In this document: piece by piece, positions 1-64,000 of the stretch
How the letters are laid out: each line of letters opens with the position of its first letter
How positions within the stretch are numbered: the first letter of the stretch is position 1
Origin: a virus
IMG/VR virus record: IMGVR_UViG_3300042402_007915
Span: 1-64,000 of that record
Reading direction: 5' to 3' (one strand)
DNA length: 64,000 nucleotides
Notes under the pieces: generated by a model
The model's database searches: none
Told to the model about the DNA's origin: nothing
What the model saw: the letters and a program-made list of their open reading frames with translations, nothing else
Position numbers and translations under genes: made by a program

Positions 1-372
1 TCAGGGATTCTGAAGTGCCCACTGATAGGCTTCCATCATAGTAGCGGTACCATAACTCATCTGCTTAGGGAAATTTGGGTGTGGCCTCAAGGCGCAACTG
101 AAGACTAGTTCTAAGTTGGTTTTTTCGTTGACAAAATCTTCAGCTACTCTTGGAAATGCCAAGATGGCATTTCGATGGGCACACTCAAACGTATACCTAA
201 GATGATTGCTTTGGTTACTTGGATGAATCTCATAAGCATGAGCTGCAGCATTTACCGCAGTATAAACAGCAGCATCGAAGTTTCCTTCTTTGCACTGCTT
301 CATACAAACAAGAAGCAAATCACAGATCTTCTGCTCTTTCTTGGTGAGCACTACCAACCTCTCTTTGTCCAA
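1..372 (-). CDS. hypothetical protein
   Basis: 123-aa ORF in a tightly packed leftward run; TTG start overlaps the end of the upstream gene. Confidence 0.6.
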   Translation of the reverse strand: MDKERLVVLTKKEQKICDLLLVCMKQCKEGNFDAAVYTAVNAAAHAYEIHPSNQSNHLRYTFECAHRNAILAFPRVAEDFVNEKTNLELVFSCALRPHPNFPKQMSYGTATMMEAYQWALQNP

Positions 373-1091
373 TCGATTCGGATTGGATCTTTCTTCACTG
401 CGGGTTGTTCAGGAAAAATACCTTGAGGAAGCGGTGGGTTCCCTTGAATCATCTCAGCAGTTGTGCCTTTCTGTTCTTCGGGCCACATAGCTTCCATGTA
501 TTCCACAAGACGCACACTAAGCTTTTTGGCTCTGATGTCAATGCCGTGTTGTAGTAGGAAGGCAGTACGTTCTGGCTCCAAAATGTTAACGTTAGAACAT
601 TTAATCAAATGTCCGTGGAATATACTTGTTCCTTCTCTGCTTCGAAGAGCAGCTTTAGCATGGGTTCTGTAATAGGTATATTTTGCTTGAGTGTCCTTAT
701 CCCATGCGGCTTCAAATGCGTTAAAAGTAAACAGCCAAAACTCTGTCTCGGCCAACATTTTAGTGTAACGGTCTTCACTATTAAGTTGATTGTAGCTGTC
801 AAATCCACTTTGGAGCAGATCCACGAAATCAAGAAGTTTAGATCTGATGGTCTCATAGTTGAAACCTGGAGGCAGTCTTTTGCTTTCATTGATAACAATC
901 TTCAGCTCTTCGATAAGCTTTGGATATTCGTTTGGCGAATGTAGTTGTTCGAATCTAGTGTCCAGAGCCTGTGAGGCTTCTGTCCAATTGCTTCGGTTTA
1001 GGACTTTCCCATAGCAAACATAGAGGAGAGCATGCATAGTTCCCGCAAGAGCTCGCATATTCTCAATGTACTGGCTTTCAAGGTTTTGCAC
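351..1091 (-). CDS. hypothetical protein
   Basis: 246-aa ORF, AGGAG RBS before GTG, overlaps both neighbours. Confidence 0.75.
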   Translation of the reverse strand: MQNLESQYIENMRALAGTMHALLYVCYGKVLNRSNWTEASQALDTRFEQLHSPNEYPKLIEELKIVINESKRLPPGFNYETIRSKLLDFVDLLQSGFDSYNQLNSEDRYTKMLAETEFWLFTFNAFEAAWDKDTQAKYTYYRTHAKAALRSREGTSIFHGHLIKCSNVNILEPERTAFLLQHGIDIRAKKLSVRLVEYMEAMWPEEQKGTTAEMIQGNPPLPQGIFPEQPAVKKDPIRIDWTKRGW

Positions 1092-1476
1092 GCTTTCTCC
1101 TATTGAGACGGTTAATGGCTAGCTTTCGAAGTTCATTGTAAATCTTCGTTGCCATCGACGAGGCCTCTTCAGGTGAAATCTTTAGGGCTTCGCAGAGCAC
1201 CTGAACTGAATAATCTGTTGAAATGGAGACGCTACAGATATCTGGATCGGCTAAGGTTTTAAGATCCGCGATTTCGGCTTGTGCTTCAATCAATAGCTTT
1301 TGAGTTTCTTCTTGGGAATGTGAACGGTTCAAATGTCCGTCCAATTTATCCAAAGCAAAGCAGATATTACCGTGCGTCAACTCCTCCGGAGTCGGGACTT
1401 TCTCGGAGCCATGATAGATAGAAGACAATACTTGCGCAGCAAAGACATAAACTGGATCTTCTCTTTTATCGGTCAT
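1078..1476 (-). CDS. hypothetical protein
   Basis: Start re-set to ATG 1476 (MTDKRED), which overlaps the end of the upstream gene. Confidence 0.65.
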   Translation of the reverse strand: MTDKREDPVYVFAAQVLSSIYHGSEKVPTPEELTHGNICFALDKLDGHLNRSHSQEETQKLLIEAQAEIADLKTLADPDICSVSISTDYSVQVLCEALKISPEEASSMATKIYNELRKLAINRLNRRKRAKP

Positions 1477-2014
1477 GGCTTTTAAGGGCCTCGATAAGAA
1501 GTGCCAATTCCTCACGCTCTTCATAGAACGGAAAAGCGTTCTTATCGTCTGGGTACCACTCGAAGAAATCAATAGGACTGTCATCAGTTTCGTCCATGAA
1601 GTAGTCTTCTAATTCTTTCCAGTCCCGGAAGTACCGAGGAAGATGTCCTGGTCGCTCAAGGCAGTACTTGAATCTTGGTCTCTGGTAAGAAACTTTTTGC
1701 TTGAAAGTGCCACGAGGAGCAATACTTTCGTAGCCGATGGCATTCCAAAAATAGAAGTACGTTGGGCCGTCATGAATCCAGTCCCTGAATTTGTAGATGT
1801 ATCCCAACTGAGTGTTGAGCTTCCGAGAATAAGGATTCTCCAGGTTAAGCTCACCCCTGCGGTACAAAGCTCCGGATGATTCAGGAACGTAGGTAATACA
1901 AAACTTCAGAGCGATCCTCTCATCGGTGCAGCTCCACTGGCCTTGTCCGGCATCGTAAACGAAAGGAATATCTTGAGAGGCAACAAGCACGGTTTGCTGA
2001 GAACCTTGGCTCAC
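1466..2014 (-). CDS. hypothetical protein, paralogue of 2011..2448
   Basis: GTGA start/stop overlap at 2011-2014; shares the motif FxYxLE-x5-RYFRxxxELExYF-x6-PIDF with its neighbour. Confidence 0.65.
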   Translation of the reverse strand: MSQGSQQTVLVASQDIPFVYDAGQGQWSCTDERIALKFCITYVPESSGALYRRGELNLENPYSRKLNTQLGYIYKFRDWIHDGPTYFYFWNAIGYESIAPRGTFKQKVSYQRPRFKYCLERPGHLPRYFRDWKELEDYFMDETDDSPIDFFEWYPDDKNAFPFYEEREELALLIEALKSHDR

Positions 2015-2448
2015 TTTCTTTCCACGAGGCGCTTGATCATTTGGAGAATCTGGTCTTGCTCGACAAGGGAGACTCTTCCCTCTGGGCAATCGAAATCAAT
2101 CGGAATCTCAAGCGTGTCTAGCTTAAAGTATTTTTCAAGCTCTTCAAGATTTCGGAAATAACGCAAAGGTTCAGTGCCCATCTCAAGGATGTATCGGAAT
2201 GCCATAGGTTCTGTTGTGTTCATGAAAATCGTACTGCGAAAATTACTTTGCATAGTAGTGATTTCTTCTTCTGAAAAGATGATTGGGTTTTCATAAACCA
2301 AAAGAGCTCCATAACGAGTCTGCTTGTTGTTGAAATGTACCCAAGCAATATCGAGATTACCACTGACGAATGCAAGTCCGGCTGAGGGGAGCAGGCACTT
2401 GAGGTGATATTCTCTCAGGGGCGGAGGTCTCTGAAGGTCAGTTGACAC
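2011..2448 (-). CDS. hypothetical protein, paralogue of 1466..2014
   Basis: 145-aa ORF with the shared C-terminal motif. Confidence 0.7.
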   Translation of the reverse strand: MSTDLQRPPPLREYHLKCLLPSAGLAFVSGNLDIAWVHFNNKQTRYGALLVYENPIIFSEEEITTMQSNFRSTIFMNTTEPMAFRYILEMGTEPLRYFRNLEELEKYFKLDTLEIPIDFDCPEGRVSLVEQDQILQMIKRLVERK

Positions 2449-2451
2449 TGT

Positions 2452-2658
2452 TCACCTACACACGGTTAAGCATTCTTTACTTTGACAATCTTTGAGCCGC
2501 CAACATTGACGCCTAGAACTGTCGAGACCAATGTACTCCCAAGGATAAGGGACCTTAGGAACTCGTATTGGTTTATTAGTTAGGTTTTGGTAATAGAAGA
2601 TTGCAGCTAATACAAGTATGAAAAGAAGTGAGAATTCTTCGAAAGTCTTGCGTTTCGT
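2452..2658 (-). CDS. small membrane-anchored protein with ACG start (or start-mutated pseudogene)
   Basis: GGAG-N5-ACG then a 68-aa frame (M)KRKTFEEFSLLFILVLAAIFYY...CWRLKDCQSKECLTVCR; fills the gap exactly; absent from the ORF track. Confidence 0.55.
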   Translation of the reverse strand, partial: TKRKTFEEFSLLFILVLAAIFYYQNLTNKPIRVPKVPYPWEYIGLDSSRRQCWRLKDCQSKECLTVCR

Positions 2659-2768
2659 TTTTGCTCCGGCTTAGTAGCCCGCTTGCAGCGGGCTCCAGTC
2701 AAACCCGACGCCTGTTTCTTGGGGTGGAGGGGCCGATACCCCACCCGGAGTTCGGCCCCTCGTTTCGC

Positions 2769-3323
2769 CTACACGATGGTGTTCAGGATGATGGACACCC
2801 TGGTTCCCCTTCTGTGCCAGGCGTAGTGGCTTGGCCCCTGCTCTTCTTTTCCCTCGAAGAGGGTGGTGCAGGGTATTGAGATGGGTACTCGGCGTTGGTA
2901 TGGGATTTCTTCCAGGTGAACGCGGAGTTTTCCTTCGGTGAAGTCACCGAGAGGAAGAATGACGGTTTGCCCCTTGTTGGATTTGGGGTCTTTGTGCCGT
3001 CCAACTTCTGCGCCAGGTCTGTATACCTGGACGAAGAGGCAGTTGAACCTTTGTTCGTGACCCAAGAGCGCTTCAATCCATTCTTTCATACGAATGCCCG
3101 CTACACGAATCGCGGGTGGGGACTTGCGGCCCCTACCATATCCTTCGCCGAAAGCGGTGAACCGGAAGTCGCCGAGGAAGCTGGGAGAAGTGCCGAGCTT
3201 TAGGCTCTTTATTTCCTCCAGGACCGCAGTCTCTTCCTCTTCGGTGAGGATTGGCTCTGACCCGACGAAGGTCAGAGCTTTGTGGTGCCGCGAGAGACGC
3301 GTCATGTAATCGAAGTCCACCAT
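2769..3323 (-). CDS. 2OG-Fe(II) dioxygenase (AlkB / TET-JBP-like)
   Basis: VYRPGAEVGRHKD (HxD), LGDFTEGKL, distal H and R in SHYAWHRRGTRVS. Confidence 0.8.
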   Translation of the reverse strand: MVDFDYMTRLSRHHKALTFVGSEPILTEEEETAVLEEIKSLKLGTSPSFLGDFRFTAFGEGYGRGRKSPPAIRVAGIRMKEWIEALLGHEQRFNCLFVQVYRPGAEVGRHKDPKSNKGQTVILPLGDFTEGKLRVHLEEIPYQRRVPISIPCTTLFEGKEEQGPSHYAWHRRGTRVSIILNTIV

Positions 3324-3326
3324 TAC

Positions 3327-3605
3327 TCACACTCCCTGCAGCGCTGCTTCGAGTTGGTCGAGCAACGCTGCTTTGAGGTTTAGGTCCCAGACTTTGGCGA
3401 TGAGGTCTGAGATTGCATTGAAGCCTTCTTCGTCGTTGCAAGTAAGGACTTTTTGGATTAGTCCGTTTTTGTCGACCAGGTATGTAGCTCCTGGAAGTTC
3501 CTGGAGTTGTTCTATGGTTGTGGATTCCGAGAGGAGGTGAGGCGATTCACCTTGTCTGCACCAGAATAGTTTAGAGCGAGACAATAAACTCTCCTGCCAT
3601 CGCAA
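3327..3605 (-). CDS. hypothetical protein
   Basis: 92-aa ORF abutting both neighbours. Confidence 0.55.
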   Translation of the reverse strand: MRWQESLLSRSKLFWCRQGESPHLLSESTTIEQLQELPGATYLVDKNGLIQKVLTCNDEEGFNAISDLIAKVWDLNLKAALLDQLEAALQGV

Positions 3606-3837
3606 TGAGACATCCCATTGAGATTAGTATTAGTGTTAGAAGTGGTAGGACCAATGCTGGGTTTGGTGTTGGTCCTTGAGGAATAGAAGTAGGCGCCGTT
3701 TTAAGTGGTGCTGTGGCTCGAACTGGCTTTGGGAATAGTTCTGCATCTGTTGGATGTGCCCAATCCCACAGAATCTGGCATGGGACATATACGGCGGTGA
3801 AAGCCGTTAGGGAGATGAGAACGATGAAGGCGTTCAC
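3571..3837 (-). CDS. small membrane protein
   Basis: Two hydrophobic segments separated by a Pro-rich linker. Confidence 0.55.
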   Translation of the reverse strand: MNAFIVLISLTAFTAVYVPCQILWDWAHPTDAELFPKPVRATAPLKTAPTSIPQGPTPNPALVLPLLTLILISMGCLIAMAGEFIVSL

Positions 3838-3888
3838 GAAAGAAGGCCCCTCTACCTCTTTTTTAGGGAGATAGAGGGGCAGCTCCCC

Positions 3889-4635
3889 TTAGAAGGGGAT
3901 TTCGTCGGCGTTGGCGTCGGGGGCCGTGACCTCTTCGTGCTTCGCCGTGCTGGTCTGGGTCGGCGCGGGGGTGCTCGTGGGGACACCGCCGAGCACGAAG
4001 GCGTCGAACGCCTTGGACCGGGCGTTGCGGAACGCCAGGCCCCGACGCGCCCCCTCAGGGGCCGCTTGCACGGTGTCGTCCAGCTCCAGGATCAGCGCCT
4101 CGCTCATGTTGAGGTCGGCCATGATGGTGGCCAAGCTCTCCATGTTGGCGGCCCCCATGATGCGGCTCTGGGGGGTGGCCTCCGTGGTGCCCGCGGTGCT
4201 GGCCTTGGGCCGCCGCTCGGACAGGACCTCGTCGAAGGCCTGGGCGATGACGACGGCGTTCGGGCCGTTGAGCCAGATGACGGTGTCGCCGAGCGAGCCG
4301 CGGCCCGTCGGGTTGACGCTGGTCTGGGCGTTGAGGGCCATGCCCACGACCTTGCGGGCGGGCTGGTTCTCCCGCGCCGGCTGGTCCCGCTGGACCGAGC
4401 CGAGGTTGAGCTTCTGCGTGAGGAGCCAGCAGAAGACGTTTGCGGCCCGCGCAGCGGCGGCCTTGGGGATGCCGTCGGCGCCGTAGCGGTAGCCGAGGAG
4501 GTCACCGCCGTTGCGGTTCTCGATTCGAGCGCCGAGCAACGACAGCAGCGTGGCAGGCTGCGGTCCCTCGACGGGGATGGTGGTGGCGCCAACTTCGCGG
4601 ATGGCGGTCACGGCTTCGGTCTTGGTGAGGCTCAT
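3889..4635 (-). CDS. putative ssDNA-binding or SSB-mimic protein
   Basis: 248 aa, GC-rich third codon positions, flexible tail ending ADEIPF (bacterial SSB C-terminus is DDIPF). Confidence 0.55.
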   Translation of the reverse strand: MSLTKTEAVTAIREVGATTIPVEGPQPATLLSLLGARIENRNGGDLLGYRYGADGIPKAAAARAANVFCWLLTQKLNLGSVQRDQPARENQPARKVVGMALNAQTSVNPTGRGSLGDTVIWLNGPNAVVIAQAFDEVLSERRPKASTAGTTEATPQSRIMGAANMESLATIMADLNMSEALILELDDTVQAAPEGARRGLAFRNARSKAFDAFVLGGVPTSTPAPTQTSTAKHEEVTAPDANADEIPF

Positions 4636-4721
4636 TTTCTTTGCCTTTGAGGGGGTTGCTGGCCCCTCGTTTTGAGGGCTGACCCCTCTCTTTTTTCTTT
4701 CGAAGGACTTATTCCTCCACG

Positions 4722-4742
4722 GAACTAACGCGCCGAAGGCGC
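4722..4742 (-). promoter_or_regulatory. GAAC-N4-stem-GAA-stem hairpin element (putative template-strand hairpin promoter)
   Basis: Plus strand GAAC TAAC GCGCC GAA GGCGC; one of about 18 copies upstream of leftward genes. Confidence 0.6.
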
Positions 4743-4785
4743 ACGAAACAAACCCCCTCCCACTTGCGTGAGAGGGGGTCGGGGA

Positions 4786-5061
4786 CTACTGCGCGGCTGC
4801 GGCAGCCGCCCCATCGGTGCGGCCCTTGCGACGGGCCCACTCGATGAAGGCGAGCTTGTAGGTGTCAATCGACGCCGAGCTGATGAGCCCGAGCGCCACG
4901 CCCAGCAACAGGACCGGCATCACGACATACATCGCGATTTCGATCATCCAATCGATGCCCCAGGCGTAGATGACGCCTGCGATCAGTCCCAGGCCAAGTG
5001 CGGCCTTGAGCGTTGCCAGAGTGCCCCCCGAGAGGGACACCTGCTCAGAGGGGCGCTCCAT
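4786..5061 (-). CDS. two-TM membrane protein
   Basis: 91 aa with two hydrophobic helices; start overlaps the upstream stop (TGATG). Confidence 0.7.
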   Translation of the reverse strand: MERPSEQVSLSGGTLATLKAALGLGLIAGVIYAWGIDWMIEIAMYVVMPVLLLGVALGLISSASIDTYKLAFIEWARRKGRTDGAAAAAAQ

Positions 5062-5873
5062 CAGGACGCCTGCGTGCTGGCGGCGCTGGCCGCAGCCTCG
5101 ATCTTGGCCTTGGCCGCGCGGGTGGAGATGGCCGCACCGAGGATGCTCCCCACCTGGACCCGCTCCGGGTTGTTCGAGCTGCGCACGTTGACGCCCAGGT
5201 CGCTGATGCGCGACCAGAACGCCAGGAGGTCATCGCCCGCCTTGCCGGTGGGCACGGCGTAGCTGCCGTCGGGTTGACGCATGAGCTCGGCGACCCCGGA
5301 GAGCCGGGGCTTGCCAAGCACCTCGATCGTGGGCATGAGCGCCCCGTTGCGGCCGGTGAGGGCCGTGTAGAGGGTGGCGCGGGCCTGGTAGATGGCGTCC
5401 CCGGCGGCCCGGACCACGGCGTTGTCGCCCCGGTACTTGACGGCCTTGCCGTCGGGGCCGGTGGGGAGCACCCCCTTCCGGATCGCCGAGATGAAGTTCA
5501 TGTTCTCCCGGTGCGGGCGGAAGTCCGCCCGGAGCTGCTGGATCTGCTCGATCAGCTTGGCCCGCTCGGTGTCGAGCTTGTCGAGCTCGCTCTGCAGGGT
5601 CTTCGCGACGGTCGCCTCGGCCTTGCTCGTGCCGAGCCCCTTCAGCTGCTGGTACTTCTCGTTCCGGCCCTCGTTGAGGGCGTCGATCTCCGCCTGCTTG
5701 GCGTCGATGACCGCTTTGGCCGCGTTCGCGGTCAGCTCGAGGTTCTTGAACGTCGGCTCCGCGGCCGAGGCCGCCTGCTCGACCACGCTGTCGTGGGCGG
5801 CGAGCGCGGTCAGGAGGGGGAGCATGATCCGGGTGAAGTTGACGTTCGGCTTGGGGGTGTTGGTCTTGGACAT
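5061..5873 (-). CDS. coiled-coil protein
   Basis: Start at ATG 5873 (MSKTNTPK); long heptad-like N-terminal half; GC-rich codons. Confidence 0.7.
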   Translation of the reverse strand: MSKTNTPKPNVNFTRIMLPLLTALAAHDSVVEQAASAAEPTFKNLELTANAAKAVIDAKQAEIDALNEGRNEKYQQLKGLGTSKAEATVAKTLQSELDKLDTERAKLIEQIQQLRADFRPHRENMNFISAIRKGVLPTGPDGKAVKYRGDNAVVRAAGDAIYQARATLYTALTGRNGALMPTIEVLGKPRLSGVAELMRQPDGSYAVPTGKAGDDLLAFWSRISDLGVNVRSSNNPERVQVGSILGAAISTRAAKAKIEAAASAASTQAS

Positions 5874-5940
5874 GGTGTAACCCGTGGGGGGCGCGAAGGC
5901 CCCGGTATTTTTTTTGCGCAATGAGGGACAACCCCTCACG

Positions 5941-5961
5941 GAACCAAAGCGCCGAAGGCGC
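5941..5961 (-). promoter_or_regulatory. GAA-triloop hairpin element
   Basis: GAAC CAAA GCGCC GAA GGCGC, same stem as the copy at 4722. Confidence 0.6.
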
Positions 5962-5990
5962 AGGCCAAGGCTGACGAAGTCAGCCTTGGC

Positions 5991-6434
5991 TTATCGAAGG
6001 AGGTAGACCGTGAGAGGTGAGTCTTGGAAGATTTTGATAATCTCTTGTTTGATTTCCCCGTAGTCTAATCCACCCAATCCGCAACCCATTGGTGGGATAG
6101 AGATTGAAGAGGCGAGCTTAAGTTGAAACGCCTTGTCACTTCGCTCTCTTAAGGTTTGAAGGGCTTTTACGACCCATTCTTTTTGGGACGGGTACTTCCA
6201 GTGCCGCTTTGTAGCGGCGTTGGCGATGTATCTTCCACAAACCGCATAGATGACTACGTCGCCAGGCTTATACTTCCCAGCCTTACAGTCTCGGCGATAG
6301 AGCTGGAACATATCTGGATAGTGTTCTTTGTAGAACTTAGCCAGTCCTGCGCCCATGACGCCAACACAGTTGACTGTGTTGACTTCGATGTCAGCACCTG
6401 TTTGGGTGATGTTGGCTACCTCGATGAATGGCAT
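5991..6434 (-). CDS. macrodomain ADP-ribosylhydrolase (DarG/Poa1p-like)
   Basis: VNTVNCVGVMGAGLA, TKRHWKYPS, IPPMGCGLGGLDY; GGAGG RBS before ATG 6434. Confidence 0.9.
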   Translation of the reverse strand: MPFIEVANITQTGADIEVNTVNCVGVMGAGLAKFYKEHYPDMFQLYRRDCKAGKYKPGDVVIYAVCGRYIANAATKRHWKYPSQKEWVVKALQTLRERSDKAFQLKLASSISIPPMGCGLGGLDYGEIKQEIIKIFQDSPLTVYLLR

Positions 6435-6499
6435 GCACACCTCCGCGGAAAACAAAGGGCGACGCCCTGTTGGCGTCGCCCGTACTGCTGAGGTTGAGC

Positions 6500-6727
6500 T
6501 TACTTCCGCATTCCCCAGCCAGAACCCGCTCCCTGTGCCGAGACGAGGAACCCCTTGGGGCGGCGAACGACGTTGGCCTGAATGGCTTTGCGTTGTTCGT
6601 CCTGTTGCGCGGCGTTCTGCGCCGCACAAACTTTCTGGAGCCTCCAGGAATCGTCTTTGCCGCCGTATTGCTCCTGGATAAGAGCGGCCCGTTCGTCGGG
6701 CGTGATCGGTTGGCGTTTGCGTGCCAT
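6500..6727 (-). CDS. hypothetical protein
   Basis: 75 aa, GAGG RBS, start overlaps the upstream stop (TAATG). Confidence 0.65.
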   Translation of the reverse strand: MARKRQPITPDERAALIQEQYGGKDDSWRLQKVCAAQNAAQQDEQRKAIQANVVRRPKGFLVSAQGAGSGWGMRK

Positions 6728-6903
6728 TAGAGCACCTCACACAAGTCTGCTGGCGAGTAGTCCAGCAGGATAAGGACAAGGAAGAGTGCTGCTACTCCCA
6801 GCACAATGAGGTTGGTGAAGGTGGGCTCTTTGATGACAGCCACGAGGCTGTACCAGAAGAACGCTGCCCACGCGAACAGGCCGGTAAGGAAGATGATGAG
6901 CAT
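6727..6903 (-). CDS. small two-TM membrane protein
   Basis: 58 aa MLIIFLTGLFAWAAFFWYSLV...; below the ORF-track cutoff. Confidence 0.6.
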   Translation of the reverse strand: MLIIFLTGLFAWAAFFWYSLVAVIKEPTFTNLIVLGVAALFLVLILLDYSPADLCEVL

Positions 6904-6919
6904 TGGCTGCTCTTCCTGT

Positions 6920-7429
6920 TCAAGGACAAACCTTGACGCTGGTGGTCTGGATGAGGGAAGTGAAGTTGACCTTTGGACAGGCCAGCTTGTACCACACCTC
7001 GTTGTTGATAGAGACGCGCATGGTCTCGCCGTCTACGGCGGCCATCAGCTTCTGGGCCTTGATGCCACTTTCAAGGAACATCTGGCGGCCATGCTCTGCT
7101 TGGTTGCAGAGCTTCTTTTCTTTGACGTTCTTGGTTTTGTGGTTTTCGGCGATCCTTTTGATCTCGAAGCATACGATGGTGCCGTTGACGGAAAGAATCG
7201 CGTCAACGTTTTGTTTTTCGGTGTTGTCCAGGTGCAGGGTCGCACCGACTCCCAACACCTTGATGGGCGAGAGGAACATCTCTTGGATTGCAAGCAATCC
7301 CCGTGCGATCAGTCCGGCTTCTTTGTCGGACGAGATGGCGGCGAGGAGCGCAGCCTCTTTGATGGACAGCCCCGAAACGGTAACGATCTGCTTGGGACTC
7401 TGCTGACGACCACCAATAACGATTTGCAT
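6920..7429 (-). CDS. possible PD-(D/E)XK nuclease-fold protein
   Basis: VDAIL...VCFEIKR...LCNQA pattern; GAGG RBS. Confidence 0.5.
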   Translation of the reverse strand: MQIVIGGRQQSPKQIVTVSGLSIKEAALLAAISSDKEAGLIARGLLAIQEMFLSPIKVLGVGATLHLDNTEKQNVDAILSVNGTIVCFEIKRIAENHKTKNVKEKKLCNQAEHGRQMFLESGIKAQKLMAAVDGETMRVSINNEVWYKLACPKVNFTSLIQTTSVKVCP

Positions 7430-7468
7430 AGTTATACCTCGAGGAATAGTAGAACTGCATGTTCTACC

Positions 7469-7489
7469 GAATAGAAGCCGCGAAGCGGC
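7469..7489 (-). promoter_or_regulatory. GAA-triloop hairpin element
   Basis: GAAT AGAA GCCGC GAA GCGGC; contains the very stable GCGAAGC DNA mini-hairpin. Confidence 0.6.
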
Positions 7490-7524
7490 GGGTAAACGAA
7501 AGGCCCCCTTTCGGGGGCCATGTG

Positions 7525-7747
7525 CTACCAGCTGAGCGTGTCGTACAGTTCGTCCGCGGCCTTTTTGCCCCAGCGACGGTACGCTGCGTCAATCAGCAGG
7601 AAGTTGTAGTCGTTCTTTTTGGTGGCCAGGCAGAACGAGACGATACGCTTGCTCGCTTGGAATCCAAGCCAGTCTTTGCGTAGCTGGCGGACCCACCACC
7701 GCCAGCAGTGGCCGGCGTACTTTTTCTTTTCTTTCCTACGGGCCATG
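7525..7747 (-). CDS. small basic hypothetical protein
   Basis: ATG 7747 (MARRKEKKK) with AAGG RBS. Confidence 0.6.
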
Positions 7748-7762
7748 ATACACCTTGTCTTG

Positions 7763-8029
7763 TTAGAAGGGAACGTCTTCGAGGCAGTTGGCTGCCATTG
7801 CTGCTTCAAGATCTGCTTGCCACTGACGCTCTGCATCAGTGATCATGAGCACCTTGGGCTTGCCGTCTTGGGTGCCCCAGCGGGCAGTCTTGGCCCAGAG
7901 GCACGCGAGTTCCAGGTCGGAGACTTCGGGGATGGTGGCGCCGCATTCGGGGCACTGCTCCCCTGCCGCGCCTTGTTCAAGGTAACCGCATTGGTGGCAG
8001 TACGGCATGTTGGGTCGTTGCAGTTCCAT
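7763..8029 (-). CDS. Zn-ribbon protein with SSB-like tail
   Basis: CHQC...CPEC; ends LEDVPF. Confidence 0.7.
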   Translation of the reverse strand: MELQRPNMPYCHQCGYLEQGAAGEQCPECGATIPEVSDLELACLWAKTARWGTQDGKPKVLMITDAERQWQADLEAAMAANCLEDVPF

Positions 8030-8232
8030 TATTCACCTCCGAGCAGGAGTTTGATTGCCAGCTTGATACGCTGGCTGAGGGTTTTGGGAGCGGCTTTCAC
8101 TTGCTGCCGCTTGAACTTGCTCATCGCAATGAGCCTTGCGGCTGTTTTGAGTAGAGCCGGTGACTGCTTTGCTTCGATCGGGTGGCGCGATCGAAGCACT
8201 TCCTCCCATAGCCGGGTTTCGATTTTGTACAT
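8029..8232 (-). CDS. hypothetical protein
   Basis: AGGAGG RBS, ATG 8232, just downstream of the hairpin element at 8246. Confidence 0.65.
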   Translation of the reverse strand: MYKIETRLWEEVLRSRHPIEAKQSPALLKTAARLIAMSKFKRQQVKAAPKTLSQRIKLAIKLLLGGE

Positions 8233-8352
8233 GCGACCTCCTGGCGAACCCACCCCCCCGAAGGGGGTGGGCTATTCCTCAGCCGCGCTTGTCTACGAGA
8301 TAGCGTGTCGTGGGGATCAGTTTGCCTTCTTTATTTTTACCTTGAGAGTAGG

Positions 8353-9033
8353 CTAAGGGTAGTTGATGAGGAATCGGTTCAGTTCCTCATAGGACATACG
8401 GTCAATACGCTGCTGTGCCTTAATATGCTGTTCCATACGCATCTGAGGCTTGATTGCAGGAGGCGCATAGTCTGCTGCGTTGGGCAGCAGCATCAGCTCC
8501 ATTGTTGGCTTTTTGGACTTGTCTGTCGATGGCTTTGTGTTTTGGGGGTTACCGTAACTTCCTCGTTGTGGGATGTAGTCCCACCCGCAGTGGATTCGCA
8601 CTCCCATGGCGTTTACTTTATATTGGGGAGCAGCAATGTTGATTCCGACATTTGCGCCACTTTGTTCAGTGACTTTCTCTCCGCGTGCTCCAATAGCTTG
8701 AAGATATTCGCGCCCCAATATGGCTTCGACTTTTTCTTCAGGCATCTTTTGGGTTTGGACCTTTCGGATGTCCCAGAGCTGGATGATATTTTGCCAGGCG
8801 AAGTAGCTTGTAAAGTGGCTTGGGCGTTGGCCATCCAGACAGATCAGCATGCGTTCTTTGTCGAATACGGGCCTAAGCAGACACCAGAATGGGATAGCTG
8901 ACATTTGAGAGTCTGTTACGACTCCCAGGACTTCTGAGTTTCCGTATCCTTTCCATTCTTTTTCGGTGTCTTGAATCTCTTGTAGTGAGATCGGGCTGAT
9001 AAGCCCGTTGTCGATTGCTGCTTGGAAGCTCAT
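8353..9033 (-). CDS. hypothetical protein
   Basis: ATGA overlap with the NADAR stop; 226 aa. Confidence 0.7.
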   Translation of the reverse strand: MSFQAAIDNGLISPISLQEIQDTEKEWKGYGNSEVLGVVTDSQMSAIPFWCLLRPVFDKERMLICLDGQRPSHFTSYFAWQNIIQLWDIRKVQTQKMPEEKVEAILGREYLQAIGARGEKVTEQSGANVGINIAAPQYKVNAMGVRIHCGWDYIPQRGSYGNPQNTKPSTDKSKKPTMELMLLPNAADYAPPAIKPQMRMEQHIKAQQRIDRMSYEELNRFLINYP

Positions 9034-9521
9034 CTGCTCTCCTCTTGGATCCACTTTTGGAACTTGGGGTTGCTTCTAATACTTTCCCAATGCTCTACGA
9101 TCCATTCGTAGCCAGCATGGACTGGTTTACCGCCGTATTGGTAATAGTGCGTGAGTGGGAGCGTAGATTCGGCGAATACTTTTGCCATTGCTGGGTGCTG
9201 GAATAGCTTCAGCTTCATGGCGTGTTTGAATAGTTCCAAGCAGGGTTCGTCAGTGATATGGCGAACACGGTCACTTGGGTTGGCCTTGAAGTAGTTCTTA
9301 GCATCCCAAGGGGTGCATCTTACGAGCTTTGGCTTTGCTTCGTCGGATGCTTGGAGCCAGAACCAATAGTTCTCCATACTGCGGAACTTTACTCCGTCGA
9401 TTTCGACGGGAATCTCTGCGAGGTTGGAGAGCCATCTACCCAGGGTGGTTTGGCCCTTGGTGTAGATGTTGATGTGTGTGGTACCGTCTTCTAACGGCAC
9501 CCACTTATATGGTTCTGGCAT
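9030..9521 (-). CDS. NADAR (YbiA-like) family protein
   Basis: HINIYTKG..LGRWLSN, FRSMENYW, AMKLKLFQHP...ESTLPLTHYY, typical of phage NADARs. Confidence 0.8.
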   Translation of the reverse strand: MPEPYKWVPLEDGTTHINIYTKGQTTLGRWLSNLAEIPVEIDGVKFRSMENYWFWLQASDEAKPKLVRCTPWDAKNYFKANPSDRVRHITDEPCLELFKHAMKLKLFQHPAMAKVFAESTLPLTHYYQYGGKPVHAGYEWIVEHWESIRSNPKFQKWIQEESR

Positions 9522-9805
9522 TACTCGAATCGGAAGGTGACTGGAAGGATCGTCATCACGCTTGATTTGCTATTTTGAAACTCCCATTTAACGTTGCAGT
9601 GGTATACTTCTTTCAGGATTTTTCGTATTTCTTCTTCATGGGCTGAGTTGAACTTAAACGATACTGCGGTTACTTGTGAGATATTCCAGTCTGGATAGGC
9701 TTTCCCTCGAGCCAGCATTTGCTTGACCACATTTTCAGCATTTGCCTGGATAGTGATGGGGCCGCCACTCAGCGTGCCATTTCCATTCTGGTTTGCGATT
9801 GCCAT
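9521..9805 (-). CDS. hypothetical protein, paralogue of 9815..10102
   Basis: Shared GGxIxxQANAENVV...YxxWxI...YHC...FRF. Confidence 0.75.
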   Translation of the reverse strand: MAIANQNGNGTLSGGPITIQANAENVVKQMLARGKAYPDWNISQVTAVSFKFNSAHEEEIRKILKEVYHCNVKWEFQNSKSSVMTILPVTFRFE

Positions 9806-9814
9806 TCCGCCTCC

Positions 9815-10102
9815 TTACAGGAACCTGAAGAGTTTTGGGTGGACTGAGATTGTCGGGTATACTGGATCGTCAGCATACCTTTTCCCTCTACAGTGGTATT
9901 TCGCTTCGAGCATAGTCATGATATCTCCCTCTCGGGAGACATGGCAGGTAAAGGTGTTAACACCAGTCTTTTTGATTTTCCACTCTTGGTAGTGAAGGCC
10001 CAGAGCTACAATAGCATCTACTACGTTTTCGGCATTGGCTTGGGCGAAGATAGTGCCGCCCGTGATTCTGTGTGTGACGTCTTCGTTTTGGGCGGTTGCC
10101 AT
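9815..10102 (-). CDS. hypothetical protein, paralogue of 9521..9805
   Basis: Shared motif with its neighbour. Confidence 0.75.
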   Translation of the reverse strand: MATAQNEDVTHRITGGTIFAQANAENVVDAIVALGLHYQEWKIKKTGVNTFTCHVSREGDIMTMLEAKYHCRGKRYADDPVYPTISVHPKLFRFL

Positions 10103-10104
10103 GC

Positions 10105-10500
10105 TTACCTCGTGAAGATTGATGCGGCCAATTTAAACTCTTCTTGGGACAAGTTGAGGTTGTAGGTGTGGCCGGTTTCAATAAGTTGAATAAGTGCTTG
10201 CCGCTGCTTTCCTTCTGGAAAGTTCTTGGTCAGTGCTTTACACAAGCGCTTTTTGGTGCGCTTGGCACTTGTGAGAACGTCAATAAGGACAAGCACGATA
10301 ACTCGGCTTCGGTCTTCTGCTGTGATGGTAGAGAAGCGCCAGCGCTCCGGAGTGCTCCAGACGACCGAGTCTGCAATACGAACCGAAACCTCGTATTCTT
10401 GATTGGTTGCGATTTTTCCAATAAGGCCGTCATCTCGCATTACGCTGTAGTTGTCGAAGTGCCACTTTACGGGCAAGTCCTCGTAGCGTTCGAGTGGCAT
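10105..10500 (-). CDS. hypothetical protein
   Basis: 131-aa ORF tightly packed between neighbours. Confidence 0.7.
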   Translation of the reverse strand: MPLERYEDLPVKWHFDNYSVMRDDGLIGKIATNQEYEVSVRIADSVVWSTPERWRFSTITAEDRSRVIVLVLIDVLTSAKRTKKRLCKALTKNFPEGKQRQALIQLIETGHTYNLNLSQEEFKLAASIFTR

Positions 10501-10503
10501 ATC

Positions 10504-10722
10504 CTAACCTTCAATACACAGATGGGTGTAATATCCGCCACTAATCCCAGTGACTGTCTTGGTACCGGGAGGGCATGAATATGGGTCGCCTCCTTCGATA
10601 AGGAACCAGATCCAGGCAACGAGGCCGAGGATCAGTGCTGCGGTGAGAATGTAGCCAGTAATGTTACTGGCGCCGAACTTTGGCTTTGGGGCTTCGTAAA
10701 GCCTGGGTTCAAAGGGTTTCAT
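10504..10722 (-). CDS. small membrane protein
   Basis: One TM helix plus a C-terminal Cys pair. Confidence 0.65.
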   Translation of the reverse strand: MKPFEPRLYEAPKPKFGASNITGYILTAALILGLVAWIWFLIEGGDPYSCPPGTKTVTGISGGYYTHLCIEG

Positions 10723-10789
10723 GACTTTCCTTCTGGTGAAACAGACCCCACCAACGATTGTTGATAGGGTCTTGGGTTCATTTGGCTGA

Positions 10790-10879
10790 TTAGCGGGCGT
10801 ACCATGGGTAGAAGACCCACAACGCTGCCGCTGTCAGCGCTGCTGGGCCCACCATGTACACTACGAAGTCTTGCAACAT
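10790..10879 (-). CDS. 29-aa membrane peptide
   Basis: MLQDFVVYMVGPAALTAAALWVFYPWYAR; TAATG overlap with the upstream gene. Confidence 0.45.
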   Translation of the reverse strand: MLQDFVVYMVGPAALTAAALWVFYPWYAR

Positions 10880-11124
10880 TACTGGAAACCTGCCATTTTC
10901 ACTGTGAAAGCGATTGCAGTCCAATATGTGAGGTACGCGGCCAGGCCGGCGAAGGCGGTTGCCCAGAAGTTGAGCTGCGGCAGCAGCATATAGACGCTGC
11001 CGATAAAGATGGTGCAGCCCAAGGATTCCCACTGGCTGTATCCATCCAGGATTGCTATATCAACAATCCCGAGAATACTGAAGAGTGCCGCCGCCAGCAT
11101 GGTCTCTTTGGTTTGTTTTTGCAT
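10879..11124 (-). CDS. multi-TM membrane protein
   Basis: ATG 11124 (MQKQTKE); three hydrophobic segments. Confidence 0.6.
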   Translation of the reverse strand: MQKQTKETMLAAALFSILGIVDIAILDGYSQWESLGCTIFIGSVYMLLPQLNFWATAFAGLAAYLTYWTAIAFTVKMAGFQ

Positions 11125-11149
11125 TGCAGTTCTCTTTTGTGGAGGGTAA

Positions 11150-11421
11150 AGAAGCCCCGCCAACTCGCGTTGACGGGGCCCCTTTTTTCAACGGAACATT
11201 TTTTGTGATGCTCTCACTTTAGCGTCCCGGTAGGTCGAGAGCCGGCGCTTTAGTGAGCGTTTGCGACAGCGAATGTTTACAGCATTGGCTGACCGCCTCC
11301 TTAACGGCGTTATGTTAGAGGCCGCGGGATTTGGCATGACCAGAGAGTTATTCTCTGGTCCAGGCAGTGGAGGGACGGTGCTAAACCTATTCAGGTTCGC
11401 TCCTGGCTGCCTCCAAAGAAC
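11150..11421 (-). ncRNA. putative structured small RNA
   Basis: Lies between the hairpin element 11418-11438 and a terminator at ~11150-11180; several internal stems; no convincing RBS-led ORF. Confidence 0.35.
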
Positions 11422-11561
11422 CCAAGGCCCGAAGGGCCAAAGGGTAAGGACACGGTCCCGGGGAGGGGCAGTAATGGGACAAACACGGACAGGCTGGCTT
11501 TAAGCCAGCCCTTGCGATTGGGTTTGACCTTGAGGAAGAAAGAAGGGCCGCGCTTCTTGCG

Positions 11562-12311
11562 CTACCAGTTAGAGTAGGTTGGCTCTTTTGGCGGGGTGAT
11601 TGGCTTGGTGGGTAGACTGTAGTCTTGCTTTACCCGCCTATACTCAGGCATACATTTTCTACTATTTTCTTTGAGAGTCGACATGAAGTTTTCGCCAGCC
11701 TGTTGGAGACTGACAATCGCAGCATGTGTCTCTGCAGATGGCGTTACTTCGATTGAATGATTGGGTCCGTATGCCCAAGTAATACATTCTTCGAGGGGCT
11801 GACAGAACGCAGCTCTCCAGTTTTGCAACACTTCGCAGGCTTTCCAGTATGTTGGGCCGTGAAAGAATCTTGCGGATAGCATTGCAGTTATTTGCTCTTT
11901 GCTTGGCAGAGCTACGCCGAAGCGTCCTTCATCGAAGATGCCTTCGGGGTAATACCACGGGTCATCATCGTACTCGACGACTGGAGACCTTCCTGGAAGC
12001 CCTGCGACGGCCTCATCAATCTTCTTTAGGAGTTCGTTCAGGATCAGGTCTTCTTCCGGATCTGCCCCGAGGGTGAGTTCGGGGTGCTCTTTTTGAAGCT
12101 TTTGTATTGCTTCAAGAGCTTTGTCATTGTTTTTCAATAAACGGAAGCCCTCTCCGAACATTACTTGTCCTGGACGGATTTCTCTCCAGTAGCGGTACTC
12201 GTCAAGTTCCGCTCTTGTCTGGTCTTTTTGTTGCTGTAGGATGACAAGCTGAGATTTTGGGTCCACTTGAACCTCTTGCGAGCCTTGAGTGAGAATAATA
12301 GAGGCCGCCAC
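11562..12311 (-). CDS. hypothetical protein
   Basis: 249-aa ORF downstream of the hairpin element at 12331. Confidence 0.7.
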   Translation of the reverse strand: MAASIILTQGSQEVQVDPKSQLVILQQQKDQTRAELDEYRYWREIRPGQVMFGEGFRLLKNNDKALEAIQKLQKEHPELTLGADPEEDLILNELLKKIDEAVAGLPGRSPVVEYDDDPWYYPEGIFDEGRFGVALPSKEQITAMLSARFFHGPTYWKACEVLQNWRAAFCQPLEECITWAYGPNHSIEVTPSAETHAAIVSLQQAGENFMSTLKENSRKCMPEYRRVKQDYSLPTKPITPPKEPTYSNW

Positions 12312-12432
12312 TTATGTGCATACCTCCACGGAACCCAACCCCTGAAGGGGGTCGCCACTACTTTTCCTTTCGAGGTCATTTATTAAGAAACAAAGCCCCG
12401 CTAATCCAATGAAGGATTAACGGGACTTGGGA

Positions 12433-13005
12433 CTACCATGCGTCTACGACTTCGAACTCTGGATCTTCGCCGTCAACGATCTCGTTGAACGCCTGGACGT
12501 CTGCATCGAGCGGCTCTTGCAGGGAGGTCAGAATGCCCCGACGAATCAGGGCCTTGCTCAGCTCCTTCTTATAGACACCGTCGAACGGCAGCTGCCTAAG
12601 CATCCGCCAGATTTCGAGCGTGTCCAGCTCGAAACCGATGAGGTCTTTTTCGTGCTCCGCCAGCAAGAGCTTGAGCTCGTACTGCTCCCGGAACTCTCCC
12701 GGGACTTCATCGGGGCCCTGCAGGAAGTTCTCCAGGTCGTTTGCAACCTGGAAGAAGGTGATTCGGCAGAGCTGCTCCAAGCCGAGAATGTCCTCTTCGG
12801 AGAGGGCCTCGAACCAGGTGCTCGTTTCCTTGTGCCCACTGTAGTCGCCGGACCCGTAGATCCAGCTACCGAACAGGGCTGCTCCAGCAGCCCCAACGTG
12901 GGATTCGATGAACTTCCACACGCAGTCGGGCATGTTGGCCGGACGGTGGGACGGCGTGAAGGTCGGAGGGGACCAATCAGGCCCTGGGGCCTTGGTGTCG
13001 GACAT
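12433..13005 (-). CDS. acidic hypothetical protein
   Basis: GGAG RBS then ATG 13005 (MSDTKAPG); the upstream extension in the ORF track derives from repeats. Confidence 0.7.
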   Translation of the reverse strand: MSDTKAPGPDWSPPTFTPSHRPANMPDCVWKFIESHVGAAGAALFGSWIYGSGDYSGHKETSTWFEALSEEDILGLEQLCRITFFQVANDLENFLQGPDEVPGEFREQYELKLLLAEHEKDLIGFELDTLEIWRMLRQLPFDGVYKKELSKALIRRGILTSLQEPLDADVQAFNEIVDGEDPEFEVVDAW

Positions 13006-13199
13006 TGGATGCTCCATAATGAGGGAGGTATTCCCTACTTGTGAACTGACCTCACGAAGTGTAGAACGGTGACCTTGAGGAAGGATTTGAGATGGCGCGG
13101 TTTGTGTGCGTGAAGGCGCGGCCACCCTATTATTCTCTCGAGGTACCTTGTCCTCCTCATACCTAAACCAAACACCTATTAATAAACTAATCCAATAGA

Positions 13200-13360
13200 A
13201 TTGGAATGGGAATGGGATAATGGGAAGGAGTGGGATGGAACTGCAATGGGATAATACCTGGAAAGGAACTGGGATAAGACTGCAATGGGATAAGGGGAAG
13301 GAACTGGGATAAACTGTAATGGGATAACTGCAATGGGATAAACTGCAATGGGATAATACC
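13200..13360. repeat. iteron-like direct repeats ACTGYAATGGGATAA / TGGGATAA (candidate origin)
   Basis: Five 15-mers (13240, 13279, 13313, 13327, 13342) and about eight TGGGATAA cores in a ~1.2-kb non-coding tract. Confidence 0.75.
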
Positions 13361-14236
13361 TGGTCCTCTCCACAAACATATAATATTAACAACTAACCCC
13401 TCGCACACGTACTTCTCACTTATCTCTCACTACACTCTCACTTAGGTCTGAACATCTAACTCTCTCAAGGTATATGTGTTTGGTTACTATGTTTGGTTTA
13501 GTTTGAATATTTATACCCCTGGGGTCCGGGGGTTGAAGTACCTTGTTTGGTTGATAGGTAATCCGTTTTTTCTCGGGTTTAGAGTTTTGGTTGGTGTTGG
13601 GACCCTGGGGGTTAGTGTATTTATTGACCTTGAGACATAAAGAGGTGGCGCGAACCCTCTCACGACACCCGAATCCCAGTTCCTAAACCTCTCCAGGTTC
13701 ACATTTCAGTATCATTTCGGTGACAGATTTGTGACAGCACTGTCCGGAAGGACTGATTATTTTATTCTTTCTCTTATGCAAGAAACACTTATACCCCGCA
13801 GGTCTTATCTGCAGGGTCCGATTCCAGTTTTGCTGGTCCTAAGTATCTATCTCTACCCTTCACTAATGAGTTTCGTGCTGGTTCATCCCCTCTAAGGATC
13901 TCCAGTTCACCATACATGCATTGTAGGATTGGTGTCTGATAGTTTTGACAGTTAGGTTGGTATGAAAGATTTGGGTTATTGTGTATTCCAGTGCAGATGT
14001 TCTCCAACTCGGGAGTAGTCCGGGAGAGGAACCAATAACCGATCCGGGTTTGTTTATAGCATTGTCCTTGAGAGAAAGATAGATGGCGCGGCTCTTTCAT
14101 GACTATCCTATTTCCAAGAACAGGACTGCTTGTGCGGAGTAAGGCGGCCCCTTCTATTTCCACTCAAGGTAAACTCGCAAGAGAAACATAAGACCGCCAC
14201 CTGGTTTGGTGACGGTCTCTCAGTACAGGTTGATCT

Positions 14237-14722
14237 TCAGCACCGGGGCAGCTCTGTCCACCCAAAGTGAAGGATGTAGGGCTCGCCTCCCTTCACTGTG
14301 AGCTTGACGTGGTTTCTGAATCCCGGTGTGTCCGGCAAGTTCCCGGACATCTCAAACACCAGGTTCATCTTCTCCAGCTCTTCCAGGGGGAGGCCAAGAA
14401 AGGAGAACAGCTCGACTCTTCCTGCGAAGATGTCCCAGACCTCCGCCGCCTGAACGCAGCAGGGAAAGGCCTCGAGGCTGAACACCCCGAAGTGGGGAGG
14501 ATCCTCCTCGAAGACGGACGCGGCCATGGCGTCCACCTCCTCTTGCTCGCCCTGGGACTCGTAGGGCTCCCAGGAGCCTCCCAGTTCCGGCCTCTCGTAG
14601 ATGATCGAGGGGCTGTACGGGGGTTTGCACAGGAAGGCCCGGATCATTGCCAGGCCCCTGTAACCGGTAACGGTACGGGACTTGAGTCCCGGGACCACCA
14701 AGTGGTAAGTGTTTTGGTTCAT
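14237..14722 (-). CDS. hypothetical protein
   Basis: AAGGAGG RBS; downstream of the hairpin element 14737-14757. Confidence 0.75.
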   Translation of the reverse strand: MNQNTYHLVVPGLKSRTVTGYRGLAMIRAFLCKPPYSPSIIYERPELGGSWEPYESQGEQEEVDAMAASVFEEDPPHFGVFSLEAFPCCVQAAEVWDIFAGRVELFSFLGLPLEELEKMNLVFEMSGNLPDTPGFRNHVKLTVKGGEPYILHFGWTELPRC

Positions 14723-14736
14723 GAACACCTCCTTGG

Positions 14737-14801
14737 GAACTTAAGTCCCGAAGGGATTTGTTTGTTTATTTATTTACCTTGAGGAAGAATAGGGTGGCGC
14801 C
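14737..14801 (-). promoter_or_regulatory. composite element: GAA-triloop hairpin plus CCTTGAG-N12-GGCGCC box
   Basis: GAAC TTAA GTCCC GAA GGGAT, followed ~20 bp later by CCTTGAG GAAGAATAGGGT GGCGCC; the pairing recurs at 13043, 15389, 16370 and 18220. Confidence 0.6.
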
Positions 14802-15159
14802 CATTCGTCAGCCAGTCAAGCCGGCGGAGTCATACCCGCGTAAGGGCCGCCCCTCTATTTATCCCTCCAGGTAAACCCAGCCAGTCAAGCTCGGGCCAAA
14901 CCCCTCCAGTCAAACCCAGGAAGGGATGGGGCCGAAGCTGCACACAGGCCAGGCCACCACAGGCCTGGCCCGGAGCCGACCGAACTGAGTGGTAACTCAG
15001 GGAACGCACCAACCCGAAGGGTTAGGTTGAAGTAGGCCTGGTCTGGGGATTGTAACCCAGGAACGCACAGGGCCTTGAGATAAGGGTGGGGTGACTATTT
15101 ATCGGGAACTAAACTCCCCCGGCTTCTATGCAACGAAGCGTGCCACCCTATTTATTTAC

Positions 15160-15392
15160 GAAACAAGAGCCCCCGACATGCCGGGGGCTCAAGGAGACTT
15201 TTTAACGCAAGACGTCCTCACCCAATGGGCTCGGTCTTAGCGGACCTGGCTTGCTCAAGGCCAGGAACATTTTCTTCGAAGCCGGCCGGGACATCCCACC
15301 GGGTGACTTCGCGAGGGCAGCTGCACTCTATGAGCGCCGCACTTTCCCCGCAGAGGTGACCAGCACTCGTCAGTGGTGGTTCTCCAAGGAAC
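15160..15392 (-). ncRNA. putative structured small RNA
   Basis: Starts at the hairpin element 15389-15408 and ends at the terminator GAGCCCCCGGCATGTCGGGGGCTC-TTGTTT; GC-rich stems, no RBS-led ORF. Confidence 0.35.
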
Positions 15393-15500
15393 ACAAACCC
15401 CGAAGGGGAAACAGGCCCTTGAGGAAGGAATAGTTGGCGCCGCTTAGAGTGAGTATTTATAAGAGAAACAAAGCCCCGCCACATGGGGCGGGGCGTAGGC

Positions 15501-16277
15501 TCAGCGGCGGGCCTGGGGCATGGGCCGGCCCAGGAGGCCGGCCAAGACCTCCTCCTGGCGGTCGTAGGCGGTGCAGGCCGCCTTGGCCCGCTTGACGTTC
15601 GCCTTCCGGCGAACGCTCTGGGCCTGGAAGGCCACGATGGCCTCCCAGTCGAGGCCGAGGGAGTCGCAGTCTGCCTGAGCGAGGCCGTCCTGCGCCGCCA
15701 TGGCGGCGCAGTGCGCGAGCCACAAGTCGTACGAATGCCGCCCCTCCGCTTCGGCGGCGCGGTGGGCGGCGATGGTGGTCTCGAGCCTGTCCACCCAGGC
15801 CTCGGAGGCCAAAGCGCCCGCGAGGGCCAGGACCTTCCCGTGGACGGCGACCACGGTTTGGACCTTGCGGCCACCCACGACGTCGTTCAGCCAGCCCTTC
15901 TCGGGCTCGGCGCGAACGATAACGAGGAGGCCTCCTTCCAGAACGGCGTAGACCGTCCGGTTGGTGCACGTCCGATGGACCAGGCGCTCGCCGGGCAGGG
16001 GGCTGACGATGCCCCCGTGGATGGTGTCGGAGGGGGGGCAGGCCTTCGCGAGCCCGTTCCGCCAGAGGCGGTAGTCTTCCCCGCTCCAGGCGGGAAAGGA
16101 CGCAGCCTGGGCGTCGACCGCCCAGGCGTGCTGGCGCCGCAGCGCCTCCTTCTGGAAGAGCTGGAACTCGGCGGGGGAGCAAGCGCCCGCTTGCACGGCG
16201 ACCCGGTCGAGGGCCTGCTCCGCCTCAGCCATAGTGAGGGTGGCGAGGCTGTTCACGAACACGGAAAGGTTGAACAT
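15501..16277 (-). CDS. hypothetical protein
   Basis: 258 aa, GGGAG RBS, GC-rich codons, terminator-like hairpin downstream. Confidence 0.75.
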   Translation of the reverse strand: MFNLSVFVNSLATLTMAEAEQALDRVAVQAGACSPAEFQLFQKEALRRQHAWAVDAQAASFPAWSGEDYRLWRNGLAKACPPSDTIHGGIVSPLPGERLVHRTCTNRTVYAVLEGGLLVIVRAEPEKGWLNDVVGGRKVQTVVAVHGKVLALAGALASEAWVDRLETTIAAHRAAEAEGRHSYDLWLAHCAAMAAQDGLAQADCDSLGLDWEAIVAFQAQSVRRKANVKRAKAACTAYDRQEEVLAGLLGRPMPQARR

Positions 16278-16488
16278 GTTGACTCCCGGTCGGTCTTACC
16301 AGCCGTGCGAATGTGGCACTACACTCCAGTACAACACTGGGATGTAGTTGGTCCGGTAAGACTCTCCATGAACCTACACTCCGAAGGAGAAACATTTGCC
16401 CTTGAGAGATGATTGGGGATTAGAGGTGGCGCCGACTTGTTGAGTGAGTATTTATTGAGGAAACAAAGGCCCGCCGAAGCGGGCCAGG

Positions 16489-16713
16489 CTACCCTTGGAG
16501 CCATTTCGTGTCCACCCCGTCGGGGATGGGCACGTTGGAAGGCCACCGCCCTTCATGGACAACAACATCTTCGGCTATGTAGCGAGCCTCCCATACACTA
16601 TTCTGGGAGACTTCGTCCTGGACAACATCCAGGACGGCTTCGAGCTGGTTTCTACTAACCAGCCAGGGCTCTTTGATGGCCCTGTCAATCAGGGCCTTCT
16701 GTTCTGGTGACAT
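16489..16713 (-). CDS. hypothetical protein
   Basis: GGAGG RBS; bounded by the hairpin element at 16729 and a UUCG terminator. Confidence 0.7.
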   Translation of the reverse strand: MSPEQKALIDRAIKEPWLVSRNQLEAVLDVVQDEVSQNSVWEARYIAEDVVVHEGRWPSNVPIPDGVDTKWLQG

Positions 16714-17093
16714 CCTTGCACCTCCGAGGAATAGAACTCCCGAAGGGCATATTTATTGGGGGAAACAAAGGCCCGCCGAAGCGGGCCGGGCTACGGGAGG
16801 AACAGGGCCACCTCGAAGAGGGCGCGCCACCTATTTTCCCTCAAGGGCACAACGATTATTTATCAAGAAGAAACAAGAGCCCCTCCAATCCATTTAAGGA
16901 CAGAGGGACTCTCATAAAGACAGAGGGCCACAAGCCCTCCATCCCCGTTTACGACTGCTCCAAGGTTACCCTTGTGAGTCGAGCGATTCACGCTCACCCA
17001 TGCAGTACGGCTCTGCATGGGATTAGGAGATTGAGGAGGCCCAGTCGCCTGGGCTCCCTCCTCCGTCACCGAACCAAACCCCCCGAAGGGGGA

Positions 17094-17279
17094 TTAACGA
17101 GTGGCCTGGCTACGCAACCAGGCCACTTTTCCGCTCGCCGCGTGGGCAATACCCCGGGCCTTTTTCAGCCACGGGGAGTTCTTTTTCCAGCGGGGGGTAG
17201 CCCGCTTGGCAGCGTAATAGTACTGCCAGGCCCTCCACTCCGCGCTGAGGGCGTTCTCGAGCTCCTCTTCCAGGTCCAT
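17094..17279 (-). CDS. small Trp/basic hypothetical protein
   Basis: GGAGG RBS, ATG 17279. Confidence 0.6.
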   Translation of the reverse strand: MDLEEELENALSAEWRAWQYYYAAKRATPRWKKNSPWLKKARGIAHAASGKVAWLRSQATR

Positions 17280-17427
17280 GGTCACCTCCAAAGAAACCTT
17301 CAGAACTTAATCCTGAAGGGAGCGCGGAGTGCTGATAATGGCGGCCACCTCTTTATTCTCCTCAAGGGCCCATTATTTATAACAAGAAACAAACCCCGCC
17401 CACCAATGAAGGTGAACGGGGCTGGGA

Positions 17428-18162
17428 CTACCAGGTGACGTGGCCGAAGCCAAGGTTCAACATCCAGGGGTCGGGCTCGACGAGCCGGCGGACCGGCCCT
17501 TCGGGGGGAGCAGGCACTTTTGCCCACTCCATGACCTCGAAGTCGGCTGGCGTGAGGCTGGCGATGCGGGCCTCGGCCTCTTCGGCTTTGGCCTCCAGTC
17601 CCGGAATCTTGACCTGGTACCAGGCCAAGAGATCAACGGCGCGTTCGTCGGCCTGAGAGGCGTACTTGGTCCCGGTGGTCCCGGGAGGCCATTCGAGAGT
17701 GGCCCACCCCGAATCCCGGCCCCGGGGCTTGTGGTGGATTACCACCTTGGTCCCCTTGGGCCACCAGCCCAAGAGGTCACCCTCGGCGTCCTGGACCACC
17801 CCGCCCACGAGACGGACTGGGGTGTCCTCCGCCAGGACGTGGTCGTGGCAGAGGCGAGCCGGGATGTGGGCCGCCGGGAGGTGCGCGTTGCGCACCTCCA
17901 CCTGGACCGCCCGTGCTTCGGCTTCGGCGGCCCGGGCTTCGACTTCCGGAAGGAGGCCCTTGAGGTGGGCCGCCTCCTTCCGCCAGTCTTCAACGTTGAC
18001 CAGGTCGCTCTGAGCGGCGTGCAGCCGCCCCTGCACCGGCCACAAGTACCCTTTGCCCTCGTCACCGTACCCGACGAAGAGGTGGGGGACAGGATCCACC
18101 ATCCGGGGGATGATGGGGGTCTCGGAGATCACGTAACCGTACTTCCAGCAACGATAGAACAT
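17428..18162 (-). CDS. hypothetical protein
   Basis: GGAGG RBS, ATG 18162 (MFYRCWK); GC-rich codons. Confidence 0.75.
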   Translation of the reverse strand: MFYRCWKYGYVISETPIIPRMVDPVPHLFVGYGDEGKGYLWPVQGRLHAAQSDLVNVEDWRKEAAHLKGLLPEVEARAAEAEARAVQVEVRNAHLPAAHIPARLCHDHVLAEDTPVRLVGGVVQDAEGDLLGWWPKGTKVVIHHKPRGRDSGWATLEWPPGTTGTKYASQADERAVDLLAWYQVKIPGLEAKAEEAEARIASLTPADFEVMEWAKVPAPPEGPVRRLVEPDPWMLNLGFGHVTW

Positions 18163-18830
18163 AATAACCTCCACAGGACTTGCAGAGCCTGGTCTATCCA
18201 GGATGCAGTCCCTATCAATGAATCCACATCACGAAGTGTACAACATTAGTAGTGTTGTATAGTTTGGCCCTTGAGAGAATGAATGGCCGCGAGCTTCGTG
18301 TGAGCGGAGTTGGTTTGGAGTGGGGATTTGGGTGGCATCAACAAAGCGGCGGCTATCCTATTTCTCTCAAGGTAACAAAGAAGAGAAGACCCCTCTAACA
18401 TTTAAGTCAGAGGAGTCATGGTGAATACGCTTAAAGGGGAACCACCCCTACCAAACTAATCCCCTAAGCGCTGGGGAAGAAAGGAGATGAACTAACATAG
18501 CCTGGCCGCACCAAAGAGGGTACTAACATGACTTATCAACCACCAAGCACCAGGCCATGAAAGTCCAATCCCAACGAACAGAAACCCCCGAAGGGGAACA
18601 AAGGAAAGAACCTTGAGTGGGAAAGGGGAAGGATACCCACCTCAAAGCCAAACCCATCAACCCAAACAAGCCACAACGTCCAAGCGGAGTGCGCGTGGCA
18701 CACTGGGTCTGCCCTTGACTCGGAGTCCGGCGGAGTAACAAGAAATTAAAATAAAAAGGGGCCCCATTTCTGGAGCCCCTCCCAGGCAGTTAAGCCCGGC
18801 ACCCCCTACGCATTGTAGAGGGTGTTCGAA

Positions 18831-21800
18831 TCAATCCGGGACGTACTCAGTCCATTCGCCGAAACTTGGCTGGTCGTCTTCCGACTCCTCAGCACTAGGA
18901 CCATCCAAATAGGTGTCCTTCAAGTCTTCGGCGAAGCCCATGATGCTGATCCAGGAGGAGTAAATCCCCTGTTCAACCAAGCGGGCAAAGAACTCAGTAT
19001 ACATCTCATCCACCGCTTCCGGTTTCAGGAATGCGCGTTTACGGTTACAGGGCACCATTCCGGCGATACTGTTCCGATACGCATCCTTAGCCCGGAGCTC
19101 CCATCTACGTTGGGTCATTGCAAAATGGAGTGACTTGTCATCACGCAATTTCTTCTGCAATGCGGCAGTCAGCGAAACCAACTTGCCAGTAGACGGGAAA
19201 GCAGGAGCATTCGCGCTGCGGATACGAGCGACAGCAGCCTTTTTCAAGACAGCCATGCACTCTTCGCACTCGTGAAGAGGCTTATGCTTGGTCCGGAAAT
19301 GTTCCACCTGGATCCCAGGCACCTCCCCTTCTTGCGTCGGGTAGGCGTAAGCCGTGTCGAAGGCGAGCTCTGCAACCAAGGCACAGAGTTTAATCTCGTT
19401 CTTCCCACGGAGAGGAGTCAGCTTATGCTTCGAGACAAAGTAGCTAACATATCCGTCAGCATCCTCCGCCGTCAGCAGGCAAGACTCCTTGGTCTTGGTG
19501 GAAATGATATCCAGAAAGGTTGACCCCTCAAAGCACAGGGCGTCGAGAGCCCTGCTGTCTGCTTTGGTGAGCCAGTTCAAGCCGCCGTCTTTCTTGACGT
19601 TCAACTCGGACTGGGGGGTGCCCAAGGGTTTGTCCCCAACCTTCTGGAGCTCGACATAAATACCCGCCTCATTATTCCCACGCCGGTAGGCGATACACGA
19701 GAACAAGCTTTCGCGTGCCCAAGTGATCCAGGGAGCCAGGGCGTCTTTAGCCTGCTCTTCCCGCATTTCAGCCGAGAACTGCTCGTAAGCAAAGTCCATC
19801 GCCAATTTGCGAGCACTACTGGACTCTTGCGAGTCCGAGTTGTGGCCTTCCCCTTCACGGGTTTCCCCGTTCGAGTCGGACAAAGACATAGCCTCATAGA
19901 TGTTCTGATCGAGCCGAGCCAGCGGGTGGAGCGGGACTTTCGTCTTCTCCATCCACTTACCCATGGCATCGAAATCAATACACCGGCTATTCTGCAGGCG
20001 CCAGACAACGCGTTGATCGCGCCAAGCCGCCAAATGAGAACCCTCAGCAGGGTTTTTCCAAGAGTCCCCCTCCCCTTGGATAGTCCGGAAGATCTTATCT
20101 ACCACCCAGAAGAGCGGCAGCCGCTTCTCACCATAGTTCACCATCGGAGGGGTCGCCCCGCTCTGTTCGGCTTTCTGGTGGAGAGCACGGAGGATCCGGT
20201 AGGGAAGCCCTGCGCAAGGCTTAGCCGGGCGGTTAAACCCAAGCTCCTCACGCCGCTTTTCCCAAATTTGACACGCTTTGGTGTAAGCGATGTCAGAGAG
20301 ATTCGCTTGGTACCTCAACGACCCGAAGGCGTTGGGATCAATCCGCTTCCGGAGACGCTCACCCATTGCTGAGTTATTGCGCCGCCATCCGAGGACACCA
20401 AAGAACGCACTCATACCAACCGCCTCCTTAAACTTATCCTGGAAGTAAATCAGGACTTCGTCGGAGGAAATCAGCCGGCATTTTTGCGACAAGGTGAGCG
20501 AATCGAAGGTCTCGGCCGCTTCTCCAGGTATCAGCTTGAGGACAGCCTTATCCTGGTCGAGGAAGTTCTCAGATGAGATACCATTCCCCTTGAGCGAGCC
20601 AAACTTGAACGCCTTCCCGTTGGAGTCAAGGTCGTAGTGGCAGTAGATGTGACCATCTGCCATTTTCTTCCAGGCCCGAAGGTTAGAAACCTTCGGAGCG
20701 TTCGTCCAGCGCACGATCCGCTTGGCGCGGTCAATGCTTTCCTGAATGAACGTACCCCATGCGGGAATCCATCCTTTAGCTGCGTCAACGATATATTTCA
20801 CTCGTTCCGCGAGACCAAGGAACCCATCACCATCCTGCCAAGTAGCAGGGTTGGATTTCTGCTCAGACCAATAGAGGCTTTTAACCCTCCTAAAGGCAGC
20901 ATGCCACTTGCCCATTCCCTCAGGATCTTCCTTGAGGTACTCGATTTTATCGAGCCGAGCCCAGTACCGCAGATCAACGAGGCGCGCCTGATTAATGGCG
21001 TACGCACGAGCCTGCAGAATAGTGGCTTGCCCCACAGGACCCATAGGATCCTTGAGCAGGTAACCGTAAAACGCCTCTTGATCCTCGAAAGGAATCGACA
21101 TCTTTTCGCCAGCCGGTTCGATCCGGAAGGTAGGCTGCCAGATCCGACGGTTTGCAAGGAGTTTCACATCCTCGTCCGTGGTCCAAGCAGCAATGTCGCC
21201 GTCGTCGTCACCCTGGAGATCGGTTACATCATCCGGGTTCATGAAGACAGCAAAAGGAACGACAATCCGGTCGACTACCTCACCGTCAGCGTTTGCCACA
21301 CTCAGCGTCATGTGGGGGAGGGGATCCACCACCTTAAGCGTCATGAGCGACTGAGGGAGAATAGCAGGAAAGCGCCAAAGAACCGTTTCATCGCCTACAG
21401 CGGGAAGCTTCTGGTTAACACCGCCGATCACGCACTCACCCTTGTTCAGGGAGTTGTCCATGACCATGACGACCTGGTTCCCTTCGAAACCGGTGCCATT
21501 GGCAATGTTATACAGTCGCCGCTTGAGCTTATCCTCTGCCATCTGACGAAGGACAGGGATGTCAAGCAAGCTGTAGTCGAGTCCAAGCTCTTTAGCAACC
21601 CGAACCATGGTGATCTGGTTGTTGAGGGTGGTGTTGCCGCCACTATCCTCAGAGATCAAACCATCGACACCATCCTTGAGCAGCTTATCCATGGCCTTTT
21701 GGACCAAGCGTTCGACTGCCGCGGTAGTGTCGTTATCGACCTTGACGAGCTGCAATAGCTCAAAGCATGACTTGATCGTGCTTGCGCGTGACCAAGTCTT

Positions 21801-23000
21801 GAGAATGCCCAAATGAGCCTTAACAACCATTTCAGCGTCCACCTCATCCTGCGCTTTCGCCCAGTCTTTGGCAGTACCCTTAATCTGGTTCCAAGCAACC
21901 CGGACAGTGGGGTTACCGGCTGCATCGACACAAGTTTCATCGGGAACCAACAAGCCTTTAAGGAACATGTTCCTGTGCTCGGGGTTACCGGTGACTTCTT
22001 CGAGGCAGAGGCCACGAATTTGGATAACGGGAGCGATCATCCCACCCTGGTATGCGACCCCGCGTTCTTGGATGAACGCTTGAAGGAATTCGCAGTTCGG
22101 GTGGTACTTACCACTACCGTCAACCAAAGCCCGGATCTTCTTACCCTCGCGGTCGTTCACCCAAATATTACTAAGGGTTACTGGTACCTCGGGGAAGAAA
22201 CCACCGGGCAAAAGCGGGGACTTGAATGAACCAACGTAGGAACCCACGTTGATCGCATCACCGAAGACACGCTCCAGCAACGCAAAGGCAAAATGTTTGC
22301 CACCATTCTTACCCAAAGTGTTGAAGGCGGTCCGCCCTTCGAGCACACCCATATCATTCTGTCGGAAGACAGGATAGAGCAGCTCTCCAGGGGGCCTCCC
22401 CAGATTCTCCGTTGATTCGACCGGCAGGAAGAAATCCCCGTCGATATCAAGGAGCCCGTTGTGCCGCAAGACACAATCGAGCAAGCCTGGGGCCCGAAGG
22501 ACCTCCAAAGTTTGCACGCAAGGGAGGATTTTCTCCCGAGCAATGCTAGTCATTGCCGTAAAGTGGTAGGGGCTCTCAAAGCGATCCCCTTCCCGGCAAT
22601 GAGCATAAGCCTCAGCAGCATCCTCCAAGATGCCGTTCGACTTGAAGAAGCTGAGTGCAGTCTTGGACTGACCAGCAGCTGCAGCCATCCGGCCGGAGGA
22701 CTTGCGTTCCACCCGACCATAGGTCTGCATAATCTTGGTGCGGCGATAGAGCGCCGAGTTAGCCATCATGGCCGCGTACGTCGAGCGCCGCGCATCCAAT
22801 TTGGCCTTCAGCTTCTTAGCCGCAACCAGCAAAATCTGATCGACCTCGTCGGCCGTATCAGCGGGGATTGGAGTCCCCTTAATCAGCGCACGGAGAATCC
22901 CCGGCGCAAAACGACGGAGCACCTTTTCCAGGCGCCCGTTCGCTGCCAGAAGGGGCGGCACCACGACGGTGCGCCTCTCCTGGACTTCTGTTGCTTCCAT
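18831..23000 (-). CDS. single-subunit two-barrel RNA polymerase (YonO / QDE-1 RdRP-like)
   Basis: Motifs in order DGSG, IQIRG...KGLL, WRFP, DLQGDDDGD, VGQ, IDRAK, matching the cellular RdRP/YonO fold; AAGGAG RBS before ATG 23000 (alternative start 23054). Confidence 0.85.
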   Translation of the reverse strand: MEATEVQERRTVVVPPLLAANGRLEKVLRRFAPGILRALIKGTPIPADTADEVDQILLVAAKKLKAKLDARRSTYAAMMANSALYRRTKIMQTYGRVERKSSGRMAAAAGQSKTALSFFKSNGILEDAAEAYAHCREGDRFESPYHFTAMTSIAREKILPCVQTLEVLRAPGLLDCVLRHNGLLDIDGDFFLPVESTENLGRPPGELLYPVFRQNDMGVLEGRTAFNTLGKNGGKHFAFALLERVFGDAINVGSYVGSFKSPLLPGGFFPEVPVTLSNIWVNDREGKKIRALVDGSGKYHPNCEFLQAFIQERGVAYQGGMIAPVIQIRGLCLEEVTGNPEHRNMFLKGLLVPDETCVDAAGNPTVRVAWNQIKGTAKDWAKAQDEVDAEMVVKAHLGILKTWSRASTIKSCFELLQLVKVDNDTTAAVERLVQKAMDKLLKDGVDGLISEDSGGNTTLNNQITMVRVAKELGLDYSLLDIPVLRQMAEDKLKRRLYNIANGTGFEGNQVVMVMDNSLNKGECVIGGVNQKLPAVGDETVLWRFPAILPQSLMTLKVVDPLPHMTLSVANADGEVVDRIVVPFAVFMNPDDVTDLQGDDDGDIAAWTTDEDVKLLANRRIWQPTFRIEPAGEKMSIPFEDQEAFYGYLLKDPMGPVGQATILQARAYAINQARLVDLRYWARLDKIEYLKEDPEGMGKWHAAFRRVKSLYWSEQKSNPATWQDGDGFLGLAERVKYIVDAAKGWIPAWGTFIQESIDRAKRIVRWTNAPKVSNLRAWKKMADGHIYCHYDLDSNGKAFKFGSLKGNGISSENFLDQDKAVLKLIPGEAAETFDSLTLSQKCRLISSDEVLIYFQDKFKEAVGMSAFFGVLGWRRNNSAMGERLRKRIDPNAFGSLRYQANLSDIAYTKACQIWEKRREELGFNRPAKPCAGLPYRILRALHQKAEQSGATPPMVNYGEKRLPLFWVVDKIFRTIQGEGDSWKNPAEGSHLAAWRDQRVVWRLQNSRCIDFDAMGKWMEKTKVPLHPLARLDQNIYEAMSLSDSNGETREGEGHNSDSQESSSARKLAMDFAYEQFSAEMREEQAKDALAPWITWARESLFSCIAYRRGNNEAGIYVELQKVGDKPLGTPQSELNVKKDGGLNWLTKADSRALDALCFEGSTFLDIISTKTKESCLLTAEDADGYVSYFVSKHKLTPLRGKNEIKLCALVAELAFDTAYAYPTQEGEVPGIQVEHFRTKHKPLHECEECMAVLKKAAVARIRSANAPAFPSTGKLVSLTAALQKKLRDDKSLHFAMTQRRWELRAKDAYRNSIAGMVPCNRKRAFLKPEAVDEMYTEFFARLVEQGIYSSWISIMGFAEDLKDTYLDGPSAEESEDDQPSFGEWTEYVPD

Positions 23001-23069
23001 GTGACTCCTTTGTCTGGGAAGCGAAGGGTTGGGGAATATCGACGTTATTGTCATACCCCGCGTGACTCG

Positions 23070-23090
23070 GAACCCACCCCCCGAAGGGGG
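23070..23090 (-). promoter_or_regulatory. GAA-triloop hairpin element upstream of the polymerase gene
   Basis: GAAC CCAC CCCCC GAA GGGGG. Confidence 0.6.
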
Positions 23091-23168
23091 GTTGGGAACA
23101 CGAATCCATAAAAAAGAAAAAGAAAAAAGAAGGCTGGAAATGTTCCAGCCCCCTTTTGAGTCAGTTAG

Positions 23169-23924
23169 CTACCAAGTAAACTTGGAGCCAAGAGCAGGAC
23201 GCACCTCAGTGAGGTACCGCTCACGAAGAGCCGCCAAGATTTCCTCGTCTTTCTCGAGGTAAACCGCAGGTCCTTCGCCCATAACATAGACCTCAACATA
23301 AGGACAGAACTTCTTGTCCGGCGTCCCTTGACGAGCAAACGTCCGGAACACAAGCCTGTTCATCATGATGAGGCCCAAAGCAAACACCCAGCGTTCGGCT
23401 GAATTCTGGCGGCCAGTATAACGCATAAAGCGTTGGCCATCCTTGTTCATCCAAAGCTGAATGTTCAGAATCTCTCCGTGGTACACAAACTGGGTCTTAA
23501 CGAACCCAACAGTGTCCTGGAGAAGAAATTGGCTCAAAGCATTACGCCAGATGGCAATAAGCTTGGCCATTTCGCCAAACGGAGCCTTGCGAGACTCAGA
23601 CTTGGCATAGGCGATAAACGCACTAGCCCACATCTGGTACTCGTTAGCAGTGCCCCGAGCGGCAGTGAGTCCCCGAAGCTGAGCTTCGGATTGAGCGGCG
23701 TCAAGAAGCGCTTTGTTAGCAACTTCCGAAGCCGAGTTAACTTGGTCAATCAGGGCGACTCGCTCACGAGCGACATGCTCGAGGCAGCCCTTAATCTGCG
23801 GCTTGGTTTGCCGCATGAACGTGCCGAGGGGAACCTCAGCACCAAGTACCGGCAGAGTCTTGCCGGAATAGTTGGGCTTTGCAAGCCCGTTGGAACCCAC
23901 AGTGGGCTCCTTGCTCTTGGTCAT
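23169..23924 (-). CDS. hypothetical protein adjacent to the polymerase
   Basis: 251 aa, AAGGAG RBS. Confidence 0.75.
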   Translation of the reverse strand: MTKSKEPTVGSNGLAKPNYSGKTLPVLGAEVPLGTFMRQTKPQIKGCLEHVARERVALIDQVNSASEVANKALLDAAQSEAQLRGLTAARGTANEYQMWASAFIAYAKSESRKAPFGEMAKLIAIWRNALSQFLLQDTVGFVKTQFVYHGEILNIQLWMNKDGQRFMRYTGRQNSAERWVFALGLIMMNRLVFRTFARQGTPDKKFCPYVEVYVMGEGPAVYLEKDEEILAALRERYLTEVRPALGSKFTW

Positions 23925-24082
23925 AATACTCCTTCGACCTAAGAGTGATATGGGGTAGAGTCAAACGGCCGATTCCGTCATACCCAATCCCACAAAGAAG
24001 ATAAAGAAATAAAAAGTAAAAGAAATAAAAGGGCCCGAAGGCCCTCCTGTTTTGTTAACCCAGACAGGAAACTGGGCCCCTG

Positions 24083-24211
24083 TCAGCTGGCGAACTGGAC
24101 CAGAGCGGTCCAGAACCAGCCCGACAGGGGAATCCACGGGGCCTTGATGGCCCCGTGGAAAACCACGAGACCAGCAAGGACGACCGTGGCGCCCTCGAGA
24201 TAGTTCTTCAT
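24083..24211 (-). CDS. small membrane peptide
   Basis: AGGAGG RBS, 42 aa, hydrophobic. Confidence 0.6.
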   Translation of the reverse strand: MKNYLEGATVVLAGLVVFHGAIKAPWIPLSGWFWTALVQFAS

Positions 24212-24354
24212 AGTCCCTCCTAAGGACATTGAAGAGTTGTAATTTATCGTACCACTGGATTGTGATACGAAACCCATAGAAACAAAAAGGGGCCCGTTAG
24301 GGCCCCTAGCTAGTATTTACCACGCGCCCTAGCTAGGCGCAGAATACGACGTGC

Positions 24355-24579
24355 CTAGAACGGCATCTCGTCGTATTCTTTCCCCTCTTCGGGAGCGGAA
24401 AGGGCGGGGACATAGCCCGCCCAAGGATCCGGGCGGCGCTCGGCCGCCAGGAGGTGAAAGAGAACGAGCTTCTCCTGGGCCAAAGCCCAGGAGAGGTCGC
24501 TGTGAGTGCGGCAGGTGTGGCATTCACCACACCCGACCGCACAGCCGCGGAAACGGTTGTCAATAACTTGCACCTTCAT
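24355..24579 (-). CDS. small Cys-rich protein with SSB-like tail
   Basis: AAGGAGG RBS; CAVGCGECHTC; ends YDEMPF. Confidence 0.7.
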   Translation of the reverse strand: MKVQVIDNRFRGCAVGCGECHTCRTHSDLSWALAQEKLVLFHLLAAERRPDPWAGYVPALSAPEEGKEYDEMPF

Positions 24580-24610
24580 AGTTCCTCCTTAGGAACTAGG
24601 GCTTAATTGC

Positions 24611-24692
24611 CCATGAGAAAGAAAAAGGCCGCCCTTCCTAAGAGGGCGGCCTGTGACCATGCTTTTTTGTTAACTCGGAAAGCCAACCGAGC
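24611..24692. repeat. ~85-bp double-hairpin intergenic repeat, copy 1
   Basis: Similar copies at 25182-25261 and 27878-27958. Confidence 0.75.
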
Positions 24693-24697
24693 GAGAC

Positions 24698-25090
24698 TCA
24701 GAGAGTCTCGATCTCCTCCTCCCGGAGACGATACATCTCCGCGACGCGCCGCCGGGCCGTCTCCCAGTTTTTATCTTCTGCGCAAATCTCGGCCGTGCGA
24801 CCTTGATATGAGAACCTAAACCAGTAAAACCTGTAGATGGTGGGCCAGCCGGGCCCGCTGACCCATCTCACCGGGTCGCAGTCACCGCCCGCCTCGGAGA
24901 AGCCGTCGAGGTCGTCGGGGTCATCGCACATATCATGGTTAAGAAAGACGTCTTCGTCGTCCCCATGACAGTCCTTGGCGGCGGGGGCGGCGGTGGTGAT
25001 CATGCCGAGGTAGGCCTCGAGCTCGACCCAGCCGTCGCCGCCGAGGTCGAAGTCGAAGTCGAAGCGGTTGCCGCGGTTGGTGCTGGACAT
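24698..25090 (-). CDS. acidic hypothetical protein
   Basis: GGAGG RBS before MSSTNRG; Asp-rich. Confidence 0.65.
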   Translation of the reverse strand: MSSTNRGNRFDFDFDLGGDGWVELEAYLGMITTAAPAAKDCHGDDEDVFLNHDMCDDPDDLDGFSEAGGDCDPVRWVSGPGWPTIYRFYWFRFSYQGRTAEICAEDKNWETARRRVAEMYRLREEEIETL

Positions 25091-25181
25091 GTTGTCCTCC
25101 ATGGTACAATACCTAATACCTCATAAGCCCATCATACTAAATTGTATGACTGCCTCCTTTTGGCTTCAATAGATACGAGTA

Positions 25182-25261
25182 CCATAGAAAGAAAAAGGTC
25201 GCCCCTCCTAAGGGGGCGACCTATGACCATGCGTTTTTGACGCCCGGAACGCTAACCGGGG
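25182..25261. repeat. double-hairpin intergenic repeat, copy 2
   Basis: CCATAGAAAGAAAAAGG-stem-TCCTAAG-stem-GACCATGC. Confidence 0.75.
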
Positions 25262-25265
25262 GCCA

Positions 25266-25625
25266 CTACTTGGTAGTGGCCAGGGCAACCCAGGAGGGCG
25301 TGCCGATCGTCAGGGCGGTGAGGCCCAGGACGCCGGCGAAGGTCGCCGGCACCAAAGCCGTGAGGCCCAGCAAAGACACCGCCGCCACAAGGACGGCGGC
25401 AGCGGCCATACGGGGGGCGATGAACTTCCGCACCGCTCGCGCGGTGCGGGCCACGGGGCGCCGAGGGGCGCGAATGACGCGACCCTCGGCAAGAGGCGAG
25501 ATGGAGGCCGCGACCCAAGCCGCCTCCATCGGGTTCGGGGCCGGGAGGGAGGCCGCCGCCTCAACGGCGACCTCCAGGGCGACGGGGAACTCCGCCGCAA
25601 CAAAAGACATCTGGATATGGTTCAT
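25266..25625 (-). CDS. membrane protein
   Basis: GGAGG RBS; two C-terminal TM segments. Confidence 0.7.
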   Translation of the reverse strand: MNHIQMSFVAAEFPVALEVAVEAAASLPAPNPMEAAWVAASISPLAEGRVIRAPRRPVARTARAVRKFIAPRMAAAAVLVAAVSLLGLTALVPATFAGVLGLTALTIGTPSWVALATTK

Positions 25626-26350
25626 ACGAACCTCCAGCGGGTATTTCTACCCGAATAGTTGGGGAATCGCTCCCCCGGGGCCATAACACGCTCTGGCAGG
25701 CGCCAACCTCTTAATTATACTCCCAGAGATTGGTGTAGGAGTTTGGTGTCAAGGCTTCTAAGTACCTTGACGGGATAACCTCAGTTATCCACTTGGTCTG
25801 TCGGGAGTTTAGTGTCCGTGTGTGGTTTGACCAGTAACACACACAGACATCGGTTGCGTGAGCATAGGCTGCTCCTTTCGGGCCTGTAGGAGAGTGGGTT
25901 AGTTTTAAGTGCGGCCACTATTCCTCCCCTAAGAGAATAGCTTTCACACTAATGGGTTAAGCCCATTACTCTGTCCCTCTAGGTCTCTTTAGACTCTATA
26001 CCTTGAGGGGATAAGAAGAGGCGCGGCTATTACGTAAGCCGCTCCTGGGATGATCCAGGACGCAATCCTTTTCACTCCACTGTGAGTGTTGGACCCAATT
26101 CCTATCTCTAGGTATTGGATTGGATTGATTCCCGCCAGACACGAACGCCGGCCATTAGTCCTGGCCCCGAAGGGCTTAGGATGCTTTGAGTCAATTGCTC
26201 ATAGAAATAAAAAGGATGAAAGAAAAAGGACCGCGTCTTTCGACACGGTCCTATTCCAAACTACAAGCGAGCCTAAACTCCCTTGCAGTTGTCCTCTACA
26301 CGGCTGTTAATCCCGGTAGAGCGCCCGATGAGCGGGTCTTTAGCCCCCCC

Positions 26351-27004
26351 TTACTTCAGGGGGAGCTTTTGGGTGAGGGGGCGGGGCGGCAGGGGCCGGG
26401 GGGCCGGGGTGGGGCGCGCCTCGAGGGCGCGCCCGTAGGCCTTGCCCTTCTGGTACTGGGCCTGGGCGATCGCGGCCCGCAGGCCTTCCTGCGTGGCCTT
26501 GTACTCCCAGCCCGGCATCAGCCGGGCGGCGGCCCGCAGCAGGGTGACCTGGCGGTCGGTGACCGAGATCTTGGCCGCCGTCCAGGCGGCGAGGGCCGCC
26601 TCGGCCTTGGCCAGCGAGGCGGTGTCGGAGGCCGCCTTCTCCCGGGCCTCCTTCTGCTTGAGGGCCTCCTCGGCAAGAGCCTGGAGGCCCTCGCCGCTCG
26701 CCGCCGCCTTGGCCAGCTTCCGGTTGCGCTCGGCCTCCTGGGCGAGCGCCTTGGAGGCGGCGCGGGCCGCCTCCGTCTCGGCCAGGAGGGCCTGGACGGC
26801 GACGCCCTCCTCCATCCCCTCGCTCAAGAGGAGGAGGGCCTTGGCCTCCTCCTCCTCCTTGCGGGAGAGCGGGGCGGCCTTGGCCGCCTCCGCCGCCTTC
26901 TGGGAGGCGACCTTGGCGGCCTCCTCGGCCTTGGCCGCCAAGGCGGCCTTGAGGGCGGTCAGGGCGGCGGTGGCGGCGGGGGCGACAGTGCTGTTGGTGG
27001 ACAT
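26351..27004 (-). CDS. Ala/Glu/Lys-rich coiled-coil protein
   Basis: GGAGAG RBS, ATG 27004; very GC-rich codons. Confidence 0.75.
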   Translation of the reverse strand: MSTNSTVAPAATAALTALKAALAAKAEEAAKVASQKAAEAAKAAPLSRKEEEEAKALLLLSEGMEEGVAVQALLAETEAARAASKALAQEAERNRKLAKAAASGEGLQALAEEALKQKEAREKAASDTASLAKAEAALAAWTAAKISVTDRQVTLLRAAARLMPGWEYKATQEGLRAAIAQAQYQKGKAYGRALEARPTPAPRPLPPRPLTQKLPLK

Positions 27005-27392
27005 GGTTGTCTCTCCAGGTCTTGTGCCTACACCCTCAAGCTCTATATTGTACGACATGTACAAGTGAGCTCTATTGGTATGCAGGCCTTAAGACCATAG
27101 AAATAAAAAGGGGCATGCCCTAGTGCGTCAAATAGTTCTCCGGTCAAACGACTAAGCTAAATAGAATGAAAAAAAAGGATCGCGCCCAAGCTTTGTTAGA
27201 GCTGTTCTGGGGAGAACTCGCTAGTCAGTTGTGTTTACCTTGAGGGATAAACTTAGCTGGCGTCATTGAGATCGACCCCAAAGCTCACATTAAGCTTGGG
27301 CAATCTGCTCGGTCGGTAAGACCATAAAAGAAAAAGGGCCCGATGAGCGGGTCCCTACCTTTGTTTAACGTCTTTAGGTTAGACGTCCCGGG

Positions 27393-27614
27393 CTAGAACG
27401 GCAGGCCGCCGTTGTTCGCCCGGGAACCGGGCCCCCACTCGGTGAGCAGGCGCTGGGCCTGCTCATTTGTGGGGGAGGGACGGCCGAGATCATCCCAGAT
27501 CTCGACCGTCCCATAGCGGGCGTGGGCCTCCTCGGCCATCTGCAGGCCGAGGAGGATATCCTCCCGCAAAAGCTTTGCGGGAATACGCCGAGGAGGCTTA
27601 GGACTCTTCAGCAT
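27393..27614 (-). CDS. hypothetical protein
   Basis: GGGAG RBS, ATG 27614; ends GGLPF. Confidence 0.6.
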   Translation of the reverse strand: MLKSPKPPRRIPAKLLREDILLGLQMAEEAHARYGTVEIWDDLGRPSPTNEQAQRLLTEWGPGSRANNGGLPF

Positions 27615-27722
27615 GGCTGAATCTCCCAATCCTTGCATATCTGCTTTCACCATTAGCAGATAGGGGCTTAATTGCCCATAGAAGAAAAAAGAGGGGCGCG
27701 CCACTACGACACGCCCCTCTAG

Positions 27723-27869
27723 CTACCCTGGCCCAAGAGGAAGGGGCAGCTGCTCCGCCTTCCTCTTCTTGCCTCTGGGCTTTTTCCACCCAGAGACAAC
27801 GGGAGCCAGTGGTTCTGTCACCACTGGCTTCTCGTAGCCAGGGAGCCTTGGCTGTTTATCTTCAGCCAT
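27723..27869 (-). CDS. 48-aa peptide ending KKAEQLPLPLGPG
   Basis: GGAGG RBS; bounded by repeat/terminator modules; absent from the ORF track. Confidence 0.6.
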   Translation of the reverse strand: MAEDKQPRLPGYEKPVVTEPLAPVVSGWKKPRGKKRKAEQLPLPLGPG

Positions 27870-27877
27870 GCTCACCT

Positions 27878-27958
27878 CCATAGAAAGAAAAAGGCTATCC
27901 CTCCTAAGGGGATAGCCTATGCCAGTGCTTTTTTGTTAACTCGGAAAGCTAACCGAGA
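27878..27958. repeat. double-hairpin intergenic repeat, copy 3
   Basis: GCTTTTTTGTTAACTCGGAAAGCTAACCGAG is nearly identical to copy 1. Confidence 0.75.
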
Positions 27959-27964
27959 GGGTAG

Positions 27965-28105
27965 TTAGATCTTCTTGATCTTCTCCCCAAAAATCAGGAG
28001 GATGAAAAACAGAACGATGCCAACGAACATCGTCGTGGCGTCGCCCTCATACAAACCCTTGAGGAAGCAGAAGCAACCAATGCCCAAAATCGGAAGAATG
28101 AACAT
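27965..28105 (-). CDS. small two-TM peptide
   Basis: GGAGAG RBS, 46 aa. Confidence 0.6.
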   Translation of the reverse strand: MFILPILGIGCFCFLKGLYEGDATTMFVGIVLFFILLIFGEKIKKI

Positions 28106-28232
28106 AGTACTCTCCAAAGAGCCTACTACCCTTACCTCAAGGCACGCGTGTACCCATGTACACCCACCTATATCGGTTTCTATAGTAGCTAGACCCATAG
28201 AAAGAAAAAGGGCCCTAAGGCCCTGTGTACCA

Positions 28233-28382
28233 CTACTTGCAGCGGTACATGCAGGCGGTAAGAATACCGCCTGCGAAGGAGAACACCCCCGCCACAAGGG
28301 CGGGGGTGTGGGAGACGGTGACACCCAGGGCAATCAAGCCCATGAGCGCCACCGACGGGGCGTACTTCACGATAGGGCTCAT
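28233..28382 (-). CDS. small two-TM peptide
   Basis: AGGAGG RBS, 49 aa MSPIVKYAPSVALMGL...; absent from the ORF track. Confidence 0.6.
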   Translation of the reverse strand: MSPIVKYAPSVALMGLIALGVTVSHTPALVAGVFSFAGGILTACMYRCK

Positions 28383-28528
28383 CCCTACCTCCTACCCATA
28401 CACTACCCCTATACTACATGCCATGGTACCCACTACCATGCACATACTAGGGGATATAGGTATGGGCTATATGTCGTAGATAGTAAAGAAAAAGGCCACC
28501 ACACCTTACGGTGTGGTGGCCTAGTGCC

Positions 28529-28732
28529 TCAGTAGAAGCGCGGGCGAGGGCCGGGGCGGCCCGCCTCGCGCCACTTGTGGACCTGCTCCTGCCAGCTCTT
28601 GACCGGCCAGGAGCCGTACAGGCCCGCCTTCTCGTCGGCCTCGATCATCTTCTCCCAGCTCCAGGCCCCCATCCAGCCGAGGCTGGAGGTGACGATGGTA
28701 ACGACGATGAAGAAGCGGAAGTTGTCAGACAT
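28529..28732 (-). CDS. small membrane protein
   Basis: GGAGG RBS, ATG 28732, N-terminal TM segment. Confidence 0.65.
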   Translation of the reverse strand: MSDNFRFFIVVTIVTSSLGWMGAWSWEKMIEADEKAGLYGSWPVKSWQEQVHKWREAGRPGPRPRFY

Positions 28733-28936
28733 GTGTCCTCCAAGGTCTACCCATCTCTTCCTCATATGCTCACTATGCACGAAGCATAGTTGCATCCTTT
28801 CGGATTCTGGATGGGTTAGATCCATAGAAATAAAAAGGGACTACCCATTGCATTGCGGTAAGTCTGCCAAGGCATATTACTTTACCCGGGTGGGCTCGCA
28901 ACGATAGGGGACCCTAAAATCGCCTATATCAATACC

Positions 28937-29175
28937 AGGTACCTCCCGAAAATATATTTCATTTTCATTCTCAGGACTGACCATGAGGTATCTCCCGAAA
29001 ATATATTTCTTTCTCTTCCCCGGAACCACGAGCTGTACCACTCTAGACCTCCTCTCAAAATATATTTCCACCTACCCCTTTGCTCGCGTAAACAACCTAC
29101 CCCAACCTACCCCTTGTTTCTATTATTTTTTGCAGTTCAGAATGTCCTAGTAAAGGCCGGATTCTACCCCTGCCT
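28937..29175. repeat. direct repeats at the strand switch (CTCYCRAAATATATTTC-like x3; CTACCCC x4)
   Basis: Copies near 28943, 28992 and 29052; CTACCCC at 29072, 29097, 29107 and 29164. Confidence 0.65.
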
Positions 29176-29270
29176 TTTGCTGAAAAAGTTATGTAGACAG
29201 TGCTGAGCCCTTTACTTTCCCTCTTGTCTAGGTCTACTTTGGTGTTACTAACAAGAGGGGGCCGCACCTT

Positions 29271-29513
29271 ATGTTCTATGAGTTTTCTGTTAGAGTTAAA
29301 GGGTTGTATGATAAACTCAACTCTCTTAATGAGTTACATTGCTATCGGTACTTCTTCTTCGTTAAGAATTCTTCTTTGGGTACTGAATGTCGTTATGCTA
29401 AGTTAAGTGAAAAGATGTTTGTCCAAGAGAAGGAAAAGGAAAAGGCCGCCGCTATTCTCACTGCGATTAAGGATGAGTGCGATGTTTTACTCCGCCAACT
29501 TGAAACTCTCTAG
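29271..29513 (+). CDS. hypothetical protein
   Basis: 80 aa, GAGGGG RBS, first rightward gene. Confidence 0.55.
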   Translation: MFYEFSVRVKGLYDKLNSLNELHCYRYFFFVKNSSLGTECRYAKLSEKMFVQEKEKEKAAAILTAIKDECDVLLRQLETL

Positions 29514-29572
29514 AACTGACAGTTTGTTTGAGCTAATTGATACTGAGACCGGAGTGGTCGTTTGGAGTTGCT

Positions 29573-29761
29573 ATGCTACAGGTTACCAAGGTTGTTGTTG
29601 ATGGGAAGACAGTTCTTAAGTTTACTCCTGTTGAGGGCAAGGTAGAGAATACTGTTCCCTCTGAGTTGGTTGAACGTGCTATCAAGGCTACTCAGGATAT
29701 TGAGCCCTTGACTGAGGACTTTGTAAGTAGGCGCGAAGATTGGAGGCACACGGATGGCTAA
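29573..29761 (+). CDS. hypothetical protein
   Basis: GGAG RBS, ATG 29573, overlaps the next start. Confidence 0.55.
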   Translation: MLQVTKVVVDGKTVLKFTPVEGKVENTVPSELVERAIKATQDIEPLTEDFVSRREDWRHTDG

Positions 29762-30545
29762 GAAGCTCTTTACATTGCCGGGAGATACGAGTCTCGAGCG
29801 TAGGCAGGAAGACGCAGTTAACGACATCATCAATGGTGATGGCAGTTATGAGAACTACATTGAGAGTCTTTCTGAGACCAAGAAGAAGCGTATTGAGCAG
29901 TCCGTGTCTCGGCGTAGGCATGGAATGCACACTGTTGCTCCTATTCAATGTATGGGGCCTTCTAAATGTCCTTTCTTTAGTCAGTGTCCTATCCCAGAGA
30001 GGGATGAGAATGGCCGCCCGATTGAAGGAGACGAGACGGACTACCCTCTGTACAGGCCGTGTGTCTTTGAAATGACCTTCCTCCAACAGAAGACCGTCGA
30101 TTACCTTCTTCATCTCAAGGTAGACCCTTCCAACCCAGTTGAAATGGCAATTGTTAATGAGTTGGCCATTCTTGACTTGTATAAGCAGCGCGGGCTTCTT
30201 GTACTTTCCAATGGAGACAGGGATGGAGATGGTCGTGACTTCCTTAAAGTGGACATTAATGAGATGCAGGGTGAGCATGGAATGCTAATGCAGAGGTCTA
30301 CTCAGTTACATCCCGTGGTGGCTTTGCTAAACAGCAACGAAAGCCGTAGGGCGAAGATCCTTGAGCAGCTAATGGAAACTAGGAAGGCTCGCGCTGATCA
30401 GGCCTACCGAATGGGCGACACCCAAATTTCCTCTGCACTTAGGAATGAAATTGAGGCAATCCGGAAGGCCTTGCAAGAAAGAACTGACAAAAAGGAAGTG
30501 CTTACTCTGGAAGAACCCAAAAAGACAAAACTTAAAATTGAATAG
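29754..30545 (+). CDS. putative terminase small subunit
   Basis: Position upstream of TerL; RHG motif, Cys cluster and helical C-terminus; assignment mainly positional. Confidence 0.4.
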   Translation: MAKKLFTLPGDTSLERRQEDAVNDIINGDGSYENYIESLSETKKKRIEQSVSRRRHGMHTVAPIQCMGPSKCPFFSQCPIPERDENGRPIEGDETDYPLYRPCVFEMTFLQQKTVDYLLHLKVDPSNPVEMAIVNELAILDLYKQRGLLVLSNGDRDGDGRDFLKVDINEMQGEHGMLMQRSTQLHPVVALLNSNESRRAKILEQLMETRKARADQAYRMGDTQISSALRNEIEAIRKALQERTDKKEVLTLEEPKKTKLKIE

Positions 30546-30563
30546 TTACAACAGTTAAGGTAT

Positions 30564-30584
30564 AAGGGGCTTCGGCCCCTTTTC
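30564..30584 (+). terminator. intrinsic terminator
   Basis: AGGGGC TTCG GCCCCT followed by a T run. Confidence 0.65.
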
Positions 30585-30601
30585 CTTTCTCTCGAGGTCA
30601 C

Positions 30602-33600
30602 ATGGAAGACTGGATTAAGAAATATCTTGCCAATTCAGGCATCCTCGACACCGAAACCCTTGGCAGAGAGACTGGTTCGGGTATCCATGAACTGTCCTAC
30701 TACTCGTTTGCCAAGAATCAAGTAACTGAGTACTTACCGGCTCCGACTGTTGTAGATGTGTTGAGTGGTGTGCCTCAAGACGAAGCAAATATGCGTTCGT
30801 TCAAGGGCAACGTTTACTCTTCTCGTGTGTTTGCTGACTGGCGTACTGCTCTGCAGGACATGCTTGTTAACAAATACAAGATGGAGCTGGCGAATCTGCA
30901 GACTGATGATCATATCAAACATGCAATCTCTACTGTTAACTCGTTCTTGTATAAGCACCTTTATGAAGATAAGGCGTATCCTCACTTGTTAGGTGGTGCT
31001 CCTACTGCACAAGAGCTGGCCAAGAGAGAGGCAGAGTTTAAGCGTAGCGGTGTTAACTATAAGTTTGGTGGTTATGGTCTCACTGCTGAAGAGATGTATA
31101 AGCCCGGCGGAATTCTTCACTCTGCAATTAGAGAGACTGCAGATCCTACGATGGGCAGTACCGTCTGGATTGCTAACGCTAACTTCGAATCTAAACAGAT
31201 TGGCGCTTATGTTGGTGCAATGGCACAGGCCGGGGGTCCTGGCTCTGAGGACTTTAAGAGCATTTTTGAGTCTCGCTCTTCAACTCCGGAGCCTTTCTAC
31301 GTCACTGGAGCTGCTGTCAATAGGGCCCGCTCTAATGCACAGCTCACAGGAGACTGGACCCAAGTTTGGAAGGCCTATCGCGACAATACTCCTAAAGCAG
31401 GAGAGGTTGCTGTTCGAGACACCCTTGATCTTTCCAGGTCAATTCTGTCTTATGGTCAGAAGTTAAATCTGATTGATGTTAAAACGAAACAGACTCCTGG
31501 TGTTGGTACTGATTACCAAGAAAGACTGTTAAGAGGTGCTTTTGAGACCACTCGGGAGGGTCGTCTTAAGGGCATGCTTGCTTCTGAAGCCCACAGAGCA
31601 GCAGAAGACGCAGCTAGGTCTGAACGTTACGTACTTGAGAAGTCTCTTCAGGCTTTGTCTGTCCTTGAGAGAGTAGAGAAAGGTGGCGCCGATGCTGACA
31701 CCCTCTTAAGGGAAGCAGCAGAAGGTAGAGGTCCTCTTGCCCCTGTTATGCGGTACTTTGAGATCTACAATCAGTCCCTTGCACCAGCAATCAGAAGAAG
31801 GCACCTCTTGCAACAGTTTGAACGAGGGGTAACGGACTTAGAAACAAAGGGGTACGCCACACACACAACCGGGATTGACCAAACAATCGCGGAAAGACAA
31901 AAAACCCCAAGCGGACGGGCAACGACAATCCAGAGGAACTTGTACGCACAAAAGTACTTCAGGGACCCAGAAGAATATGGGCGGTATATTTCGCAAACTG
32001 GGGAGTTCCAGAAGTACGGATTTGATCCCGATGCCGAATGGAAGGCAATGCAGGAGTTTATAGACGAAGAACTCAAACACAGGCCAACTGCGACTCGGGC
32101 TACTCTTGCTACTGAATACGTTGAGACTGAAACGGGCGACTCTTTAACGAGTTACTTTGACAATAACGCTGCTAGGCTTTCTGGTTTGTCTGGTAGTTTC
32201 AATACCAGGAGAGTAAGGGCGGGTGGTATTCACTCTACTCAGGGGTTGCATACTTGGGCGACTGGTAAGATTGCCGGTGCAATTAAGAAGGCCCCGCTTG
32301 CGTTTGGTGCGGCCTCCGTTTTTGGTCTTGTTGGTGGAACCCTTGCGGCAGTTACAACCCCTTCTGAGGAACGGTACGCACCCCAAAACAGCATTCTGAG
32401 TATGTCTTACAGTGAATACTCGGCCGCAAGAGATTTAGAGACAGCAACTCACGACGGTTTCCCTGAAAAGGGCCTAGCAAAAATGACTAGGTCCAGCAGA
32501 ACAGACTTCGGATCGCCTTATCAGGGACCGGCCACCTCTTTATCAGTAATAGTACATCAAGACCTACTTAGAGCAAGAGAGCAAGAGCAGAGAAAGAAGT
32601 ACGGCGGCGGAAGTTACGACGAAAGGCCTGAATTGAGGTCAATGTTCACCTACACGAGACAAAGAAATACTGCACTGTCAGGTGATCCAGCTGATGGTTT
32701 GTTTACTGGTCTAAGAAACCAAAATGGAATGAAAGTTCTTAACATCGATGACAGCTACGACTTCGAAATCGAAGACGTTGACACGGTAAAGCTGCAAAAG
32801 AGGGGAATGTTTGCCTCCTTGCAGCGGTTCATGGGACTGGGCGGCTCCTATACCTTCCGTCTCGAGGGCATTGACGCTACAGAAACAAGCCACGGGATGT
32901 TTGACGACTCATGGCATACGCCACAACCTGGAGCACAGGAATCAATTGCAGGCTTCCAGAGGCTAGTACAAAAGGGCGGCCTTCAAATGGTGTTTGACCC
33001 CAATGACAACACCTATGGTCGCGGAGTAGGAACGCTCTTTTCTAACGGACAAAACATAAACCAAAAACTAGTAGAACAGGGTTTGGCGGCACATCTTCCT
33101 TACGGCTCATACATGGATGCACATGCAAACTGGGATGCAATGAGAAAAGCAGAACAGAAAGCTGTAGATGCCAGGAGAGGAATATGGTCGACAGCTTGGG
33201 CACAGACTTATAGGCACTTTACTGACTCTGCTGGAACTCAGATTACGTTCAACACGTTTGCTAGACCAAGTAAAATGGCCGAAAACTACAAAACAATGGA
33301 ATTGATCAGCCTTATGGAGCAGGCACAAGAGAAGGGCGCCATTTCTCCTCTCCAGGCCGAAACTGCATCTGCAATAGGCAAGTCATGGTCTCAATTCGGA
33401 GACAAGATGACCCCTTACCAGATTGAAGGAAATATTGCCGCCAACTACAGAGCGTCTATGCCCTCACTGATCAGAGACAATACTTCATTCATGCAAACCC
33501 AAGGAACCGGAAGTAACCCCAACAAGCTCGAAACAAAGAACTTTAACGACCTGAACGGTTACTTAGCAGTAGATTCAATGGGAAGCACAAACAGCCCCTA

Positions 33601-33742
33601 TACAAAAAATGCCTACCAGGCGTATGAAGTGTATGGCGTTGACAAAAAAAGAGCAGCTGAAAGAAGAGCTAGAATGGCTGCTATGCAAAGAAACATCAAC
33701 AACAAGTTTGGCGAGTCACCCATTAACCACCACAGGATGTAA
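30602..33742 (+). CDS. DEDDh 3'-5' exonuclease plus SNase (thermonuclease) fusion
   Basis: N-terminal LDTET, ANANFE, DTLDLSR, AHRAAED; C-terminal DVDT, RLEGIDATE, YGR, INQKLVEQGLA, RRGIW. Confidence 0.75.
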   Translation: MEDWIKKYLANSGILDTETLGRETGSGIHELSYYSFAKNQVTEYLPAPTVVDVLSGVPQDEANMRSFKGNVYSSRVFADWRTALQDMLVNKYKMELANLQTDDHIKHAISTVNSFLYKHLYEDKAYPHLLGGAPTAQELAKREAEFKRSGVNYKFGGYGLTAEEMYKPGGILHSAIRETADPTMGSTVWIANANFESKQIGAYVGAMAQAGGPGSEDFKSIFESRSSTPEPFYVTGAAVNRARSNAQLTGDWTQVWKAYRDNTPKAGEVAVRDTLDLSRSILSYGQKLNLIDVKTKQTPGVGTDYQERLLRGAFETTREGRLKGMLASEAHRAAEDAARSERYVLEKSLQALSVLERVEKGGADADTLLREAAEGRGPLAPVMRYFEIYNQSLAPAIRRRHLLQQFERGVTDLETKGYATHTTGIDQTIAERQKTPSGRATTIQRNLYAQKYFRDPEEYGRYISQTGEFQKYGFDPDAEWKAMQEFIDEELKHRPTATRATLATEYVETETGDSLTSYFDNNAARLSGLSGSFNTRRVRAGGIHSTQGLHTWATGKIAGAIKKAPLAFGAASVFGLVGGTLAAVTTPSEERYAPQNSILSMSYSEYSAARDLETATHDGFPEKGLAKMTRSSRTDFGSPYQGPATSLSVIVHQDLLRAREQEQRKKYGGGSYDERPELRSMFTYTRQRNTALSGDPADGLFTGLRNQNGMKVLNIDDSYDFEIEDVDTVKLQKRGMFASLQRFMGLGGSYTFRLEGIDATETSHGMFDDSWHTPQPGAQESIAGFQRLVQKGGLQMVFDPNDNTYGRGVGTLFSNGQNINQKLVEQGLAAHLPYGSYMDAHANWDAMRKAEQKAVDARRGIWSTAWAQTYRHFTDSAGTQITFNTFARPSKMAENYKTMELISLMEQAQEKGAISPLQAETASAIGKSWSQFGDKMTPYQIEGNIAANYRASMPSLIRDNTSFMQTQGTGSNPNKLETKNFNDLNGYLAVDSMGSTNSPYTKNAYQAYEVYGVDKKRAAERRARMAAMQRNINNKFGESPINHHRM

Positions 33743-33745
33743 CTA

Positions 33746-34738
33746 ATGAGCCAAGGACTTCTAAGTTTCCTGTCTAACACCCTCAACAGGGGGTTTATTG
33801 ACGCAATCGGTGGCAACTACGTAGGTATGGGTCAGGGGACTCGGATTTACGAGTTTGGTCCCTCTCGCTTTTCGGTAGCAAGCAAGGCACCTGCCGCATT
33901 CGGTAAATCAGTAAGAGCTGGTTTAATTGGTGGCGCTGTTGCTGTCGGCCTAAACGTCTTTACGGACAGTGATCCGTCTGTGTTGGGAATGGCAGGCACT
34001 TTCTCTTTTATGGGAATGATGTCTGCAGGTATGCCAGACTTTAAGAACCCAATGAAAATGCCAGGGAGAGGTGCAAGCTCGCTACTTGGTGTGGCGGCCC
34101 CTCTTCTCTTCTCTGGGTGGAATATCTGGAATGGTTACAACAACGAAGGCCTTCAGGGAGCAAAAGACGCGGCAATCTTTGACGTGGCCGTAGCTGGTGG
34201 TGCTTCTTTTGGTATTAGAGGACAAGTACTCAAATCTACAGTAGGAGACGCCACCTATGGAATCACAAGTCGAGTCACGAACAAAGGACCGCTACGTAAC
34301 GCAGGTAGATATCTTGGTGCGGCGGTTGGTGCAACGCTTGGCGGATCTATTGGAGAGTATATTGGGGTACCTGGTGGTGAAACTGCTGGAGTTATTGGTG
34401 GAGCTCTACTTGGAGGGGCGCCGCTTAGAACGTTTGCGAGATTCCCAAAAGCCACAGCAGCGGGTGTAGTTGGAATGGCAGTTGGTGCAGGGGTTGCAAC
34501 TGTAGGTAAGGGCGCCGGATACGTAGTTAAAATGGCAAATGCACATCAAAAGGCAAGAAGATCTATACAAACGGACGGATCTTTGGCAGCTTTTATGACT
34601 GAAGGTGCAAGTACTATGCGTTCTCGAGCAGTACAAGCGATCCAGAACTCGCATATGAATGCGAGATCCGCGCTAGGTAGAGAAGCTAACTTTATGCACT
34701 ACCCCAGCAAGAACTACCATTCGAGTTATAGGATGTAA
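33746..34738 (+). CDS. Gly/Ala-rich putative virion (ejection/membrane) protein
   Basis: Glycine-zipper hydrophobic segments; located in the morphogenesis arm. Confidence 0.55.
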   Translation: MSQGLLSFLSNTLNRGFIDAIGGNYVGMGQGTRIYEFGPSRFSVASKAPAAFGKSVRAGLIGGAVAVGLNVFTDSDPSVLGMAGTFSFMGMMSAGMPDFKNPMKMPGRGASSLLGVAAPLLFSGWNIWNGYNNEGLQGAKDAAIFDVAVAGGASFGIRGQVLKSTVGDATYGITSRVTNKGPLRNAGRYLGAAVGATLGGSIGEYIGVPGGETAGVIGGALLGGAPLRTFARFPKATAAGVVGMAVGAGVATVGKGAGYVVKMANAHQKARRSIQTDGSLAAFMTEGASTMRSRAVQAIQNSHMNARSALGREANFMHYPSKNYHSSYRM

Positions 34739-34740
34739 GC

Positions 34741-35172
34741 ATGATTAACTTTAGCCACAAAACTGCTCTTTGGAATGAGATCCGAGAACTCCTAGTCGCA
34801 GGTAAGCGCGTAGCCGTGTTCGGCAATGATCAGAATTTTGAAGACTTAGTTTCTTTCCTCATTCCGGTTGTTTACATCCAGCTCGAACACGAAGGTCCGC
34901 CTCCCAAAAGGATCGGAAAGTCTTGGTCTATCCCCGTAACTAACTACAATACTGTCATTGAGTTCTACAATACAGACAGTATGGATCAGATTGACGAATT
35001 CAAAGACAGGTATCTTCTTAACCCCAGCAAGCTGGATTACATTGTTACAATTGAGCTCCGTGATAACCCGACTGTCTTTGATGCTCTCATGATGGATGTA
35101 TTGCCTGTTTTGGCAATCATCTCCGAAACTGAACCCGACATTTACGTTCAAAGGAAGATTTTTGATGTCTGA
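34741..35172 (+). CDS. hypothetical protein
   Basis: 143-aa ORF overlapping the TerL start. Confidence 0.65.
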   Translation: MINFSHKTALWNEIRELLVAGKRVAVFGNDQNFEDLVSFLIPVVYIQLEHEGPPPKRIGKSWSIPVTNYNTVIEFYNTDSMDQIDEFKDRYLLNPSKLDYIVTIELRDNPTVFDALMMDVLPVLAIISETEPDIYVQRKIFDV

Positions 35173-37345
35173 AGAGCTGACCCTAAAAGGCCTAGAGAAG
35201 AGGCTGTACACTAAGAACGAGTACGGCATTAAACACCAAGACCCTAACCTTTCCCTCTCTGAGGAGGAAGAGGCGTTTCTTAGGGACTTGTTTACCATTC
35301 CTAGTCACTGGCATAAGACTTGCGTCTCTTGTATTGCAAGGCAGCATGCAAAGTACGGAGAAAACAAGATTAAGTGCAAAGGCATCAATAGTGAGTTGCC
35401 CGAAGGGTCCGCCGAGCTACTTGACGAGTTAGTAATTGAAAAGGGCATCGACAAAGACAGGGCCCTTCTGGTCCTTCGTGCAAGCCAAGACCCAGTTGCT
35501 TGGGCCGAGCTGATGTTTGGTTTTGATGACAAGACAAAAGGCACTGAAAACGAGTACTACATTCGGTCATATCAGAAAGAGCAGCTTCGTTGTACGGCCG
35601 AAAGTATGGTCATACGTGAAGGAAGGCGTACTGGTAAGTCTTTCGTTATTGCACTTAAGCTGATTTGGTTAGCCTTTAACCACAAAGTGTCTCGAGGCAT
35701 GAAAGACGGAGTTGCTGTAACTACAGGACCCCAAATTCTCATTGTTACTCCATACCAAGTACAGATTGACAACATCTTCCAAGAAATTGAAGGGCTACTA
35801 CTAAAGTGCCCTGAGCTGGCAGATGAGGTTTTGACTGGAAATAGCGGCTCTCTGTACGCCAAGACTCCTCCTTTGCGTATGGAGTTCAAGAACAGAGCTA
35901 GTATCAAGGGATTCGTTTCAGGCGTCTCAGCCAAAACTGACGGTACTGCAGGAGGTACTATCCGCGGACAGTCGGCCGACATCATTTACCTGGACGAGAT
36001 GGACATGATCCCCGAACCCATCTTGACCAACGCTATCCTCCCGGTACGTCTTACTCGTCGTGGAACGAGGATGATTGCCACCTCAACGCCTATCGGAAAG
36101 CGTGGCCACTTCTATAACTGGTGCAAAAACAGCTCAAATTACAAAGAAGATCACTTGCCCACTACAGTCTTGCCACACTGGGAAAGCGAAAAAGACAGTA
36201 TCCTAGGAGATCAGACTAAAGACTCACTCATGGCAGAGTACATGGCTGAGTTCATTGATGGAGATAACTCGGTATTTAAGTCTGAATGGATTAGAAGGGC
36301 CCGTTTTGAGTATGAATACGCCAAAACCACCTCGCATCGGTATGTAAAAGAGCGGCTCTTTGTTCAAAAGCCCCAAACTCTCTCAAAATGCCTTGGTATC
36401 GACTGGAACAAGAATGCTGGCACTGAATTCGTTGTCACTGGCTACGACAGAGACGCTCATAGGTGGGTAGTCCTTGAGGCAACAAACATCCCTCAGTCCG
36501 AGTGGTCTTCAATCAGGTGGAAAGAAGAGGTAATTCGCCTAAATCAGAAGTGGGAACTTGATTACATCTACGCAGACGAAGGATATGGCCACACAATCAT
36601 CGAAGACTTGCGTGCTTACTCACTAGCAATGCAGTCTATCGAGAAACCGGACGCAAGACAGAAGTCAATTGCACGTCTAGTAAACGTAATTAAGAGCCTC
36701 AACTTCTCATCTAAGATCATCTTGCGTTCTCCCGTAGATGGCAAGGAAATTCCAAAGACAGCAAAGGACTTCCTGATTGAGAACACAATCCGTATCTTTG
36801 AAGAGGACGCCGTTGCTTATCCTCTCGAGGACGACCAGCTGTTCAAAGAACTAGAAAACTACACAATCTTGAGAAGAAACCCAAGTACTAACAAGGCTGT
36901 TTATGGCCCCAAATCTGACAAGATTGGAGACCATAGGCTGGATGCCTTTATGTTGAGTCTTGGTGGGTTGTTCTTGGAGTTAAGTGAGTACAGTCCTAAC
37001 ATGTATGGAAGCTCGAACGCGCACTCCTTAGACAAAGAGACCCTTGAGAAGAGAGCGCAGGCAGAAGAAGCCGAAGGTACTGTTTCTCAATTCTTCAGGG
37101 ATATGAAGAAGACAAATGTTTCCCTAGACATGACTGCATTGTTAGTTTATGGAAATGATGGTAAAATCCTAAATAACCCAAATGAGGTAGAAAAGCTTTC
37201 TCATATTGGTAGAAGAGGGAAACCAAATACGTCTGGGTCTGCTTACGAGCACTACAAGGAACTAAGAAACGTTCCTAGCGGAGATCCTGACTATGCTCAA
37301 CAGAGTGAAGCAAAAGTTCTAACTCGTAGAGGATTCAGGAGGTAG
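35165..37345 (+). CDS. terL: terminase large subunit
   Basis: Walker A GRRTGKS, Walker B IIYLDEMD, TSTP motif III; RNase H-like GIDWN, ADEGYG, DHRLDA. Confidence 0.95.
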   Translation: MSEELTLKGLEKRLYTKNEYGIKHQDPNLSLSEEEEAFLRDLFTIPSHWHKTCVSCIARQHAKYGENKIKCKGINSELPEGSAELLDELVIEKGIDKDRALLVLRASQDPVAWAELMFGFDDKTKGTENEYYIRSYQKEQLRCTAESMVIREGRRTGKSFVIALKLIWLAFNHKVSRGMKDGVAVTTGPQILIVTPYQVQIDNIFQEIEGLLLKCPELADEVLTGNSGSLYAKTPPLRMEFKNRASIKGFVSGVSAKTDGTAGGTIRGQSADIIYLDEMDMIPEPILTNAILPVRLTRRGTRMIATSTPIGKRGHFYNWCKNSSNYKEDHLPTTVLPHWESEKDSILGDQTKDSLMAEYMAEFIDGDNSVFKSEWIRRARFEYEYAKTTSHRYVKERLFVQKPQTLSKCLGIDWNKNAGTEFVVTGYDRDAHRWVVLEATNIPQSEWSSIRWKEEVIRLNQKWELDYIYADEGYGHTIIEDLRAYSLAMQSIEKPDARQKSIARLVNVIKSLNFSSKIILRSPVDGKEIPKTAKDFLIENTIRIFEEDAVAYPLEDDQLFKELENYTILRRNPSTNKAVYGPKSDKIGDHRLDAFMLSLGGLFLELSEYSPNMYGSSNAHSLDKETLEKRAQAEEAEGTVSQFFRDMKKTNVSLDMTALLVYGNDGKILNNPNEVEKLSHIGRRGKPNTSGSAYEHYKELRNVPSGDPDYAQQSEAKVLTRRGFRR

Positions 37346-37347
37346 TT

Positions 37348-38739
37348 ATGGGTTTGCTTGCAAAAAGAGTCCTTCAGGTACTAAGCCCTGACACGAATCG
37401 CATTATCTTAGAGCGTGCACAAAAAGAAGTTACAAGCTCACACGCTAGGCCAATGAGTCGTACAGCGCCAAACGTTGTAACTCATAGCGCTGGCGGGAAC
37501 TCCTCATCTTATGCTCCATATGCGCAGCTACCCGGGTTCAGGCCTAACTATAGCTTAGGAGCTGAGCCGCCTCGGCCTAGTCCCTGGAACGCATTGGGAG
37601 ACAGAGACGATATCAGCTTCGACCTTCGCGCTTCGGTGGAAGCCAGGAAGAGGCATGGTCCACAGGAACAGCCAATCCCGCCTTATGAAAACGCTCCTTC
37701 TAGGGCTGGTGTGGGACGAGCTACTCGCTACATACCGATTCGTGAAAAAGAACGAGGTTTTAGAGCAGGTCATGCACTTTTCAGCAACGACCCCCCGGAG
37801 TACAGAACTTCGGTCAGACGCTATGTTCCCAATTCAGACACCGTTTTCATCTTTAGCAATCTCCGTACCGGACAGCTAAACAGTTTTCATCGACCGACAG
37901 CGGCAGGCCTAAAAGTAGAAGGGTACAAACCACCTCCCGGTCTAGATCCGGTTGCAGTTGGTGTACATAGGCCAACAGAAAACGTCACGCATAGGCAGGT
38001 GTACCCAATGTCTAAATGGCAAAAGGACCTAGAAGCCAACCAGAGACTTGATAGGCTAGGGCGGATTGCAAACGATAGAATGGCCGAAAAAGCAGAAGCC
38101 GCAGCCCTAAAAGCTGCAGAATTAAAAGCGTCAGCTCCTGTTCAGCCAAGCGGCAAGCCTCCCTCCGATCCTTCCTCCTGGAACGCGAAGTCAAAAATGG
38201 CCGACGAAATTGGCAAGCAAGCTGAAATGGGTCATTACCAAATGGTTCTTTATTCCAAGCCTGCCGGCAAGGGAAACACTGCTGTAGACCAAGCCGTTAA
38301 GGCAGCCACGGGTGCCGCCCCGGTTCCTAGGAACCTAACTAGTGGTTTTGGTGGTATGGGTTCTGTTTTTGGTGGTGCTGCTCTTGGTGGCGGTATGGGT
38401 TATATTGGTAGTGACCCGGAGAGTAGAGGGTTTGGGGCCTTTGCTAAGGGTGCCGTTGCTGGTGCTGTTGGTGGTGCTATTGTTAGTGGTGCTGCTGCCC
38501 GGGGTATGATTAGTGGCGCCGCCGATTACGCAGGAACCTTTGCTAAGAACCACGATCTTGACGAGGCCTCCCAGTTCTTCTCCGACAATGCAAACCGTGC
38601 CCACATGGGTCTAGAGTCCGCTGAAAGCCGAGCCATGCTGTTTGGTGCTGGTGCTATGTTAAGTGGTGCTATGTTTGGTACAAGAAGAAATCGTGCTTCT
38701 GGTATCAACGCCAATAGAGGCAATCGTTTCGGAGGATAA
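37348..38739 (+). CDS. putative virion protein (disordered N-terminus, Gly-zipper C-terminus)
   Basis: 463 aa; composition and position. Confidence 0.55.
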   Translation: MGLLAKRVLQVLSPDTNRIILERAQKEVTSSHARPMSRTAPNVVTHSAGGNSSSYAPYAQLPGFRPNYSLGAEPPRPSPWNALGDRDDISFDLRASVEARKRHGPQEQPIPPYENAPSRAGVGRATRYIPIREKERGFRAGHALFSNDPPEYRTSVRRYVPNSDTVFIFSNLRTGQLNSFHRPTAAGLKVEGYKPPPGLDPVAVGVHRPTENVTHRQVYPMSKWQKDLEANQRLDRLGRIANDRMAEKAEAAALKAAELKASAPVQPSGKPPSDPSSWNAKSKMADEIGKQAEMGHYQMVLYSKPAGKGNTAVDQAVKAATGAAPVPRNLTSGFGGMGSVFGGAALGGGMGYIGSDPESRGFGAFAKGAVAGAVGGAIVSGAAARGMISGAADYAGTFAKNHDLDEASQFFSDNANRAHMGLESAESRAMLFGAGAMLSGAMFGTRRNRASGINANRGNRFGG

Positions 38740-38741
38740 GA

Positions 38742-39176
38742 ATGGCGCTCGCTTTTTACGACAGCAGTCAGACCTTAATTGACGCGTCTAACCCAATTCG
38801 AACTTCACACAATGGCTTCGTTGGTGAGTCTGACGAAGTCTTGTTTCATATTCGCAATGACAGCACGGACAGGTACTACGAAGAGATCTCTGTAGAGATT
38901 GAAGACCTTGAGGGATATGGAACGACTCCTGAGTACGAGCACAAGGGCTGGTCCTTTAAGCTCCTATACGGCTCTAGACGGCCTACAGAGAAGGAGTGGG
39001 ACATGGCCACTAGTATGGCACCGCTTCTAGTTCCTGACCTGGGAGACGACACTGGGGGCGACGACACGACCTATCTTCCTATCTGGCTTCGCATCTACGT
39101 ACCAGGAGGAACAAGAGCACAGTACCGCCCCAATTACTCTCTCAAGATTACTGCTATTGAAAAGGTAGTGCCCTAA
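38742..39176 (+). CDS. putative virion protein
   Basis: 144 aa, GGAGG RBS. Confidence 0.6.
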   Translation: MALAFYDSSQTLIDASNPIRTSHNGFVGESDEVLFHIRNDSTDRYYEEISVEIEDLEGYGTTPEYEHKGWSFKLLYGSRRPTEKEWDMATSMAPLLVPDLGDDTGGDDTTYLPIWLRIYVPGGTRAQYRPNYSLKITAIEKVVP

Positions 39177-39658
39177 TGTCTCGGTCCCTGTTTGAACAGT
39201 ACTCACCACCAAAAGAGATTGCCGATTTTGGTTCTCTTGCAGACAAGGTTAAAAGTCCAGAAAAGCAGATTGAGGAGACACGGGAGAGAATCAACGAAAG
39301 GGTTCAGCAAGCAAAACAAGAAGCAAGAAATGCTGAGTTTAAGGCCCTAAGCTACCAAGAGTCGGTTGAACAGCAGAAGCAGATTGCAGAGGCTCTGGAC
39401 AAGGTCCGGGAGACAAAGACAAGGCTCGGCGCCTTCTCTTCCTTTCTCGAGGCACAGCTCATCACAAACGGCATCTCACCAAATTTCAAACTGAATATCA
39501 GTAAGAGAAGAGCACTTAGAACAGCAACTAAACAGCTCTATGGGAAACCACAAGACGTAATCACCTACGAAATGTACAAAGAGCTTAAAGCCCTTAAAGC
39601 CAAAATGGAAAGAGAAGAGAGCCGAGAGTACGTTAAGGGTGACTGGAGTACCGAATGA
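39176..39658 (+). CDS. coiled-coil hypothetical protein
   Basis: TAATG coupling to the upstream gene. Confidence 0.65.
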   Translation: MSRSLFEQYSPPKEIADFGSLADKVKSPEKQIEETRERINERVQQAKQEARNAEFKALSYQESVEQQKQIAEALDKVRETKTRLGAFSSFLEAQLITNGISPNFKLNISKRRALRTATKQLYGKPQDVITYEMYKELKALKAKMEREESREYVKGDWSTE

Positions 39659-39945
39659 GCTTCTTAAGAAAAGCCGCAAGAGAAGAAGACAGTTACGATT
39701 CGGACAAAGCAAGAGAAGAACAGTATCTTTACTTGTTTCCTAAAATCGGAAGGGACTTTGTTACCAGAGAGGACCTTAGTTCCATCCTTGGATTGATTCT
39801 AGTTTTGCTAGGAAGACCCGATCTGCAAGTAGATTTAGAATCAAACACCTATGCTAAACAAATGGCAGAGAACTATAAAGACAAAATCAACAAGGGTACT
39901 GGTCCCGACTACTCCAAATTAGACCTTGTTAACATGGATGACTAA
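39655..39945 (+). CDS. hypothetical protein
   Basis: ATGA coupling to the upstream gene. Confidence 0.65.
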   Translation: MSFLRKAAREEDSYDSDKAREEQYLYLFPKIGRDFVTREDLSSILGLILVLLGRPDLQVDLESNTYAKQMAENYKDKINKGTGPDYSKLDLVNMDD

Positions 39946-41546
39946 TGGCTCTACGAATCAAAGCTGACATCTACGATCAGGAGACTTACAACAACGTAGT
40001 TCTCCTGATTGACGCTTTTGAAAGTGCCGCGCTTGAGTCTGAGACTCGCGAAGGCATTCTTATGGCTATGCAAGGACCTATTCTTGGATATGGTCAGATC
40101 TTGGATGGCGCTGAAGAGACCCTTGAGAGAATGAAGAAGATAGGCGCCCCTCCTGACATGTCTAAGATGGGAGATCCAACGCCTAACGGCGGCTATGAAG
40201 TTCAGCAAGCAAACACTTCGGATGGATTCAACTACTACCCTGGAGATGCTGAAGGATTCACCGTCAATAGGGGTGCGGGAGGCCTGCCATTACCAAGTCT
40301 GACTATAGGAGGCGGCTCTGTCTCTGGAGAAGCGGACTGGCTAGGAGAAATGCTGAACCTTTCAGAGAAAGAGGCTGATGCTCTTAACGCCTACATGTAC
40401 GAGTGTTGGAACTGTAATACTCGGATTACGTTTAACTGGCAGATACCGCTCATCGACTTGCTGGCGCCAATCCTTTCCCTCCTCACGGACATCAACGAAA
40501 TCCTAGAGAGGCTTGAAGACCTAACAAACCCAGTAAACTTCTTACGGAACTTCTGTAAGTGGATGAACTGGTTTAGCCTAATCTGTCCGGCCGACTGGAT
40601 TTCACTCCTAATGGCCCTAAAGATGCTATTTACCAAGTACCTGACGTTCTCGCTTAGTATTAAGCTTGACTGGACTGTCTTACTTGGACCGCTAATCAAC
40701 TTCATTGTAGAGGCCCTAACCTCCCTAATCAGGCAGATTGCAGGAGTAGTGGTAAACCCCCTAGACTGTCTCATTGGCATCTTCAATACCCTCGTGGAAG
40801 TCGAATTTCAAGGGAAAGATACCTATGCAACCATGAAGGCTGCTAAAGATGAGTTCAAGGCTAGGCTAGAAGAGATTGCTAAAGGCGAAGTAATGCCTAG
40901 CGCTCGTACTTCGTTTGTTATGAGTGGGGTCTACTGGGATCCATTCCAGAAACAGTTTGTCAGGGTCGACCAGGACGTAGCCTTGAGGGATAAATATGAG
41001 TTTGCCGCTAGCAGTGGCAAGAAGACGAACCCCTGGGAGGCCTTCGTTTCCGGTGCCAAATACGAATCTGCCCGAAACATGAAAGAGGCAATTCAGCACC
41101 CCAAGCGGGAAGACATGTTCTTCTATACGTTTGTGGGGGCGGTTAAGGAAGCGAAGGACTACATCTTAGAAGTCTCGGCCCAGCTAATTGAAACCCTTAA
41201 CTCGATCAAAGGTCTTTGTGCCGGTGGGCTAAGCGTACAGCTCGAAGGTCTTGGGTTTATGCTTTTGATCCTGCAAATGATTCGCATGGTCCTTATGATC
41301 ATTAAGCTAATCCAGTCCAACAAAGATGTAACCGATTGGTGTGATTACCTTGAGAAGCATCCCGAGAAGCTTGAAGACGCACTTAAAGAGTTTGTCGACC
41401 CAGGTAGTAGCGCAAAAGAAGGCAGGGTCACTGTTAAGGGGCACTCTATCGACATGGCAAGTTGTATAAGTAGTCGTGATCCGCAAGAGTCTGTTATGCT
41501 TAGCAAATGGATCTCTGAACTTACGGAGAAAACTAATGCATCCTAG
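39945..41546 (+). CDS. helical hypothetical protein
   Basis: 533 aa with amphipathic helices, directly before the portal. Confidence 0.7.
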   Translation: MALRIKADIYDQETYNNVVLLIDAFESAALESETREGILMAMQGPILGYGQILDGAEETLERMKKIGAPPDMSKMGDPTPNGGYEVQQANTSDGFNYYPGDAEGFTVNRGAGGLPLPSLTIGGGSVSGEADWLGEMLNLSEKEADALNAYMYECWNCNTRITFNWQIPLIDLLAPILSLLTDINEILERLEDLTNPVNFLRNFCKWMNWFSLICPADWISLLMALKMLFTKYLTFSLSIKLDWTVLLGPLINFIVEALTSLIRQIAGVVVNPLDCLIGIFNTLVEVEFQGKDTYATMKAAKDEFKARLEEIAKGEVMPSARTSFVMSGVYWDPFQKQFVRVDQDVALRDKYEFAASSGKKTNPWEAFVSGAKYESARNMKEAIQHPKREDMFFYTFVGAVKEAKDYILEVSAQLIETLNSIKGLCAGGLSVQLEGLGFMLLILQMIRMVLMIIKLIQSNKDVTDWCDYLEKHPEKLEDALKEFVDPGSSAKEGRVTVKGHSIDMASCISSRDPQESVMLSKWISELTEKTNAS

Positions 41547-43305
41547 AATCGCAGAGCTCATAATTGACCTCCGTAAGCAGGAGTTCGACACTGGTTACGG
41601 CATGTTTGTTGCTGACAGGAAGGCTGACGAAGTTAAGAAAGTCAGTTCTAGGGCCTTGTCTTACGTAGAGAAGTACGGCCGCGACATTTTCTTCAACGCC
41701 GAGTATGACTTTAGGGAGATTCAGATTGCACAGCACTCTGACGGGTACATCTCAAGGTCTATCCGGAAGAAGATCAACCGAATCCTAACTGCCGGGTTCA
41801 CTTTGGTCAGCCCAAGTGACGACCCTCTTAACTATGTAAAGGCCAGACTGTCCGCCATTGCTTTGGCTACGTCCTACCCTACTGAGTGTTTGGTCCGAGA
41901 CTTCTTGTTTGATGCCTCGAGGTATAACAACTGTATTGCTGTTAAGACTCGTAGTGCAGAGCTGTCAGACGGAGACTTGCGTTCTGATTTGAATGGGCGC
42001 GAGCTTAAGCCAGTGGCGGGCTACCATATTCTGCCCTTAGAGACGCTTAGGTTCAGAGCTAAAGAGAACGGCGAGCTTCTTGAAGTCGAACAGCGCATGG
42101 TCAATGGGACCTATAAGGTCTTCAAGGCCAAAGACATTCTGCACTTCAGTACAAACAAAAGCCCTGGATTCTTTCTTGGTACGCCTGAACTGATCCCTGC
42201 AATCGACGACATCGTTATCCTTAGACGTATTGAAGAAAACATTCAGGACCTAATCGAAACAAATCTGTTCCCGGTATACCACTACACCGTAGGCACTGAC
42301 GCAATGCCAGAGCGTATGTCTCCAGAGGGGTATAAAGAGTCAGATAAGTTGGCGACAAAGATTAAGTTCATGAACCCAGGGCAGGTCATCGTTAGTGACC
42401 ATAGGCACAAGATCACTGCAGTCGGCTCGGAAGGACGGTCCCTTAAGATTGAAGGCTACATAGACCACTTCAAGAAGCGCGTCTTTGCCTCTCTAGGTAC
42501 CTCTGGTCTCGATATGGGCGAGTCTGACTCTGCCAATAGGTCTACGGCCTCTACCTTGAGCAAGGGAATGCTACTGGACATTGAGGCGTTGACACTTGAG
42601 TTTACCTACTTCTTTAACAACTTTGTGCTGAATGAGCTGCTTATGGAAGGCGGCTACGACATCTTAGACCCGGAACAGCAGGTTAAGATTCAGTTTGGAG
42701 TCATTGACAAAGAAGAACGCCGCGCGGACGAAAACCAGATTATCCAGTTGTTTTCCGCCAACCTTATTGACATTGACGAAGCCCGCATTGCATTGGGACG
42801 CAAGGTCTTCGATGAAGACCAAATCGAAAAGACACACTACAAGATGTTTGGTGAACCGGCAGAGCTTCTCAAGGCCGCTCAGGTTCCTCTTGCAGCTGGT
42901 GAAGCCCTTGCTCAGTCTCCGACATCTTCTATCACACCAGAAGGGGTGAAGAAGGAAGAGAAGCAGCGCAACGAAGAGAACAAACTTGCGAAGAAAGCAG
43001 CGGCACAAAAGCCCGCTGCTGGGGCAAAACCCCAAAAGAGTGGAAGGCCAACAACCAGGAAGAACGGAACCTCTACAAATAGAAGCCGCCCTGCTAACCA
43101 GTATGGTAAGCGCTCCTCGGCCAAAACAACAAAAGATGTAGAATTCCCGAATAATCAACGTATAATGATTGAAAAAGATTTGGCAGATTCTCCCAACCTG
43201 GACTCCTGGGTCGAACTAGTTTGGCAAAGGTACGAGTCCATGGATGGCTTCAACGTTTCATTGCAAAGTGTAGCTGAATCTATGCTTTGGAGGCTAAATG
43301 AATAA
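41536..43305 (+). CDS. portal protein
   Basis: Between TerL and the protease; ILHF...FFLGTP, LGTS...ANRSTA, IDIDEARIALG portal-type motifs; GGAG RBS before ATG 41536. Confidence 0.85.
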   Translation: MHPRIAELIIDLRKQEFDTGYGMFVADRKADEVKKVSSRALSYVEKYGRDIFFNAEYDFREIQIAQHSDGYISRSIRKKINRILTAGFTLVSPSDDPLNYVKARLSAIALATSYPTECLVRDFLFDASRYNNCIAVKTRSAELSDGDLRSDLNGRELKPVAGYHILPLETLRFRAKENGELLEVEQRMVNGTYKVFKAKDILHFSTNKSPGFFLGTPELIPAIDDIVILRRIEENIQDLIETNLFPVYHYTVGTDAMPERMSPEGYKESDKLATKIKFMNPGQVIVSDHRHKITAVGSEGRSLKIEGYIDHFKKRVFASLGTSGLDMGESDSANRSTASTLSKGMLLDIEALTLEFTYFFNNFVLNELLMEGGYDILDPEQQVKIQFGVIDKEERRADENQIIQLFSANLIDIDEARIALGRKVFDEDQIEKTHYKMFGEPAELLKAAQVPLAAGEALAQSPTSSITPEGVKKEEKQRNEENKLAKKAAAQKPAAGAKPQKSGRPTTRKNGTSTNRSRPANQYGKRSSAKTTKDVEFPNNQRIMIEKDLADSPNLDSWVELVWQRYESMDGFNVSLQSVAESMLWRLNE

Positions 43306-44779
43306 CTTAAAGGACAAAAGCACTAATGTCCTGGGCGGAGAGACCGCTCTCGACGCTAAGGGCTTACTTGACGTTGCTTTTGATGAAGCTCGCGGCCCCA
43401 AGAAGGGAATTCTTGTGGATTTGGTGTTTAGCACCTCCGGTAAGGTGACGAATCATAGGATTTACAGAGCGAGCGGACACGTAGCAGGAATGTCTACTTG
43501 GACCAAGCCATACAAGAAGCCCATGATTGTGCAGCACAACATGGAAGGAAGCGAGCCTCTTGGCCGAGTCCAGTCTGTTCGATGGCAGGAAAATCCCGAG
43601 GCTGTTCGTTTCTTCAATAGCAAGGGTGAGTACGAGCTCTTCAAAAAGACCTTGAATGAAGGCAGTGCTGTTGAGGTCTACAAGGCTTTCGAAAAGCATG
43701 GCCTCCTAAACAACAAGGACTGGCCCGGTGTCGGAGACGTTATCGGTACTGTTCGCATTACTGACAAAACCGCCGCCGAAAAGTTCATTGATGAGCGGTA
43801 CCTAACAGTTTCAGCTGGGCAAGACACGGATAGCCTTGCATGTGGCCTCTGCGGAGCAGACCATGCTAAAGGCAAGCGTTGCCCCCACAAGCGTGGACTT
43901 AAGGACGACAAGGGCCGTGTTGCTATTTTTGTTACCGGAACCATGAGCGGATCTGAAATTTCGGTAGTGAATAGCCCCGCAAATGATCGTTCTACTACAG
44001 TTGGTATTTCGATTGAGGATTCGGAAGAGTCCCAAGAGGATACCGAAACTATCTCAATCGCAACCCTCTTAGACGAAAAGGAAACTGATAAAATGCCTAC
44101 TCTTGCAGACATGTCCATGGACGAGTTCAAGGCGTTGATCGCCGATATGATCTCGGTAAAGACTCCCGCGCCAGTTGAAGACGCGCTGGAGACCGTATAC
44201 AAGAAGAAGACCAAGATGAGCGGCGAGAACCTCCCTACTCTCTCGGACAGCAAGTATCCATACAGGACAGCGGACGACCTGAAGGTCCTCCTTGCACTTG
44301 TTGATGGCCTAGAGGATGAAGAGAGCCTCGCCCTCGCTAAGCTTGCTACCGACAAGGTAGAGGAGCTCACGAAGACCAGTACAATCGCAGATGAACTTGC
44401 GACCCTTAAGGCAGAGCTCGAAAGCGTTAAGGCCGATTACGCGGCTGCACTGGTTCTGAATGACAGCCTGAAGACTCAGGTTGCTGAGCTTTCAGAAAAA
44501 ATTTCTGTAGAAAAGAACACAGATGCTTCGGTTGGTGTAGACGCCGAGAAGCTAAGTAACGAAAATGAAACCAAGGTAATTGATAATCCCAGTGTAAGCG
44601 GGACTCCAGCCCTCGACTCAAAAGGTACGAAGCTGTCAGACACGCTTAACTACCATGTAAGTACATACCACAAGCTTCTGAAAGATAAGGGTGGGAGAGC
44701 TGCTGAAGGGTACTTGATGAATATCAAGGCAAACAGGCTTGTTCCACGCGATTTCGATCCTACTAAGTACAACTCATAA
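43298..44779 (+). CDS. prohead protease / scaffold
   Basis: IVQHN, YLTVSAG, EISVVNSPAN protease motifs plus an acidic coiled-coil tail. Confidence 0.85.
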   Translation: MNNLKDKSTNVLGGETALDAKGLLDVAFDEARGPKKGILVDLVFSTSGKVTNHRIYRASGHVAGMSTWTKPYKKPMIVQHNMEGSEPLGRVQSVRWQENPEAVRFFNSKGEYELFKKTLNEGSAVEVYKAFEKHGLLNNKDWPGVGDVIGTVRITDKTAAEKFIDERYLTVSAGQDTDSLACGLCGADHAKGKRCPHKRGLKDDKGRVAIFVTGTMSGSEISVVNSPANDRSTTVGISIEDSEESQEDTETISIATLLDEKETDKMPTLADMSMDEFKALIADMISVKTPAPVEDALETVYKKKTKMSGENLPTLSDSKYPYRTADDLKVLLALVDGLEDEESLALAKLATDKVEELTKTSTIADELATLKAELESVKADYAAALVLNDSLKTQVAELSEKISVEKNTDASVGVDAEKLSNENETKVIDNPSVSGTPALDSKGTKLSDTLNYHVSTYHKLLKDKGGRAAEGYLMNIKANRLVPRDFDPTKYNS

Positions 44780-44791
44780 GGAGTTTGAAAA

Positions 44792-46138
44792 ATGGCAAAG
44801 CCTCTTGTTCGTCGCGACGAATTCTTTGGGGAGATGACTCCCTCCAACACCCGTAACCAGAACGTTATCTTTCCTCAGGGTACTTACATCCCTGCTAAGT
44901 GGCTCCCGGTAGCATTTACTGTTACTGACCGTGATGCTGGCAGCGATGCTTTCGTAATCTCGGAAGGAAAGCCTGTCTGTTTTGATAGCACGGGTGCTCT
45001 CGTTCCTGCTGGTTACTACTGGTACGTTACCAAGCTGAACGCAACCACTGATAACTTTGTTACCTATACTGCTACCGACGTTGAGTGGGGAGTCCAGGAC
45101 ATCACCACTGGTGAGGCAGTTGCTGCTGCTGTCGCTTATGACGCAATCACTGTTGCCAAGGCTCTCGTTGAGCGTGGCCTCGTAAACAGCACCACGATCC
45201 CGTCAAACGCTTCGGGCTGCAAGACCATCTTTGGTCTGTTCTTCTCTCTGCCGGTTGGTCTGGCCCCATATGACTTCTATAAGTACCTTGGGAAGAACGA
45301 GGACGGCGATGCAGTTCTCCATAACTACCTCAAGCAGTCGAACGTTCAGTTCCAGACCGAGAAGATGCTTGACGTTCTGAACCGTGCTGCTGATAGTACC
45401 ACTTCAGATGCCTTTGACGCTGCGGCCATTACCACGATTACTGCTCCTTCGGCGGTTGGAGACTTCCCCGAGGCTGGACAGGTTTGGACTGCTGCCGCTC
45501 TCGCTGCGACTGTTCGTTTCTCCCTCATGGGCATTACCAGCTCCAAGCCAGTTGTTGCTCTGAAGCTTGCTAACCGTGACGTTGCTTCTGTAACTGACCG
45601 CACTCCGTTCAGCTGCGATGACGCTAGCGTTCTGGTTAAGCTCAAGGCTTCTCCGGCTGCTATCCGCTCGGAAGGCGATTACTACATTGACCACTCAATG
45701 GGTATTGTCTTCATTCACGATGACACTTGGGCCGCCCTTGTTGCTGACGCCGTCACCGCCACCTTCAGCTACTACTTCTACGCTGCTCCTGGTAGCATCA
45801 CTGACGTAGCTAGCGGCCACCGCCACGTTTACTTCGAGGGCATTTGCCGTCCAGGTGACCGCGTTGGTATCGACAAGCAGTCCAACTACGTTGTTGCAGG
45901 CGGAACGAGTGACGTTCTCCCCAGCGGCACTAGCTTTGGCTTTGTAAACTTCTGTGAATATGAGCCTTACGCCCTCATGACCCACGTCAAGAGCGCACAG
46001 GAAGAGCGTCCAGGCCGCACGGTACCCGCTACCGCTAAGATGCCAGGTACTGCTTCTAAGGGCTTCTCCGACAGTATCATGAAGGCTCGCGAGACGGTTG
46101 CTGATCGCCACGTCATCGTAACCCTTCGCTTCCTCTAA
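44792..46138 (+). CDS. head decoration / structural protein
   Basis: Directly upstream of the capsid gene, strong RBS, biased codons. Confidence 0.6.
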   Translation: MAKPLVRRDEFFGEMTPSNTRNQNVIFPQGTYIPAKWLPVAFTVTDRDAGSDAFVISEGKPVCFDSTGALVPAGYYWYVTKLNATTDNFVTYTATDVEWGVQDITTGEAVAAAVAYDAITVAKALVERGLVNSTTIPSNASGCKTIFGLFFSLPVGLAPYDFYKYLGKNEDGDAVLHNYLKQSNVQFQTEKMLDVLNRAADSTTSDAFDAAAITTITAPSAVGDFPEAGQVWTAAALAATVRFSLMGITSSKPVVALKLANRDVASVTDRTPFSCDDASVLVKLKASPAAIRSEGDYYIDHSMGIVFIHDDTWAALVADAVTATFSYYFYAAPGSITDVASGHRHVYFEGICRPGDRVGIDKQSNYVVAGGTSDVLPSGTSFGFVNFCEYEPYALMTHVKSAQEERPGRTVPATAKMPGTASKGFSDSIMKARETVADRHVIVTLRFL

Positions 46139-46165
46139 TTCATAACGATCTAAGGAGTCAATGAA

Positions 46166-47449
46166 ATGGCTACTCTAAAGCTTACTGACGGCAACGAGGT
46201 TCCGGTTGAGAACAACCAGGAGTCCGCTCGTCTTCTGAACTATGCGTTTAACAACTCGGGGCACATTCCTGGGCAGGCGGAGGCTCTTGATTGGAGTCGT
46301 TTCGTAGGCTCGCTGAAGGACACTGTCGCTGCAGGTTCGATTAAGCCGCTGCTTACCTCGAGCATTGAGATTACGATGCGTGAGAGCGTTGAGCCTCTTA
46401 TGCCAATCCATACCCTGTTTGATGTAATCCAGGCTCGCGGTATGTCGACTCAGGTTGTTGCTGGTGCAATCGGCGCTGCCTTCCATGCTGCTGACGTTGG
46501 TGAGCAGGGTACTTACCCTGAAGCCACGTTCACCATGGGTGGTGGCATGCAGACTGCCATGATTGGCAAGTGTGGTATCCAGCAGTCGTTCACCGACGAC
46601 GCTCTTCGCTACGCCAACTTCGACCTCATGGGCTTGAACCTCCGTGAGATGGCAAAGGCAATGAAGCGCCACAAGGAGAACAAGGCACGCGCCTTCCTCC
46701 GTCAGCTCGGTGTTCCTCTCTTCGACAACGCTGACCCCACTTCGTCTCTCTTTGGTATCTGCACTGGCCGCGGCCTTGATATGGCCGCTAACGGCGCCCT
46801 TACCATGGACGACCTCCTGAAGGCCGTTTCTCACTCTGCTGAGCAGGGTTATGTTTACGACCTCCTGATTGTCCATCCAACCACCTACCTCATGTTCCAG
46901 CACGATCCGGTTATGCGTAACCTGTTCCTCATGGGCCAGGGCGGTTCGTACTTCGGTCAGACTGCTGGTAACCCCGGTCCTCTCGATCCTTGGGGTTGGG
47001 GTAACATGGGTCCTGCTCGCGGTCGCTTTGTCACTCCGGTTGGCGCTGCTAACGGTGATGACCCGACTGGCAACTTCAACTCAATCGCTTGGGGTTCTGA
47101 TAGCCGCCCCGTCCTCCCCTCCTACGGTCCCAAGGGCATTACTGTCCTCGCTTCGGCTATGGTTCCGTTCGACGAGTCGACTGGTCTTTCGGACGCCTAC
47201 TTTGTCTCCAGCGGCAACGTTGGTATGATGCTGGTTGATGAGGGTGAGACCAAGGCTGAGTGGTACGACCAGACCCGCGAGGTAACGACCATCCGTATGC
47301 GCGAGCGTTACGGTTTCGCCATCAAGAACGATGGTATGGGCGTTGGTCTTATCAAGAACCTGAAGGTTGTCCGTAACTACTGGGATGGTGCTGTCCACGC
47401 CGAGGCTGCTCCTGTTGAGCCCATCGACGTGACCACTGCTGTAGTCTAG
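46166..47449 (+). CDS. major capsid protein (HK97 fold)
   Basis: VGEQGTYPE, KCGIQQSFTDDAL, IRMRERYG; followed by a terminator. Confidence 0.9.
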   Translation: MATLKLTDGNEVPVENNQESARLLNYAFNNSGHIPGQAEALDWSRFVGSLKDTVAAGSIKPLLTSSIEITMRESVEPLMPIHTLFDVIQARGMSTQVVAGAIGAAFHAADVGEQGTYPEATFTMGGGMQTAMIGKCGIQQSFTDDALRYANFDLMGLNLREMAKAMKRHKENKARAFLRQLGVPLFDNADPTSSLFGICTGRGLDMAANGALTMDDLLKAVSHSAEQGYVYDLLIVHPTTYLMFQHDPVMRNLFLMGQGGSYFGQTAGNPGPLDPWGWGNMGPARGRFVTPVGAANGDDPTGNFNSIAWGSDSRPVLPSYGPKGITVLASAMVPFDESTGLSDAYFVSSGNVGMMLVDEGETKAEWYDQTREVTTIRMRERYGFAIKNDGMGVGLIKNLKVVRNYWDGAVHAEAAPVEPIDVTTAVV

Positions 47450-47475
47450 ACGATCCAGGGGTGACCCTATAAGAT

Positions 47476-47504
47476 AGGGGGAGCGCAAGCTCCCCCTACT
47501 TATT
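47476..47504 (+). terminator. intrinsic terminator after the capsid gene
   Basis: AGGGGGAGC GCAA GCTCCCCCT followed by a T-rich tail. Confidence 0.7.
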
Positions 47505-47515
47505 TGGAGATTCAT

Positions 47516-47707
47516 ATGGTTAGTTCTAAGTACGAAGACTTGTTAAGAGAGCTCCTTGGCCAAAAGACTAAGGTCCAGAGCGTTGCTGATCCGAGTAGAG
47601 AACTAGAAGTTGTAGATTTAGAGCTCGAGGTCTTTAATCAAGTCGAAGCAAGCGAGACCAAAGTCTTCAAGGCTAAATTCATTCGTCCGTCCGAAGAAGA
47701 GGAGTAA
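47516..47707 (+). CDS. hypothetical protein
   Basis: GGAG RBS, ATG 47516. Confidence 0.55.
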   Translation: MVSSKYEDLLRELLGQKTKVQSVADPSRELEVVDLELEVFNQVEASETKVFKAKFIRPSEEEE

Positions 47708-47709
47708 CA

Positions 47710-48822
47710 ATGGCAAGTCCAGAATTGGTTCACAACTACCCTGCGAGTGGAGATACTGGATTCCCTGTGGGTGAAAAGATTCGCCTCTACTTCTCTAACT
47801 GTGTTGATCCTAAGACAGCTAAGGATTCGATTATCTTGGTTGGTAATGTAAGGGATAGGGCGCATGGGCCTGGCATGGCAAGTCTTGTTTCTCCCAAGGT
47901 AGGAGACGACAGGTTCTTTCTTAAGTCTCCAGGGTTCAGTGGAACTGTTCCTTTGAAGATGGAGTTTGGTCTTTACAGGACAGATGATAGTGACCGGGAG
48001 ATAGTAAGTGGCGCGCTTCCAGACAGAGATGCAGAAGTGGCAGGCCCTTACGCCTCGGCAGTTACTATTTGGCCCGAAGGCGGCTCTTTTGCTGCAGACA
48101 CTATTTACACCCTGTATGTCAATGGAGATCCGGAGAGTACAGGGATTGTTGGTGTGTCCTGTAAGACGGTCTATGATGTGGTCCCAGACCCTGCCAATGC
48201 CTCTACGACTGGAGTTGTGAAGGTAAGCGGTACATACACCGGAGACGGAGACGACACGGTTGTGGTGGTCATTACGACAGCAGGAGACCCTGGAGGTATG
48301 AAGTATAAATGGTGGTTCGACTCGGCGGGCGAACCCTCTGCCACTATGGGGAAAGTAAGCTCACGGCGCTATCGTTTGCTTGACGAAGGACTTCAGATCC
48401 GTTTTGACGGGTCTGAATTTGAAGTGGGCGATAGGTTTGAGGTACAGGTCTACTCTAGGGAAAGAATGGAGACCAGTTCAAACCTTACGTTCACGACTAA
48501 CGACGGTACTTGGTCAGAAGCCCCAGGAGTGTCTTCTATTCCGGCCTCGACAGTTCCGGCAGTTACTGACCTCATTGAAACCGAAGCCACCTATCTCACG
48601 GTCATTGAGATGGACCCGGAACACCAGTCCTACAACAACAAGAACAATCTTAGAAGGGTCTGGATTAAGTTCTCCGAGGAACTAGATGCGGATACTGTTA
48701 CTAAGGAAACGGTTGAGCTTTGGAAGCTTCCAGTAAGCGGTCACTACAACAAAACGTATCGCCCCGAGAGACTTGAGTTTGAGCTCGAAGTTGACGGTGA
48801 CGAAATCGTACTCAAGTTCTAG
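47710..48822 (+). CDS. Ig-like domain virion protein
   Basis: Two Big_5-like segments (P...IRLYFSNCVDP; P...VWIKFSEELDADTV). Confidence 0.6.
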   Translation: MASPELVHNYPASGDTGFPVGEKIRLYFSNCVDPKTAKDSIILVGNVRDRAHGPGMASLVSPKVGDDRFFLKSPGFSGTVPLKMEFGLYRTDDSDREIVSGALPDRDAEVAGPYASAVTIWPEGGSFAADTIYTLYVNGDPESTGIVGVSCKTVYDVVPDPANASTTGVVKVSGTYTGDGDDTVVVVITTAGDPGGMKYKWWFDSAGEPSATMGKVSSRRYRLLDEGLQIRFDGSEFEVGDRFEVQVYSRERMETSSNLTFTTNDGTWSEAPGVSSIPASTVPAVTDLIETEATYLTVIEMDPEHQSYNNKNNLRRVWIKFSEELDADTVTKETVELWKLPVSGHYNKTYRPERLEFELEVDGDEIVLKF

Positions 48823-48830
48823 GAGGTACA

Positions 48831-49910
48831 ATGTTCTATAACAGACAAACAGGTGCTTCTCCTGGAGACACTATTACCCTGTATGCAATCTTTACTGATG
48901 ATGCAGGGGCACTTAAAGACCCAGACGCTTTGCCGGAAGTGTACTTGTATGATCCGGAAGCTGTGTACGAAGAGGTTGAAGAGGCGTTGCTTCTTGCTGA
49001 TTATTCCGGTGCTGCGGAAGGGCCTTTAGAGCCAGAACGTATTTCGACTGGGTATTACAAGTTAGAGTATGAAATTCCCTCTGGGGCAGCAGAGGGTACT
49101 TGGTTGGACGTTTGGGTGGGTGCTGTTGACGGGGTGTCGTTCTTTAATATCCTGTCCTATATCAGTAATGCAGGTCTTTCAGTTTCTCCTCAGAATATTG
49201 GTAACAACACTTTGGTGTTGATTAAGCTTCGCAAGGAAATTACTGCTAGTGAGACTGGTCATGTCCTTGAGGATGACACTAGTTTGTACTTCACAACAAT
49301 GTATTCGCCGCTTTACGCGTCACCCACGCTTGTCAGGCTTGAGCTTGGTCGTTGGGTTGAATCCTTCCCCGAGGACACACTTGCGTTGATGCTACACTGG
49401 TCTTCGCAAGAGTGCGACGCCATTTCCTCTCCGGGTGCAAATGGTCGTAATCTTGGTTTTGCCCGTACTAAGTTTTGTGTGTTTGACACGGCGCTTCGGT
49501 TGTTGACAATGCCTGGGGCTGGGTTGGTTGACGCCTTAGAGACAATTGGTCTGGGAAAGAAGATGTTGGGCGACCTTTCTATCACGAAGAACAACCTGAC
49601 CCCAGCAGAGGTGGACTCTGAGACGTTTGGCTGGCTTAAGAAACAGAGAGAAGAGTGGTGGCGTGTAGTAAACAGCGGCGGCACTATTGTCCCTGGGGAA
49701 GGCCTAGGTCCAGTAACAGCAAAACCTGGAGAACTAAGTCCAGACAGAATGAACATTGGAAGACTATGGGATTCACCCTTTGAAAGAGATTACGCACAAC
49801 CAACTGTAAATGGGAAAGGACCAAGCTACACTTCAGACGGGAGATTAAGAACTAGAGAGAGATTTAACTACAATGGAATGTTACTGCCCTTCCAGAGAAG
49901 GAGGAGGTAG
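48831..49910 (+). CDS. putative head-tail adaptor
   Basis: Position; PLYASP and KKMLGDLSI motifs. Confidence 0.55.
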   Translation: MFYNRQTGASPGDTITLYAIFTDDAGALKDPDALPEVYLYDPEAVYEEVEEALLLADYSGAAEGPLEPERISTGYYKLEYEIPSGAAEGTWLDVWVGAVDGVSFFNILSYISNAGLSVSPQNIGNNTLVLIKLRKEITASETGHVLEDDTSLYFTTMYSPLYASPTLVRLELGRWVESFPEDTLALMLHWSSQECDAISSPGANGRNLGFARTKFCVFDTALRLLTMPGAGLVDALETIGLGKKMLGDLSITKNNLTPAEVDSETFGWLKKQREEWWRVVNSGGTIVPGEGLGPVTAKPGELSPDRMNIGRLWDSPFERDYAQPTVNGKGPSYTSDGRLRTRERFNYNGMLLPFQRRRR

Positions 49911-49914
49911 TTCT

Positions 49915-50517
49915 ATGGCACCAAGACCCTCCCTTCATTCCTCTAGGACAACCCCAAGAGCAGCAACCGCAAGTCTGACTGGAGAGATCGATCTCCGAGA
50001 CGAGTTTGACAGGCTTGTACTTGGAAAGGGTGAAAAGATTAGGCACGGACACCCAATGCTGCTTCGTAAGATGAGACGTGAACCAAATGGAGAACCGACC
50101 TACTGTACCTGCTCAGTCAATGACTCAAACAGACAAGGAGACAAGGACTGCGTGTACTGTCTTGGAGAAGGGTATCTCTGGGACGAGAGCTGGACCATCG
50201 GCTATACACTCTACACGTCTTCAGAGGGCGGAAAGTCAGACACAATCGTGCGCATGCCTTCTGGAAACATTAAGGGCAATTACAAGTTGTTCTTTCTTCG
50301 GTATGACACCGGAATCCAGTACGGGGACAAAATTGTAGAGGTCAGGCTAGATGAGGAAGGAAAAATTCAGTTATCATCGAATACAAATAGTTATATCCGG
50401 AAAGAAATCCATAAGCCTCAAACGATTTCCGAGATGAGGTCTGATAACGGAAGACTTGAATACTACGCAATTTACTGCCGGGCAGAAGATGCCATTAGGA
50501 ATCCGACACCAACATGA
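49915..50517 (+). CDS. putative head-closure / neck protein
   Basis: CTC...CVYCLGEG; GGAGG RBS; position. Confidence 0.55.
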   Translation: MAPRPSLHSSRTTPRAATASLTGEIDLRDEFDRLVLGKGEKIRHGHPMLLRKMRREPNGEPTYCTCSVNDSNRQGDKDCVYCLGEGYLWDESWTIGYTLYTSSEGGKSDTIVRMPSGNIKGNYKLFFLRYDTGIQYGDKIVEVRLDEEGKIQLSSNTNSYIRKEIHKPQTISEMRSDNGRLEYYAIYCRAEDAIRNPTPT

Positions 50518-51272
50518 GTGAAACCGGTAAAGACCTTGAGAAAATTCTTGCTAGCCTTAAGGCTAGCTCTGGATCTATTGCTGCTGAGCTGACTGACGGG
50601 AATGGAATTGCAGACCCTATGAGCCAAGCAGTTCCTATCAGCTCTCCGTACCCATTTGACATGGGGGACTTCTCTCCTAACCAAAAACAGTACTCTCTTG
50701 AAGAGTTTGTTGAAACTGCAGAGCGTCTTATCCGTTTTGGGCAGGAACTTGAGTCTAATGACGCTTCCAAGTTTGTAAGCCTAATTGCTGAGTATCCGAA
50801 TGAAGACTTCTCTCGGTTTAACAGTGGCGAGGTCATTACCTGGAAAGTAATTAGGCGCGAACCTGCTATGCTTAACGCTAAGGCAAGTGGCCGTCCTGGA
50901 CGGACCTTTATGCATCAGCGAAACTTTAAGTCCCCCCTATTTCCGAATAAAATTGTTGAGTTAGAGACAAGATATTTGGACCATGTTATAGAGTTTACTT
51001 GCTACTCGAAAGAAGCCTCTAAAGCTAACAAGAGAGCGCTGTGGCTTGAAAGACTATTCGTAAACCACTCTTGGGCTTTTACGTTTAGTGGAGCAGACAG
51101 GTTCTTCTTCAAAGAAAGAGGTTCAGACAATTACAGAACAACTGGTGGGCAGCCCCTCTATGAGCGCTGCCTAAGATTTGATGTTAGATTGATCGAATTC
51201 AGGCTCAACATCCAGAGTGAGATCAAGACGATTATGATTCAGAACGGTATTTCTACCGACTACCTAGAATAA
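50514..51272 (+). CDS. putative tail completion protein
   Basis: Directly before the sheath gene. Confidence 0.5.
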   Translation: MSETGKDLEKILASLKASSGSIAAELTDGNGIADPMSQAVPISSPYPFDMGDFSPNQKQYSLEEFVETAERLIRFGQELESNDASKFVSLIAEYPNEDFSRFNSGEVITWKVIRREPAMLNAKASGRPGRTFMHQRNFKSPLFPNKIVELETRYLDHVIEFTCYSKEASKANKRALWLERLFVNHSWAFTFSGADRFFFKERGSDNYRTTGGQPLYERCLRFDVRLIEFRLNIQSEIKTIMIQNGISTDYLE

Positions 51273-51283
51273 GGAGTTTTAAG

Positions 51284-53584
51284 ATGAGTTTTTCATCTCT
51301 AGGCGGTGTAACCGCTGCTTACGTTGACGGGAGCCTCGCTCCTGCCCGTTCACCTGCTCAGAACCGTGTCCTCGTTATTGGTGCTGCACCTTCTGGTCCT
51401 AGCGACGAGATCTACGGTGTTGGTTCGATTAACCAAGCAGAGCAGGTTTTCGGTGTTGAATCTGAAGTGATGAAGAGGGTTTGGGAGCTCTTTACCGAGG
51501 GCGCAGATAACATTGGTATCTTGCGTTGCGGTGGGCGTCCTGGAGTTGCAGTTATCGAAGACGGAGCTAGCACGATCACCATTACTCCGGTCCTCCGGGG
51601 AGATGAGGTTTGGGATCGTTATGCTCTGATTTTTGAGCCTCTTGACGGTCAGAACCGCCTTGTCATTTGGGACATTGAGGGCGAGACCTTCGTTTACGAC
51701 TCTGCTGGTATCTTGACCGTAGATGATTCTCTGTTCGAGGTTGAAGGCCTTGAGGAGATGGAGAGCCTGCTTGAGCTTGGTAGCGTTGCTCTTCCGACTT
51801 CAGTAGCTGCTGCTGCTGACCTCAGTGGTACTCCGTTCGTTGATGGTTCGACCACTTTTGCTGCCGATGCTGGTACTGATGGTGTCGACGTCTCTCTCGT
51901 AGAGAAGTACGCCAGCCTTTCTAGCGGTTATCACGAGCTGTCCTACAAGGATGCTTCTGCGCTGATTCCTGTTGGCGTTGACTTTGATGCTGCAAACATC
52001 GTTGACGAGAGCCTGAGCTATGGCTTGTACTGGAAGGGCCTCCCCGTCCAGGGCGAAGCTAACGACAAGCTTGGCTATCTCTGGCAGTACGTCTACCGTG
52101 GCGGCGTTTACACTTACTTCACGGACAGCGATCAGTACTTTACTGACGTTCCTGACCTTGAGTTTGCTACTCGCGCCCACGAAGGCGTAACGATTTCAGC
52201 CCTTAAGGCTGGTGTTGGTGGTAATGCTTGCCGCTTTGTGATTACCGCAGGTACTCTTGGCACAACCATCACCGAGACCGACTTTGGTCTGGATATCGCA
52301 GTTACTGCTGTTACTTCTACCAGCACCTACAACGCTATCATCAGCAGCATCAATACTGCTCTTGCTGCGTTCACGCTTGCTAACGGAGTCGTAGCTTCTT
52401 CTCTTCTCGAGGCAAGTCTCACCTCTGGCTCGACCGGAACTGATACCCTGAGCGCTCTGCGTAGCATTGTGAACCTCACTGGCGGTGTTGGTGGGCATGT
52501 ACTCACCCACGAAGACCTCACCGGTGTAGCGGCTCCTGGAGCGGTAGAGGACAAGTTTGAGGACGGCTCAGACGCTCAGCTTCGTGAGTGCAACTTCGGT
52601 CATCAGCTTGCTACCGCTTGCCACCTTGCTTCTTCGTACTGGCAAGATTGCTTGGGTGCAATCTCCTTCTCGAAGCCAAGCGCTTTTGGTCGGCGTGTCA
52701 TCTCTGGTCACCTTGGAAACTCTCCTACCTATACCACGAATGGAAGAGAGCTTTACATCGACACCGCTTCTCAGAATGGTAGCGGAGTCCTTGGTAACAA
52801 GCTGCTTGCAGGTCTGTCGGCTTCGGGTAATGGATACCGTGCTCACTTGGTCACCGATGGCGGAACCAATGACTCTATCGCTTACGGTGGATTGATCCTC
52901 ACCAAGGGCCTTTCACTCCCGAACGAAGGTAAGTTCTCTTACGGTATCGATGACGGCGATGAGGCCCTCGACAGCAATAAGCGCCCAGTTGATATTGGCC
53001 GCCACATCTTCGTGAACGCAAGCTGGGGTAACTGCGTGTCTGGTTGGAACTCTGGTGCAAGATACAAGGCTCCGGCCCACGCTATCTTCATGGGAGCCCT
53101 GCTCAGGACGGCTGCCAACGTAGAGCTGATTGGTGAGAACGGTCTGCTTCGTACCCCCTTCGCACAGATGGATATTCACCCGACGACTCAGGACGAGCTT
53201 GCGGCTGGTCGTATCGTGTTCGTGAAGCCCATCGACGGTGGTACCGCGCCCACCTTTGGTGCCTGCAAGACTGCTGCTCTTCCAAGCTCGGACTACAGCA
53301 GAATGTCTACGATTCGTATCGTGAACCAGCACCTTGCTGATATTCGTCGGATTGCTCGCCCGTTCCTTGGAAGGCCGTTCACCAACGCCGAGCTTCTTTC
53401 TCTCCAGGCCAGCATCTCACAGTACTGCCGCGAGCAGCAGAACCGCGGGATGAACAACGGAGCAGCTGCTGTAATCAGTTACAGCAATGTTGACCGCACC
53501 GTTGGGACTCTCCGGGTTGGCCTCCGTATCCGTCCCACCTTCTCGATGGAAACCATTACGGTTTCTGTCAGCATCTCAGAGTAA
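51284..53584 (+). CDS. tail sheath protein
   Basis: 766 aa; VLVIGAAPSGP N-terminus; STIRIVN...PFLGRP...IRPTF C-terminus. Confidence 0.9.
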   Translation: MSFSSLGGVTAAYVDGSLAPARSPAQNRVLVIGAAPSGPSDEIYGVGSINQAEQVFGVESEVMKRVWELFTEGADNIGILRCGGRPGVAVIEDGASTITITPVLRGDEVWDRYALIFEPLDGQNRLVIWDIEGETFVYDSAGILTVDDSLFEVEGLEEMESLLELGSVALPTSVAAAADLSGTPFVDGSTTFAADAGTDGVDVSLVEKYASLSSGYHELSYKDASALIPVGVDFDAANIVDESLSYGLYWKGLPVQGEANDKLGYLWQYVYRGGVYTYFTDSDQYFTDVPDLEFATRAHEGVTISALKAGVGGNACRFVITAGTLGTTITETDFGLDIAVTAVTSTSTYNAIISSINTALAAFTLANGVVASSLLEASLTSGSTGTDTLSALRSIVNLTGGVGGHVLTHEDLTGVAAPGAVEDKFEDGSDAQLRECNFGHQLATACHLASSYWQDCLGAISFSKPSAFGRRVISGHLGNSPTYTTNGRELYIDTASQNGSGVLGNKLLAGLSASGNGYRAHLVTDGGTNDSIAYGGLILTKGLSLPNEGKFSYGIDDGDEALDSNKRPVDIGRHIFVNASWGNCVSGWNSGARYKAPAHAIFMGALLRTAANVELIGENGLLRTPFAQMDIHPTTQDELAAGRIVFVKPIDGGTAPTFGACKTAALPSSDYSRMSTIRIVNQHLADIRRIARPFLGRPFTNAELLSLQASISQYCREQQNRGMNNGAAAVISYSNVDRTVGTLRVGLRIRPTFSMETITVSVSISE

Positions 53585-53596
53585 AAGGAGTAACTC

Positions 53597-54277
53597 ATGG
53601 CTACAAGTGCTCTTGAGCTTTCTAGAACCTACACATCCTATAGCGGCACTGATATCAAGGCCGTTATCAACGGACAGCCTCTGGCGACGCTTCAGGGCAT
53701 TTCTTACGCCGTGCAGCGCGAGAAGGCTCCGGTATACGTCATGGGCAGCAAAGACCCCCTTTCTTTCTCTCGTGGTAAGCGTGGCATCGCAGGCACCATC
53801 ATCGCGATGATGTTTGACGAGCACGCTCTCTACAAGGAGGCTGCGTTCAGGGATACGCAGGTCATCCTCGGGAAGGAAGAGATCTACGCCAACCCATCCA
53901 GCCTGAACTCGCTGACGACTGGCCCTTCCGGAGACCTTCTGGACCTGGGTTCTGTCGATCCGAGTTACGCCGGCCTAAACCCATCAGACCTGTCTGCCTC
54001 GTATCAGCCCTACAACCCATTCTACATGGACCAGCTGCCTCCGTTTGACATCGTTCTCGTTGCACAGAACGAGTACGGCAATGCTGCTACCATGAGAATC
54101 TATGGTGCTGAGATTCTGAACGAGGGCTCAGGCTTCTCAATCGACGACACCACCATCGAAAGCCAGATGACTTACGTTTGTAGGACCATCCTGCCTTGGC
54201 AGAAGCTTGGTAACTTCACCGTAAGCGGTTCTGGATTCAGCGGCGGCTTCACGACTTCGCCGGTTGGTCCTACCTAG
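53597..54277 (+). CDS. tail tube protein
   Basis: YSGTDI, ISYAVQREK, RGKRGIAGT, LPPFDI, NEGSGFSIDD. Confidence 0.8.
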   Translation: MATSALELSRTYTSYSGTDIKAVINGQPLATLQGISYAVQREKAPVYVMGSKDPLSFSRGKRGIAGTIIAMMFDEHALYKEAAFRDTQVILGKEEIYANPSSLNSLTTGPSGDLLDLGSVDPSYAGLNPSDLSASYQPYNPFYMDQLPPFDIVLVAQNEYGNAATMRIYGAEILNEGSGFSIDDTTIESQMTYVCRTILPWQKLGNFTVSGSGFSGGFTTSPVGPT

Positions 54278-54348
54278 GCTGACAAAACAGTAACTAAATG
54301 ATATACAGGGTGAGGCAACTCACCCTGTATTCTTTTGTAGGAGAGAAA

Positions 54349-55071
54349 ATGCAGTATCGTTACTCGTATTCAGGTGCCGACTGTAAGGTTTATATCTGCC
54401 CGCACGGAGAGTACAGCAAGTTCATTGAACTAGAAAGTTTCAATACAATTTCGTACTCGATCCATGAGGCAAAGGGGCAGGCCAGAGCTTTAGGCTATAG
54501 AGGGGTAAAGGGCTTCTCTAGGGGCATTAGAACCATCGCCGGCTCTTTCATCCTCACGGTCATTGAAGACAACCCGTTCCGTCCGTTCTTAAAGCTCTTG
54601 CAAGAACCAGGAGAAAGCATCCCCGCTGTTGACAAGAGACAGTACGGCTACTCTGCTGATATGGGGCTGACAGGTACTGGGGCCTTTAATGATGATCTCG
54701 ACTTTAGCAACGCACTCCCAACCATCATGTACCCGTTCGATCTGCTATTGATCTATGCAACAGAGCGACCGTTTGAAGCAAGAACCGACACTATTTGGCG
54801 CGAAGATGAAACCTGGAGGCGAAAGACAGAAGATCGAGGGCTCGAGGCAGCATACGCTTCAAGCCTTATTGAGGCTATTGAGATTGTAGATAACGGTGTA
54901 GTTACTTCGATTAATGACTCGGTGACTGAAATGACGTGTTCATTTATGGCAAGAAACGTAATGCCAATGACGCTTGTCCTGCCAAGAAAAACAATCTTTT
55001 TGAACGACGATGAAAGGCCTCCTGTCCCTTTTCCAGCAGATTTGGGTAGCAGCACAGAGGAGTCTGACTAA
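54349..55071 (+). CDS. tail tube-like paralogue 2
   Basis: YSGADC, ISYSIHEAK, RGIRTIAGS, PFDL, SINDS. Confidence 0.75.
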   Translation: MQYRYSYSGADCKVYICPHGEYSKFIELESFNTISYSIHEAKGQARALGYRGVKGFSRGIRTIAGSFILTVIEDNPFRPFLKLLQEPGESIPAVDKRQYGYSADMGLTGTGAFNDDLDFSNALPTIMYPFDLLLIYATERPFEARTDTIWREDETWRRKTEDRGLEAAYASSLIEAIEIVDNGVVTSINDSVTEMTCSFMARNVMPMTLVLPRKTIFLNDDERPPVPFPADLGSSTEESD

Positions 55072-55670
55072 TGGAAAGACCACTTGGACAAAGATTCATT
55101 CCAGGTACTGCAGCGTACCCGTACGAGTATTTTTGCGGTGCCAATACTGTTCTTTACTTTAACGGTACCCCCGCCCTAGAGATTGCAGGGCTAAGCTTCA
55201 CCATCGTGGAAGGTAAGCGGCCACTCTATGGTTACTCCTCGAGGTTCTTTGATGGAGTCGCAAGAGGTAACGTAATCGTAGAAGGCTCACTACTTGTCAA
55301 TATGGTAGACAGTGCATATCTAGTAGGTCTCCTGGATGGAGTAGTACCAACGACTCCTCAGGGTAGAAGTGCCCTCGCAACGGGATTATCTCCAGATCTA
55401 AGCTGGGACGATTTGGAAGATACCCCAACAGTCGGAGTAAGAGACCTTGTGAGTTATAGAGGCAACCCCCATGATAGGGGTGTAGGTTTTTACATCAAAG
55501 TAGTTATGGGCGCGCAAGATGGAAGTGGCAATAGACTCCTTGGTAATTCAAGTGCTGGCTTTTCTCTAACTGGTCTTACCTTCACTGGACGTGGGAGTAG
55601 TATTCAGGTAGATGAGCAAGTCATAGTTGAACAGCACATGTTTTTGGCACGCAACTTTGTGCCAAACTAA
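55071..55670 (+). CDS. tail tube-like paralogue 3
   Basis: FCGA, KRPLYGY, RGNVIVEGSL, EQHMFLAR. Confidence 0.65.
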   Translation: MERPLGQRFIPGTAAYPYEYFCGANTVLYFNGTPALEIAGLSFTIVEGKRPLYGYSSRFFDGVARGNVIVEGSLLVNMVDSAYLVGLLDGVVPTTPQGRSALATGLSPDLSWDDLEDTPTVGVRDLVSYRGNPHDRGVGFYIKVVMGAQDGSGNRLLGNSSAGFSLTGLTFTGRGSSIQVDEQVIVEQHMFLARNFVPN

Positions 55671-55680
55671 AGGATAAGTA

Positions 55681-56502
55681 ATGGCAAAGCTCTCTCCAGC
55701 GCAGATTGAACAGCTCAAGAAGCAGTCTGTAGACATGAATGCACTACTAACTGATGACGACTTCTTCGAGACCATTAACAAAGATATTTCGCAGACAGTG
55801 GCTGAACAGTGTGACCCAGAGGAAGTAAAGAAGGCTCACGAAGCGTTTGGCCTTCCTCTCCAGGCTCCAGTACCTCGGCCTACCCCACAGAAGACCATTC
55901 CCAGGAAGGAACAGACAATGAACAAGCGCCCAGTATCGGTTTCACCCGCCCCAGTTAGTCCCATCTCAAGCGAAGAGGAGAATCTTGAAGCAGAACTTGA
56001 GCGTCTCAAGGCTGCTCGTGTTGCCAAGGAGAGGGCCCTCGCAGAAGCACGGCAGAAGGAAGAGGAGGCCCGGCAGCCCGCAGCTGCCGAGGCGGAGGAG
56101 CCTCAGGAAGAGTTCCGGGACACAGTCCTCGGGCTGTTGACCAAGATCCCAGGTGCCCCAAACCCCAATCAGGTTGAAGCCCTGAAGAAGCAGTTCCAAG
56201 CGGTTTACGCCATTGCTTTCTCTGAGACCGAAGTGTTCCTGTTTACCTTCCTCCGTCGTTCGCAGTGGAATAAGATCCAGGAGATTATGCAGGAGAAGAG
56301 TCAGGCTATGACTCCTCAGCAGGCCGAGCGTGATCTTAGGGAGAAGGTAGTTCAGAACTGTATTGTTTGGCCAAACGTAAAGAGTGCCGAGTTTACGGCA
56401 TCGACTCCGGCCGGCATGATTGACACTCTGTTTGAGACAATCATGATCCACTCGTACTTCCTCACGACTCCTCAGGCAATGCAGCTGACCACCAAGCTCT
56501 AA
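55681..56502 (+). CDS. putative tail assembly chaperone
   Basis: Position; FLRRSQW...CIVWP...AGMIDTL. Confidence 0.6.
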   Translation: MAKLSPAQIEQLKKQSVDMNALLTDDDFFETINKDISQTVAEQCDPEEVKKAHEAFGLPLQAPVPRPTPQKTIPRKEQTMNKRPVSVSPAPVSPISSEEENLEAELERLKAARVAKERALAEARQKEEEARQPAAAEAEEPQEEFRDTVLGLLTKIPGAPNPNQVEALKKQFQAVYAIAFSETEVFLFTFLRRSQWNKIQEIMQEKSQAMTPQQAERDLREKVVQNCIVWPNVKSAEFTASTPAGMIDTLFETIMIHSYFLTTPQAMQLTTKL

Positions 56503-56511
56503 GGAAATACC

Positions 56512-57183
56512 ATGCTCGACATCAAGAAGATTGTCGAGAGTGAGGGACTGTATAGAACGAGCCTCCCTTTCGGAGGCTCGTTTACTTGGCGCCTCTTAAC
56601 TCTCAAAGAATACAACGCCTTCGCTTCCCTCAAGGACTCCGGTACCATTAACGACTATGAGTTCTACACAAAGGTGTTTGAGTACTGTTTTGTGGGGAAT
56701 CCTTTACTCATTGATGGAAGCATGCCAATGGGTATTATCTTCGGGATTGGACGGCTAATCATTGACCTGTCAGGACACAAAGACGCAGAGCAAGAGAAGG
56801 CTGAACTTGAGATTGCTCGCCAAAACTATCCCAGGAATACTCTGCTTGAGTACATGAAAAGAGTAATACTTAGAACGTTTTCAACGTATACTCCAGAAAT
56901 TATTGAGAATTGGACAAGGGAAAAAATCCTAGAAAGATTTGTCTTGGCAGAGTCTGTCTTGGCTGATGCTACGGGATACACCCCAATCTCAATGGACAAC
57001 ATTCTGTCTCCGCAAGAGGCGAAGAAGAAGGCAAAGAAGAAGGAGAAGATTGACTTCGAGAAGGAAAACAGAGCACTCGAAAAGTCTCTTGGTAAGAACG
57101 GACAGCACTTTGTTGAGAACACTCCAACTGATCCAGAGTATGAAAAGCGTCTTCGGATAGCGAAGGCGATGGGAGGTAGGTAG
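56512..57183 (+). CDS. putative tail assembly chaperone 2
   Basis: Position; WRLLTLKEY. Confidence 0.55.
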   Translation: MLDIKKIVESEGLYRTSLPFGGSFTWRLLTLKEYNAFASLKDSGTINDYEFYTKVFEYCFVGNPLLIDGSMPMGIIFGIGRLIIDLSGHKDAEQEKAELEIARQNYPRNTLLEYMKRVILRTFSTYTPEIIENWTREKILERFVLAESVLADATGYTPISMDNILSPQEAKKKAKKKEKIDFEKENRALEKSLGKNGQHFVENTPTDPEYEKRLRIAKAMGGR

Positions 57184-60100
57184 TGGCATTTGAATCGTTT
57201 AGGGGCCCAGACATTTGGAGCAGTGAAGAGGCTCCGAACTCAAATGCAAACCTGTACAACTCGGGACAGTTCGCCGTTGCTGCAGCAGTAGCCGGTGGGG
57301 GTCTTTACGCTGGGTACAAGTTTAACAATAACTCGATGTACCCAATGATTGAAGGTGCGTCAGATAAGTTTAGACGTATTGGTAACCTGACCCCCTTTCA
57401 GCTTGCGAACACTTTCCGTATCCCTGAGTTTTTGTCTTTCTTTACGTCAGCCCAGTACAAGAATCGGGTCCTAAATCTAAGTGGCAACGCTTCTCCTGTT
57501 TCAGGAGTAATTGAGTGGGGTCGTGATGCTCTACAGAACGAAGACACTGCCGATTACATTTCTAGTATTACCGGGAGAAGTAGGAATGAGTTGGCGGCTC
57601 TTGGGTTCGAGCCCACTCGTATCAAGAATCTTGTTGGTGCTGACAACGCCAAACTGTCTTGGGAAGCAACCGGTGCAGGCAGAGGACGGCTCTCGTTTGT
57701 TCAGAGCCTAAGTGGTGTAGAAAGTCGGGCTCTTCTTTCTGAGGACATTGCTGTCGGTGCTTTCTCTCATGAGGTTAATGCTGCTGCTGGCGGGCACAAG
57801 GGAGAAGTAAACAAGCTAACCGAAGGAATGATGCGGGCGGCTGGCGTTGGGGAACGAACCGACGACTCCGTCAACAAGATCCTAAGAAGTTATACCGCCT
57901 CTGGAAGTACTGCACCCTCGTTTATGCCAGTACCGTCCATGTTGGGAAGGCTTGATAGCTTTGAGGACCTAGCACGACGCAGTACGATCCTTCGAGGTAT
58001 CTACTCGTTCTCTGCAAACCGCTTTAATGAGCTTATGGAAACGTTCGTCGACACTATGGGCGGCGACAAGACCAAAGAGTTCATGCGGAATGTTTTGGGT
58101 GTTAATCCTAAAGTCAAAGGCGGTACCGCAAGCTCTCTTATAGCTCGTTATGCGGGTAGAGCAGCAGCTTTTGGAGGAGCTGTTCTTGCCGTTGACCAGC
58201 TCGATTGGTTTAGGCGTCAGCACTCCTTCGGCCAAGTCTTTTCCTCTGGGGTAATGTCTGCAGGCTTTGCCTATGCCGCCCAAAAGATGGGCCATACTAG
58301 AGTCGCCAAGTATGGGGCCGCTGCTACTTTCTTGGGTCAGTTGATCCTTCCCGGTTTTGATGAAGGTGTTGTACCTGGAGTAGCAAGTAGTCTTGCGTCC
58401 TTGGACGTAATAAGAGGCTCGCCCCTTAACCCAATGACCCACTACAGAAGGGCGGTGGAAGGTCTGCTCCCCGGATTTACTGGGTTTGAGTTTACTGCGC
58501 TTACAGGTGCAGCTGCCCTTCTTGCAACTTCTATTCGGTCTCCAATTAGCGGACAGACCTTAGCGGAGAAAATCTTCTCAAAGTACGGAAACATTGTAGG
58601 TGTCGGACATGGAAATATCGACAACTACTATGGCGTAAACAAAGAAGCTCTCAGCCCAAGAGATATCTACTGGAACAAGGTGTCAGAAGCTGTTGACCAG
58701 AAGGTAGGCGCTCCTATTGGAATGGAAAGAAGGACGCTAAAAGAACGAGCTCTGTTATTTAACCGGTTCGAAAAGCTGTTTGGTGCGGACGCAGACTTTA
58801 CTGCCAACTCACTATTCCAAGCAGCAGAGACCGAACACAAAGAGTTGATGCGGAACTCTTTCACTACTTCTGGTGGCATTAACAACCGAATGGTTGAAGC
58901 CTTACGTGGAGTCGCAAGCAAATACCAAGGTCAAGGCTTGGGCAAGAAAGTAATGATGAACGTAGAAGGGTTTGGCGTTCAGTTACTGTATTCGGTGTTT
59001 GGCGCGGACGCTTCTTACAACAAGGACATTAGATCTGCGATCAAAGGTTTGGGTTTTAAGGGACCGGTTGGTTCGTTTGGTAAGCTCCTGACCGTTGCTG
59101 GTGCAGGTATGGCCGCCCATTCTATTCTCTCGGGTAACCTGCTTGGTTCATTAGCAGGCTCTGAAGAGCTGTCTAGAATCTATTCAGGTGAACAGTTAGT
59201 TGAGGTGAAGAGTTCTAGGGCCTGGGAAGCTGGTGGTACTCCTTTTGAGGGAGGTGAAACTTCTTACTTCAGACCACACCAGTTAGCGTTGATGAGGAGT
59301 AGGGCAAGAGAGAAGGCGGTTTGGGGTGAGAATGAAGACGAGATTTCGCCTCTGAAGAAGTTCTTCATTAAGAACTTCACTTATGACCTCGAGAGAATGA
59401 ATTACTACAGGCGGCCTTATCAGATGACAGGGTCTGCATTCCAAGACGTCCCTATTGTTGGTGATATCTTGGCAGGCTCTGTTGGGCAGTTAATCAAGCG
59501 CGCAAGGCCGATGCATTTGGGTGAGTGGGTTCGTGAGGGCGAGTCCGGTTTGGAGTACGCCTCTTTGTTCAAGGGGGCAAAGGCCGAGCCGGCTTATGCG
59601 CTTGGGGCGCCTAAGCCTGGCGCTCCTGTCAGTCCGTTTGCAGCCGGTGAAATTGCCAAGCAGATGGTGTACCAGTTTAGAGAAATTGAAGGTATGACGG
59701 GATGGGCCAAGAACATCATCCAGCAGACGCTCACGGGTTCAGCTCAATGGGAGAACCCGGCTCAGTCTATTGCAACCTCAAACGAGATGGACTCGACAAA
59801 GCGTAACTTCTGGGAGATGAACTTAGGAGGCGCACTCTTCAGCAACGAAATCATGCGCCGTATCCTTCCTCCAGACAGACAGGGGTTAGTAAAACAAAAC
59901 GCAATTCGTAACGACATGCCTTACTGGTTGCCAGATAAATTCCACTATGGCGATCCATTCACACAGGTTGAATGGGGAGACGCAAGACTTCCAGGTGCAG
60001 GTTACGAGGCACTACATCCAGAACTAAGGGGAATGGACCCTAACGACTACCCACTAATTGCAAGGTACGCAATCTTGGGAGACGTAGCACCTACTTCATA

Positions 60101-61280
60101 CGAGTTTAACAAAACCCAAAGAGAGGTTTATAAGAAACGGTACGAAGGTGGTTACAACAAAGAGCAAGAGGTACTGATTGATACTGTAGCGGCTAATGCA
60201 GCATCAGTAATCTCAAAGCTGGATTTCAGAAGGAATGACCCTAACGCGTATAACACGGCACTGACACCGATAACAGGCGGCCTCTTCCATTCTCTCCTCT
60301 CGGTAGCAAGAGAAGTAGCAGCACCTGCTGAGTACTTATTCCCAATGGGTTTCCGCCCAATGCAGAAACTTACTGGACAACTAAGAACCCCAATTGAAGA
60401 GTACGAACACAGAAGAATGTACGGAACAAATATGGCCTTCTGGGATAAGCCAATCCGAGACTGGTTCCGTCCTGCTGCTTACAGTGCTGCTCACCTTGCG
60501 GGCTTTGATGGGAAGCCTGGCTGGAGAACAGAAGCAGATGCGGCGTCTCAAAGATTCGACCAAATTGAATTTGTAAAGTGGATGCGTCTTGCACAGACAG
60601 CTAAAGAAAATGGTCTCAAGAATGAAGAGAACCAATACCTCTGGGCTGCTCAGCAGACCCGCGCAGGAGTAAACCCTCAAGGCTCCCCCCTTGCCATTTA
60701 CTGGGCTCTCCCTGCCGAGGACAGAGCCTTTATGGACGCGTTCGCAAGGGCTGCACCTACTGAGAGGGGACGTATCCTAGAAATGGTTCCTAAGGACCAG
60801 CAGCACCTCTACAAGGCCTTGTGGAGTCGACTCGACAGTGGAGATCCAACAGTCCAGTACCCGACAAGTGCCAAGGTAGACGGCTTAGCCTTAGCACAAA
60901 AAGCAGCAGTCCTCGAGCAACAAATAGCTATGCCCAAAGAAGACTGGATTGGCTGGAATCAAGAAGTGGATATTTCAGACATTAAAGTACGCTATGCTCA
61001 AAACCATGCACTTGATCTTCAAGACTATGGCATGTGGGACAAGCAGCTTAAAAAGTCTTATAACCAGTCCTTTCTTGATGGAGCTGAACTAGAAGTGCCT
61101 GTGCCAAGTGCAATCATGGCGCAAGAGATTCGAAACAGCCTTTCATCAATGGGGGGGCCGCTAAATTCGAACTATACAGTCAATACCACGTACGGTATGT
61201 CTAGGGCAAAGATTGCTGTTAACGATGACAGAGAAGGCGCTATTCAAAGGTTAAGAAGGGAGGCTAACTATGGGCTTTGA
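57183..61280 (+). CDS. tape-measure-like large virion protein
   Basis: 1365 aa after the chaperones; Gly/Ala hydrophobic stretches; RLPGAGYE and ILGDVAP motifs. Confidence 0.65.
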   Translation: MAFESFRGPDIWSSEEAPNSNANLYNSGQFAVAAAVAGGGLYAGYKFNNNSMYPMIEGASDKFRRIGNLTPFQLANTFRIPEFLSFFTSAQYKNRVLNLSGNASPVSGVIEWGRDALQNEDTADYISSITGRSRNELAALGFEPTRIKNLVGADNAKLSWEATGAGRGRLSFVQSLSGVESRALLSEDIAVGAFSHEVNAAAGGHKGEVNKLTEGMMRAAGVGERTDDSVNKILRSYTASGSTAPSFMPVPSMLGRLDSFEDLARRSTILRGIYSFSANRFNELMETFVDTMGGDKTKEFMRNVLGVNPKVKGGTASSLIARYAGRAAAFGGAVLAVDQLDWFRRQHSFGQVFSSGVMSAGFAYAAQKMGHTRVAKYGAAATFLGQLILPGFDEGVVPGVASSLASLDVIRGSPLNPMTHYRRAVEGLLPGFTGFEFTALTGAAALLATSIRSPISGQTLAEKIFSKYGNIVGVGHGNIDNYYGVNKEALSPRDIYWNKVSEAVDQKVGAPIGMERRTLKERALLFNRFEKLFGADADFTANSLFQAAETEHKELMRNSFTTSGGINNRMVEALRGVASKYQGQGLGKKVMMNVEGFGVQLLYSVFGADASYNKDIRSAIKGLGFKGPVGSFGKLLTVAGAGMAAHSILSGNLLGSLAGSEELSRIYSGEQLVEVKSSRAWEAGGTPFEGGETSYFRPHQLALMRSRAREKAVWGENEDEISPLKKFFIKNFTYDLERMNYYRRPYQMTGSAFQDVPIVGDILAGSVGQLIKRARPMHLGEWVREGESGLEYASLFKGAKAEPAYALGAPKPGAPVSPFAAGEIAKQMVYQFREIEGMTGWAKNIIQQTLTGSAQWENPAQSIATSNEMDSTKRNFWEMNLGGALFSNEIMRRILPPDRQGLVKQNAIRNDMPYWLPDKFHYGDPFTQVEWGDARLPGAGYEALHPELRGMDPNDYPLIARYAILGDVAPTSYEFNKTQREVYKKRYEGGYNKEQEVLIDTVAANAASVISKLDFRRNDPNAYNTALTPITGGLFHSLLSVAREVAAPAEYLFPMGFRPMQKLTGQLRTPIEEYEHRRMYGTNMAFWDKPIRDWFRPAAYSAAHLAGFDGKPGWRTEADAASQRFDQIEFVKWMRLAQTAKENGLKNEENQYLWAAQQTRAGVNPQGSPLAIYWALPAEDRAFMDAFARAAPTERGRILEMVPKDQQHLYKALWSRLDSGDPTVQYPTSAKVDGLALAQKAAVLEQQIAMPKEDWIGWNQEVDISDIKVRYAQNHALDLQDYGMWDKQLKKSYNQSFLDGAELEVPVPSAIMAQEIRNSLSSMGGPLNSNYTVNTTYGMSRAKIAVNDDREGAIQRLRREANYGL

Positions 61281-64000
61281 TCCATTCACAAGAATGCAAG
61301 AGAAGAAGGAAAGGACTACAGACGGCTTTGCGGTCGCCGCTAGTCTTGCGCCTGCTGTGGGCGTGGCAAGCTATCTTTGGAAGCAGCAAGTGAAGAACGG
61401 CCCCATTAATCCTGTCTCCTCTCTAGGTCTGAAGAATGACACTTCTGACTTCGGTAGAGAACTTGGTAAGGCCCTAAAGCCAAAAGAAAAAAAGGAAGCA
61501 GCAATAAAGGCCTTCCTGGAAGGAGATGCTTTTGCCAAGGTAGTTAGTAAAGCCCAAGACAGAAGAGCCTTAATTCAGTCTGTACTGATTGGACTGGACG
61601 CTGATGAGCTTGGAGTCGACAAGGGAGCCCTTGCTGACCTAAAGGACAAACTTCTTAAAATCGGTGAATTGGACCAAGACGACCTTGCCGATGACCTGAT
61701 TCGTCCTCTCAGGGAGGTCATTGATACGCTTAACACCTCTGGTAACGATTCCATGAGGAGTAAAGTGGCCGAGAACTTCCAGGAGCTAAAAGCGTTCAAG
61801 AAGAAGATTGTTCCGGCCAAGCCTTTTGGCAGTCGTCCCTCTTCGACGAGTTTCAGGGTGCTGGATCAAAGCGCTCTAACTAACTTTGACACCTTCAGGA
61901 CTCAAGTTAGGTCTGCCGGTGCAAACGCAGGAGACGAAGAGCTTTCAAGAATCTTCAATGACCAAGTTGGAAGCATTAAACGGTTTATCGGTACGAATCT
62001 CGATAATGCTCAGCTAGTCGTTGTCGACGCTGCAGCTGGTGTTAAGTCACTAAACCTTAGAATCATGCAGGGTACTAAGGGGAACATGAGACCGGTTATG
62101 AACCTGCCAGTAGCGTTCAACCTCGGCAACACCGATGCGTCGATGCCTAACATCACAAGAATGGGGCGTGACTTTGCTACAGGGTACTTTGTTCCGCAAG
62201 GCGTTATCGACACAAGAGAAATCTTGCATCAGCTTAAGGAGGGAAAGATCACTCCGGGTAACGTAAAGGGTGTTCAGTCGAATATGAAAAGCTTCGGCAG
62301 CTATGCTCTTGGCTTACTAGAAGAACACTTTGAAATGACCCCGAGTGGAAGACTGAAGTCTCGACTTGGCACCACCAACAAAAAAGCACAGTCTGAAATG
62401 TTTGCAGTGCTAAATGCGAACATGGAGAACATGCCTAGGTCTCTGTCTGCGACTCTAGAATCGAATGAAGCTCAGGCCGAATACCAGTCTCATGTTAAAA
62501 AGCGTGCTGGTGCTAAACACAAGACTGTTTTGCTGACTCATGGTGAAGCTCTTACAGATGCTGACTTCAACTATGTGCATACTTCCTTGATTGGTGGAGA
62601 TTCTCCTTTTGACCCTGGTGTTGGTGCTTCTCGTTTGCAGAACATAATTGGTGGTCGCAAGTTTGGTTTGCTTCAGTTGTCGAGTCATTCTGTTCATAGT
62701 CGTTACAGATTGCCGTTTAAGGTGTCGCGTAAAGACGCGCCACTTATTGCTCGACAGGAGCAGGTAGAAGGTCGTATTGGTCAGTTCATTGCTCGAGGTG
62801 GAAAGGAAAACAATCCGACTATCAGAGGCGGACTGACTCTGGGAGAAGAGACAGCCTCTCCTATCCTTGAGGGAATGACGGGACACAAGAACGTACTTGT
62901 TGCAGTTGACGTCACAATGGGAAAAGGAAAGGGCGCTTATTCTGCGGCAGAAAATGAAGGTCAGTACTTTGTTCCAAAGAACAAAGGAGCAGGTCTTGGT
63001 GCCTACATCACAGAGAGCACAATCCCGCTACTCGACCCCGAAGAACACAAGCTTATGTCTTCAGAGCTACTCGAACAATTAAAGGCAGATTTCGAGGCAG
63101 GAAAGCCGCCGCGTTATTTCACGCTTGAAGAGATCGGCAAGCTTAACGGATATCTTGGTCACTCAACGCTTGGTAACAGGACTGTAAGGATTGATCCTCG
63201 TATGCTCGGCGCGTATATGGGTATTGCAGAGACAACAAGTGCTTCTGGAAAGAAGCAAATTCACCTGACATCTCGAGCTGTTAGAAAGGCTAGCGCAGGC
63301 AAAGTCTTCTCCACCTCGACAGTAAAAGGAACTTATAGAGCAACGAGAACTGCTTCTATCCGGCGAGATCTATCTACTTATGGTAGGACTAACTTGGTAG
63401 ACGGAAGACTTGTCAGAGAAGACGTATTCGACCGCATTCTCACTGACGTAAGTGGTGTAAAAAGCGGAGCCGGCCTAAACATCAAGGGTTCGTTTATCAC
63501 GGGCTCTGGAGACGTGCTGAAGAAGTCTGCTGCAAACAGGGCCAACTTCCTATTGACCTCCGCCGCTGTCTCTCTAGGTCAAAAGCACTCCAACCTCCTT
63601 CATGAAATGACTGGTAAAGTAAGCAGCTCGGAAGAACACTCCAGTTACCTGTTTAACAAGATTGCCACAGCTTTCGAAGCGGGACAAATCTCGGAAAGCC
63701 AAGCAGCCAATAGCTTATCTCTACCTTGGTGGGGAGGAGGCAGAGGAACAGGTAAAGGCGCTTACGCTCCGGAAATGAAGTCTATCGCAGATGAAATGCT
63801 TAAGCGTTCGCAAGAGACTACAGAGCAAGGAAAGAAGTGGGCTGCCCTGCTTGAGCTAACAGAAAAAGGACTTCAGGTAGGTGTGGATACTGTCACGCAG
63901 GGTACGGGACACGGAGATTACGGACTGGGTCGCGCATCTATTGAACCGAGAGCAATCGGGTTCATTCGCATGTCTCTCCAGGACATGGGTTTTGACAGCA
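61270..64000 (+). CDS. large virion protein, possible virion RNA polymerase (3'-truncated)
   Basis: ATG 61270 with GGAGG RBS; the frame appears open to the window end (spot-checked, about 910 codons); beta-like motifs GHKNVLVAV...ENEGQYFV and VRKASAGKVFSTSTVKG. Confidence 0.5.
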   Translation, partial: MGFDPFTRMQEKKERTTDGFAVAASLAPAVGVASYLWKQQVKNGPINPVSSLGLKNDTSDFGRELGKALKPKEKKEAAIKAFLEGDAFAKVVSKAQDRRALIQSVLIGLDADELGVDKGALADLKDKLLKIGELDQDDLADDLIRPLREVIDTLNTSGNDSMRSKVAENFQELKAFKKKIVPAKPFGSRPSSTSFRVLDQSALTNFDTFRTQVRSAGANAGDEELSRIFNDQVGSIKRFIGTNLDNAQLVVVDAAAGVKSLNLRIMQGTKGNMRPVMNLPVAFNLGNTDASMPNITRMGRDFATGYFVPQGVIDTREILHQLKEGKITPGNVKGVQSNMKSFGSYALGLLEEHFEMTPSGRLKSRLGTTNKKAQSEMFAVLNANMENMPRSLSATLESNEAQAEYQSHVKKRAGAKHKTVLLTHGEALTDADFNYVHTSLIGGDSPFDPGVGASRLQNIIGGRKFGLLQLSSHSVHSRYRLPFKVSRKDAPLIARQEQVEGRIGQFIARGGKENNPTIRGGLTLGEETASPILEGMTGHKNVLVAVDVTMGKGKGAYSAAENEGQYFVPKNKGAGLGAYITESTIPLLDPEEHKLMSSELLEQLKADFEAGKPPRYFTLEEIGKLNGYLGHSTLGNRTVRIDPRMLGAYMGIAETTSASGKKQIHLTSRAVRKASAGKVFSTSTVKGTYRATRTASIRRDLSTYGRTNLVDGRLVREDVFDRILTDVSGVKSGAGLNIKGSFITGSGDVLKKSAANRANFLLTSAAVSLGQKHSNLLHEMTGKVSSSEEHSSYLFNKIATAFEAGQISESQAANSLSLPWWGGGRGTGKGAYAPEMKSIADEMLKRSQETTEQGKKWAALLELTEKGLQVGVDTVTQGTGHGDYGLGRASIEPRAIGFIRMSLQDMGFDS

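What the first reader, a model, noticed from the sequence alone, without database searches (positions are those of the whole stretch)
3674..27264. Bipartite CCTTGAG-(purine-rich spacer)-GGC(G/C)(C/G) box, about 20 copies in both orientations, often in inverted pairs
Forward copies: 3674, 11528, 12283, 13073, 13628, 14066, 14777, 15417, 16400, 18269, 26001, 27238. Reverse copies: about 12352, 13117, 14144, 14845, 16823, 17341, 18347, 25911. The spacer is usually 11-14 nt. Pairs such as 13073/13117, 14066/14144, 14777/14845 and 18269/18347 are inverted around 15-60 bp. Many boxes sit about 10-30 bp upstream of a triloop hairpin. It does not fit sigma70 or sigma54 consensus. Options: binding sites for a phage activator, divergent phage promoters (read as GCC..CTATTYY..CTCAAGG), RNase III-like stems, or recombination sites that shuffle single-gene cassettes.
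Basis: seen in the sequence. Interest (0 to 1): 0.7.

Follow-up and report, generated by a model that had tools for sequence, protein, structure and literature searches.

The report
Bipartite promoter-like box of phage
A 25-base two-part DNA signal repeated about 20 times between the early genes of an uncultured 147-kb phage is real. It is most likely the start signal read by the phage's own unusual RNA polymerase, with weaker copies hidden inside the late genes and a distant relative using the same design with a different last word.

Summary
A strict pattern gives 14 hits in 3.0-28.5 kb against 0.13 in shuffles.

Read in gene sense, the box is GGCGCC(ACC), then 9-14 pyrimidine-rich bases (often CTATTC), then CTCAAGG(G/T).

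- **Setting.** It lies between the early genes downstream of a 1389-aa ORF, which I show by fold to be a single-chain two-barrel RNA polymerase (QDE-1 / Thermus phage gp64 type).
- **Partition.** The micro-genes upstream of that ORF use a different, strictly sense motif: hairpin-TTTTTCTTTCTATGG.
- **Relative.** A relative whose polymerase is 32% identical keeps the architecture and the GGCGCCACC half. Its distal word is CTAAGGGC/TACGGGC, close to the mapped P23-45 gp64 promoter core TCTAGGGGC.
- **New here.** 25 sense and 7 antisense weaker copies sit inside late genes, against 0.7-1.6 expected after codon or synonymous shuffling. CTCAAGG is also the most over-represented 7-mer of the whole genome.

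Best reading (about 0.45): a bipartite promoter of the phage polymerase.

Against it: 15 of 54 copies are antisense, the spacing varies, some early units lack a box, and there are no 5'-end data. RNase III stems and site-specific recombination are poorly supported. Cassette exchange is real nearby.

The parts
3674..3697 (-). forward (gene-sense) box; 90 nt before ATG 3584
11528..11551 (-). forward box at the head of a structured ORF-free leader and the tightly packed gene run that follows down to about 3.9 kb
12283..12309 (-). forward box, 17 nt before GTG 12266; paired with 12351-12375
12351..12375 (+). degenerate reverse box (GTCGCC..TTCGAGG), 16 nt after terminator 12428-12393
13073..13098 (-). 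forward box, 68 nt before ATG 13005; paired with 13115-13143
13115..13143 (+). reverse box (CTCGAGG variant) facing the ORF-free iteron tract
13628..13651 (-). forward box before ORF-free tract
14066..14089 (-). forward box, paired with 14144-14169
14144..14169 (+). reverse box, 20 nt after terminator 14219-14190
14777..14801 (-). forward box, 55 nt before ATG 14722, followed by ATAAATA and a CCCTTCGGG hairpin
14845..14871 (+). reverse box (CTCCAGG variant) facing an ORF-free tract
15417..15441 (-). single forward box between terminator 15494-15473 and hairpin 15398
16400..16433 (-). single forward box (21-nt spacer), 123 nt before ATG 16277
16821..16846 (+). single reverse box after hairpin + ATAAATA
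17341..17367 (+). single reverse box, 24 nt after terminator 17423-17392
18269..18290 (-). forward box, 107 nt before ATG 18162; paired with 18349-18372
18349..18372 (+). reverse box, 15 nt after terminator 18417-18388
18611..18643 (-). degenerate forward box (weak GC half) before hairpin 18604-18585
25911..25935 (+). degenerate reverse copy whose distal word is of the relative's type (CCCTAAG)
26001..26024 (-). forward box in the pre-early region; identical in relative L003
27238..27263 (-). forward box (GGCGT half) in the pre-early region; identical in L003
18831..23000 (-). 1389-aa single-chain two-barrel RNA polymerase (non-virion type), the presumed reader of the box
23100..28840 (-). pre-early region with the other motif (hairpin-TTTTTCTTTCTATGG, sense only), including the copy just upstream of the polymerase gene
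32840..32867 (+). intragenic sense box-like site in a late gene
33335..33356 (+). intragenic sense box-like site
36806..36830 (+). intragenic sense box-like site (in terminase gene)
39428..39452 (+). intragenic sense box-like site (GGCGCC-12-CTCGAGG)
40463..40488 (+). intragenic sense box-like site
47103..47135 (+). intragenic sense box-like site (weak)
54538..54559 (+). intragenic sense box-like site (weak)
55217..55244 (+). intragenic sense box-like site
56588..56608 (+). intragenic sense box-like site (weak)
31663..31690 (-). intragenic antisense copy with a good match (CCTTGAG-15-GGCGCC)
40121..40148 (-). intragenic antisense copy with a good match

Best explanation
The box is a bipartite promoter of a phage-encoded, sigma-independent RNA polymerase, probably the non-virion two-barrel enzyme encoded at 18831-23000. 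It is read in the direction GGCGCC(ACC), pyrimidine tract, CTCAAGG(G/T).

By analogy with Thermus phage P23-45, the distal word would be the core element, lying about 10-18 nt upstream of the start site. The palindromic GGCGCC, about 12 nt further up, would be a second contact, made either by a second domain or by a helper protein. The RNA would then begin about 10 nt past CTCAAGG, near the small UUCG hairpin that precedes most early genes.

The proposed order of events is as follows. The injected virion polymerase reads the other motif (hairpin-TTTTTCTTTCTATGG) in 23-29 kb and so makes the non-virion polymerase. That enzyme then fires from the boxes in front of the early units at 3.6-18.7 kb, and from weaker copies embedded in frame in the late genes.

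Shown here: the motif, its statistics, its positions, the polymerase fold and the conservation of the design in a relative. Inferred: which enzyme binds, the start site, and any function of the antisense copies.
For: 1. **Real and intergenic.** 14 hits against 0.13 expected.
2. **All genes in 1-29.5 kb are on the minus strand**. Forward boxes lie 17, 55, 68, 90, 107 and 123 nt before start codons, or head ORF-free units. They sit between a strong terminator and the next leader.
3. **Orientation.** 39 of 54 copies are co-directional with the genes (binomial p 0.0015).
4. **Polymerase confirmed.** For ORF 18831-23000, the AF2 model of residues 230-690 has pLDDT 90.8. Foldseek matches QDE-1 at 6e-11, P74-26 gp62 at 2e-9, phage gp64 RNAP (8f72) at 1.2e-8 and P23-45 gp96 at 9e-5. 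MQGDDDGD is invariant.
5. **Partition as in P23-45** (PMC10770324). A T-rich, sense-only motif abuts the terminators upstream of the polymerase gene, and the GC-containing box lies downstream. Relative G001 has the same layout.
6. **Conserved design in a relative.** With only 32% polymerase identity, G001 keeps GGCGCCACC, the pyrimidine tract, both orientations and the back-to-back pairs. Its distal word is CTAAGGGC, TACGGGC or TCTATAGGC, which is 8/9 or 9/9 identical to the mapped gp64 promoter cores TCTAGGGGC and TCTATAGGC.
7. **Selection at the DNA level inside late genes.** 25 sense sites against 0.7 (codon shuffle) and 1.6 (synonymous shuffle). CTCAAGG ranks first of 630 permutations. G001 late genes carry 4 sense and 0 antisense sites of its own type and none of ours.
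8. **No competing reader found.** Sigma-70-type promoters are not enriched and no phage sigma is encoded.
Against: - There are no transcript 5' ends or binding data.
- 15 of 54 copies are antisense. Antisense copies are themselves enriched (8 against 0.9 in the early region, 7 against about 1 in the late region). In the early region they would fire into the 3' end of the gene upstream.
- The distance between the two halves varies from 9 to 21 nt (8 to 15 in the relative), which is loose for a single rigid enzyme-DNA interface.
- Several early units have no box: those before ATG 16713, 17279, 7429, 5939 and 4635.
- A strictly sense-oriented ATAAATA module next to many boxes is an alternative promoter candidate.
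- None of the 25 late sites is within 190 nt of the next start codon (random expectation 8%).
- The bare heptamer is over-represented on both strands all over the genome. A promoter core alone does not explain that, and P23-45 does not show it.
- P23-45 gp64 promoters have no GGCGCC element.
- Our distal word matches TCTAGGGGC only with a 1-nt indel.
Confidence: 0.45

Rival explanations
1. Operator or activator site. A phage DNA-binding protein, dimeric on the GGCGCC palindrome with a second contact at CTCAAGG, binds the boxes and controls neighbouring promoters. Those promoters would be the sense-only terminator-TTTGTTTC-ATAAATA modules or the hairpins. The protein might also mark phage DNA more widely.
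For: - The core is palindromic, both orientations occur, back-to-back pairs sometimes share one GGCGCC/GGCGCGCC centre, and the spacer is variable.
- ATAAATA is strictly sense-oriented (11:0 here, 8:1 in G001) and abuts boxes of either orientation.
- Early units without a box exist.
- The heptamer is enriched genome-wide on both strands.
Against: - No candidate binding protein was identified. Early proteins have no Pfam hits.
- Boxes at 13073 and 14777 precede genes with no ATAAATA/TTTGTTTC module upstream.
- A sense bias of 25:7 inside late genes is not expected of an operator.
- The distal word resembles a mapped polymerase promoter core.
Confidence: 0.22
2. Genome-wide 'self' word. CTCAAGG is a short signal selected all over the phage DNA, in the manner of Chi or DNA-uptake sequences. 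It would be read by a nuclease, recombination, replication or packaging factor. The early bipartite boxes would be high-affinity versions of it.
For: - CTCAAGG is the top over-represented 7-mer: 136 against 40 (order-2 Markov, z 15) and against 94.6 (maximal order).
- It is in excess over synonymous shuffles on both strands in all coding blocks, in the cheapest reading frames.
- In G001 the top words are its own distal half.
- Inverted pairs next to terminators recall Neisseria DUS (from my own knowledge).
Against: - It does not explain the GGCGCC half, the pyrimidine tract, the restriction of bipartite copies to early and late blocks (none in sense in 96-147 kb), or the link to gene starts.
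- No reader protein is known.
- No N6 methyltransferase, integrase or resolvase is encoded.
Confidence: 0.12
3. RNA-level element. Inverted pairs fold into long stems in read-through transcripts and are cut by RNase III, or protect RNA ends. Single sense copies would act as leader or processing signals.
For: - Pairs can fold: -19 to -41 kcal/mol for the natural elements.
- Late copies are sense-biased.
- The position between cistrons is like that of T7 RNase III sites (from my own knowledge).
Against: - Arms of a pair are not more complementary than arms of different pairs: -22.1 against -24.7 kcal/mol on the + strand RNA, -22.2 against -23.7 on the gene-sense RNA.
- About half of the boxes are single.
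- Strong terminators lie upstream of the pairs.
- Antisense copies are enriched too, and the palindromic GGCGCC points to recognition of duplex DNA.
Confidence: 0.07
4. Recombination sites as the primary function. The boxes are crossover points that move single-gene cassettes.
For: - Genes with foreign composition (GC3 0.8-0.98) are flanked by inverted boxes.
- A 792-nt block is 97% identical to phages whose polymerase is 32-39% identical, with its left end about 35 nt from a box in both genomes.
- There are gene-sized replacements relative to L003.
- PeSL cassettes of T4-like phages are a precedent (PMC2839356, PMC4122927).
Against: - The documented breakpoints lie mostly at class A modules and at Shine-Dalgarno/ATG sites, not inside boxes.
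- No recombinase of the known families is encoded.
- In-frame copies inside essential late genes make no sense as cassette junctions.
- No close relative covers 3.6-18.7 kb, so breakpoints there could not be tested.
- Recombination at repeated promoters is a likely by-product rather than the function.
Confidence: 0.07

Closest known systems
GC-rich promoters of the non-virion two-barrel RNA polymerase gp64 of Thermus phage P23-45 (Chaban et al. 2024, PMC10770324)
   Same:
- The motif contains GC and lies in front of early genes downstream of the polymerase gene.
- The core word YCTAnnGGC is shared with the relative G001 (TCTATAGGC is identical), and our CTCAAGGGC is close to it.
- The genome layout is the same: divergent pre-early/early and structural arms.
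   Different: - P23-45 has only a 9-bp core, seven mapped copies, all in sense, and no GGCGCC upstream half.
- Its word is not enriched genome-wide.
- Here the box is bipartite, occurs in both orientations and in back-to-back pairs, and is embedded in late genes.
- The polymerases share a fold but no detectable sequence similarity.
AT-rich promoter/terminator modules of the P23-45 virion polymerase gp96 (TTTATTCCTTTA abutting a conserved terminator)
   Same: - The tract on the non-template strand is pyrimidine-rich. The box spacer CTATTCYTT resembles TTATTCCTT.
- Promoters sit directly after terminators.
   Different: In this phage the closer counterpart of that class is the separate motif hairpin-TTTTTCTTTCTATGG at 23-29 kb, not the box.
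PeSL (promoter-early stem-loop) cassettes of T4-like phages (PMC2839356, PMC4122927)
   Same: - Repeated composite terminator/promoter modules flank small, variable early genes.
- Gene-sized swaps occur between related phages at such modules.
   Different: - PeSLs carry host sigma-70 early promoters and occur in one orientation.
- Here the motif is phage-specific, fits no sigma-70 consensus, occurs in both orientations, and breakpoints at the box itself are not shown.
Promoters of T7-type and N4 virion polymerases
   Same: - They are phage-specific, sigma-independent signals repeated along the genome, some inside genes.
- N4 uses triloop hairpins, and GAA-triloop hairpins accompany the boxes here.
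   Different: - T7 promoters are contiguous, at a fixed distance from the start and in sense only.
- The box is not itself a hairpin, and no T7-like polymerase was found (that control was silent, so this is inconclusive).
Over-represented polar words (Chi, Haemophilus/Neisseria DNA uptake sequences)
   Same: A short asymmetric word at about one per kb on both strands, embedded in the cheapest reading frames, with inverted pairs next to terminators.
   Different: - Those are cellular signals with known readers.
- Here the word is phage-lineage-specific and tied to a GC palindrome in regulatory positions.

Membership tests
P23-45-type promoter of a non-virion two-barrel RNA polymerase | The genome encodes a gp64-like single-chain two-barrel RNA polymerase | tested here: met
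   AF2 model pLDDT 90.8. Foldseek: QDE-1 6e-11, P74-26 gp62 2e-9, phage gp64 RNAP (8f72) 1.2e-8.
P23-45-type promoter of a non-virion two-barrel RNA polymerase | Conserved core TCTAGGGGC-like word about 10 nt upstream of the start site | tested here: inconclusive
   The relative's distal half CTAAGGGC/TCTATAGGC matches 8-9 of 9. This phage's CTCAAGGGC matches only with a 1-nt indel. The start site is unknown.
P23-45-type promoter of a non-virion two-barrel RNA polymerase | Mapped transcription start and polymerase occupancy (cappable-seq, ChIP-seq) | not testable with these tools
   The phage is uncultured and no transcript data are available.
P23-45-type promoter of a non-virion two-barrel RNA polymerase | Copies co-directional with the genes they precede | tested here: inconclusive
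   39 of 54 are in sense (p 0.0015), but 15 antisense copies are themselves enriched.
Sigma-70 promoter | TTGACA, 16-18 nt, TATAAT | tested here: not met
   6 sites against 6.9 and 6.4 expected, none at the boxes.
RNase III processing stems (T7 type) | The two arms of each site are kept complementary to each other | tested here: not met
   Arms of a pair -22.1 against arms of different pairs -24.7 kcal/mol. Half of the boxes are single.
PeSL-like mobile regulatory cassette | Indel and replacement breakpoints between relatives fall at the repeated module | tested here: inconclusive
   One breakpoint lies about 35 nt from a box in two genomes. Other breakpoints lie at class A modules. No close relative covers 3.6-18.7 kb.
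Site-specific recombination site (att/dif/attC-like) | A cognate tyrosine or serine recombinase and a short fixed central region between inverted arms | tested here: not met
   PF00589 and PF00239 are absent from the genome. Arms are separated by 16-55 nt here.
N4-type hairpin promoter | A 5-7 bp stem with 3-nt loop hairpin as the recognised element, and a T7-like virion polymerase | tested here: inconclusive
   GAA-triloop hairpins are strand-specific and frequent (19 against 4) but lie at a variable 8-30 nt from the box. The PF00940 search was negative, but its control was silent.
Methyltransferase / R-M target word | A cognate methyltransferase; the word is usually avoided, not enriched, in phage DNA | tested here: not met
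   CCTTGAG is an m6A motif in Bradyrhizobium (PMC4840208). No N6 methyltransferase family is found in this genome, and the word is enriched.

The most novel reading that the evidence does not exclude
The phage has written the recognition word of its own polymerase, or of a partner protein, across its whole genome. Strong bipartite copies sit in both orientations around each early cassette. Weaker in-frame copies run through the late genes. The bare heptamer is the most over-represented word on both strands.

Related lineages use the same grammar with a different word (CTCAAGG against TA[AC]GGGC). That would make it a lineage-specific 'self' transcription code. It would plug horizontally acquired cassettes into phage-controlled expression, and its back-to-back antisense copies might insulate or silence units.
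Probability: 0.2. Interest if true: 0.8.

Novelty: new variant of a known kind. Interest (0 to 1): 0.62.

Why it matters
Promoters of sigma-independent two-barrel phage polymerases have been mapped in very few systems. As far as I found, P23-45 in 2024 is the only single-chain case.

This locus offers a second, richer promoter grammar, with an upstream palindrome, a pyrimidine tract and a core word. It also offers a natural specificity swap in a relative, so polymerase-promoter co-evolution could be tested directly in vitro with two enzymes and two words.

The polymerase belongs to a family of at least 134 sequence clusters in metagenomes. The rule may therefore help to annotate transcription units in many uncultured phages.

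The in-frame embedding of the signal in late genes, and the genome-wide excess of the heptamer, are unexplained. They would be of interest for how phages keep their own DNA transcriptionally distinct from the host's.

Tried and rejected
- **Start-codon / Shine-Dalgarno reading.** I read CCTTGAGGAAG..(A/G/T)TGGCGCC as ribosome-binding site plus start codon. Rejected: no ORFs follow (for example a stop after 5 codons at 16400) and all genes are on the other strand.
- **Chance or codon usage for the late copies.** Rejected by codon, synonymous and permutation controls.
- **Known RNA families or tRNAs in 1-30 kb.** None reached a gathering score.
- **Cultured relatives.** No DNA or protein match in 50,697 phage records. 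Single-protein scans of IMG/VR found nothing. A box-pattern scan of IMG/VR gave 0 hits. Genome contigs gave none.
- **Sequence-level link of the polymerase to PDB, Pfam or gp64.** None. The first fold, with 5 sequences, failed at pLDDT 42. The first profile job failed on length.
- **Methylation idea.** CCTTGAG is an m6A motif in Bradyrhizobium, but no methyltransferase is encoded.
- **Phylogenetic footprinting with L003.** The box regions are nearly identical between the two genomes, so it was uninformative.

Full report
**1. Setting**

The window is the first 64 kb of a single-contig, 147,225-bp tailed-phage genome, with terminase and portal at 35-43 kb. Coding-strand statistics (Shine-Dalgarno, GC3) put all genes of 1-29.5 kb on the minus strand. 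The structural genes of 29.7-96 kb are on the plus strand, and 96-147 kb is minus again.

**2.

- CCTTGAG occurs 56 times against 13.2 expected.
- All twelve forward copies, and four of the eight reverse copies, match CCTTGAG, then 9-15 purine-rich bases, then GGCGC / GGCCGC / GGCGT. The other four reverse copies are degenerate (TTCGAGG, CTCGAGG, CTCCAGG, CTTAGGG).
- A strict pattern gives 14 hits in 3.0-28.5 kb against 0.13 in dinucleotide shuffles.
- Read on the gene-sense strand, the consensus is GGCGCC(ACC), then a pyrimidine tract (often CTATTC), then CTCAAGG(G/T).

**3. Anatomy of the early intergenic regions**

On the coding strand a typical gap reads, in order:
1. the stop codon of the upstream gene;
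2. a strong hairpin with tail TTTGTTTCT, often followed by ATAAATA;
3. optionally a reverse box (CCTTGAG>GGC);
4. 16-55 nt of spacer;
5. a forward box (GGC>CTCAAGG);
6. 8-30 nt;
7. a small hairpin with a UUCG-type loop;
8. the Shine-Dalgarno sequence and ATG.

Further counts:
- Terminator-like sites are enriched (59 against 22). Sigma-70-like sites are not (6 against 6.9).
- Forward boxes lie 17-123 nt before six start codons, or head ORF-free structured units.
- Five of the seven reverse boxes in 12-18.5 kb are back to back with a forward box, and four follow a terminator by 15-24 nt.
- ATAAATA is strictly sense-oriented (11:0). GAA-loop mini-hairpins are strand-specific (19:4).
- Some early units have no box at all.

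**4. Who could read it**

The 1389-aa ORF at 18831-23000 has no Pfam, PHROG, PDB-sequence or cultured-phage match. An exhaustive profile-free search found 134 clusters of homologues. With their alignment, residues 230-690 fold with pLDDT 90.8.

Foldseek places the model with QDE-1 (6e-11), P74-26 gp62 (2e-9), a phage gp64 RNA polymerase (8f72, 1.2e-8), plant RDR2, P23-45 gp96 and the crAss-like virion polymerase. The MQGDDDGD motif is invariant. It is therefore a single-chain two-barrel RNA polymerase of the non-virion type. Earlier notes of this scan report a second, tail-associated polymerase at 61270 onward, which I did not re-test.

**5. Comparison with P23-45 (PMC10770324)**

In P23-45 the virion enzyme reads the AT-rich TTTATTCCTTTA, which abuts terminators in the pre-early genes. 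The non-virion gp64 reads a GC-rich core TCTAGGGGC about 10 nt before the start.

Here the 23.1-28.9 kb region upstream of the polymerase gene carries about 14 copies of hairpin-TTTTTCTTTCTATGG(G/T). All are in sense, including one just before the polymerase gene. The boxes lie almost entirely downstream of that gene.

**6. A distant relative keeps the design**

IMG/VR contig G001 (loci L002, L009, L010; polymerase 32% identical) has the mirror layout:
- TTCTATGG modules upstream of its polymerase;
- downstream, boxes GGCGC(C/G)ACC, pyrimidine tract, then CTAAGGGC / TACGGGC / TAACGGC / TCTATAGGC;
- boxes in both orientations, and back-to-back pairs that may share one GGCGCC or GGCGCGCC centre;
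- boxes directly after terminator-TTGTTTCTT-AATAAATA, followed by a UUCG hairpin, Shine-Dalgarno and ATG.

The proximal half is thus conserved. The distal half has changed and is close to the mapped gp64 core.

**7.

*(a) Box-like sites inside the late genes.*
- The late block (29.7-96 kb) holds 25 sense and 7 antisense intragenic sites of the form GC core, pyrimidine spacer, CTC[A/G/C]AGG. Expected numbers are 0.5 (dinucleotide shuffle), 0.7 (codon shuffle) and 1.6 (synonymous shuffle).
- CTCAAGG ranks first of the 630 permutations of its letters, and first of all 7-mers in that context.
- 21 of the 25 put CTC|NAG|G in codon frame 0, the cheapest way to encode it.
- The 96-147 kb block has none in sense.
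- G001 late genes carry 4 sense and 0 antisense sites of its own type and none of ours.

*(b) The bare heptamer.*
- CTCAAGG is the most over-represented 7-mer of the genome: 136 against 40 (order-2 Markov) and against 94.6 (maximal order).
- It exceeds synonymous-shuffle expectation on both strands in every coding block.
- In G001 the top words are TACGGGC and TAAGGGC.
- P23-45 shows nothing similar.

**8. Tests of the rival readings**

- **Hairpin / RNase III.** Arms of a pair are not more complementary than arms of different pairs.
- **Recombination.** No integrase or resolvase is encoded. Mosaicism, however, is real. Relative L003 (polymerase 97% identical) differs by gene-sized replacements between class A modules. 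A 792-nt block (25084-25874) is 97% identical in L005 and L008, whose polymerase is 32-39% identical. Its left end lies about 35 nt after a box in both genomes, and its right end at the next gene's Shine-Dalgarno/ATG. This resembles the PeSL cassettes of T4-like phages (PMC2839356, PMC4122927). I read it as a by-product of repeated regulatory modules.
- **Methylation.** CCTTGAG is an m6A motif in Bradyrhizobium, but no N6 methyltransferase is encoded.

**9. Verdict**

The box is a real, selected element specific to this phage lineage. The best-supported mechanism is a bipartite promoter for the phage's own two-barrel polymerase, read GGC>CTCAAGG (confidence about 0.45). An operator or activator site next to sense-only AT-rich promoters is the main rival (about 0.22).

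Still unexplained: the enriched antisense copies, the loose spacing, the late sites that keep away from gene starts, and the genome-wide heptamer excess. Other windows of this scan have reported phage promoter cassettes of the PeSL kind on other DNA, but not this motif.

Noticed in passing
window 23100-28840 (minus strand): About 14 micro-genes are each followed by a hairpin plus TTTTTCTTTCTATGG(G/T). The motif is sense only and occurs nowhere else in the genome. The same motif lies upstream of the polymerase gene in relative G001. It is a candidate promoter class for the virion polymerase.
   Followed up: partly
window 25084-25874; L005:3894-4680; L008:1-284: A 792-nt block (gene 25266-25625, its terminator/promoter module and the next gene's leader) is 97% identical in phages whose polymerase is only 32-39% identical. 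This indicates recent cassette transfer.
   Followed up: yes
window 23168-28729 compared with L003: A 97%-related phage differs by gene-sized replacements (28497-28729, 27958-28111, 27436-27609, 24341-25077) and by a 785-nt insertion next to the polymerase gene. The ends of these differences lie at regulatory modules.
   Followed up: partly
whole genome (G000): CTCAAGG/CCTTGAG is the most over-represented 7-mer (136 copies). Inside genes it sits mostly as CTC|AAG|G or C|CTT|GAG, 2-4 times above the synonymous-shuffle expectation on both strands. This is unexplained.
   Followed up: partly
window 13190-13370, 14812-14910: ORF-free tracts carry the iteron-like repeat ACTGCAATGGGATAA (x5) and CCAGTCAAGC (x3), bounded by boxes. 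They are a possible origin or non-coding RNA units.
   Followed up: no
window 28950-29115: At the point where the minus and plus gene blocks diverge there are three direct repeats of GAAATATATTTTCGGGAG(G/A)TACCT about 50 nt apart, and GGGGTAGGTTG repeats.
   Followed up: no
window 3889-4635, 5061-5939, 12433-13005, 14237-14722, 15501-16277, 17428-18162, 24698-25090, 26351-27004, 28529-28732: These early genes have GC3 of 0.8-0.98 in a genome of about 50% GC, and none has a Pfam match. They look like recently acquired cassettes.
   Followed up: partly
window 7429-7519, 4635-4780, 16713-16790: In early units without a box, a pyrimidine tract plus CTCGAGG / CTCAAAGG / CTCGGAGG lies 11-12 nt before the ATG and merges with the Shine-Dalgarno sequence.
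   Followed up: no
window 18831-23000: The polymerase family has 134 cluster representatives in metagenomes, mostly 950-1100 aa. This protein carries about 400 extra C-terminal residues with conserved Cys/His.
   Followed up: partly
window 3600-18800: GAA-loop mini-hairpins (for example CCCGAAGGG) number 19 on the + strand against 4 TTC-loop ones. In gene-sense RNA they read as UUCG-type loops 20-100 nt before most early start codons, including that of the polymerase gene (23079).
   Followed up: partly

What the first reader, a model, noticed from the sequence alone, without database searches (positions are those of the whole stretch)
4722..64000. Candidate self-contained transcription system: two single-chain two-barrel RNAPs and spatially partitioned promoter classes
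Seen: a DxDGD polymerase gene in the early arm (18831-23000), a second ORF with RNAP-beta-like motifs next to the tape measure (from 61270), and three cis-element families. The hairpin-T-tract-CTATGG element is confined to 23.1-28.9 kb, upstream of the polymerase. The GAA-triloop hairpins lie at 4.7-23.1 kb. The CCTTGAG boxes mostly flank the hairpins. Known: Thermus phage P23-45 uses a tape-measure-associated virion RNAP plus a non-virion RNAP, while N4 uses hairpin promoters with a T7-type enzyme. Inference: a cascade in which an injected RNAP and a YonO-like RNAP read different signals. I know of no two-barrel RNAP that reads N4-geometry DNA hairpins.
Basis: partly seen in the sequence, partly recalled or inferred. 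Interest (0 to 1): 0.92.

Follow-up and report, generated by a model that had tools for sequence, protein, structure and literature searches.

The report
Phage with two hidden RNA polymerases
An uncultured 147-kb lake phage encodes two unusual one-chain RNA polymerases, one probably injected with the DNA and one made after entry, and its early genes carry two separate start signals, one of which is a tiny DNA hairpin so far shown only for the unrelated polymerase of phage N4.

Summary
Both polymerases hold up. The 61270 protein (1767 aa, ends at genome 66573) folds confidently (pLDDT 90.5) into a two-barrel RNAP, and its 53 homologues contain no cysteine in 90,726 residues, an ejection-protein signature. 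The 18831-23054 protein has conserved RdRP/gp64-type catalytic motifs; its fold prediction failed.

The motif reading needs correction. The CTATGG element (23.1-28.8 kb) is a linear AT-rich signal overlapping terminators, nearly identical to the mapped virion-RNAP promoters of Thermus phage P23-45, not a hairpin promoter. The GAA-triloop element is real: 15 copies against 0.02 expected, strand-specific, covarying stems, fixed 11-12 nt spacing, conserved in 42%-identical relatives. CCTTGAG is not partitioned: it is the most over-represented 7-mer genome-wide, on both strands. 'Self-contained' is unshown, because about 120 kb lack the two early classes.

Verdict: a new variant of the P23-45 two-polymerase cascade in a myovirus. 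The novel, untested part is N4-geometry hairpin promoters for a two-barrel enzyme (about 45%). This scan noted that pairing before in other phages.

The parts
18831..23054 (-). Non-virion single-chain two-barrel RNAP candidate (RdRP/gp64-like), 1407 aa, probable start at 23000; motifs DGSG, QIR..KG, RFP, DDDGD, QE.ID..K; 20 Cys
   Evidence: conservation; Atlas RdRP-like clusters 0.94-0.95; colinear match to P23-45 gp64, E 0.0044; fold attempt failed (46, 64, 91)
61270..64000 (+). 5' part of the virion RNAP candidate (whole gene G000:61270-66573, 1767 aa); stand-alone gene overlapping the stop of the tape-measure-like gene; no Cys
57183..61280 (+). Tape-measure-like protein, 1365 aa, no Cys, after sheath, three paralogous tube-position genes and two chaperone-sized genes; identity inferred from position
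   Evidence: same order in the relative L004
23106..28835 (-). Class I: about 11 AT-rich linear elements (consensus TTTTMTTTCTATGG) overlapping the U-tracts of upstream terminators; at 28822, 28195, 27878, 27676, 27322, 27095, 26199, 25182, 24611, 24274, 23106. Probable pre-early promoters of the virion RNAP
   Evidence: P23-45 start-site table; conserved upstream of the nvRNAP gene in distant relatives L042, L043, L045
4722..23095 (-). Class II: template-strand C-GAA-G triloop hairpins (3-7 bp) with coding-strand GTTC/ATTC 11-12 nt from the loop centre; centres at 23084, 18591, 18234, 17086, 16743, 16384, 15403, 15017, 14751, 13057, 11432, 8261, 7483, 5955, 4736 (16816 at 13 nt). Candidate early promoters
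   Evidence: same element in relatives L002, L007/G001, L011, L012
3680..18620 (.). Densest stretch of class III: CTCAAGG with an upstream pyrimidine run and often GCGCC/GCGGC 11-20 nt before it; both orientations, often as inverted pairs; present genome-wide
13508..17400 (-). Terminator hairpins (two with cUUCGg tetraloops, 16477 and 16779) followed by TTTGTTTC and ATAAATA; part of the repeated cassette border
51284..53584 (+). Tail sheath: the phage is a myovirus
   Evidence: phrog_16991, E 4e-32

Best explanation
A P23-45-like two-step cascade in a lytic-type myovirus. Step 1: the 1767-aa cysteine-free two-barrel RNAP, encoded next to the tape-measure-like gene, is packaged and ejected into the cell. 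It starts at the linear AT-rich class I sites (by analogy +1 at the T of TGG) and transcribes about 6 kb of monocistronic pre-early cassettes, ending with the non-virion RNAP gene. Step 2: the 1407-aa non-virion RNAP starts at class II sites, where a C-GAA-G mini-hairpin extrudes on the template strand and sets +1 at or near the G of GTTC, 11-12 nt downstream, as at N4 promoters. The first site precedes its own gene (positive feedback) and the rest drive the early arm. Class III is a separate genome-wide protein-binding mark, possibly helping at class II sites. Middle and late transcription is not explained by these signals. SHOWN: motifs, statistics, conservation, vRNAP fold, cysteine loss. 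INFERRED: packaging and ejection, promoter function, enzyme-to-promoter assignment.
For: vRNAP fold: the top 19 VIA hits are all RNAPs; beta-like barrel in model residues 5-407, beta'-like in 465-1042; whole-length matches to QDE-1 (Z 9.0, 420 aligned, rmsd 10.7), RDR2 (Z 8.5, 337, 4.6), P74 gp62 (Z 8.4, 307, 4.2), gp96 (Z 6.8, 339, 4.6). No Cys in 53 homologues against 12-22 each in nvRNAP homologues; cysteine loss marks ejected proteins in Schitoviridae (PMC11445570). Class I matches mapped P23-45 vRNAP start sites (TTATTCYTTTA then mostly TGG, overlapping terminators) and is conserved upstream of the nvRNAP gene in 31-36%-identical relatives. Class II: 15 vs 0.02 expected. With anchor-only selection, stem pairs 2-4 form in 90 of 102 cells vs 53 shuffled (max 65), with several pair types, and the triloop register beats the tetraloop register. 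The one loop variant in the relative keeps GNA. Four of 11 folded as RNA do not adopt the hairpin. Most copies lie after a separate terminator and before a ribosome-binding site. One copy directly precedes the nvRNAP gene in 4 of 5 close phages. N4 loop is centred at -11 (PMC4496689). Both RNAP genes lie on one contig in a relative.
Against: No transcript ends or in vitro data. The nvRNAP model failed (pLDDT 39). Two distant nvRNAP relatives with about 10 kb downstream (L042, L044) lack class II, so hairpin reading is not a family-wide trait. Class III of the relative (TANGGGC) resembles the GC-rich nvRNAP promoter of P23-45 (CTAGRGGC) and lies 9-25 nt upstream of several class II loops, so it could be the real start signal. 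Spacing varies (10-12 nt) more than at N4. Some class II copies (e.g. 17086) follow a stop codon directly and could terminate.
Confidence: 0.5

Rival explanations
1. Two-RNAP cascade is right, but the nvRNAP reads the linear class III box (like the P23-45 gp64 GC-rich promoter) or ATAAATA. The triloop elements are then RNA-level 5' stabilisers, processing sites or weak terminators.
For: The relative's class III resembles the gp64 promoter motif. A box lies 9-25 nt upstream of about a third of class II loops, which would put +1 at the hairpin base. Distant relatives have RNA-type tetraloop hairpins at equivalent gene borders.
Against: Class III is genome-wide, on both strands and selected inside coding sequence (36 vs 14.4 and 51 vs 13.4 after codon shuffling). 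Most class II copies have no nearby same-strand box. The 3-4 bp triloop stems are poor RNA hairpins, while true terminators in the same arm use the tetraloop register.
Confidence: 0.2
2. The virion RNAP reads both class I and class II (or class II only), as in N4 where the hairpin reader is the virion enzyme. The non-virion RNAP then serves middle or late genes, as YonO does.
For: N4 precedent. YonO transcribes late genes (PMC5467207). No sigma factor was found, so late genes need some other enzyme.
Against: Class I already matches a mapped virion-RNAP promoter type. Class II begins exactly at the nvRNAP gene and runs downstream of it, the pattern seen for gp64 in P23-45.
Confidence: 0.15
3. 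The repeats are mainly cassette borders used by host RNAP and for recombination, like T4-type PeSL elements; the polymerases use other, unseen signals.
For: Population contigs skip whole cassettes between repeats, e.g. 14240-14764, 24340-25093, 27957-28112. PeSL precedent (PMC2839356, PMC4122927, abstracts only).
Against: Neither class has a sigma70-like -10/-35 layout by inspection. Strand specificity, covariation and fixed spacing exceed what homologous recombination needs. Shuffling is compatible with a promoter role.
Confidence: 0.1

Closest known systems
Thermus phage P23-45 gp96 virion RNAP / gp64 non-virion RNAP system (PMC10770324)
   Same: Two single-chain two-barrel RNAPs; virion enzyme linked to the tape measure; nvRNAP gene at the end of a pre-early block; AT-rich linear promoters overlapping terminators, followed by TGG; early arm divergent from the late operon.
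   Different: Here a 147-kb myovirus; the vRNAP is a stand-alone 1767-aa gene, not fused to the tape measure; the nvRNAP is 1407 aa (gp64 616 aa); no sequence match to gp96; the early signal is a GAA-triloop hairpin, and none with this layout was found in P23-45 bases 1-79000.
Coliphage N4 early promoters P1-P3 read by vRNAP gp50 (PMC4496689)
   Same: Template-strand GNA triloop closed by C:G, short stem with free sequence, loop centre about 11 nt from a candidate +1 G; cysteine-free virion RNAP.
   Different: N4 enzymes are T7-family; N4 has 3 promoters for the virion enzyme, here 15 lie downstream of the non-virion RNAP gene; no AAAA ruler but a conserved GTTC; function here untested.
YonO (SPbeta) and 0305phi8-36 gp99, RdRP-like phage RNAPs (PMC5467207, PMC2147016)
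   Same: Single-chain two-barrel enzymes with the RdRP motif set; gp99 has proposed 21-bp phage-specific promoters.
   Different: No profile match to YonO (E 0.14); YonO transcribes late genes and its promoter is undefined; no paired virion enzyme described in those papers.
crAss-like phi14:2 gp66 (bioRxiv 10.1101/2020.03.07.982082)
   Same: Virion-packaged two-barrel RNAP for early genes; structural match Z 5.8, 424 aligned, rmsd 5.7.
   Different: Podovirus; no common upstream motif found for gp66; no second phage RNAP; catalytic motif DFDID versus DADGD here.

Membership tests
Two-barrel RNAP (61270 protein) | Two DPBB domains, in one chain in beta then beta' order | tested here: met
   pLDDT 90.5 model; VIA matches to beta subunits (5-407), beta' subunits (465-1042), QDE-1, RDR2, gp62, gp96
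Two-barrel RNAP (61270 protein) | DxDxD, upstream RxP and two DPBB-B lysines conserved | tested here: met
   D1350/D1352/D1354, R1204/P1206 at 90% or more, K678/K686 invariant in 57 sequences
Two-barrel RNAP (18831 protein) | DxDGD, RxP, DGxG, QIR..KG and ID..K motifs in RdRP order | tested here: met
   colinear with gp64; Atlas RdRP-like clusters; one homologue hits PF05183 at E 0.016
Two-barrel RNAP (18831 protein) | Two-barrel fold | tested here: inconclusive
   5-sequence model pLDDT 39, no meaningful matches
Both RNAPs | Template-dependent RNA synthesis | not testable with these tools
   needs enzyme assay
P23-45-type system | vRNAP fused to the tape measure protein | tested here: not met
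   separate ORFs 57183-61280 and 61270-66573, also separate in relatives L004 and L005
P23-45-type system | AT-rich linear pre-early promoter upstream of the nvRNAP gene | tested here: met
   sequence match only: class I versus mapped TSS motif
P23-45-type system | GC-rich linear nvRNAP promoter | tested here: inconclusive
   class III resembles it in the relative but is genome-wide and bidirectional
Virion (ejected) RNAP | Present in virions and delivered to the cell | not testable with these tools
   indirect: tail-module position and no Cys in 53 homologues
N4-type hairpin promoter | Template-strand GNA triloop, C:G closing pair, structure-conserved stem | tested here: met
N4-type hairpin promoter | Loop centred at -11 of a mapped start site | not testable with these tools
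   10-12 nt to a conserved G; no 5' ends available
N4-type hairpin promoter | Read by a T7-family virion RNAP | tested here: inconclusive
   both candidate enzymes are two-barrel type; no T7-type RNAP appeared among the scanned ORFs, but the listing was truncated and not all ORFs were scanned
YonO family | Profile similarity to YonO | tested here: inconclusive
   hhalign E 0.14 against a single sequence

The most novel reading that the evidence does not exclude
A single-chain two-barrel (RNAi-RdRP-like) RNA polymerase initiates, without a sigma factor, at extruded template-strand GAA mini-hairpins in N4 geometry, a convergent promoter mechanism in an unrelated fold. It is switched on by a new, widespread family of cysteine-free stand-alone virion RNAPs ejected through a contractile tail.
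Probability: 0.45. Interest if true: 0.85.

Novelty: new variant of a known kind. Interest (0 to 1): 0.68.

Why it matters
How single-chain two-barrel RNAPs find promoters is open: the YonO promoter is undefined and phi14:2 gp66 has no known motif. This genome gives two enzymes and two sharply defined, statistically strong candidate signals that can be tested on synthetic templates without culturing the phage. It also defines a roughly 1700-aa virion RNAP family (67 representatives at E up to 0.001) invisible to Pfam, PHROGs and PDB sequence search. Its best Foldseek matches are uncharacterised proteins of cultured phages (Acinetobacter ME3; weaker, Microcystis LMM01 and MaMV-DC), where virion and in vivo tests are possible. 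A compact orthogonal polymerase-promoter pair would also be a useful tool.

Tried and rejected
Pfam, PHROGs, PDB-sequence and GenBank-phage searches gave no hit for either RNAP. Profile comparison of the two RNAP families with each other, of the vRNAP with gp96, of the nvRNAP with YonO (104) and of the tape-measure-like protein with the vRNAP family (112) gave nothing significant. Foldseek PDB had no E under 0.001 for the vRNAP model, although all listed rows were RNAP subunits. Single-protein scans of IMG/VR found no relatives; alignment scans did. No RNA holder listed; the RNA-labelled run laid is probably DNA and contigs cannot show ends. Sigma70_r2 and SSB families were not found in the genome. 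Could not search the 133-kb record of the distant relative L042 for a vRNAP (110). Rejected: class I as a hairpin promoter (variable or missing hairpin); class II as cUUCGg terminators (wrong register in covarying copies); class III as a codon artefact or as a partitioned promoter class. Host not identified.

Full report
Setting. The window is bases 1-64000 of a 147,225-bp virus record, 99% complete by CheckV, found in lake-water metagenomes of many studies. It is a myovirus with terminase, portal, capsid and sheath genes on the + strand from 29.7 kb. A leftward arm of small genes runs from 29 kb to the window start, and leftward replication genes (DNA polymerase III, primase, RecA, ThyX) lie at 96-147 kb. 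The host is unknown.

The polymerase at 61270. The ORF ends at genome position 66573 (1767 aa) and overlaps the stop of the 1365-aa gene before it. A search of cluster representatives gave 67 relatives, most 1650-1800 aa. The catalytic DxDGD, the upstream RxP and two lysines are conserved. With 57 sequences, residues 481-1530 folded at pLDDT 90.5, pTM 0.89. The top 19 structural matches are all RNA polymerases: beta-type subunits over the first 400 residues, beta'-type over the rest, and whole-length matches to QDE-1, RDR2, P74-26 gp62 and P23-45 gp96. Z values are modest (9.8 and below), but their consistency is decisive. All 53 full-length homologues lack cysteine (0 in 90,726 residues), as do the neighbouring tape-measure-like protein and the SNase-domain protein at 30602, while nvRNAP homologues carry 12-22 each. 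Cysteine loss is a described trait of ejected proteins in N4-like phages (PMC11445570). Ejection is inferred, not shown. Unlike P23-45 gp96, the enzyme is a separate gene, also in relatives.

The polymerase at 18831-23054. Fourteen homologues (27-41% identity in alignment A6) keep DDDGD and the RdRP-type motifs around it. The profile aligns colinearly with P23-45 gp64 from the catalytic barrel to the trigger helix (E 0.0044, pairwise) but not with YonO. The language-model search returns RdRP-bearing clusters at 0.94-0.95. My fold attempt used only 5 sequences and failed. I rate it an RNAP at about 0.9 on motif evidence. One IMG/VR contig of a relative carries both genes in the same divergent layout.

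Class I (23.1-28.8 kb). Seven near-perfect and four looser copies of TTTTMTTTCTATGG lie on the coding strand and nowhere else. The preceding hairpins follow stop codons and vary in stem, loop and distance, and in relatives some copies have none. They are ordinary terminators whose U-tract overlaps a linear element. The mapped virion-RNAP start sites of P23-45 have the same design: TTATTCYTTTA directly before the start, mostly followed by TGG, often overlapping a terminator. The element also sits upstream of the nvRNAP gene in distant relatives. Best reading: vRNAP promoter, a known type.

Class II (4.7-23.1 kb). Fifteen elements read CTTCG on the coding strand, which is a C-GAA-G triloop on the template, with a 3-7 bp perfect stem and GTTC/ATTC 11-12 nt from the loop centre. 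Shuffles give 0.02 on average, and the opposite strand of the arm has none. The obvious rival, a cUUCGg RNA tetraloop, fails. Selected by anchors alone, stem pairs 2-4 form in 90 of 102 cells in triloop register against 53 in shuffles, with C-G, G-C, A-T and T-A pairs, whereas the tetraloop register pairs far less. True tetraloop terminators in the same arm form a separate set. The relative G001 has 16 such elements downstream of, and one at, its nvRNAP gene, with 10-11 nt spacing, and its one loop variant keeps GNA. Most copies sit after a terminator and before a ribosome-binding site. N4 promoters have the same triloop centred at -11. Two cautions: distant nvRNAP relatives lack the element, and no RNA ends exist. 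I put promoter function at about 0.6 and reading by the nvRNAP at about 0.45.

Class III. CTCAAGG is the most over-represented 7-mer of the genome (136 vs 38 expected), with 101 copies outside the early arm, on both strands, preceded by a pyrimidine run. It exceeds codon-shuffled expectation in coding sequence about 2.5- to 4-fold. The relative uses a different word, TANGGGC, also enriched in its late genes. This is a phage-specific, genome-wide mark rather than a partitioned promoter. Its likeness to the GC-rich gp64 promoter and its position 9-25 nt before some class II loops keep a promoter role open as the main rival.

Self-contained? Neither early class occurs in the middle or late regions, which are nearly gap-free, and no sigma70 domain was found. 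How about 120 kb are transcribed is unknown: read-through, nvRNAP at unseen sites, or host RNAP as in P23-45 and phi14:2.

Comparison and novelty. The cascade and the AT-rich promoter are known from P23-45, whose authors note that many viral genomes encode two such enzymes. New here are the stand-alone cysteine-free virion RNAP family in a contractile-tailed phage and the N4-geometry hairpins tied to a two-barrel enzyme. I found no paper describing hairpin promoters for this enzyme class; the library is incomplete. Earlier unchecked notes of this scan report the same pairing in several other phages; I did not test those and do not count them as support. Verdict: new variant of a known kind, interest 0.68.

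Noticed in passing
whole genome G000; window 1-64000: CTCNAGG with an upstream pyrimidine run is selected genome-wide on both strands, inside genes; relatives use different words (TANGGGC in G001/L008, a CCTACATAG-like box in L002). Unexplained phage-specific DNA mark.
   Followed up: partly
window 30602-33742 and 37348-38739: The SNase-domain protein (1046 aa) and a 463-aa protein also have no cysteine: further candidate ejected proteins. The SNase gene is syntenic in distant relatives L042 and L043.
   Followed up: partly
vRNAP model, BFVD search: Best matches are uncharacterised proteins of cultured phages: Acinetobacter ME3 (A0A172Q0S6 E 7e-8, A0A172Q021 E 1e-4), weaker Microcystis LMM01 (A0A7J4) and MaMV-DC (A0A075BUT7). 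Possibly unrecognised two-barrel RNAPs.
   Followed up: no
window 27940, 27367, 24674, 24059 (- strand); also L002, L007: A conserved stem-loop with an A-rich AACAAA loop lies between the stop codon and the terminator of several pre-early genes; possible protein-binding or antitermination RNA element.
   Followed up: partly
window 13514-17380 (- strand): Eleven ATAAATA sites, mostly after terminator plus TTTGTTTC; resembles the T4 late promoter word; ATACATA in relative L002.
   Followed up: partly
window 14140-18736 (- strand); L002, L007, L011, L012, L042-L045: ACTCCGC recurs around the nvRNAP gene: just downstream in close relatives, just upstream in distant ones. Candidate autoregulatory site conserved across the family.
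   Followed up: partly
window 13600-28800: Population contigs skip or replace whole gene cassettes between the repeated borders (e.g. 14240-14764, 24340-25093, 27957-28112), like PeSL-mediated shuffling in T4-type phages.
   Followed up: partly
window 28930-29075: Three copies of an 18-nt AT-rich repeat at the divergence point of the pre-early and late arms; candidate genome end or packaging site.
   Followed up: no
window 13200-13340: Imperfect tandem repeats of an AATGGGATAA-type unit in a long non-coding stretch; similar repeat tract at L007 21130-21230; possible origin.
   Followed up: no
window 53597-55670: Three paralogous 200-260 aa genes after the sheath, all hitting phrog_9206 (labelled major head protein); position suggests tail-tube paralogues.
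   Followed up: partly
window 57183-61280 and G000:61270-66573: The tape-measure-like protein and the vRNAP have similar-looking N- and C-terminal ends; the vRNAP C-terminal motif is strongly conserved. Profile comparison found no significant match.
   Followed up: partly
L042 13570-18270: In a distant relative, gene-end GC-rich tetraloop hairpins are followed by TGC rather than a U-tract; possible phage-RNAP-specific terminators.
   Followed up: no
window 5963-5990: A 12-bp perfect stem with a TTC/GAA triloop and no U-tract directly precedes a class II element.
   Followed up: no

What the first reader, a model, noticed from the sequence alone, without database searches (positions are those of the whole stretch)
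4722..23090. About 18 template-strand GAA-triloop hairpins with N4 virion-RNAP promoter geometry
Plus-strand consensus is GAA(C/T)-N4-[5-nt arm]-GAA-[complementary arm]. Copies start at 4722, 5941, 6448 (GAC loop), 7469, 8246, 11418, 12331, 13043, 14737, 15002, 15389, 16370, 16729, 17071, 17303, 18220, 18576 and 23070. Most have exactly 9 nt between the C/T and the loop (range 8-10). Stem sequences vary while pairing is kept (GCGCC, GCCGC, GGCCC, CTCC, CAC, CCCCC). All share one orientation, upstream of leftward genes or candidate small RNAs. d(C-GAA-G) is an unusually stable DNA hairpin, whereas the RNA complement would be a poor UUC triloop. N4 promoters place +1 C, 4 nt, a 5-bp stem and a GNA loop on the template strand. 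Predicted transcripts would begin (G/A)UUC.
Basis: partly seen in the sequence, partly recalled or inferred. Interest (0 to 1): 0.88.

Follow-up and report, generated by a model that had tools for sequence, protein, structure and literature searches.

The report
Hairpin promoters for two-barrel phage polymerase
An uncultured 147-kb phage puts 18 copies of a tiny DNA hairpin plus a short start box in front of its early genes; they are most likely start signals for its own one-protein 'two-barrel' RNA polymerase, an enzyme class for which I found no hairpin promoter described, and similar hairpins in a cultured Bacillus phage make the idea testable.

Summary
Real: 18 hairpin-plus-box copies on one strand in 4.7-23.1 kb (shuffles 0.2); stems co-vary in the 3-nt-loop register (112/117 pairs, permuted 70). 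They look like coliphage N4 promoters, but the genome has no N4/T7-type polymerase. It has two single-chain two-barrel RNA polymerases by fold: a 1.4-kaa one (18831-23054) with a copy in its leader and the other 17 downstream, and a 1767-aa one in the tail operon. Genes before the first use a T-rich motif like the Thermus P23-45 virion-polymerase promoter. Best reading: DNA-hairpin promoters for the non-virion enzyme (~0.62). I move the likely +1 seven bases downstream, to an always-purine position (39/39; ~0.7), so the geometry is probably not N4's. About 20 relatives keep hairpin, 9-nt gap and TTC box, but with lineage-specific loops; GAA is a clade trait. The published promoter candidates of cultured Bacillus phage 0305phi8-36 are also perfect hairpins. 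No start site is mapped, so an RNA-level signal stays open (~0.13). This scan has reported similar systems on at least 8 other genomes.

The parts
23066..23092 (-). Hairpin promoter candidate in the leader of the polymerase gene (7-bp stem, loop 23083-23085, box from 23073, likely +1 23066)
   Evidence: same site in relatives L011/L012/L023
18572..18596 (-). Copy, loop 18590-18592, likely +1 18572
   Evidence: identical in 95% relative L022
18216..18238 (-). Copy, 3-bp stem, likely +1 18216, before 244-aa ORF
17299..17321 (-). Copy with T.G closure (template), 8-nt spacing, likely +1 17299
17067..17092 (-). Copy, likely +1 17067, no Shine-Dalgarno-led ORF within 260 nt (candidate small RNA)
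16725..16747 (-). Copy, likely +1 16725 at the Shine-Dalgarno of a 74-aa ORF
16366..16389 (-). Copy, likely +1 16366/16367, before 258-aa ORF
15385..15408 (-). Copy, likely +1 15385 (candidate small RNA)
14998..15023 (-). Copy, likely +1 14998 (candidate small RNA)
14733..14756 (-). Copy, likely +1 14733, before 161-aa ORF
13039..13061 (-). Copy, 3-bp stem, likely +1 13039, before 190-aa ORF
12327..12352 (-). Copy with T.G closure, likely +1 12327
11414..11438 (-). Copy, likely +1 11414 (long leader or small RNA)
8242..8267 (-). Copy, likely +1 8242, before 67-aa ORF
7465..7489 (-). Copy just after a GAAA-loop terminator, likely +1 7465
6444..6468 (-). Variant copy (template loop GAC) nested in a terminator-like hairpin, likely +1 6444
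5937..5961 (-). Copy, likely +1 5937
4718..4742 (-). Last copy, just after a 13-bp terminator, likely +1 4718
18831..23054 (-). Single-chain two-barrel RNA polymerase, non-virion type (probable start 23000, 1389 aa); R-x-P and invariant QGDDDGD; proposed reader of the hairpins
   Evidence: motifs; AF2 model pLDDT 76; Foldseek QDE-1 E 2e-11, P23-45 gp64 1.5e-7, phi14:2 gp66 3.5e-6
23106..28830 (-). Eleven copies of motif B (T-run + TTCTATGG-like, mostly after a terminator hairpin) before the genes that precede the polymerase gene; candidate pre-early promoters for the virion polymerase
   Evidence: 112 upstream vs 15 downstream of the polymerase gene in 23 related loci (p 1e-15, loci not independent); like P23-45 AT-rich promoter
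61270..64000 (+). 5' part of a 1767-aa second two-barrel polymerase in the tail operon (G000 61270-66573), candidate virion RNAP
   Evidence: invariant DxDxD, R-x-P, K..K; AF2 pLDDT 88; VIA Z 11.2 QDE-1 (rmsd 4.1, 325 aligned), Z 11.0 P74-26 gp62 (rmsd 4.5, 286)

Best explanation
The 18 elements are promoters for the phage's non-virion single-chain two-barrel RNA polymerase (18831-23054), recognised as a short single-strand DNA hairpin plus a TTC box. Proposed order: (1) the 1767-aa tail-operon polymerase enters with the DNA and starts at the T-rich motif B in the 23-29 kb block, making the mRNA of the second polymerase; (2) the second polymerase starts at the hairpin elements, one in its own leader (positive feedback) and 17 in front of early cassettes and small RNAs; (3) the inverted repeat folds within a strand (in this clade probably the template strand, whose d(GNA) loop is the very stable form) and stands in for the upstream duplex, leaving about 11 nt of template with the invariant T(-10) and RTTC(-7..-4) single-stranded; RNA starts at the purine of Y-R, about 18 nt from the loop centre. 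Shown by sequence: element, covariation, partition around the gene, two two-barrel folds, absence of N4/T7-type polymerase and sigma factor.
For: Enrichment 18 vs 0.23. Stem pairs 2-4 kept in 112/117 with four pair types vs 70 (max 84) permuted; triloop register beats the UUCG register in 31 of 39 copies, and 12 copies allow at most 1 bp as tetraloop, while true terminators here use UUCG/GAAA/GCAA tetraloops. 13 of 18 copies have a terminator-like hairpin upstream, 4725 and 7472 within 25-29 nt of the box, leaving no room for another promoter. Sigma70-like sites are at chance level (6 vs 4.6); no sigma factor domain (controls rang). Same A/B partition around the polymerase gene in close relatives L006, L011/L012, L022 and distant ones: hairpin + 9 nt + NTTC 51 times downstream vs 11 upstream and 11 antisense; RNA-type loops 24/43 upstream vs 15/98 downstream, p 3e-6. 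P23-45 precedent with mapped starts: AT-rich promoters for vRNAP, other promoters for nvRNAP (PMC10770324). +1 precedents for two-barrel phage enzymes: phiKZ TATG with G as +1, AR9 template bases at -11/-10 (PMC7598289). In cultured 0305phi8-36 the repeated motif proposed as gp99 promoter (PMC2147016; matched by me to the 16-copy intergenic motif, logo not seen) is a 5-8 bp hairpin with template loop GCGA on one strand, one copy in the gp99 leader, followed by T-N-N-T-G-T-A.
Against: No 5' end is mapped. ViennaRNA gives no template vs non-template difference (-3.69 vs -3.67 kcal/mol), so the strand argument rests on measured mini-hairpin stability (PMC13037366). Loop-to-box distance varies 8-10 nt. 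In the RYA-loop clade the GNA loop lies on the coding strand and the hairpins end in T-rich tails like terminators. TNAC loops read GNNA on the template but UNAC as RNA, also a known RNA tetraloop (own knowledge). Eight stems are only 3-4 bp, hard to extrude from duplex DNA without help. A third motif (ATAAATA, 12 copies) lies upstream of about 8 elements and could be the true promoter there. P23-45 nvRNAP promoters show no such hairpin.
Confidence: 0.62

Rival explanations
1. Promoters for the 1767-aa virion polymerase, possibly with N4 geometry (+1 at the R of RTTC).
For: Stem, loop and 9-nt gap copy N4 P1; one copy precedes the second polymerase gene, as N4 promoters precede RNAPII cofactor genes; short GNA hairpins suit DNA that is single-stranded during entry.
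Against: 17 of 18 copies are downstream of the non-virion gene; the block before it carries motif B, which resembles the P23-45 virion promoter and keeps its place in 23 loci; 0305phi8-36 has hairpins and gp99 but no match to the virion-polymerase profile and no DxDxD in gp145/gp146 (weak negative, gp147 has a DADADG).
Confidence: 0.13
2. An RNA-level signal: a hairpin in read-through RNA marks cleavage at NNY/R, or acts as a terminator, pause or boxB-boxA-like antitermination site.
For: RNA hairpins are computed more stable than DNA (-6.4 vs -3.7); in distant relatives many follow stop codons with U-rich tails; a few boxes read GTTCTTTG like rRNA boxA (own knowledge); an SNase-domain gene is conserved nearby.
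Against: Strong terminators often abut the element, so little RNA would carry it; 3-5 bp triloop stems are poor terminators; only a minority have TTT after the box; no Rfam family reaches its cut-off.
Confidence: 0.13
3. Promoter for the non-virion (or host) polymerase read as a duplex palindrome by a dimeric factor, with no hairpin formed.
For: Loop sequence is fixed within each lineage and tracks the polymerase tree only loosely (8 changes vs 13 shuffled; TNAC scattered); short stems.
Against: Arm sequences differ freely while pairing is kept, which a sequence-reading dimer would not require; no sigma factor or sigma70 sites.
Confidence: 0.09
4. DNA-level sites for cassette exchange or primer synthesis (like G4 origin mini-hairpins), not transcription.
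For: Related strains skip whole cassettes between these intergenic modules; mini-hairpins occur at phage priming sites (PMC13037366).
Against: One orientation, fixed box, Y-R and Shine-Dalgarno directly downstream; shuffling is explained by the repeated modules as a side effect.
Confidence: 0.03

Closest known systems
Coliphage N4 early promoters P1-P3 read by virion RNAP gp50 (PMC4496689)
   Same: 5-7 bp inverted repeat with template-strand C-GNA-G loop, variable stem sequence, about 4 unpaired bases before a G; N4 P1 has the same loop.
   Different: No T7-fold polymerase here; 18 copies, mostly after the second polymerase gene; N4's conserved -8 G is present in 5/39 copies; extra invariant T, TTC box and Y-R suggest +1 about 18 nt, not 11 nt, from the loop centre.
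Thermus phage P23-45 two-polymerase system, gp96 vRNAP and gp64 nvRNAP (PMC10770324)
   Same: Two single-chain two-barrel enzymes, one in the tail module, one at the end of a pre-early block; AT-rich promoters before it that resemble motif B; a second promoter class after it.
   Different: Myophage; candidate virion enzyme is its own ORF, not fused to tape measure; no sequence match to gp64; P23-45's GC-rich promoters form no such hairpin.
Bacillus phage 0305phi8-36 gp99 and its 21-bp promoter candidates (PMC2147016)
   Same: Terminase match, polymerase gene followed by small single-gene units, RdRP-like polymerase aligning over R-x-P to DxDGD (weak: 6 bits), repeated one-strand element that folds as a hairpin, a copy in the polymerase leader.
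   Different: The paper's only use of 'hairpin' is for terminators; 4-nt loop (template GCGA), fixed inner stem, different box; untested there too.
YonO of SPbeta, phi14:2 gp66, QDE-1/RDR2 family; phiKZ and AR9 nvRNAP promoters
   Same: Two-barrel catalytic core; phiKZ TATG(+1) and AR9 template-strand reading give the spacing precedent (PMC7598289).
   Different: YonO promoter undetermined (PMC5467207); no hairpin promoter found described for any of them in my searches.

Membership tests
N4 vRNAP hairpin promoters | Template-strand 5-7 bp stem with 3-nt GNA loop closed by C-G | tested here: met
   17/18 GAA, 1 GAC; 16/18 C-G closure; 10/18 stems of 5 bp or more
N4 vRNAP hairpin promoters | Stem identity free as long as paired | tested here: met
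   112/117 pairs vs 70 permuted
N4 vRNAP hairpin promoters | Conserved G at -8 of the stem, read by the specificity loop | tested here: not met
   G in 5 of 39 copies, C in 32 (N4 contact)
N4 vRNAP hairpin promoters | +1 eleven bases from the loop centre, after an A-rich template spacer | tested here: inconclusive
   That base is G29/A7/T3 with random -1 (N4: T then G); a better Y-R lies 7 nt downstream; no start mapped
N4 vRNAP hairpin promoters | Cognate T7-fold, about 3500-aa virion polymerase | tested here: not met
   No tblastn/phmmer match with N4 as positive control; both candidate enzymes two-barrel
N4 vRNAP hairpin promoters | Three promoters at the first-entering end, ahead of the second polymerase's genes | tested here: not met
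   18 copies, 17 downstream of the non-virion gene; the block ahead uses motif B
N4 vRNAP hairpin promoters | Supercoiling- and SSB-dependent extrusion | not testable with these tools
   needs biochemistry
P23-45-type two-polymerase programme | Two single-chain two-barrel RNAPs with DxDxD | tested here: met
   both genes together in 3 related records, incl. both complete ones
P23-45-type two-polymerase programme | One polymerase packaged in the virion | not testable with these tools
   only its place in the tail operon suggests it
P23-45-type two-polymerase programme | vRNAP fused to the tape measure protein | tested here: not met
   separate 1767-aa ORF between 1365-aa and 2968-aa ORFs
P23-45-type two-polymerase programme | AT-rich promoters before the nvRNAP gene, a different class after it | tested here: met
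   motif B 112 vs 15; hairpin-box 51 vs 11; by sequence only
P23-45-type two-polymerase programme | nvRNAP promoter is the GC-rich TCTAG-type motif | tested here: not met
   ours is a hairpin; P23-45 sites have none of 4 bp with a 3-4 nt loop
Known structured RNA (Rfam) | Match at gathering score | tested here: not met
   four weak hits far below cut-off in 1-30000

The most novel reading that the evidence does not exclude
A wide family of phage single-chain two-barrel (QDE-1/YonO-like) RNA polymerases starts transcription without sigma or other factors by binding an extruded DNA hairpin with a lineage-specific loop that replaces the upstream duplex about 12 nt before +1. This would be a second, independent invention of N4-style hairpin promoters in the cellular-type polymerase fold, and the first defined promoter structure for these enzymes, including gp99 of cultured phage 0305phi8-36.
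Probability: 0.5. Interest if true: 0.85.

Novelty: new variant of a known kind. Interest (0 to 1): 0.72.

Why it matters
How one-protein two-barrel polymerases (YonO, gp99, crAss gp66, P23-45 gp64) find their promoters is largely open. If true, this gives a defined, 25-nt, structure-based promoter for such an enzyme, with many natural loop/enzyme pairs for mapping specificity. It shows that hairpin promoters are not tied to the T7 fold, and it suggests orthogonal expression tools. The link to cultured 0305phi8-36 makes the question testable at the bench now, although the window's own phage is uncultured.

Tried and rejected
No RNA holder listed: the two RNA-labelled wastewater runs were contigs, probably DNA, of related strains and cannot show starts. 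Pfam, PHROGs and PDB sequence searches did not name the 1407-aa protein, and Pfam and PDB did not name the 1767-aa one; only folds did. hhalign found no sequence link between the two polymerases. Foldseek gave only weak RNAP hits for the 1767-aa model; VIA resolved it. The PF00940 search rang in no control, so it is uninformative and was replaced by the N4 control. No cultured phage matched either polymerase by tblastn. ViennaRNA could not show strand asymmetry, and counting G.U vs G.T stem extensions was ambiguous. I tried to calibrate +1 on the mapped YonO start, but could not place B. subtilis 168 coordinate 2225998 on the SPbeta record. The first P23-45 mapping had a wrong offset and was redone. 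The phi14:2 paper was not held. Rejected: sigma70 or phage-sigma promoters, CRISPR-like repeats (irregular spacing, genes between), boxA (box too variable), tRNA.
Full report
Setting. The window is the first 64 kb of a 147,225-bp phage record with terminase, portal and sheath genes and its own Pol III alpha, primase-helicase and RecA. Genes run leftward from about 29 kb and the virion genes rightward. Terminase hits include Bacillus phage 0305phi8-36 (25% identity).

Observation. The same scan finds 18 on one strand and 0 on the other in 4.7-23.1 kb, 0.23 in shuffles, and 4 hits in the remaining 129 kb of both strands. Pooling the window with relatives whose polymerase is about 45% identical (L006, L011, L012) gives 39 copies. 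Stem pairs 2-4 are Watson-Crick in 112 of 117 cases with C-G, G-C, A-T and T-A types, against 70 (max 84) when 3' arms are dealt out at random. The 3-nt-loop register beats the UUCG register in 31 copies, ties in 5 and loses in 3. The phage's ordinary terminators use RNA tetraloops or long loops with T-tails, so the element is a different thing. Two unsearched positions are invariant: a T three bases before the R-T-T-C box, and a purine four bases after its C. Across eight orthologous sites in a 95%-identical relative that align without a shift, the loop and TTC are unchanged while flanks drift; the ninth (17074) is shifted by one base.

Which polymerase. The 1407-aa ORF directly behind the 23070 copy has R-x-P and an invariant QGDDDGD. 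Its model (pLDDT 76) matches QDE-1, RDR2, P23-45 gp64, phi14:2 gp66 and gp96. A 1767-aa ORF in the tail operon has invariant K..K, R-x-P and DxDxD; its model (pLDDT 88) matches QDE-1 (Z 11.2) and P74-26 gp62 (Z 11.0) ahead of cellular polymerases. Both complete relatives and one close fragment carry both genes. N4 vRNAP and RNAPII have no credible match, and no sigma domain is found.

Partition. The eleven units before the polymerase gene carry motif B, a T-run ending in TTCTATGG or similar, mostly after a terminator. In 23 related loci B occurs 112 times upstream and 15 times downstream of the polymerase gene. It resembles the P23-45 pre-early promoter, which ends TTTA-TGG and was assigned to the virion enzyme by ChIP and Cappable-seq (PMC10770324). 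The hairpin class starts in the polymerase leader and continues downstream, in the window and in relatives. By that precedent B belongs to the virion enzyme and the hairpins to the non-virion enzyme; this step is inference. The promoter role itself is supported by position: 13 of 18 copies have a terminator upstream, two of them within 29 nt of the box, and sigma70-like sites are at chance level.

Where is +1. In N4 the tenth base after the loop is G preceded by T in all three promoters. Here that base is G29/A7/T3 and the base before it is random; in distant triloop relatives it is C in 12 of 20. Seven bases further on there is a purine in 39/39, after a pyrimidine in 33/39, and in 46/51 distant copies. 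Motif B has the same TTC-NNN-G spacing, and phiKZ nvRNAP starts at the G of TATG (PMC7598289). With this +1 the invariant T falls at -10 and the stem base near -12, where two-barrel polymerases have the upstream edge of the open complex (established knowledge); N4's junction at -5/-4 belongs to the T7 fold. I put this at about 0.7; it is not shown.

Family view. About 20 more distant loci (26-35% polymerase identity) keep hairpin, about 9 nt, NTTC and purine downstream of the gene: 51 cases vs 11 upstream and 11 antisense. Loops are lineage-specific: TYC (template GRA) in this clade, TAT in its sister, TNAC (template GTNA) scattered over several branches, RYA in another. Upstream hairpins mostly have RNA-type loops (24/43), downstream ones rarely (15/98). 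d(GNA) and d(GNNA) mini-hairpins are unusually stable and far more so than the one RNA counterpart measured (PMC13037366), which fits TYC and TNAC on the template strand. It does not fit the RYA clade, where the GNA loop is on the coding strand and the hairpins could double as terminators. So a hairpin at a fixed distance is the conserved feature; the N4-like GAA loop is this clade's version.

A cultured test case. In the 50 kb around gp99 the commonest 10-mer occurs 16 times on one strand. Each copy is a perfect 5-8 bp hairpin with co-varying outer pairs and template loop GCGA, followed by T-N-N-T-G-T-A, with one copy in the gp99 leader. I take this to be the published motif, though I could not see its logo. 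There too the tenth base after the loop is variable and the conserved T-A lies at 14-15. No match to the virion-polymerase profile was found in that phage (weak negative).

Rivals. Virion-enzyme promoter 0.13; RNA processing, termination or antitermination signal 0.13; duplex palindrome read by a factor 0.09; recombination or priming site 0.03. Weak points of the main reading: no mapped starts, no computed strand asymmetry, 3-4 bp stems in eight copies, and an unexplained ATAAATA motif upstream of some copies.

Verdict. Works like an N4 hairpin promoter, but is not a member of that family (no T7-fold enzyme, no -8 G, wrong place, probably a different +1). It sits in a P23-45-like two-polymerase programme whose second promoter class is a hairpin, which P23-45's is not. 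I found no paper describing hairpin promoters for a two-barrel enzyme. This scan has noted similar systems in at least 8 other genomes; those notes are not independent support. New variant of a known kind; interest 0.72.

Noticed in passing
genome-wide, both strands; e.g. window 11528, 12283, 13073, 14777, 15417, 16400 (+) and 16846, 17367, 18372 (-); also inside virion genes (G000 75285, 88595, 93065): Bipartite motif: CCTTGAG, a purine-rich spacer of 6-28 nt, then GGCGC. 23 of 136 CCTTGAG sites fit vs 0-6 for control heptamers; present in 95% relative L022, absent from L006/L012. Probably a site for a phage DNA-binding protein; unexplained.
   Followed up: partly
window 12385-17380, - strand: ATAAATA 11 times plus one close variant, often 3-5 nt after a terminator ending TTTGTTTC; none elsewhere on this strand; 12 vs 0 in L022, 8 vs 1 in L012. 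Possible third promoter class in the small-RNA cluster.
   Followed up: partly
window 11100-11420, 13400-14100, 14780-15390, 16720-17070, 18200-18800: Long structured stretches without clear ORFs that follow hairpin elements: candidate phage small RNAs; no Rfam match.
   Followed up: partly
window 14240-14764, 15496-16750, 16483-16811, 17408-18169: Contigs of related strains skip whole gene cassettes with joints inside the repeated intergenic modules, suggesting cassette exchange; loose ends show further hairpin copies.
   Followed up: no
window 28900-29100: Short direct repeats (18-mer at 28943 and 28992) and purine-rich runs at the point where early and late genes diverge; possible genome end or origin.
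   Followed up: no
window 13230-13360: Short tandem repeats of a TTATCCCATTGCAG-like unit in an intergenic stretch.
   Followed up: no
window 30602-33742 (+): 1046-aa protein with a staphylococcal-nuclease domain, conserved in the same place in relatives.
   Followed up: no
G000 145400-145430 and 136710-136732 (- strand): Two weaker hairpin-box copies (3-bp stems, invariant T and purine kept) outside the window that could drive replication-region genes.
   Followed up: partly
L006 7640-7700 and 8575-8620; L012 near 15550: Relatives carry a repeated long RNA-like hairpin beginning CCTTGCCGACA in leaders after the promoter element; possible RNase III-type site.
   Followed up: no
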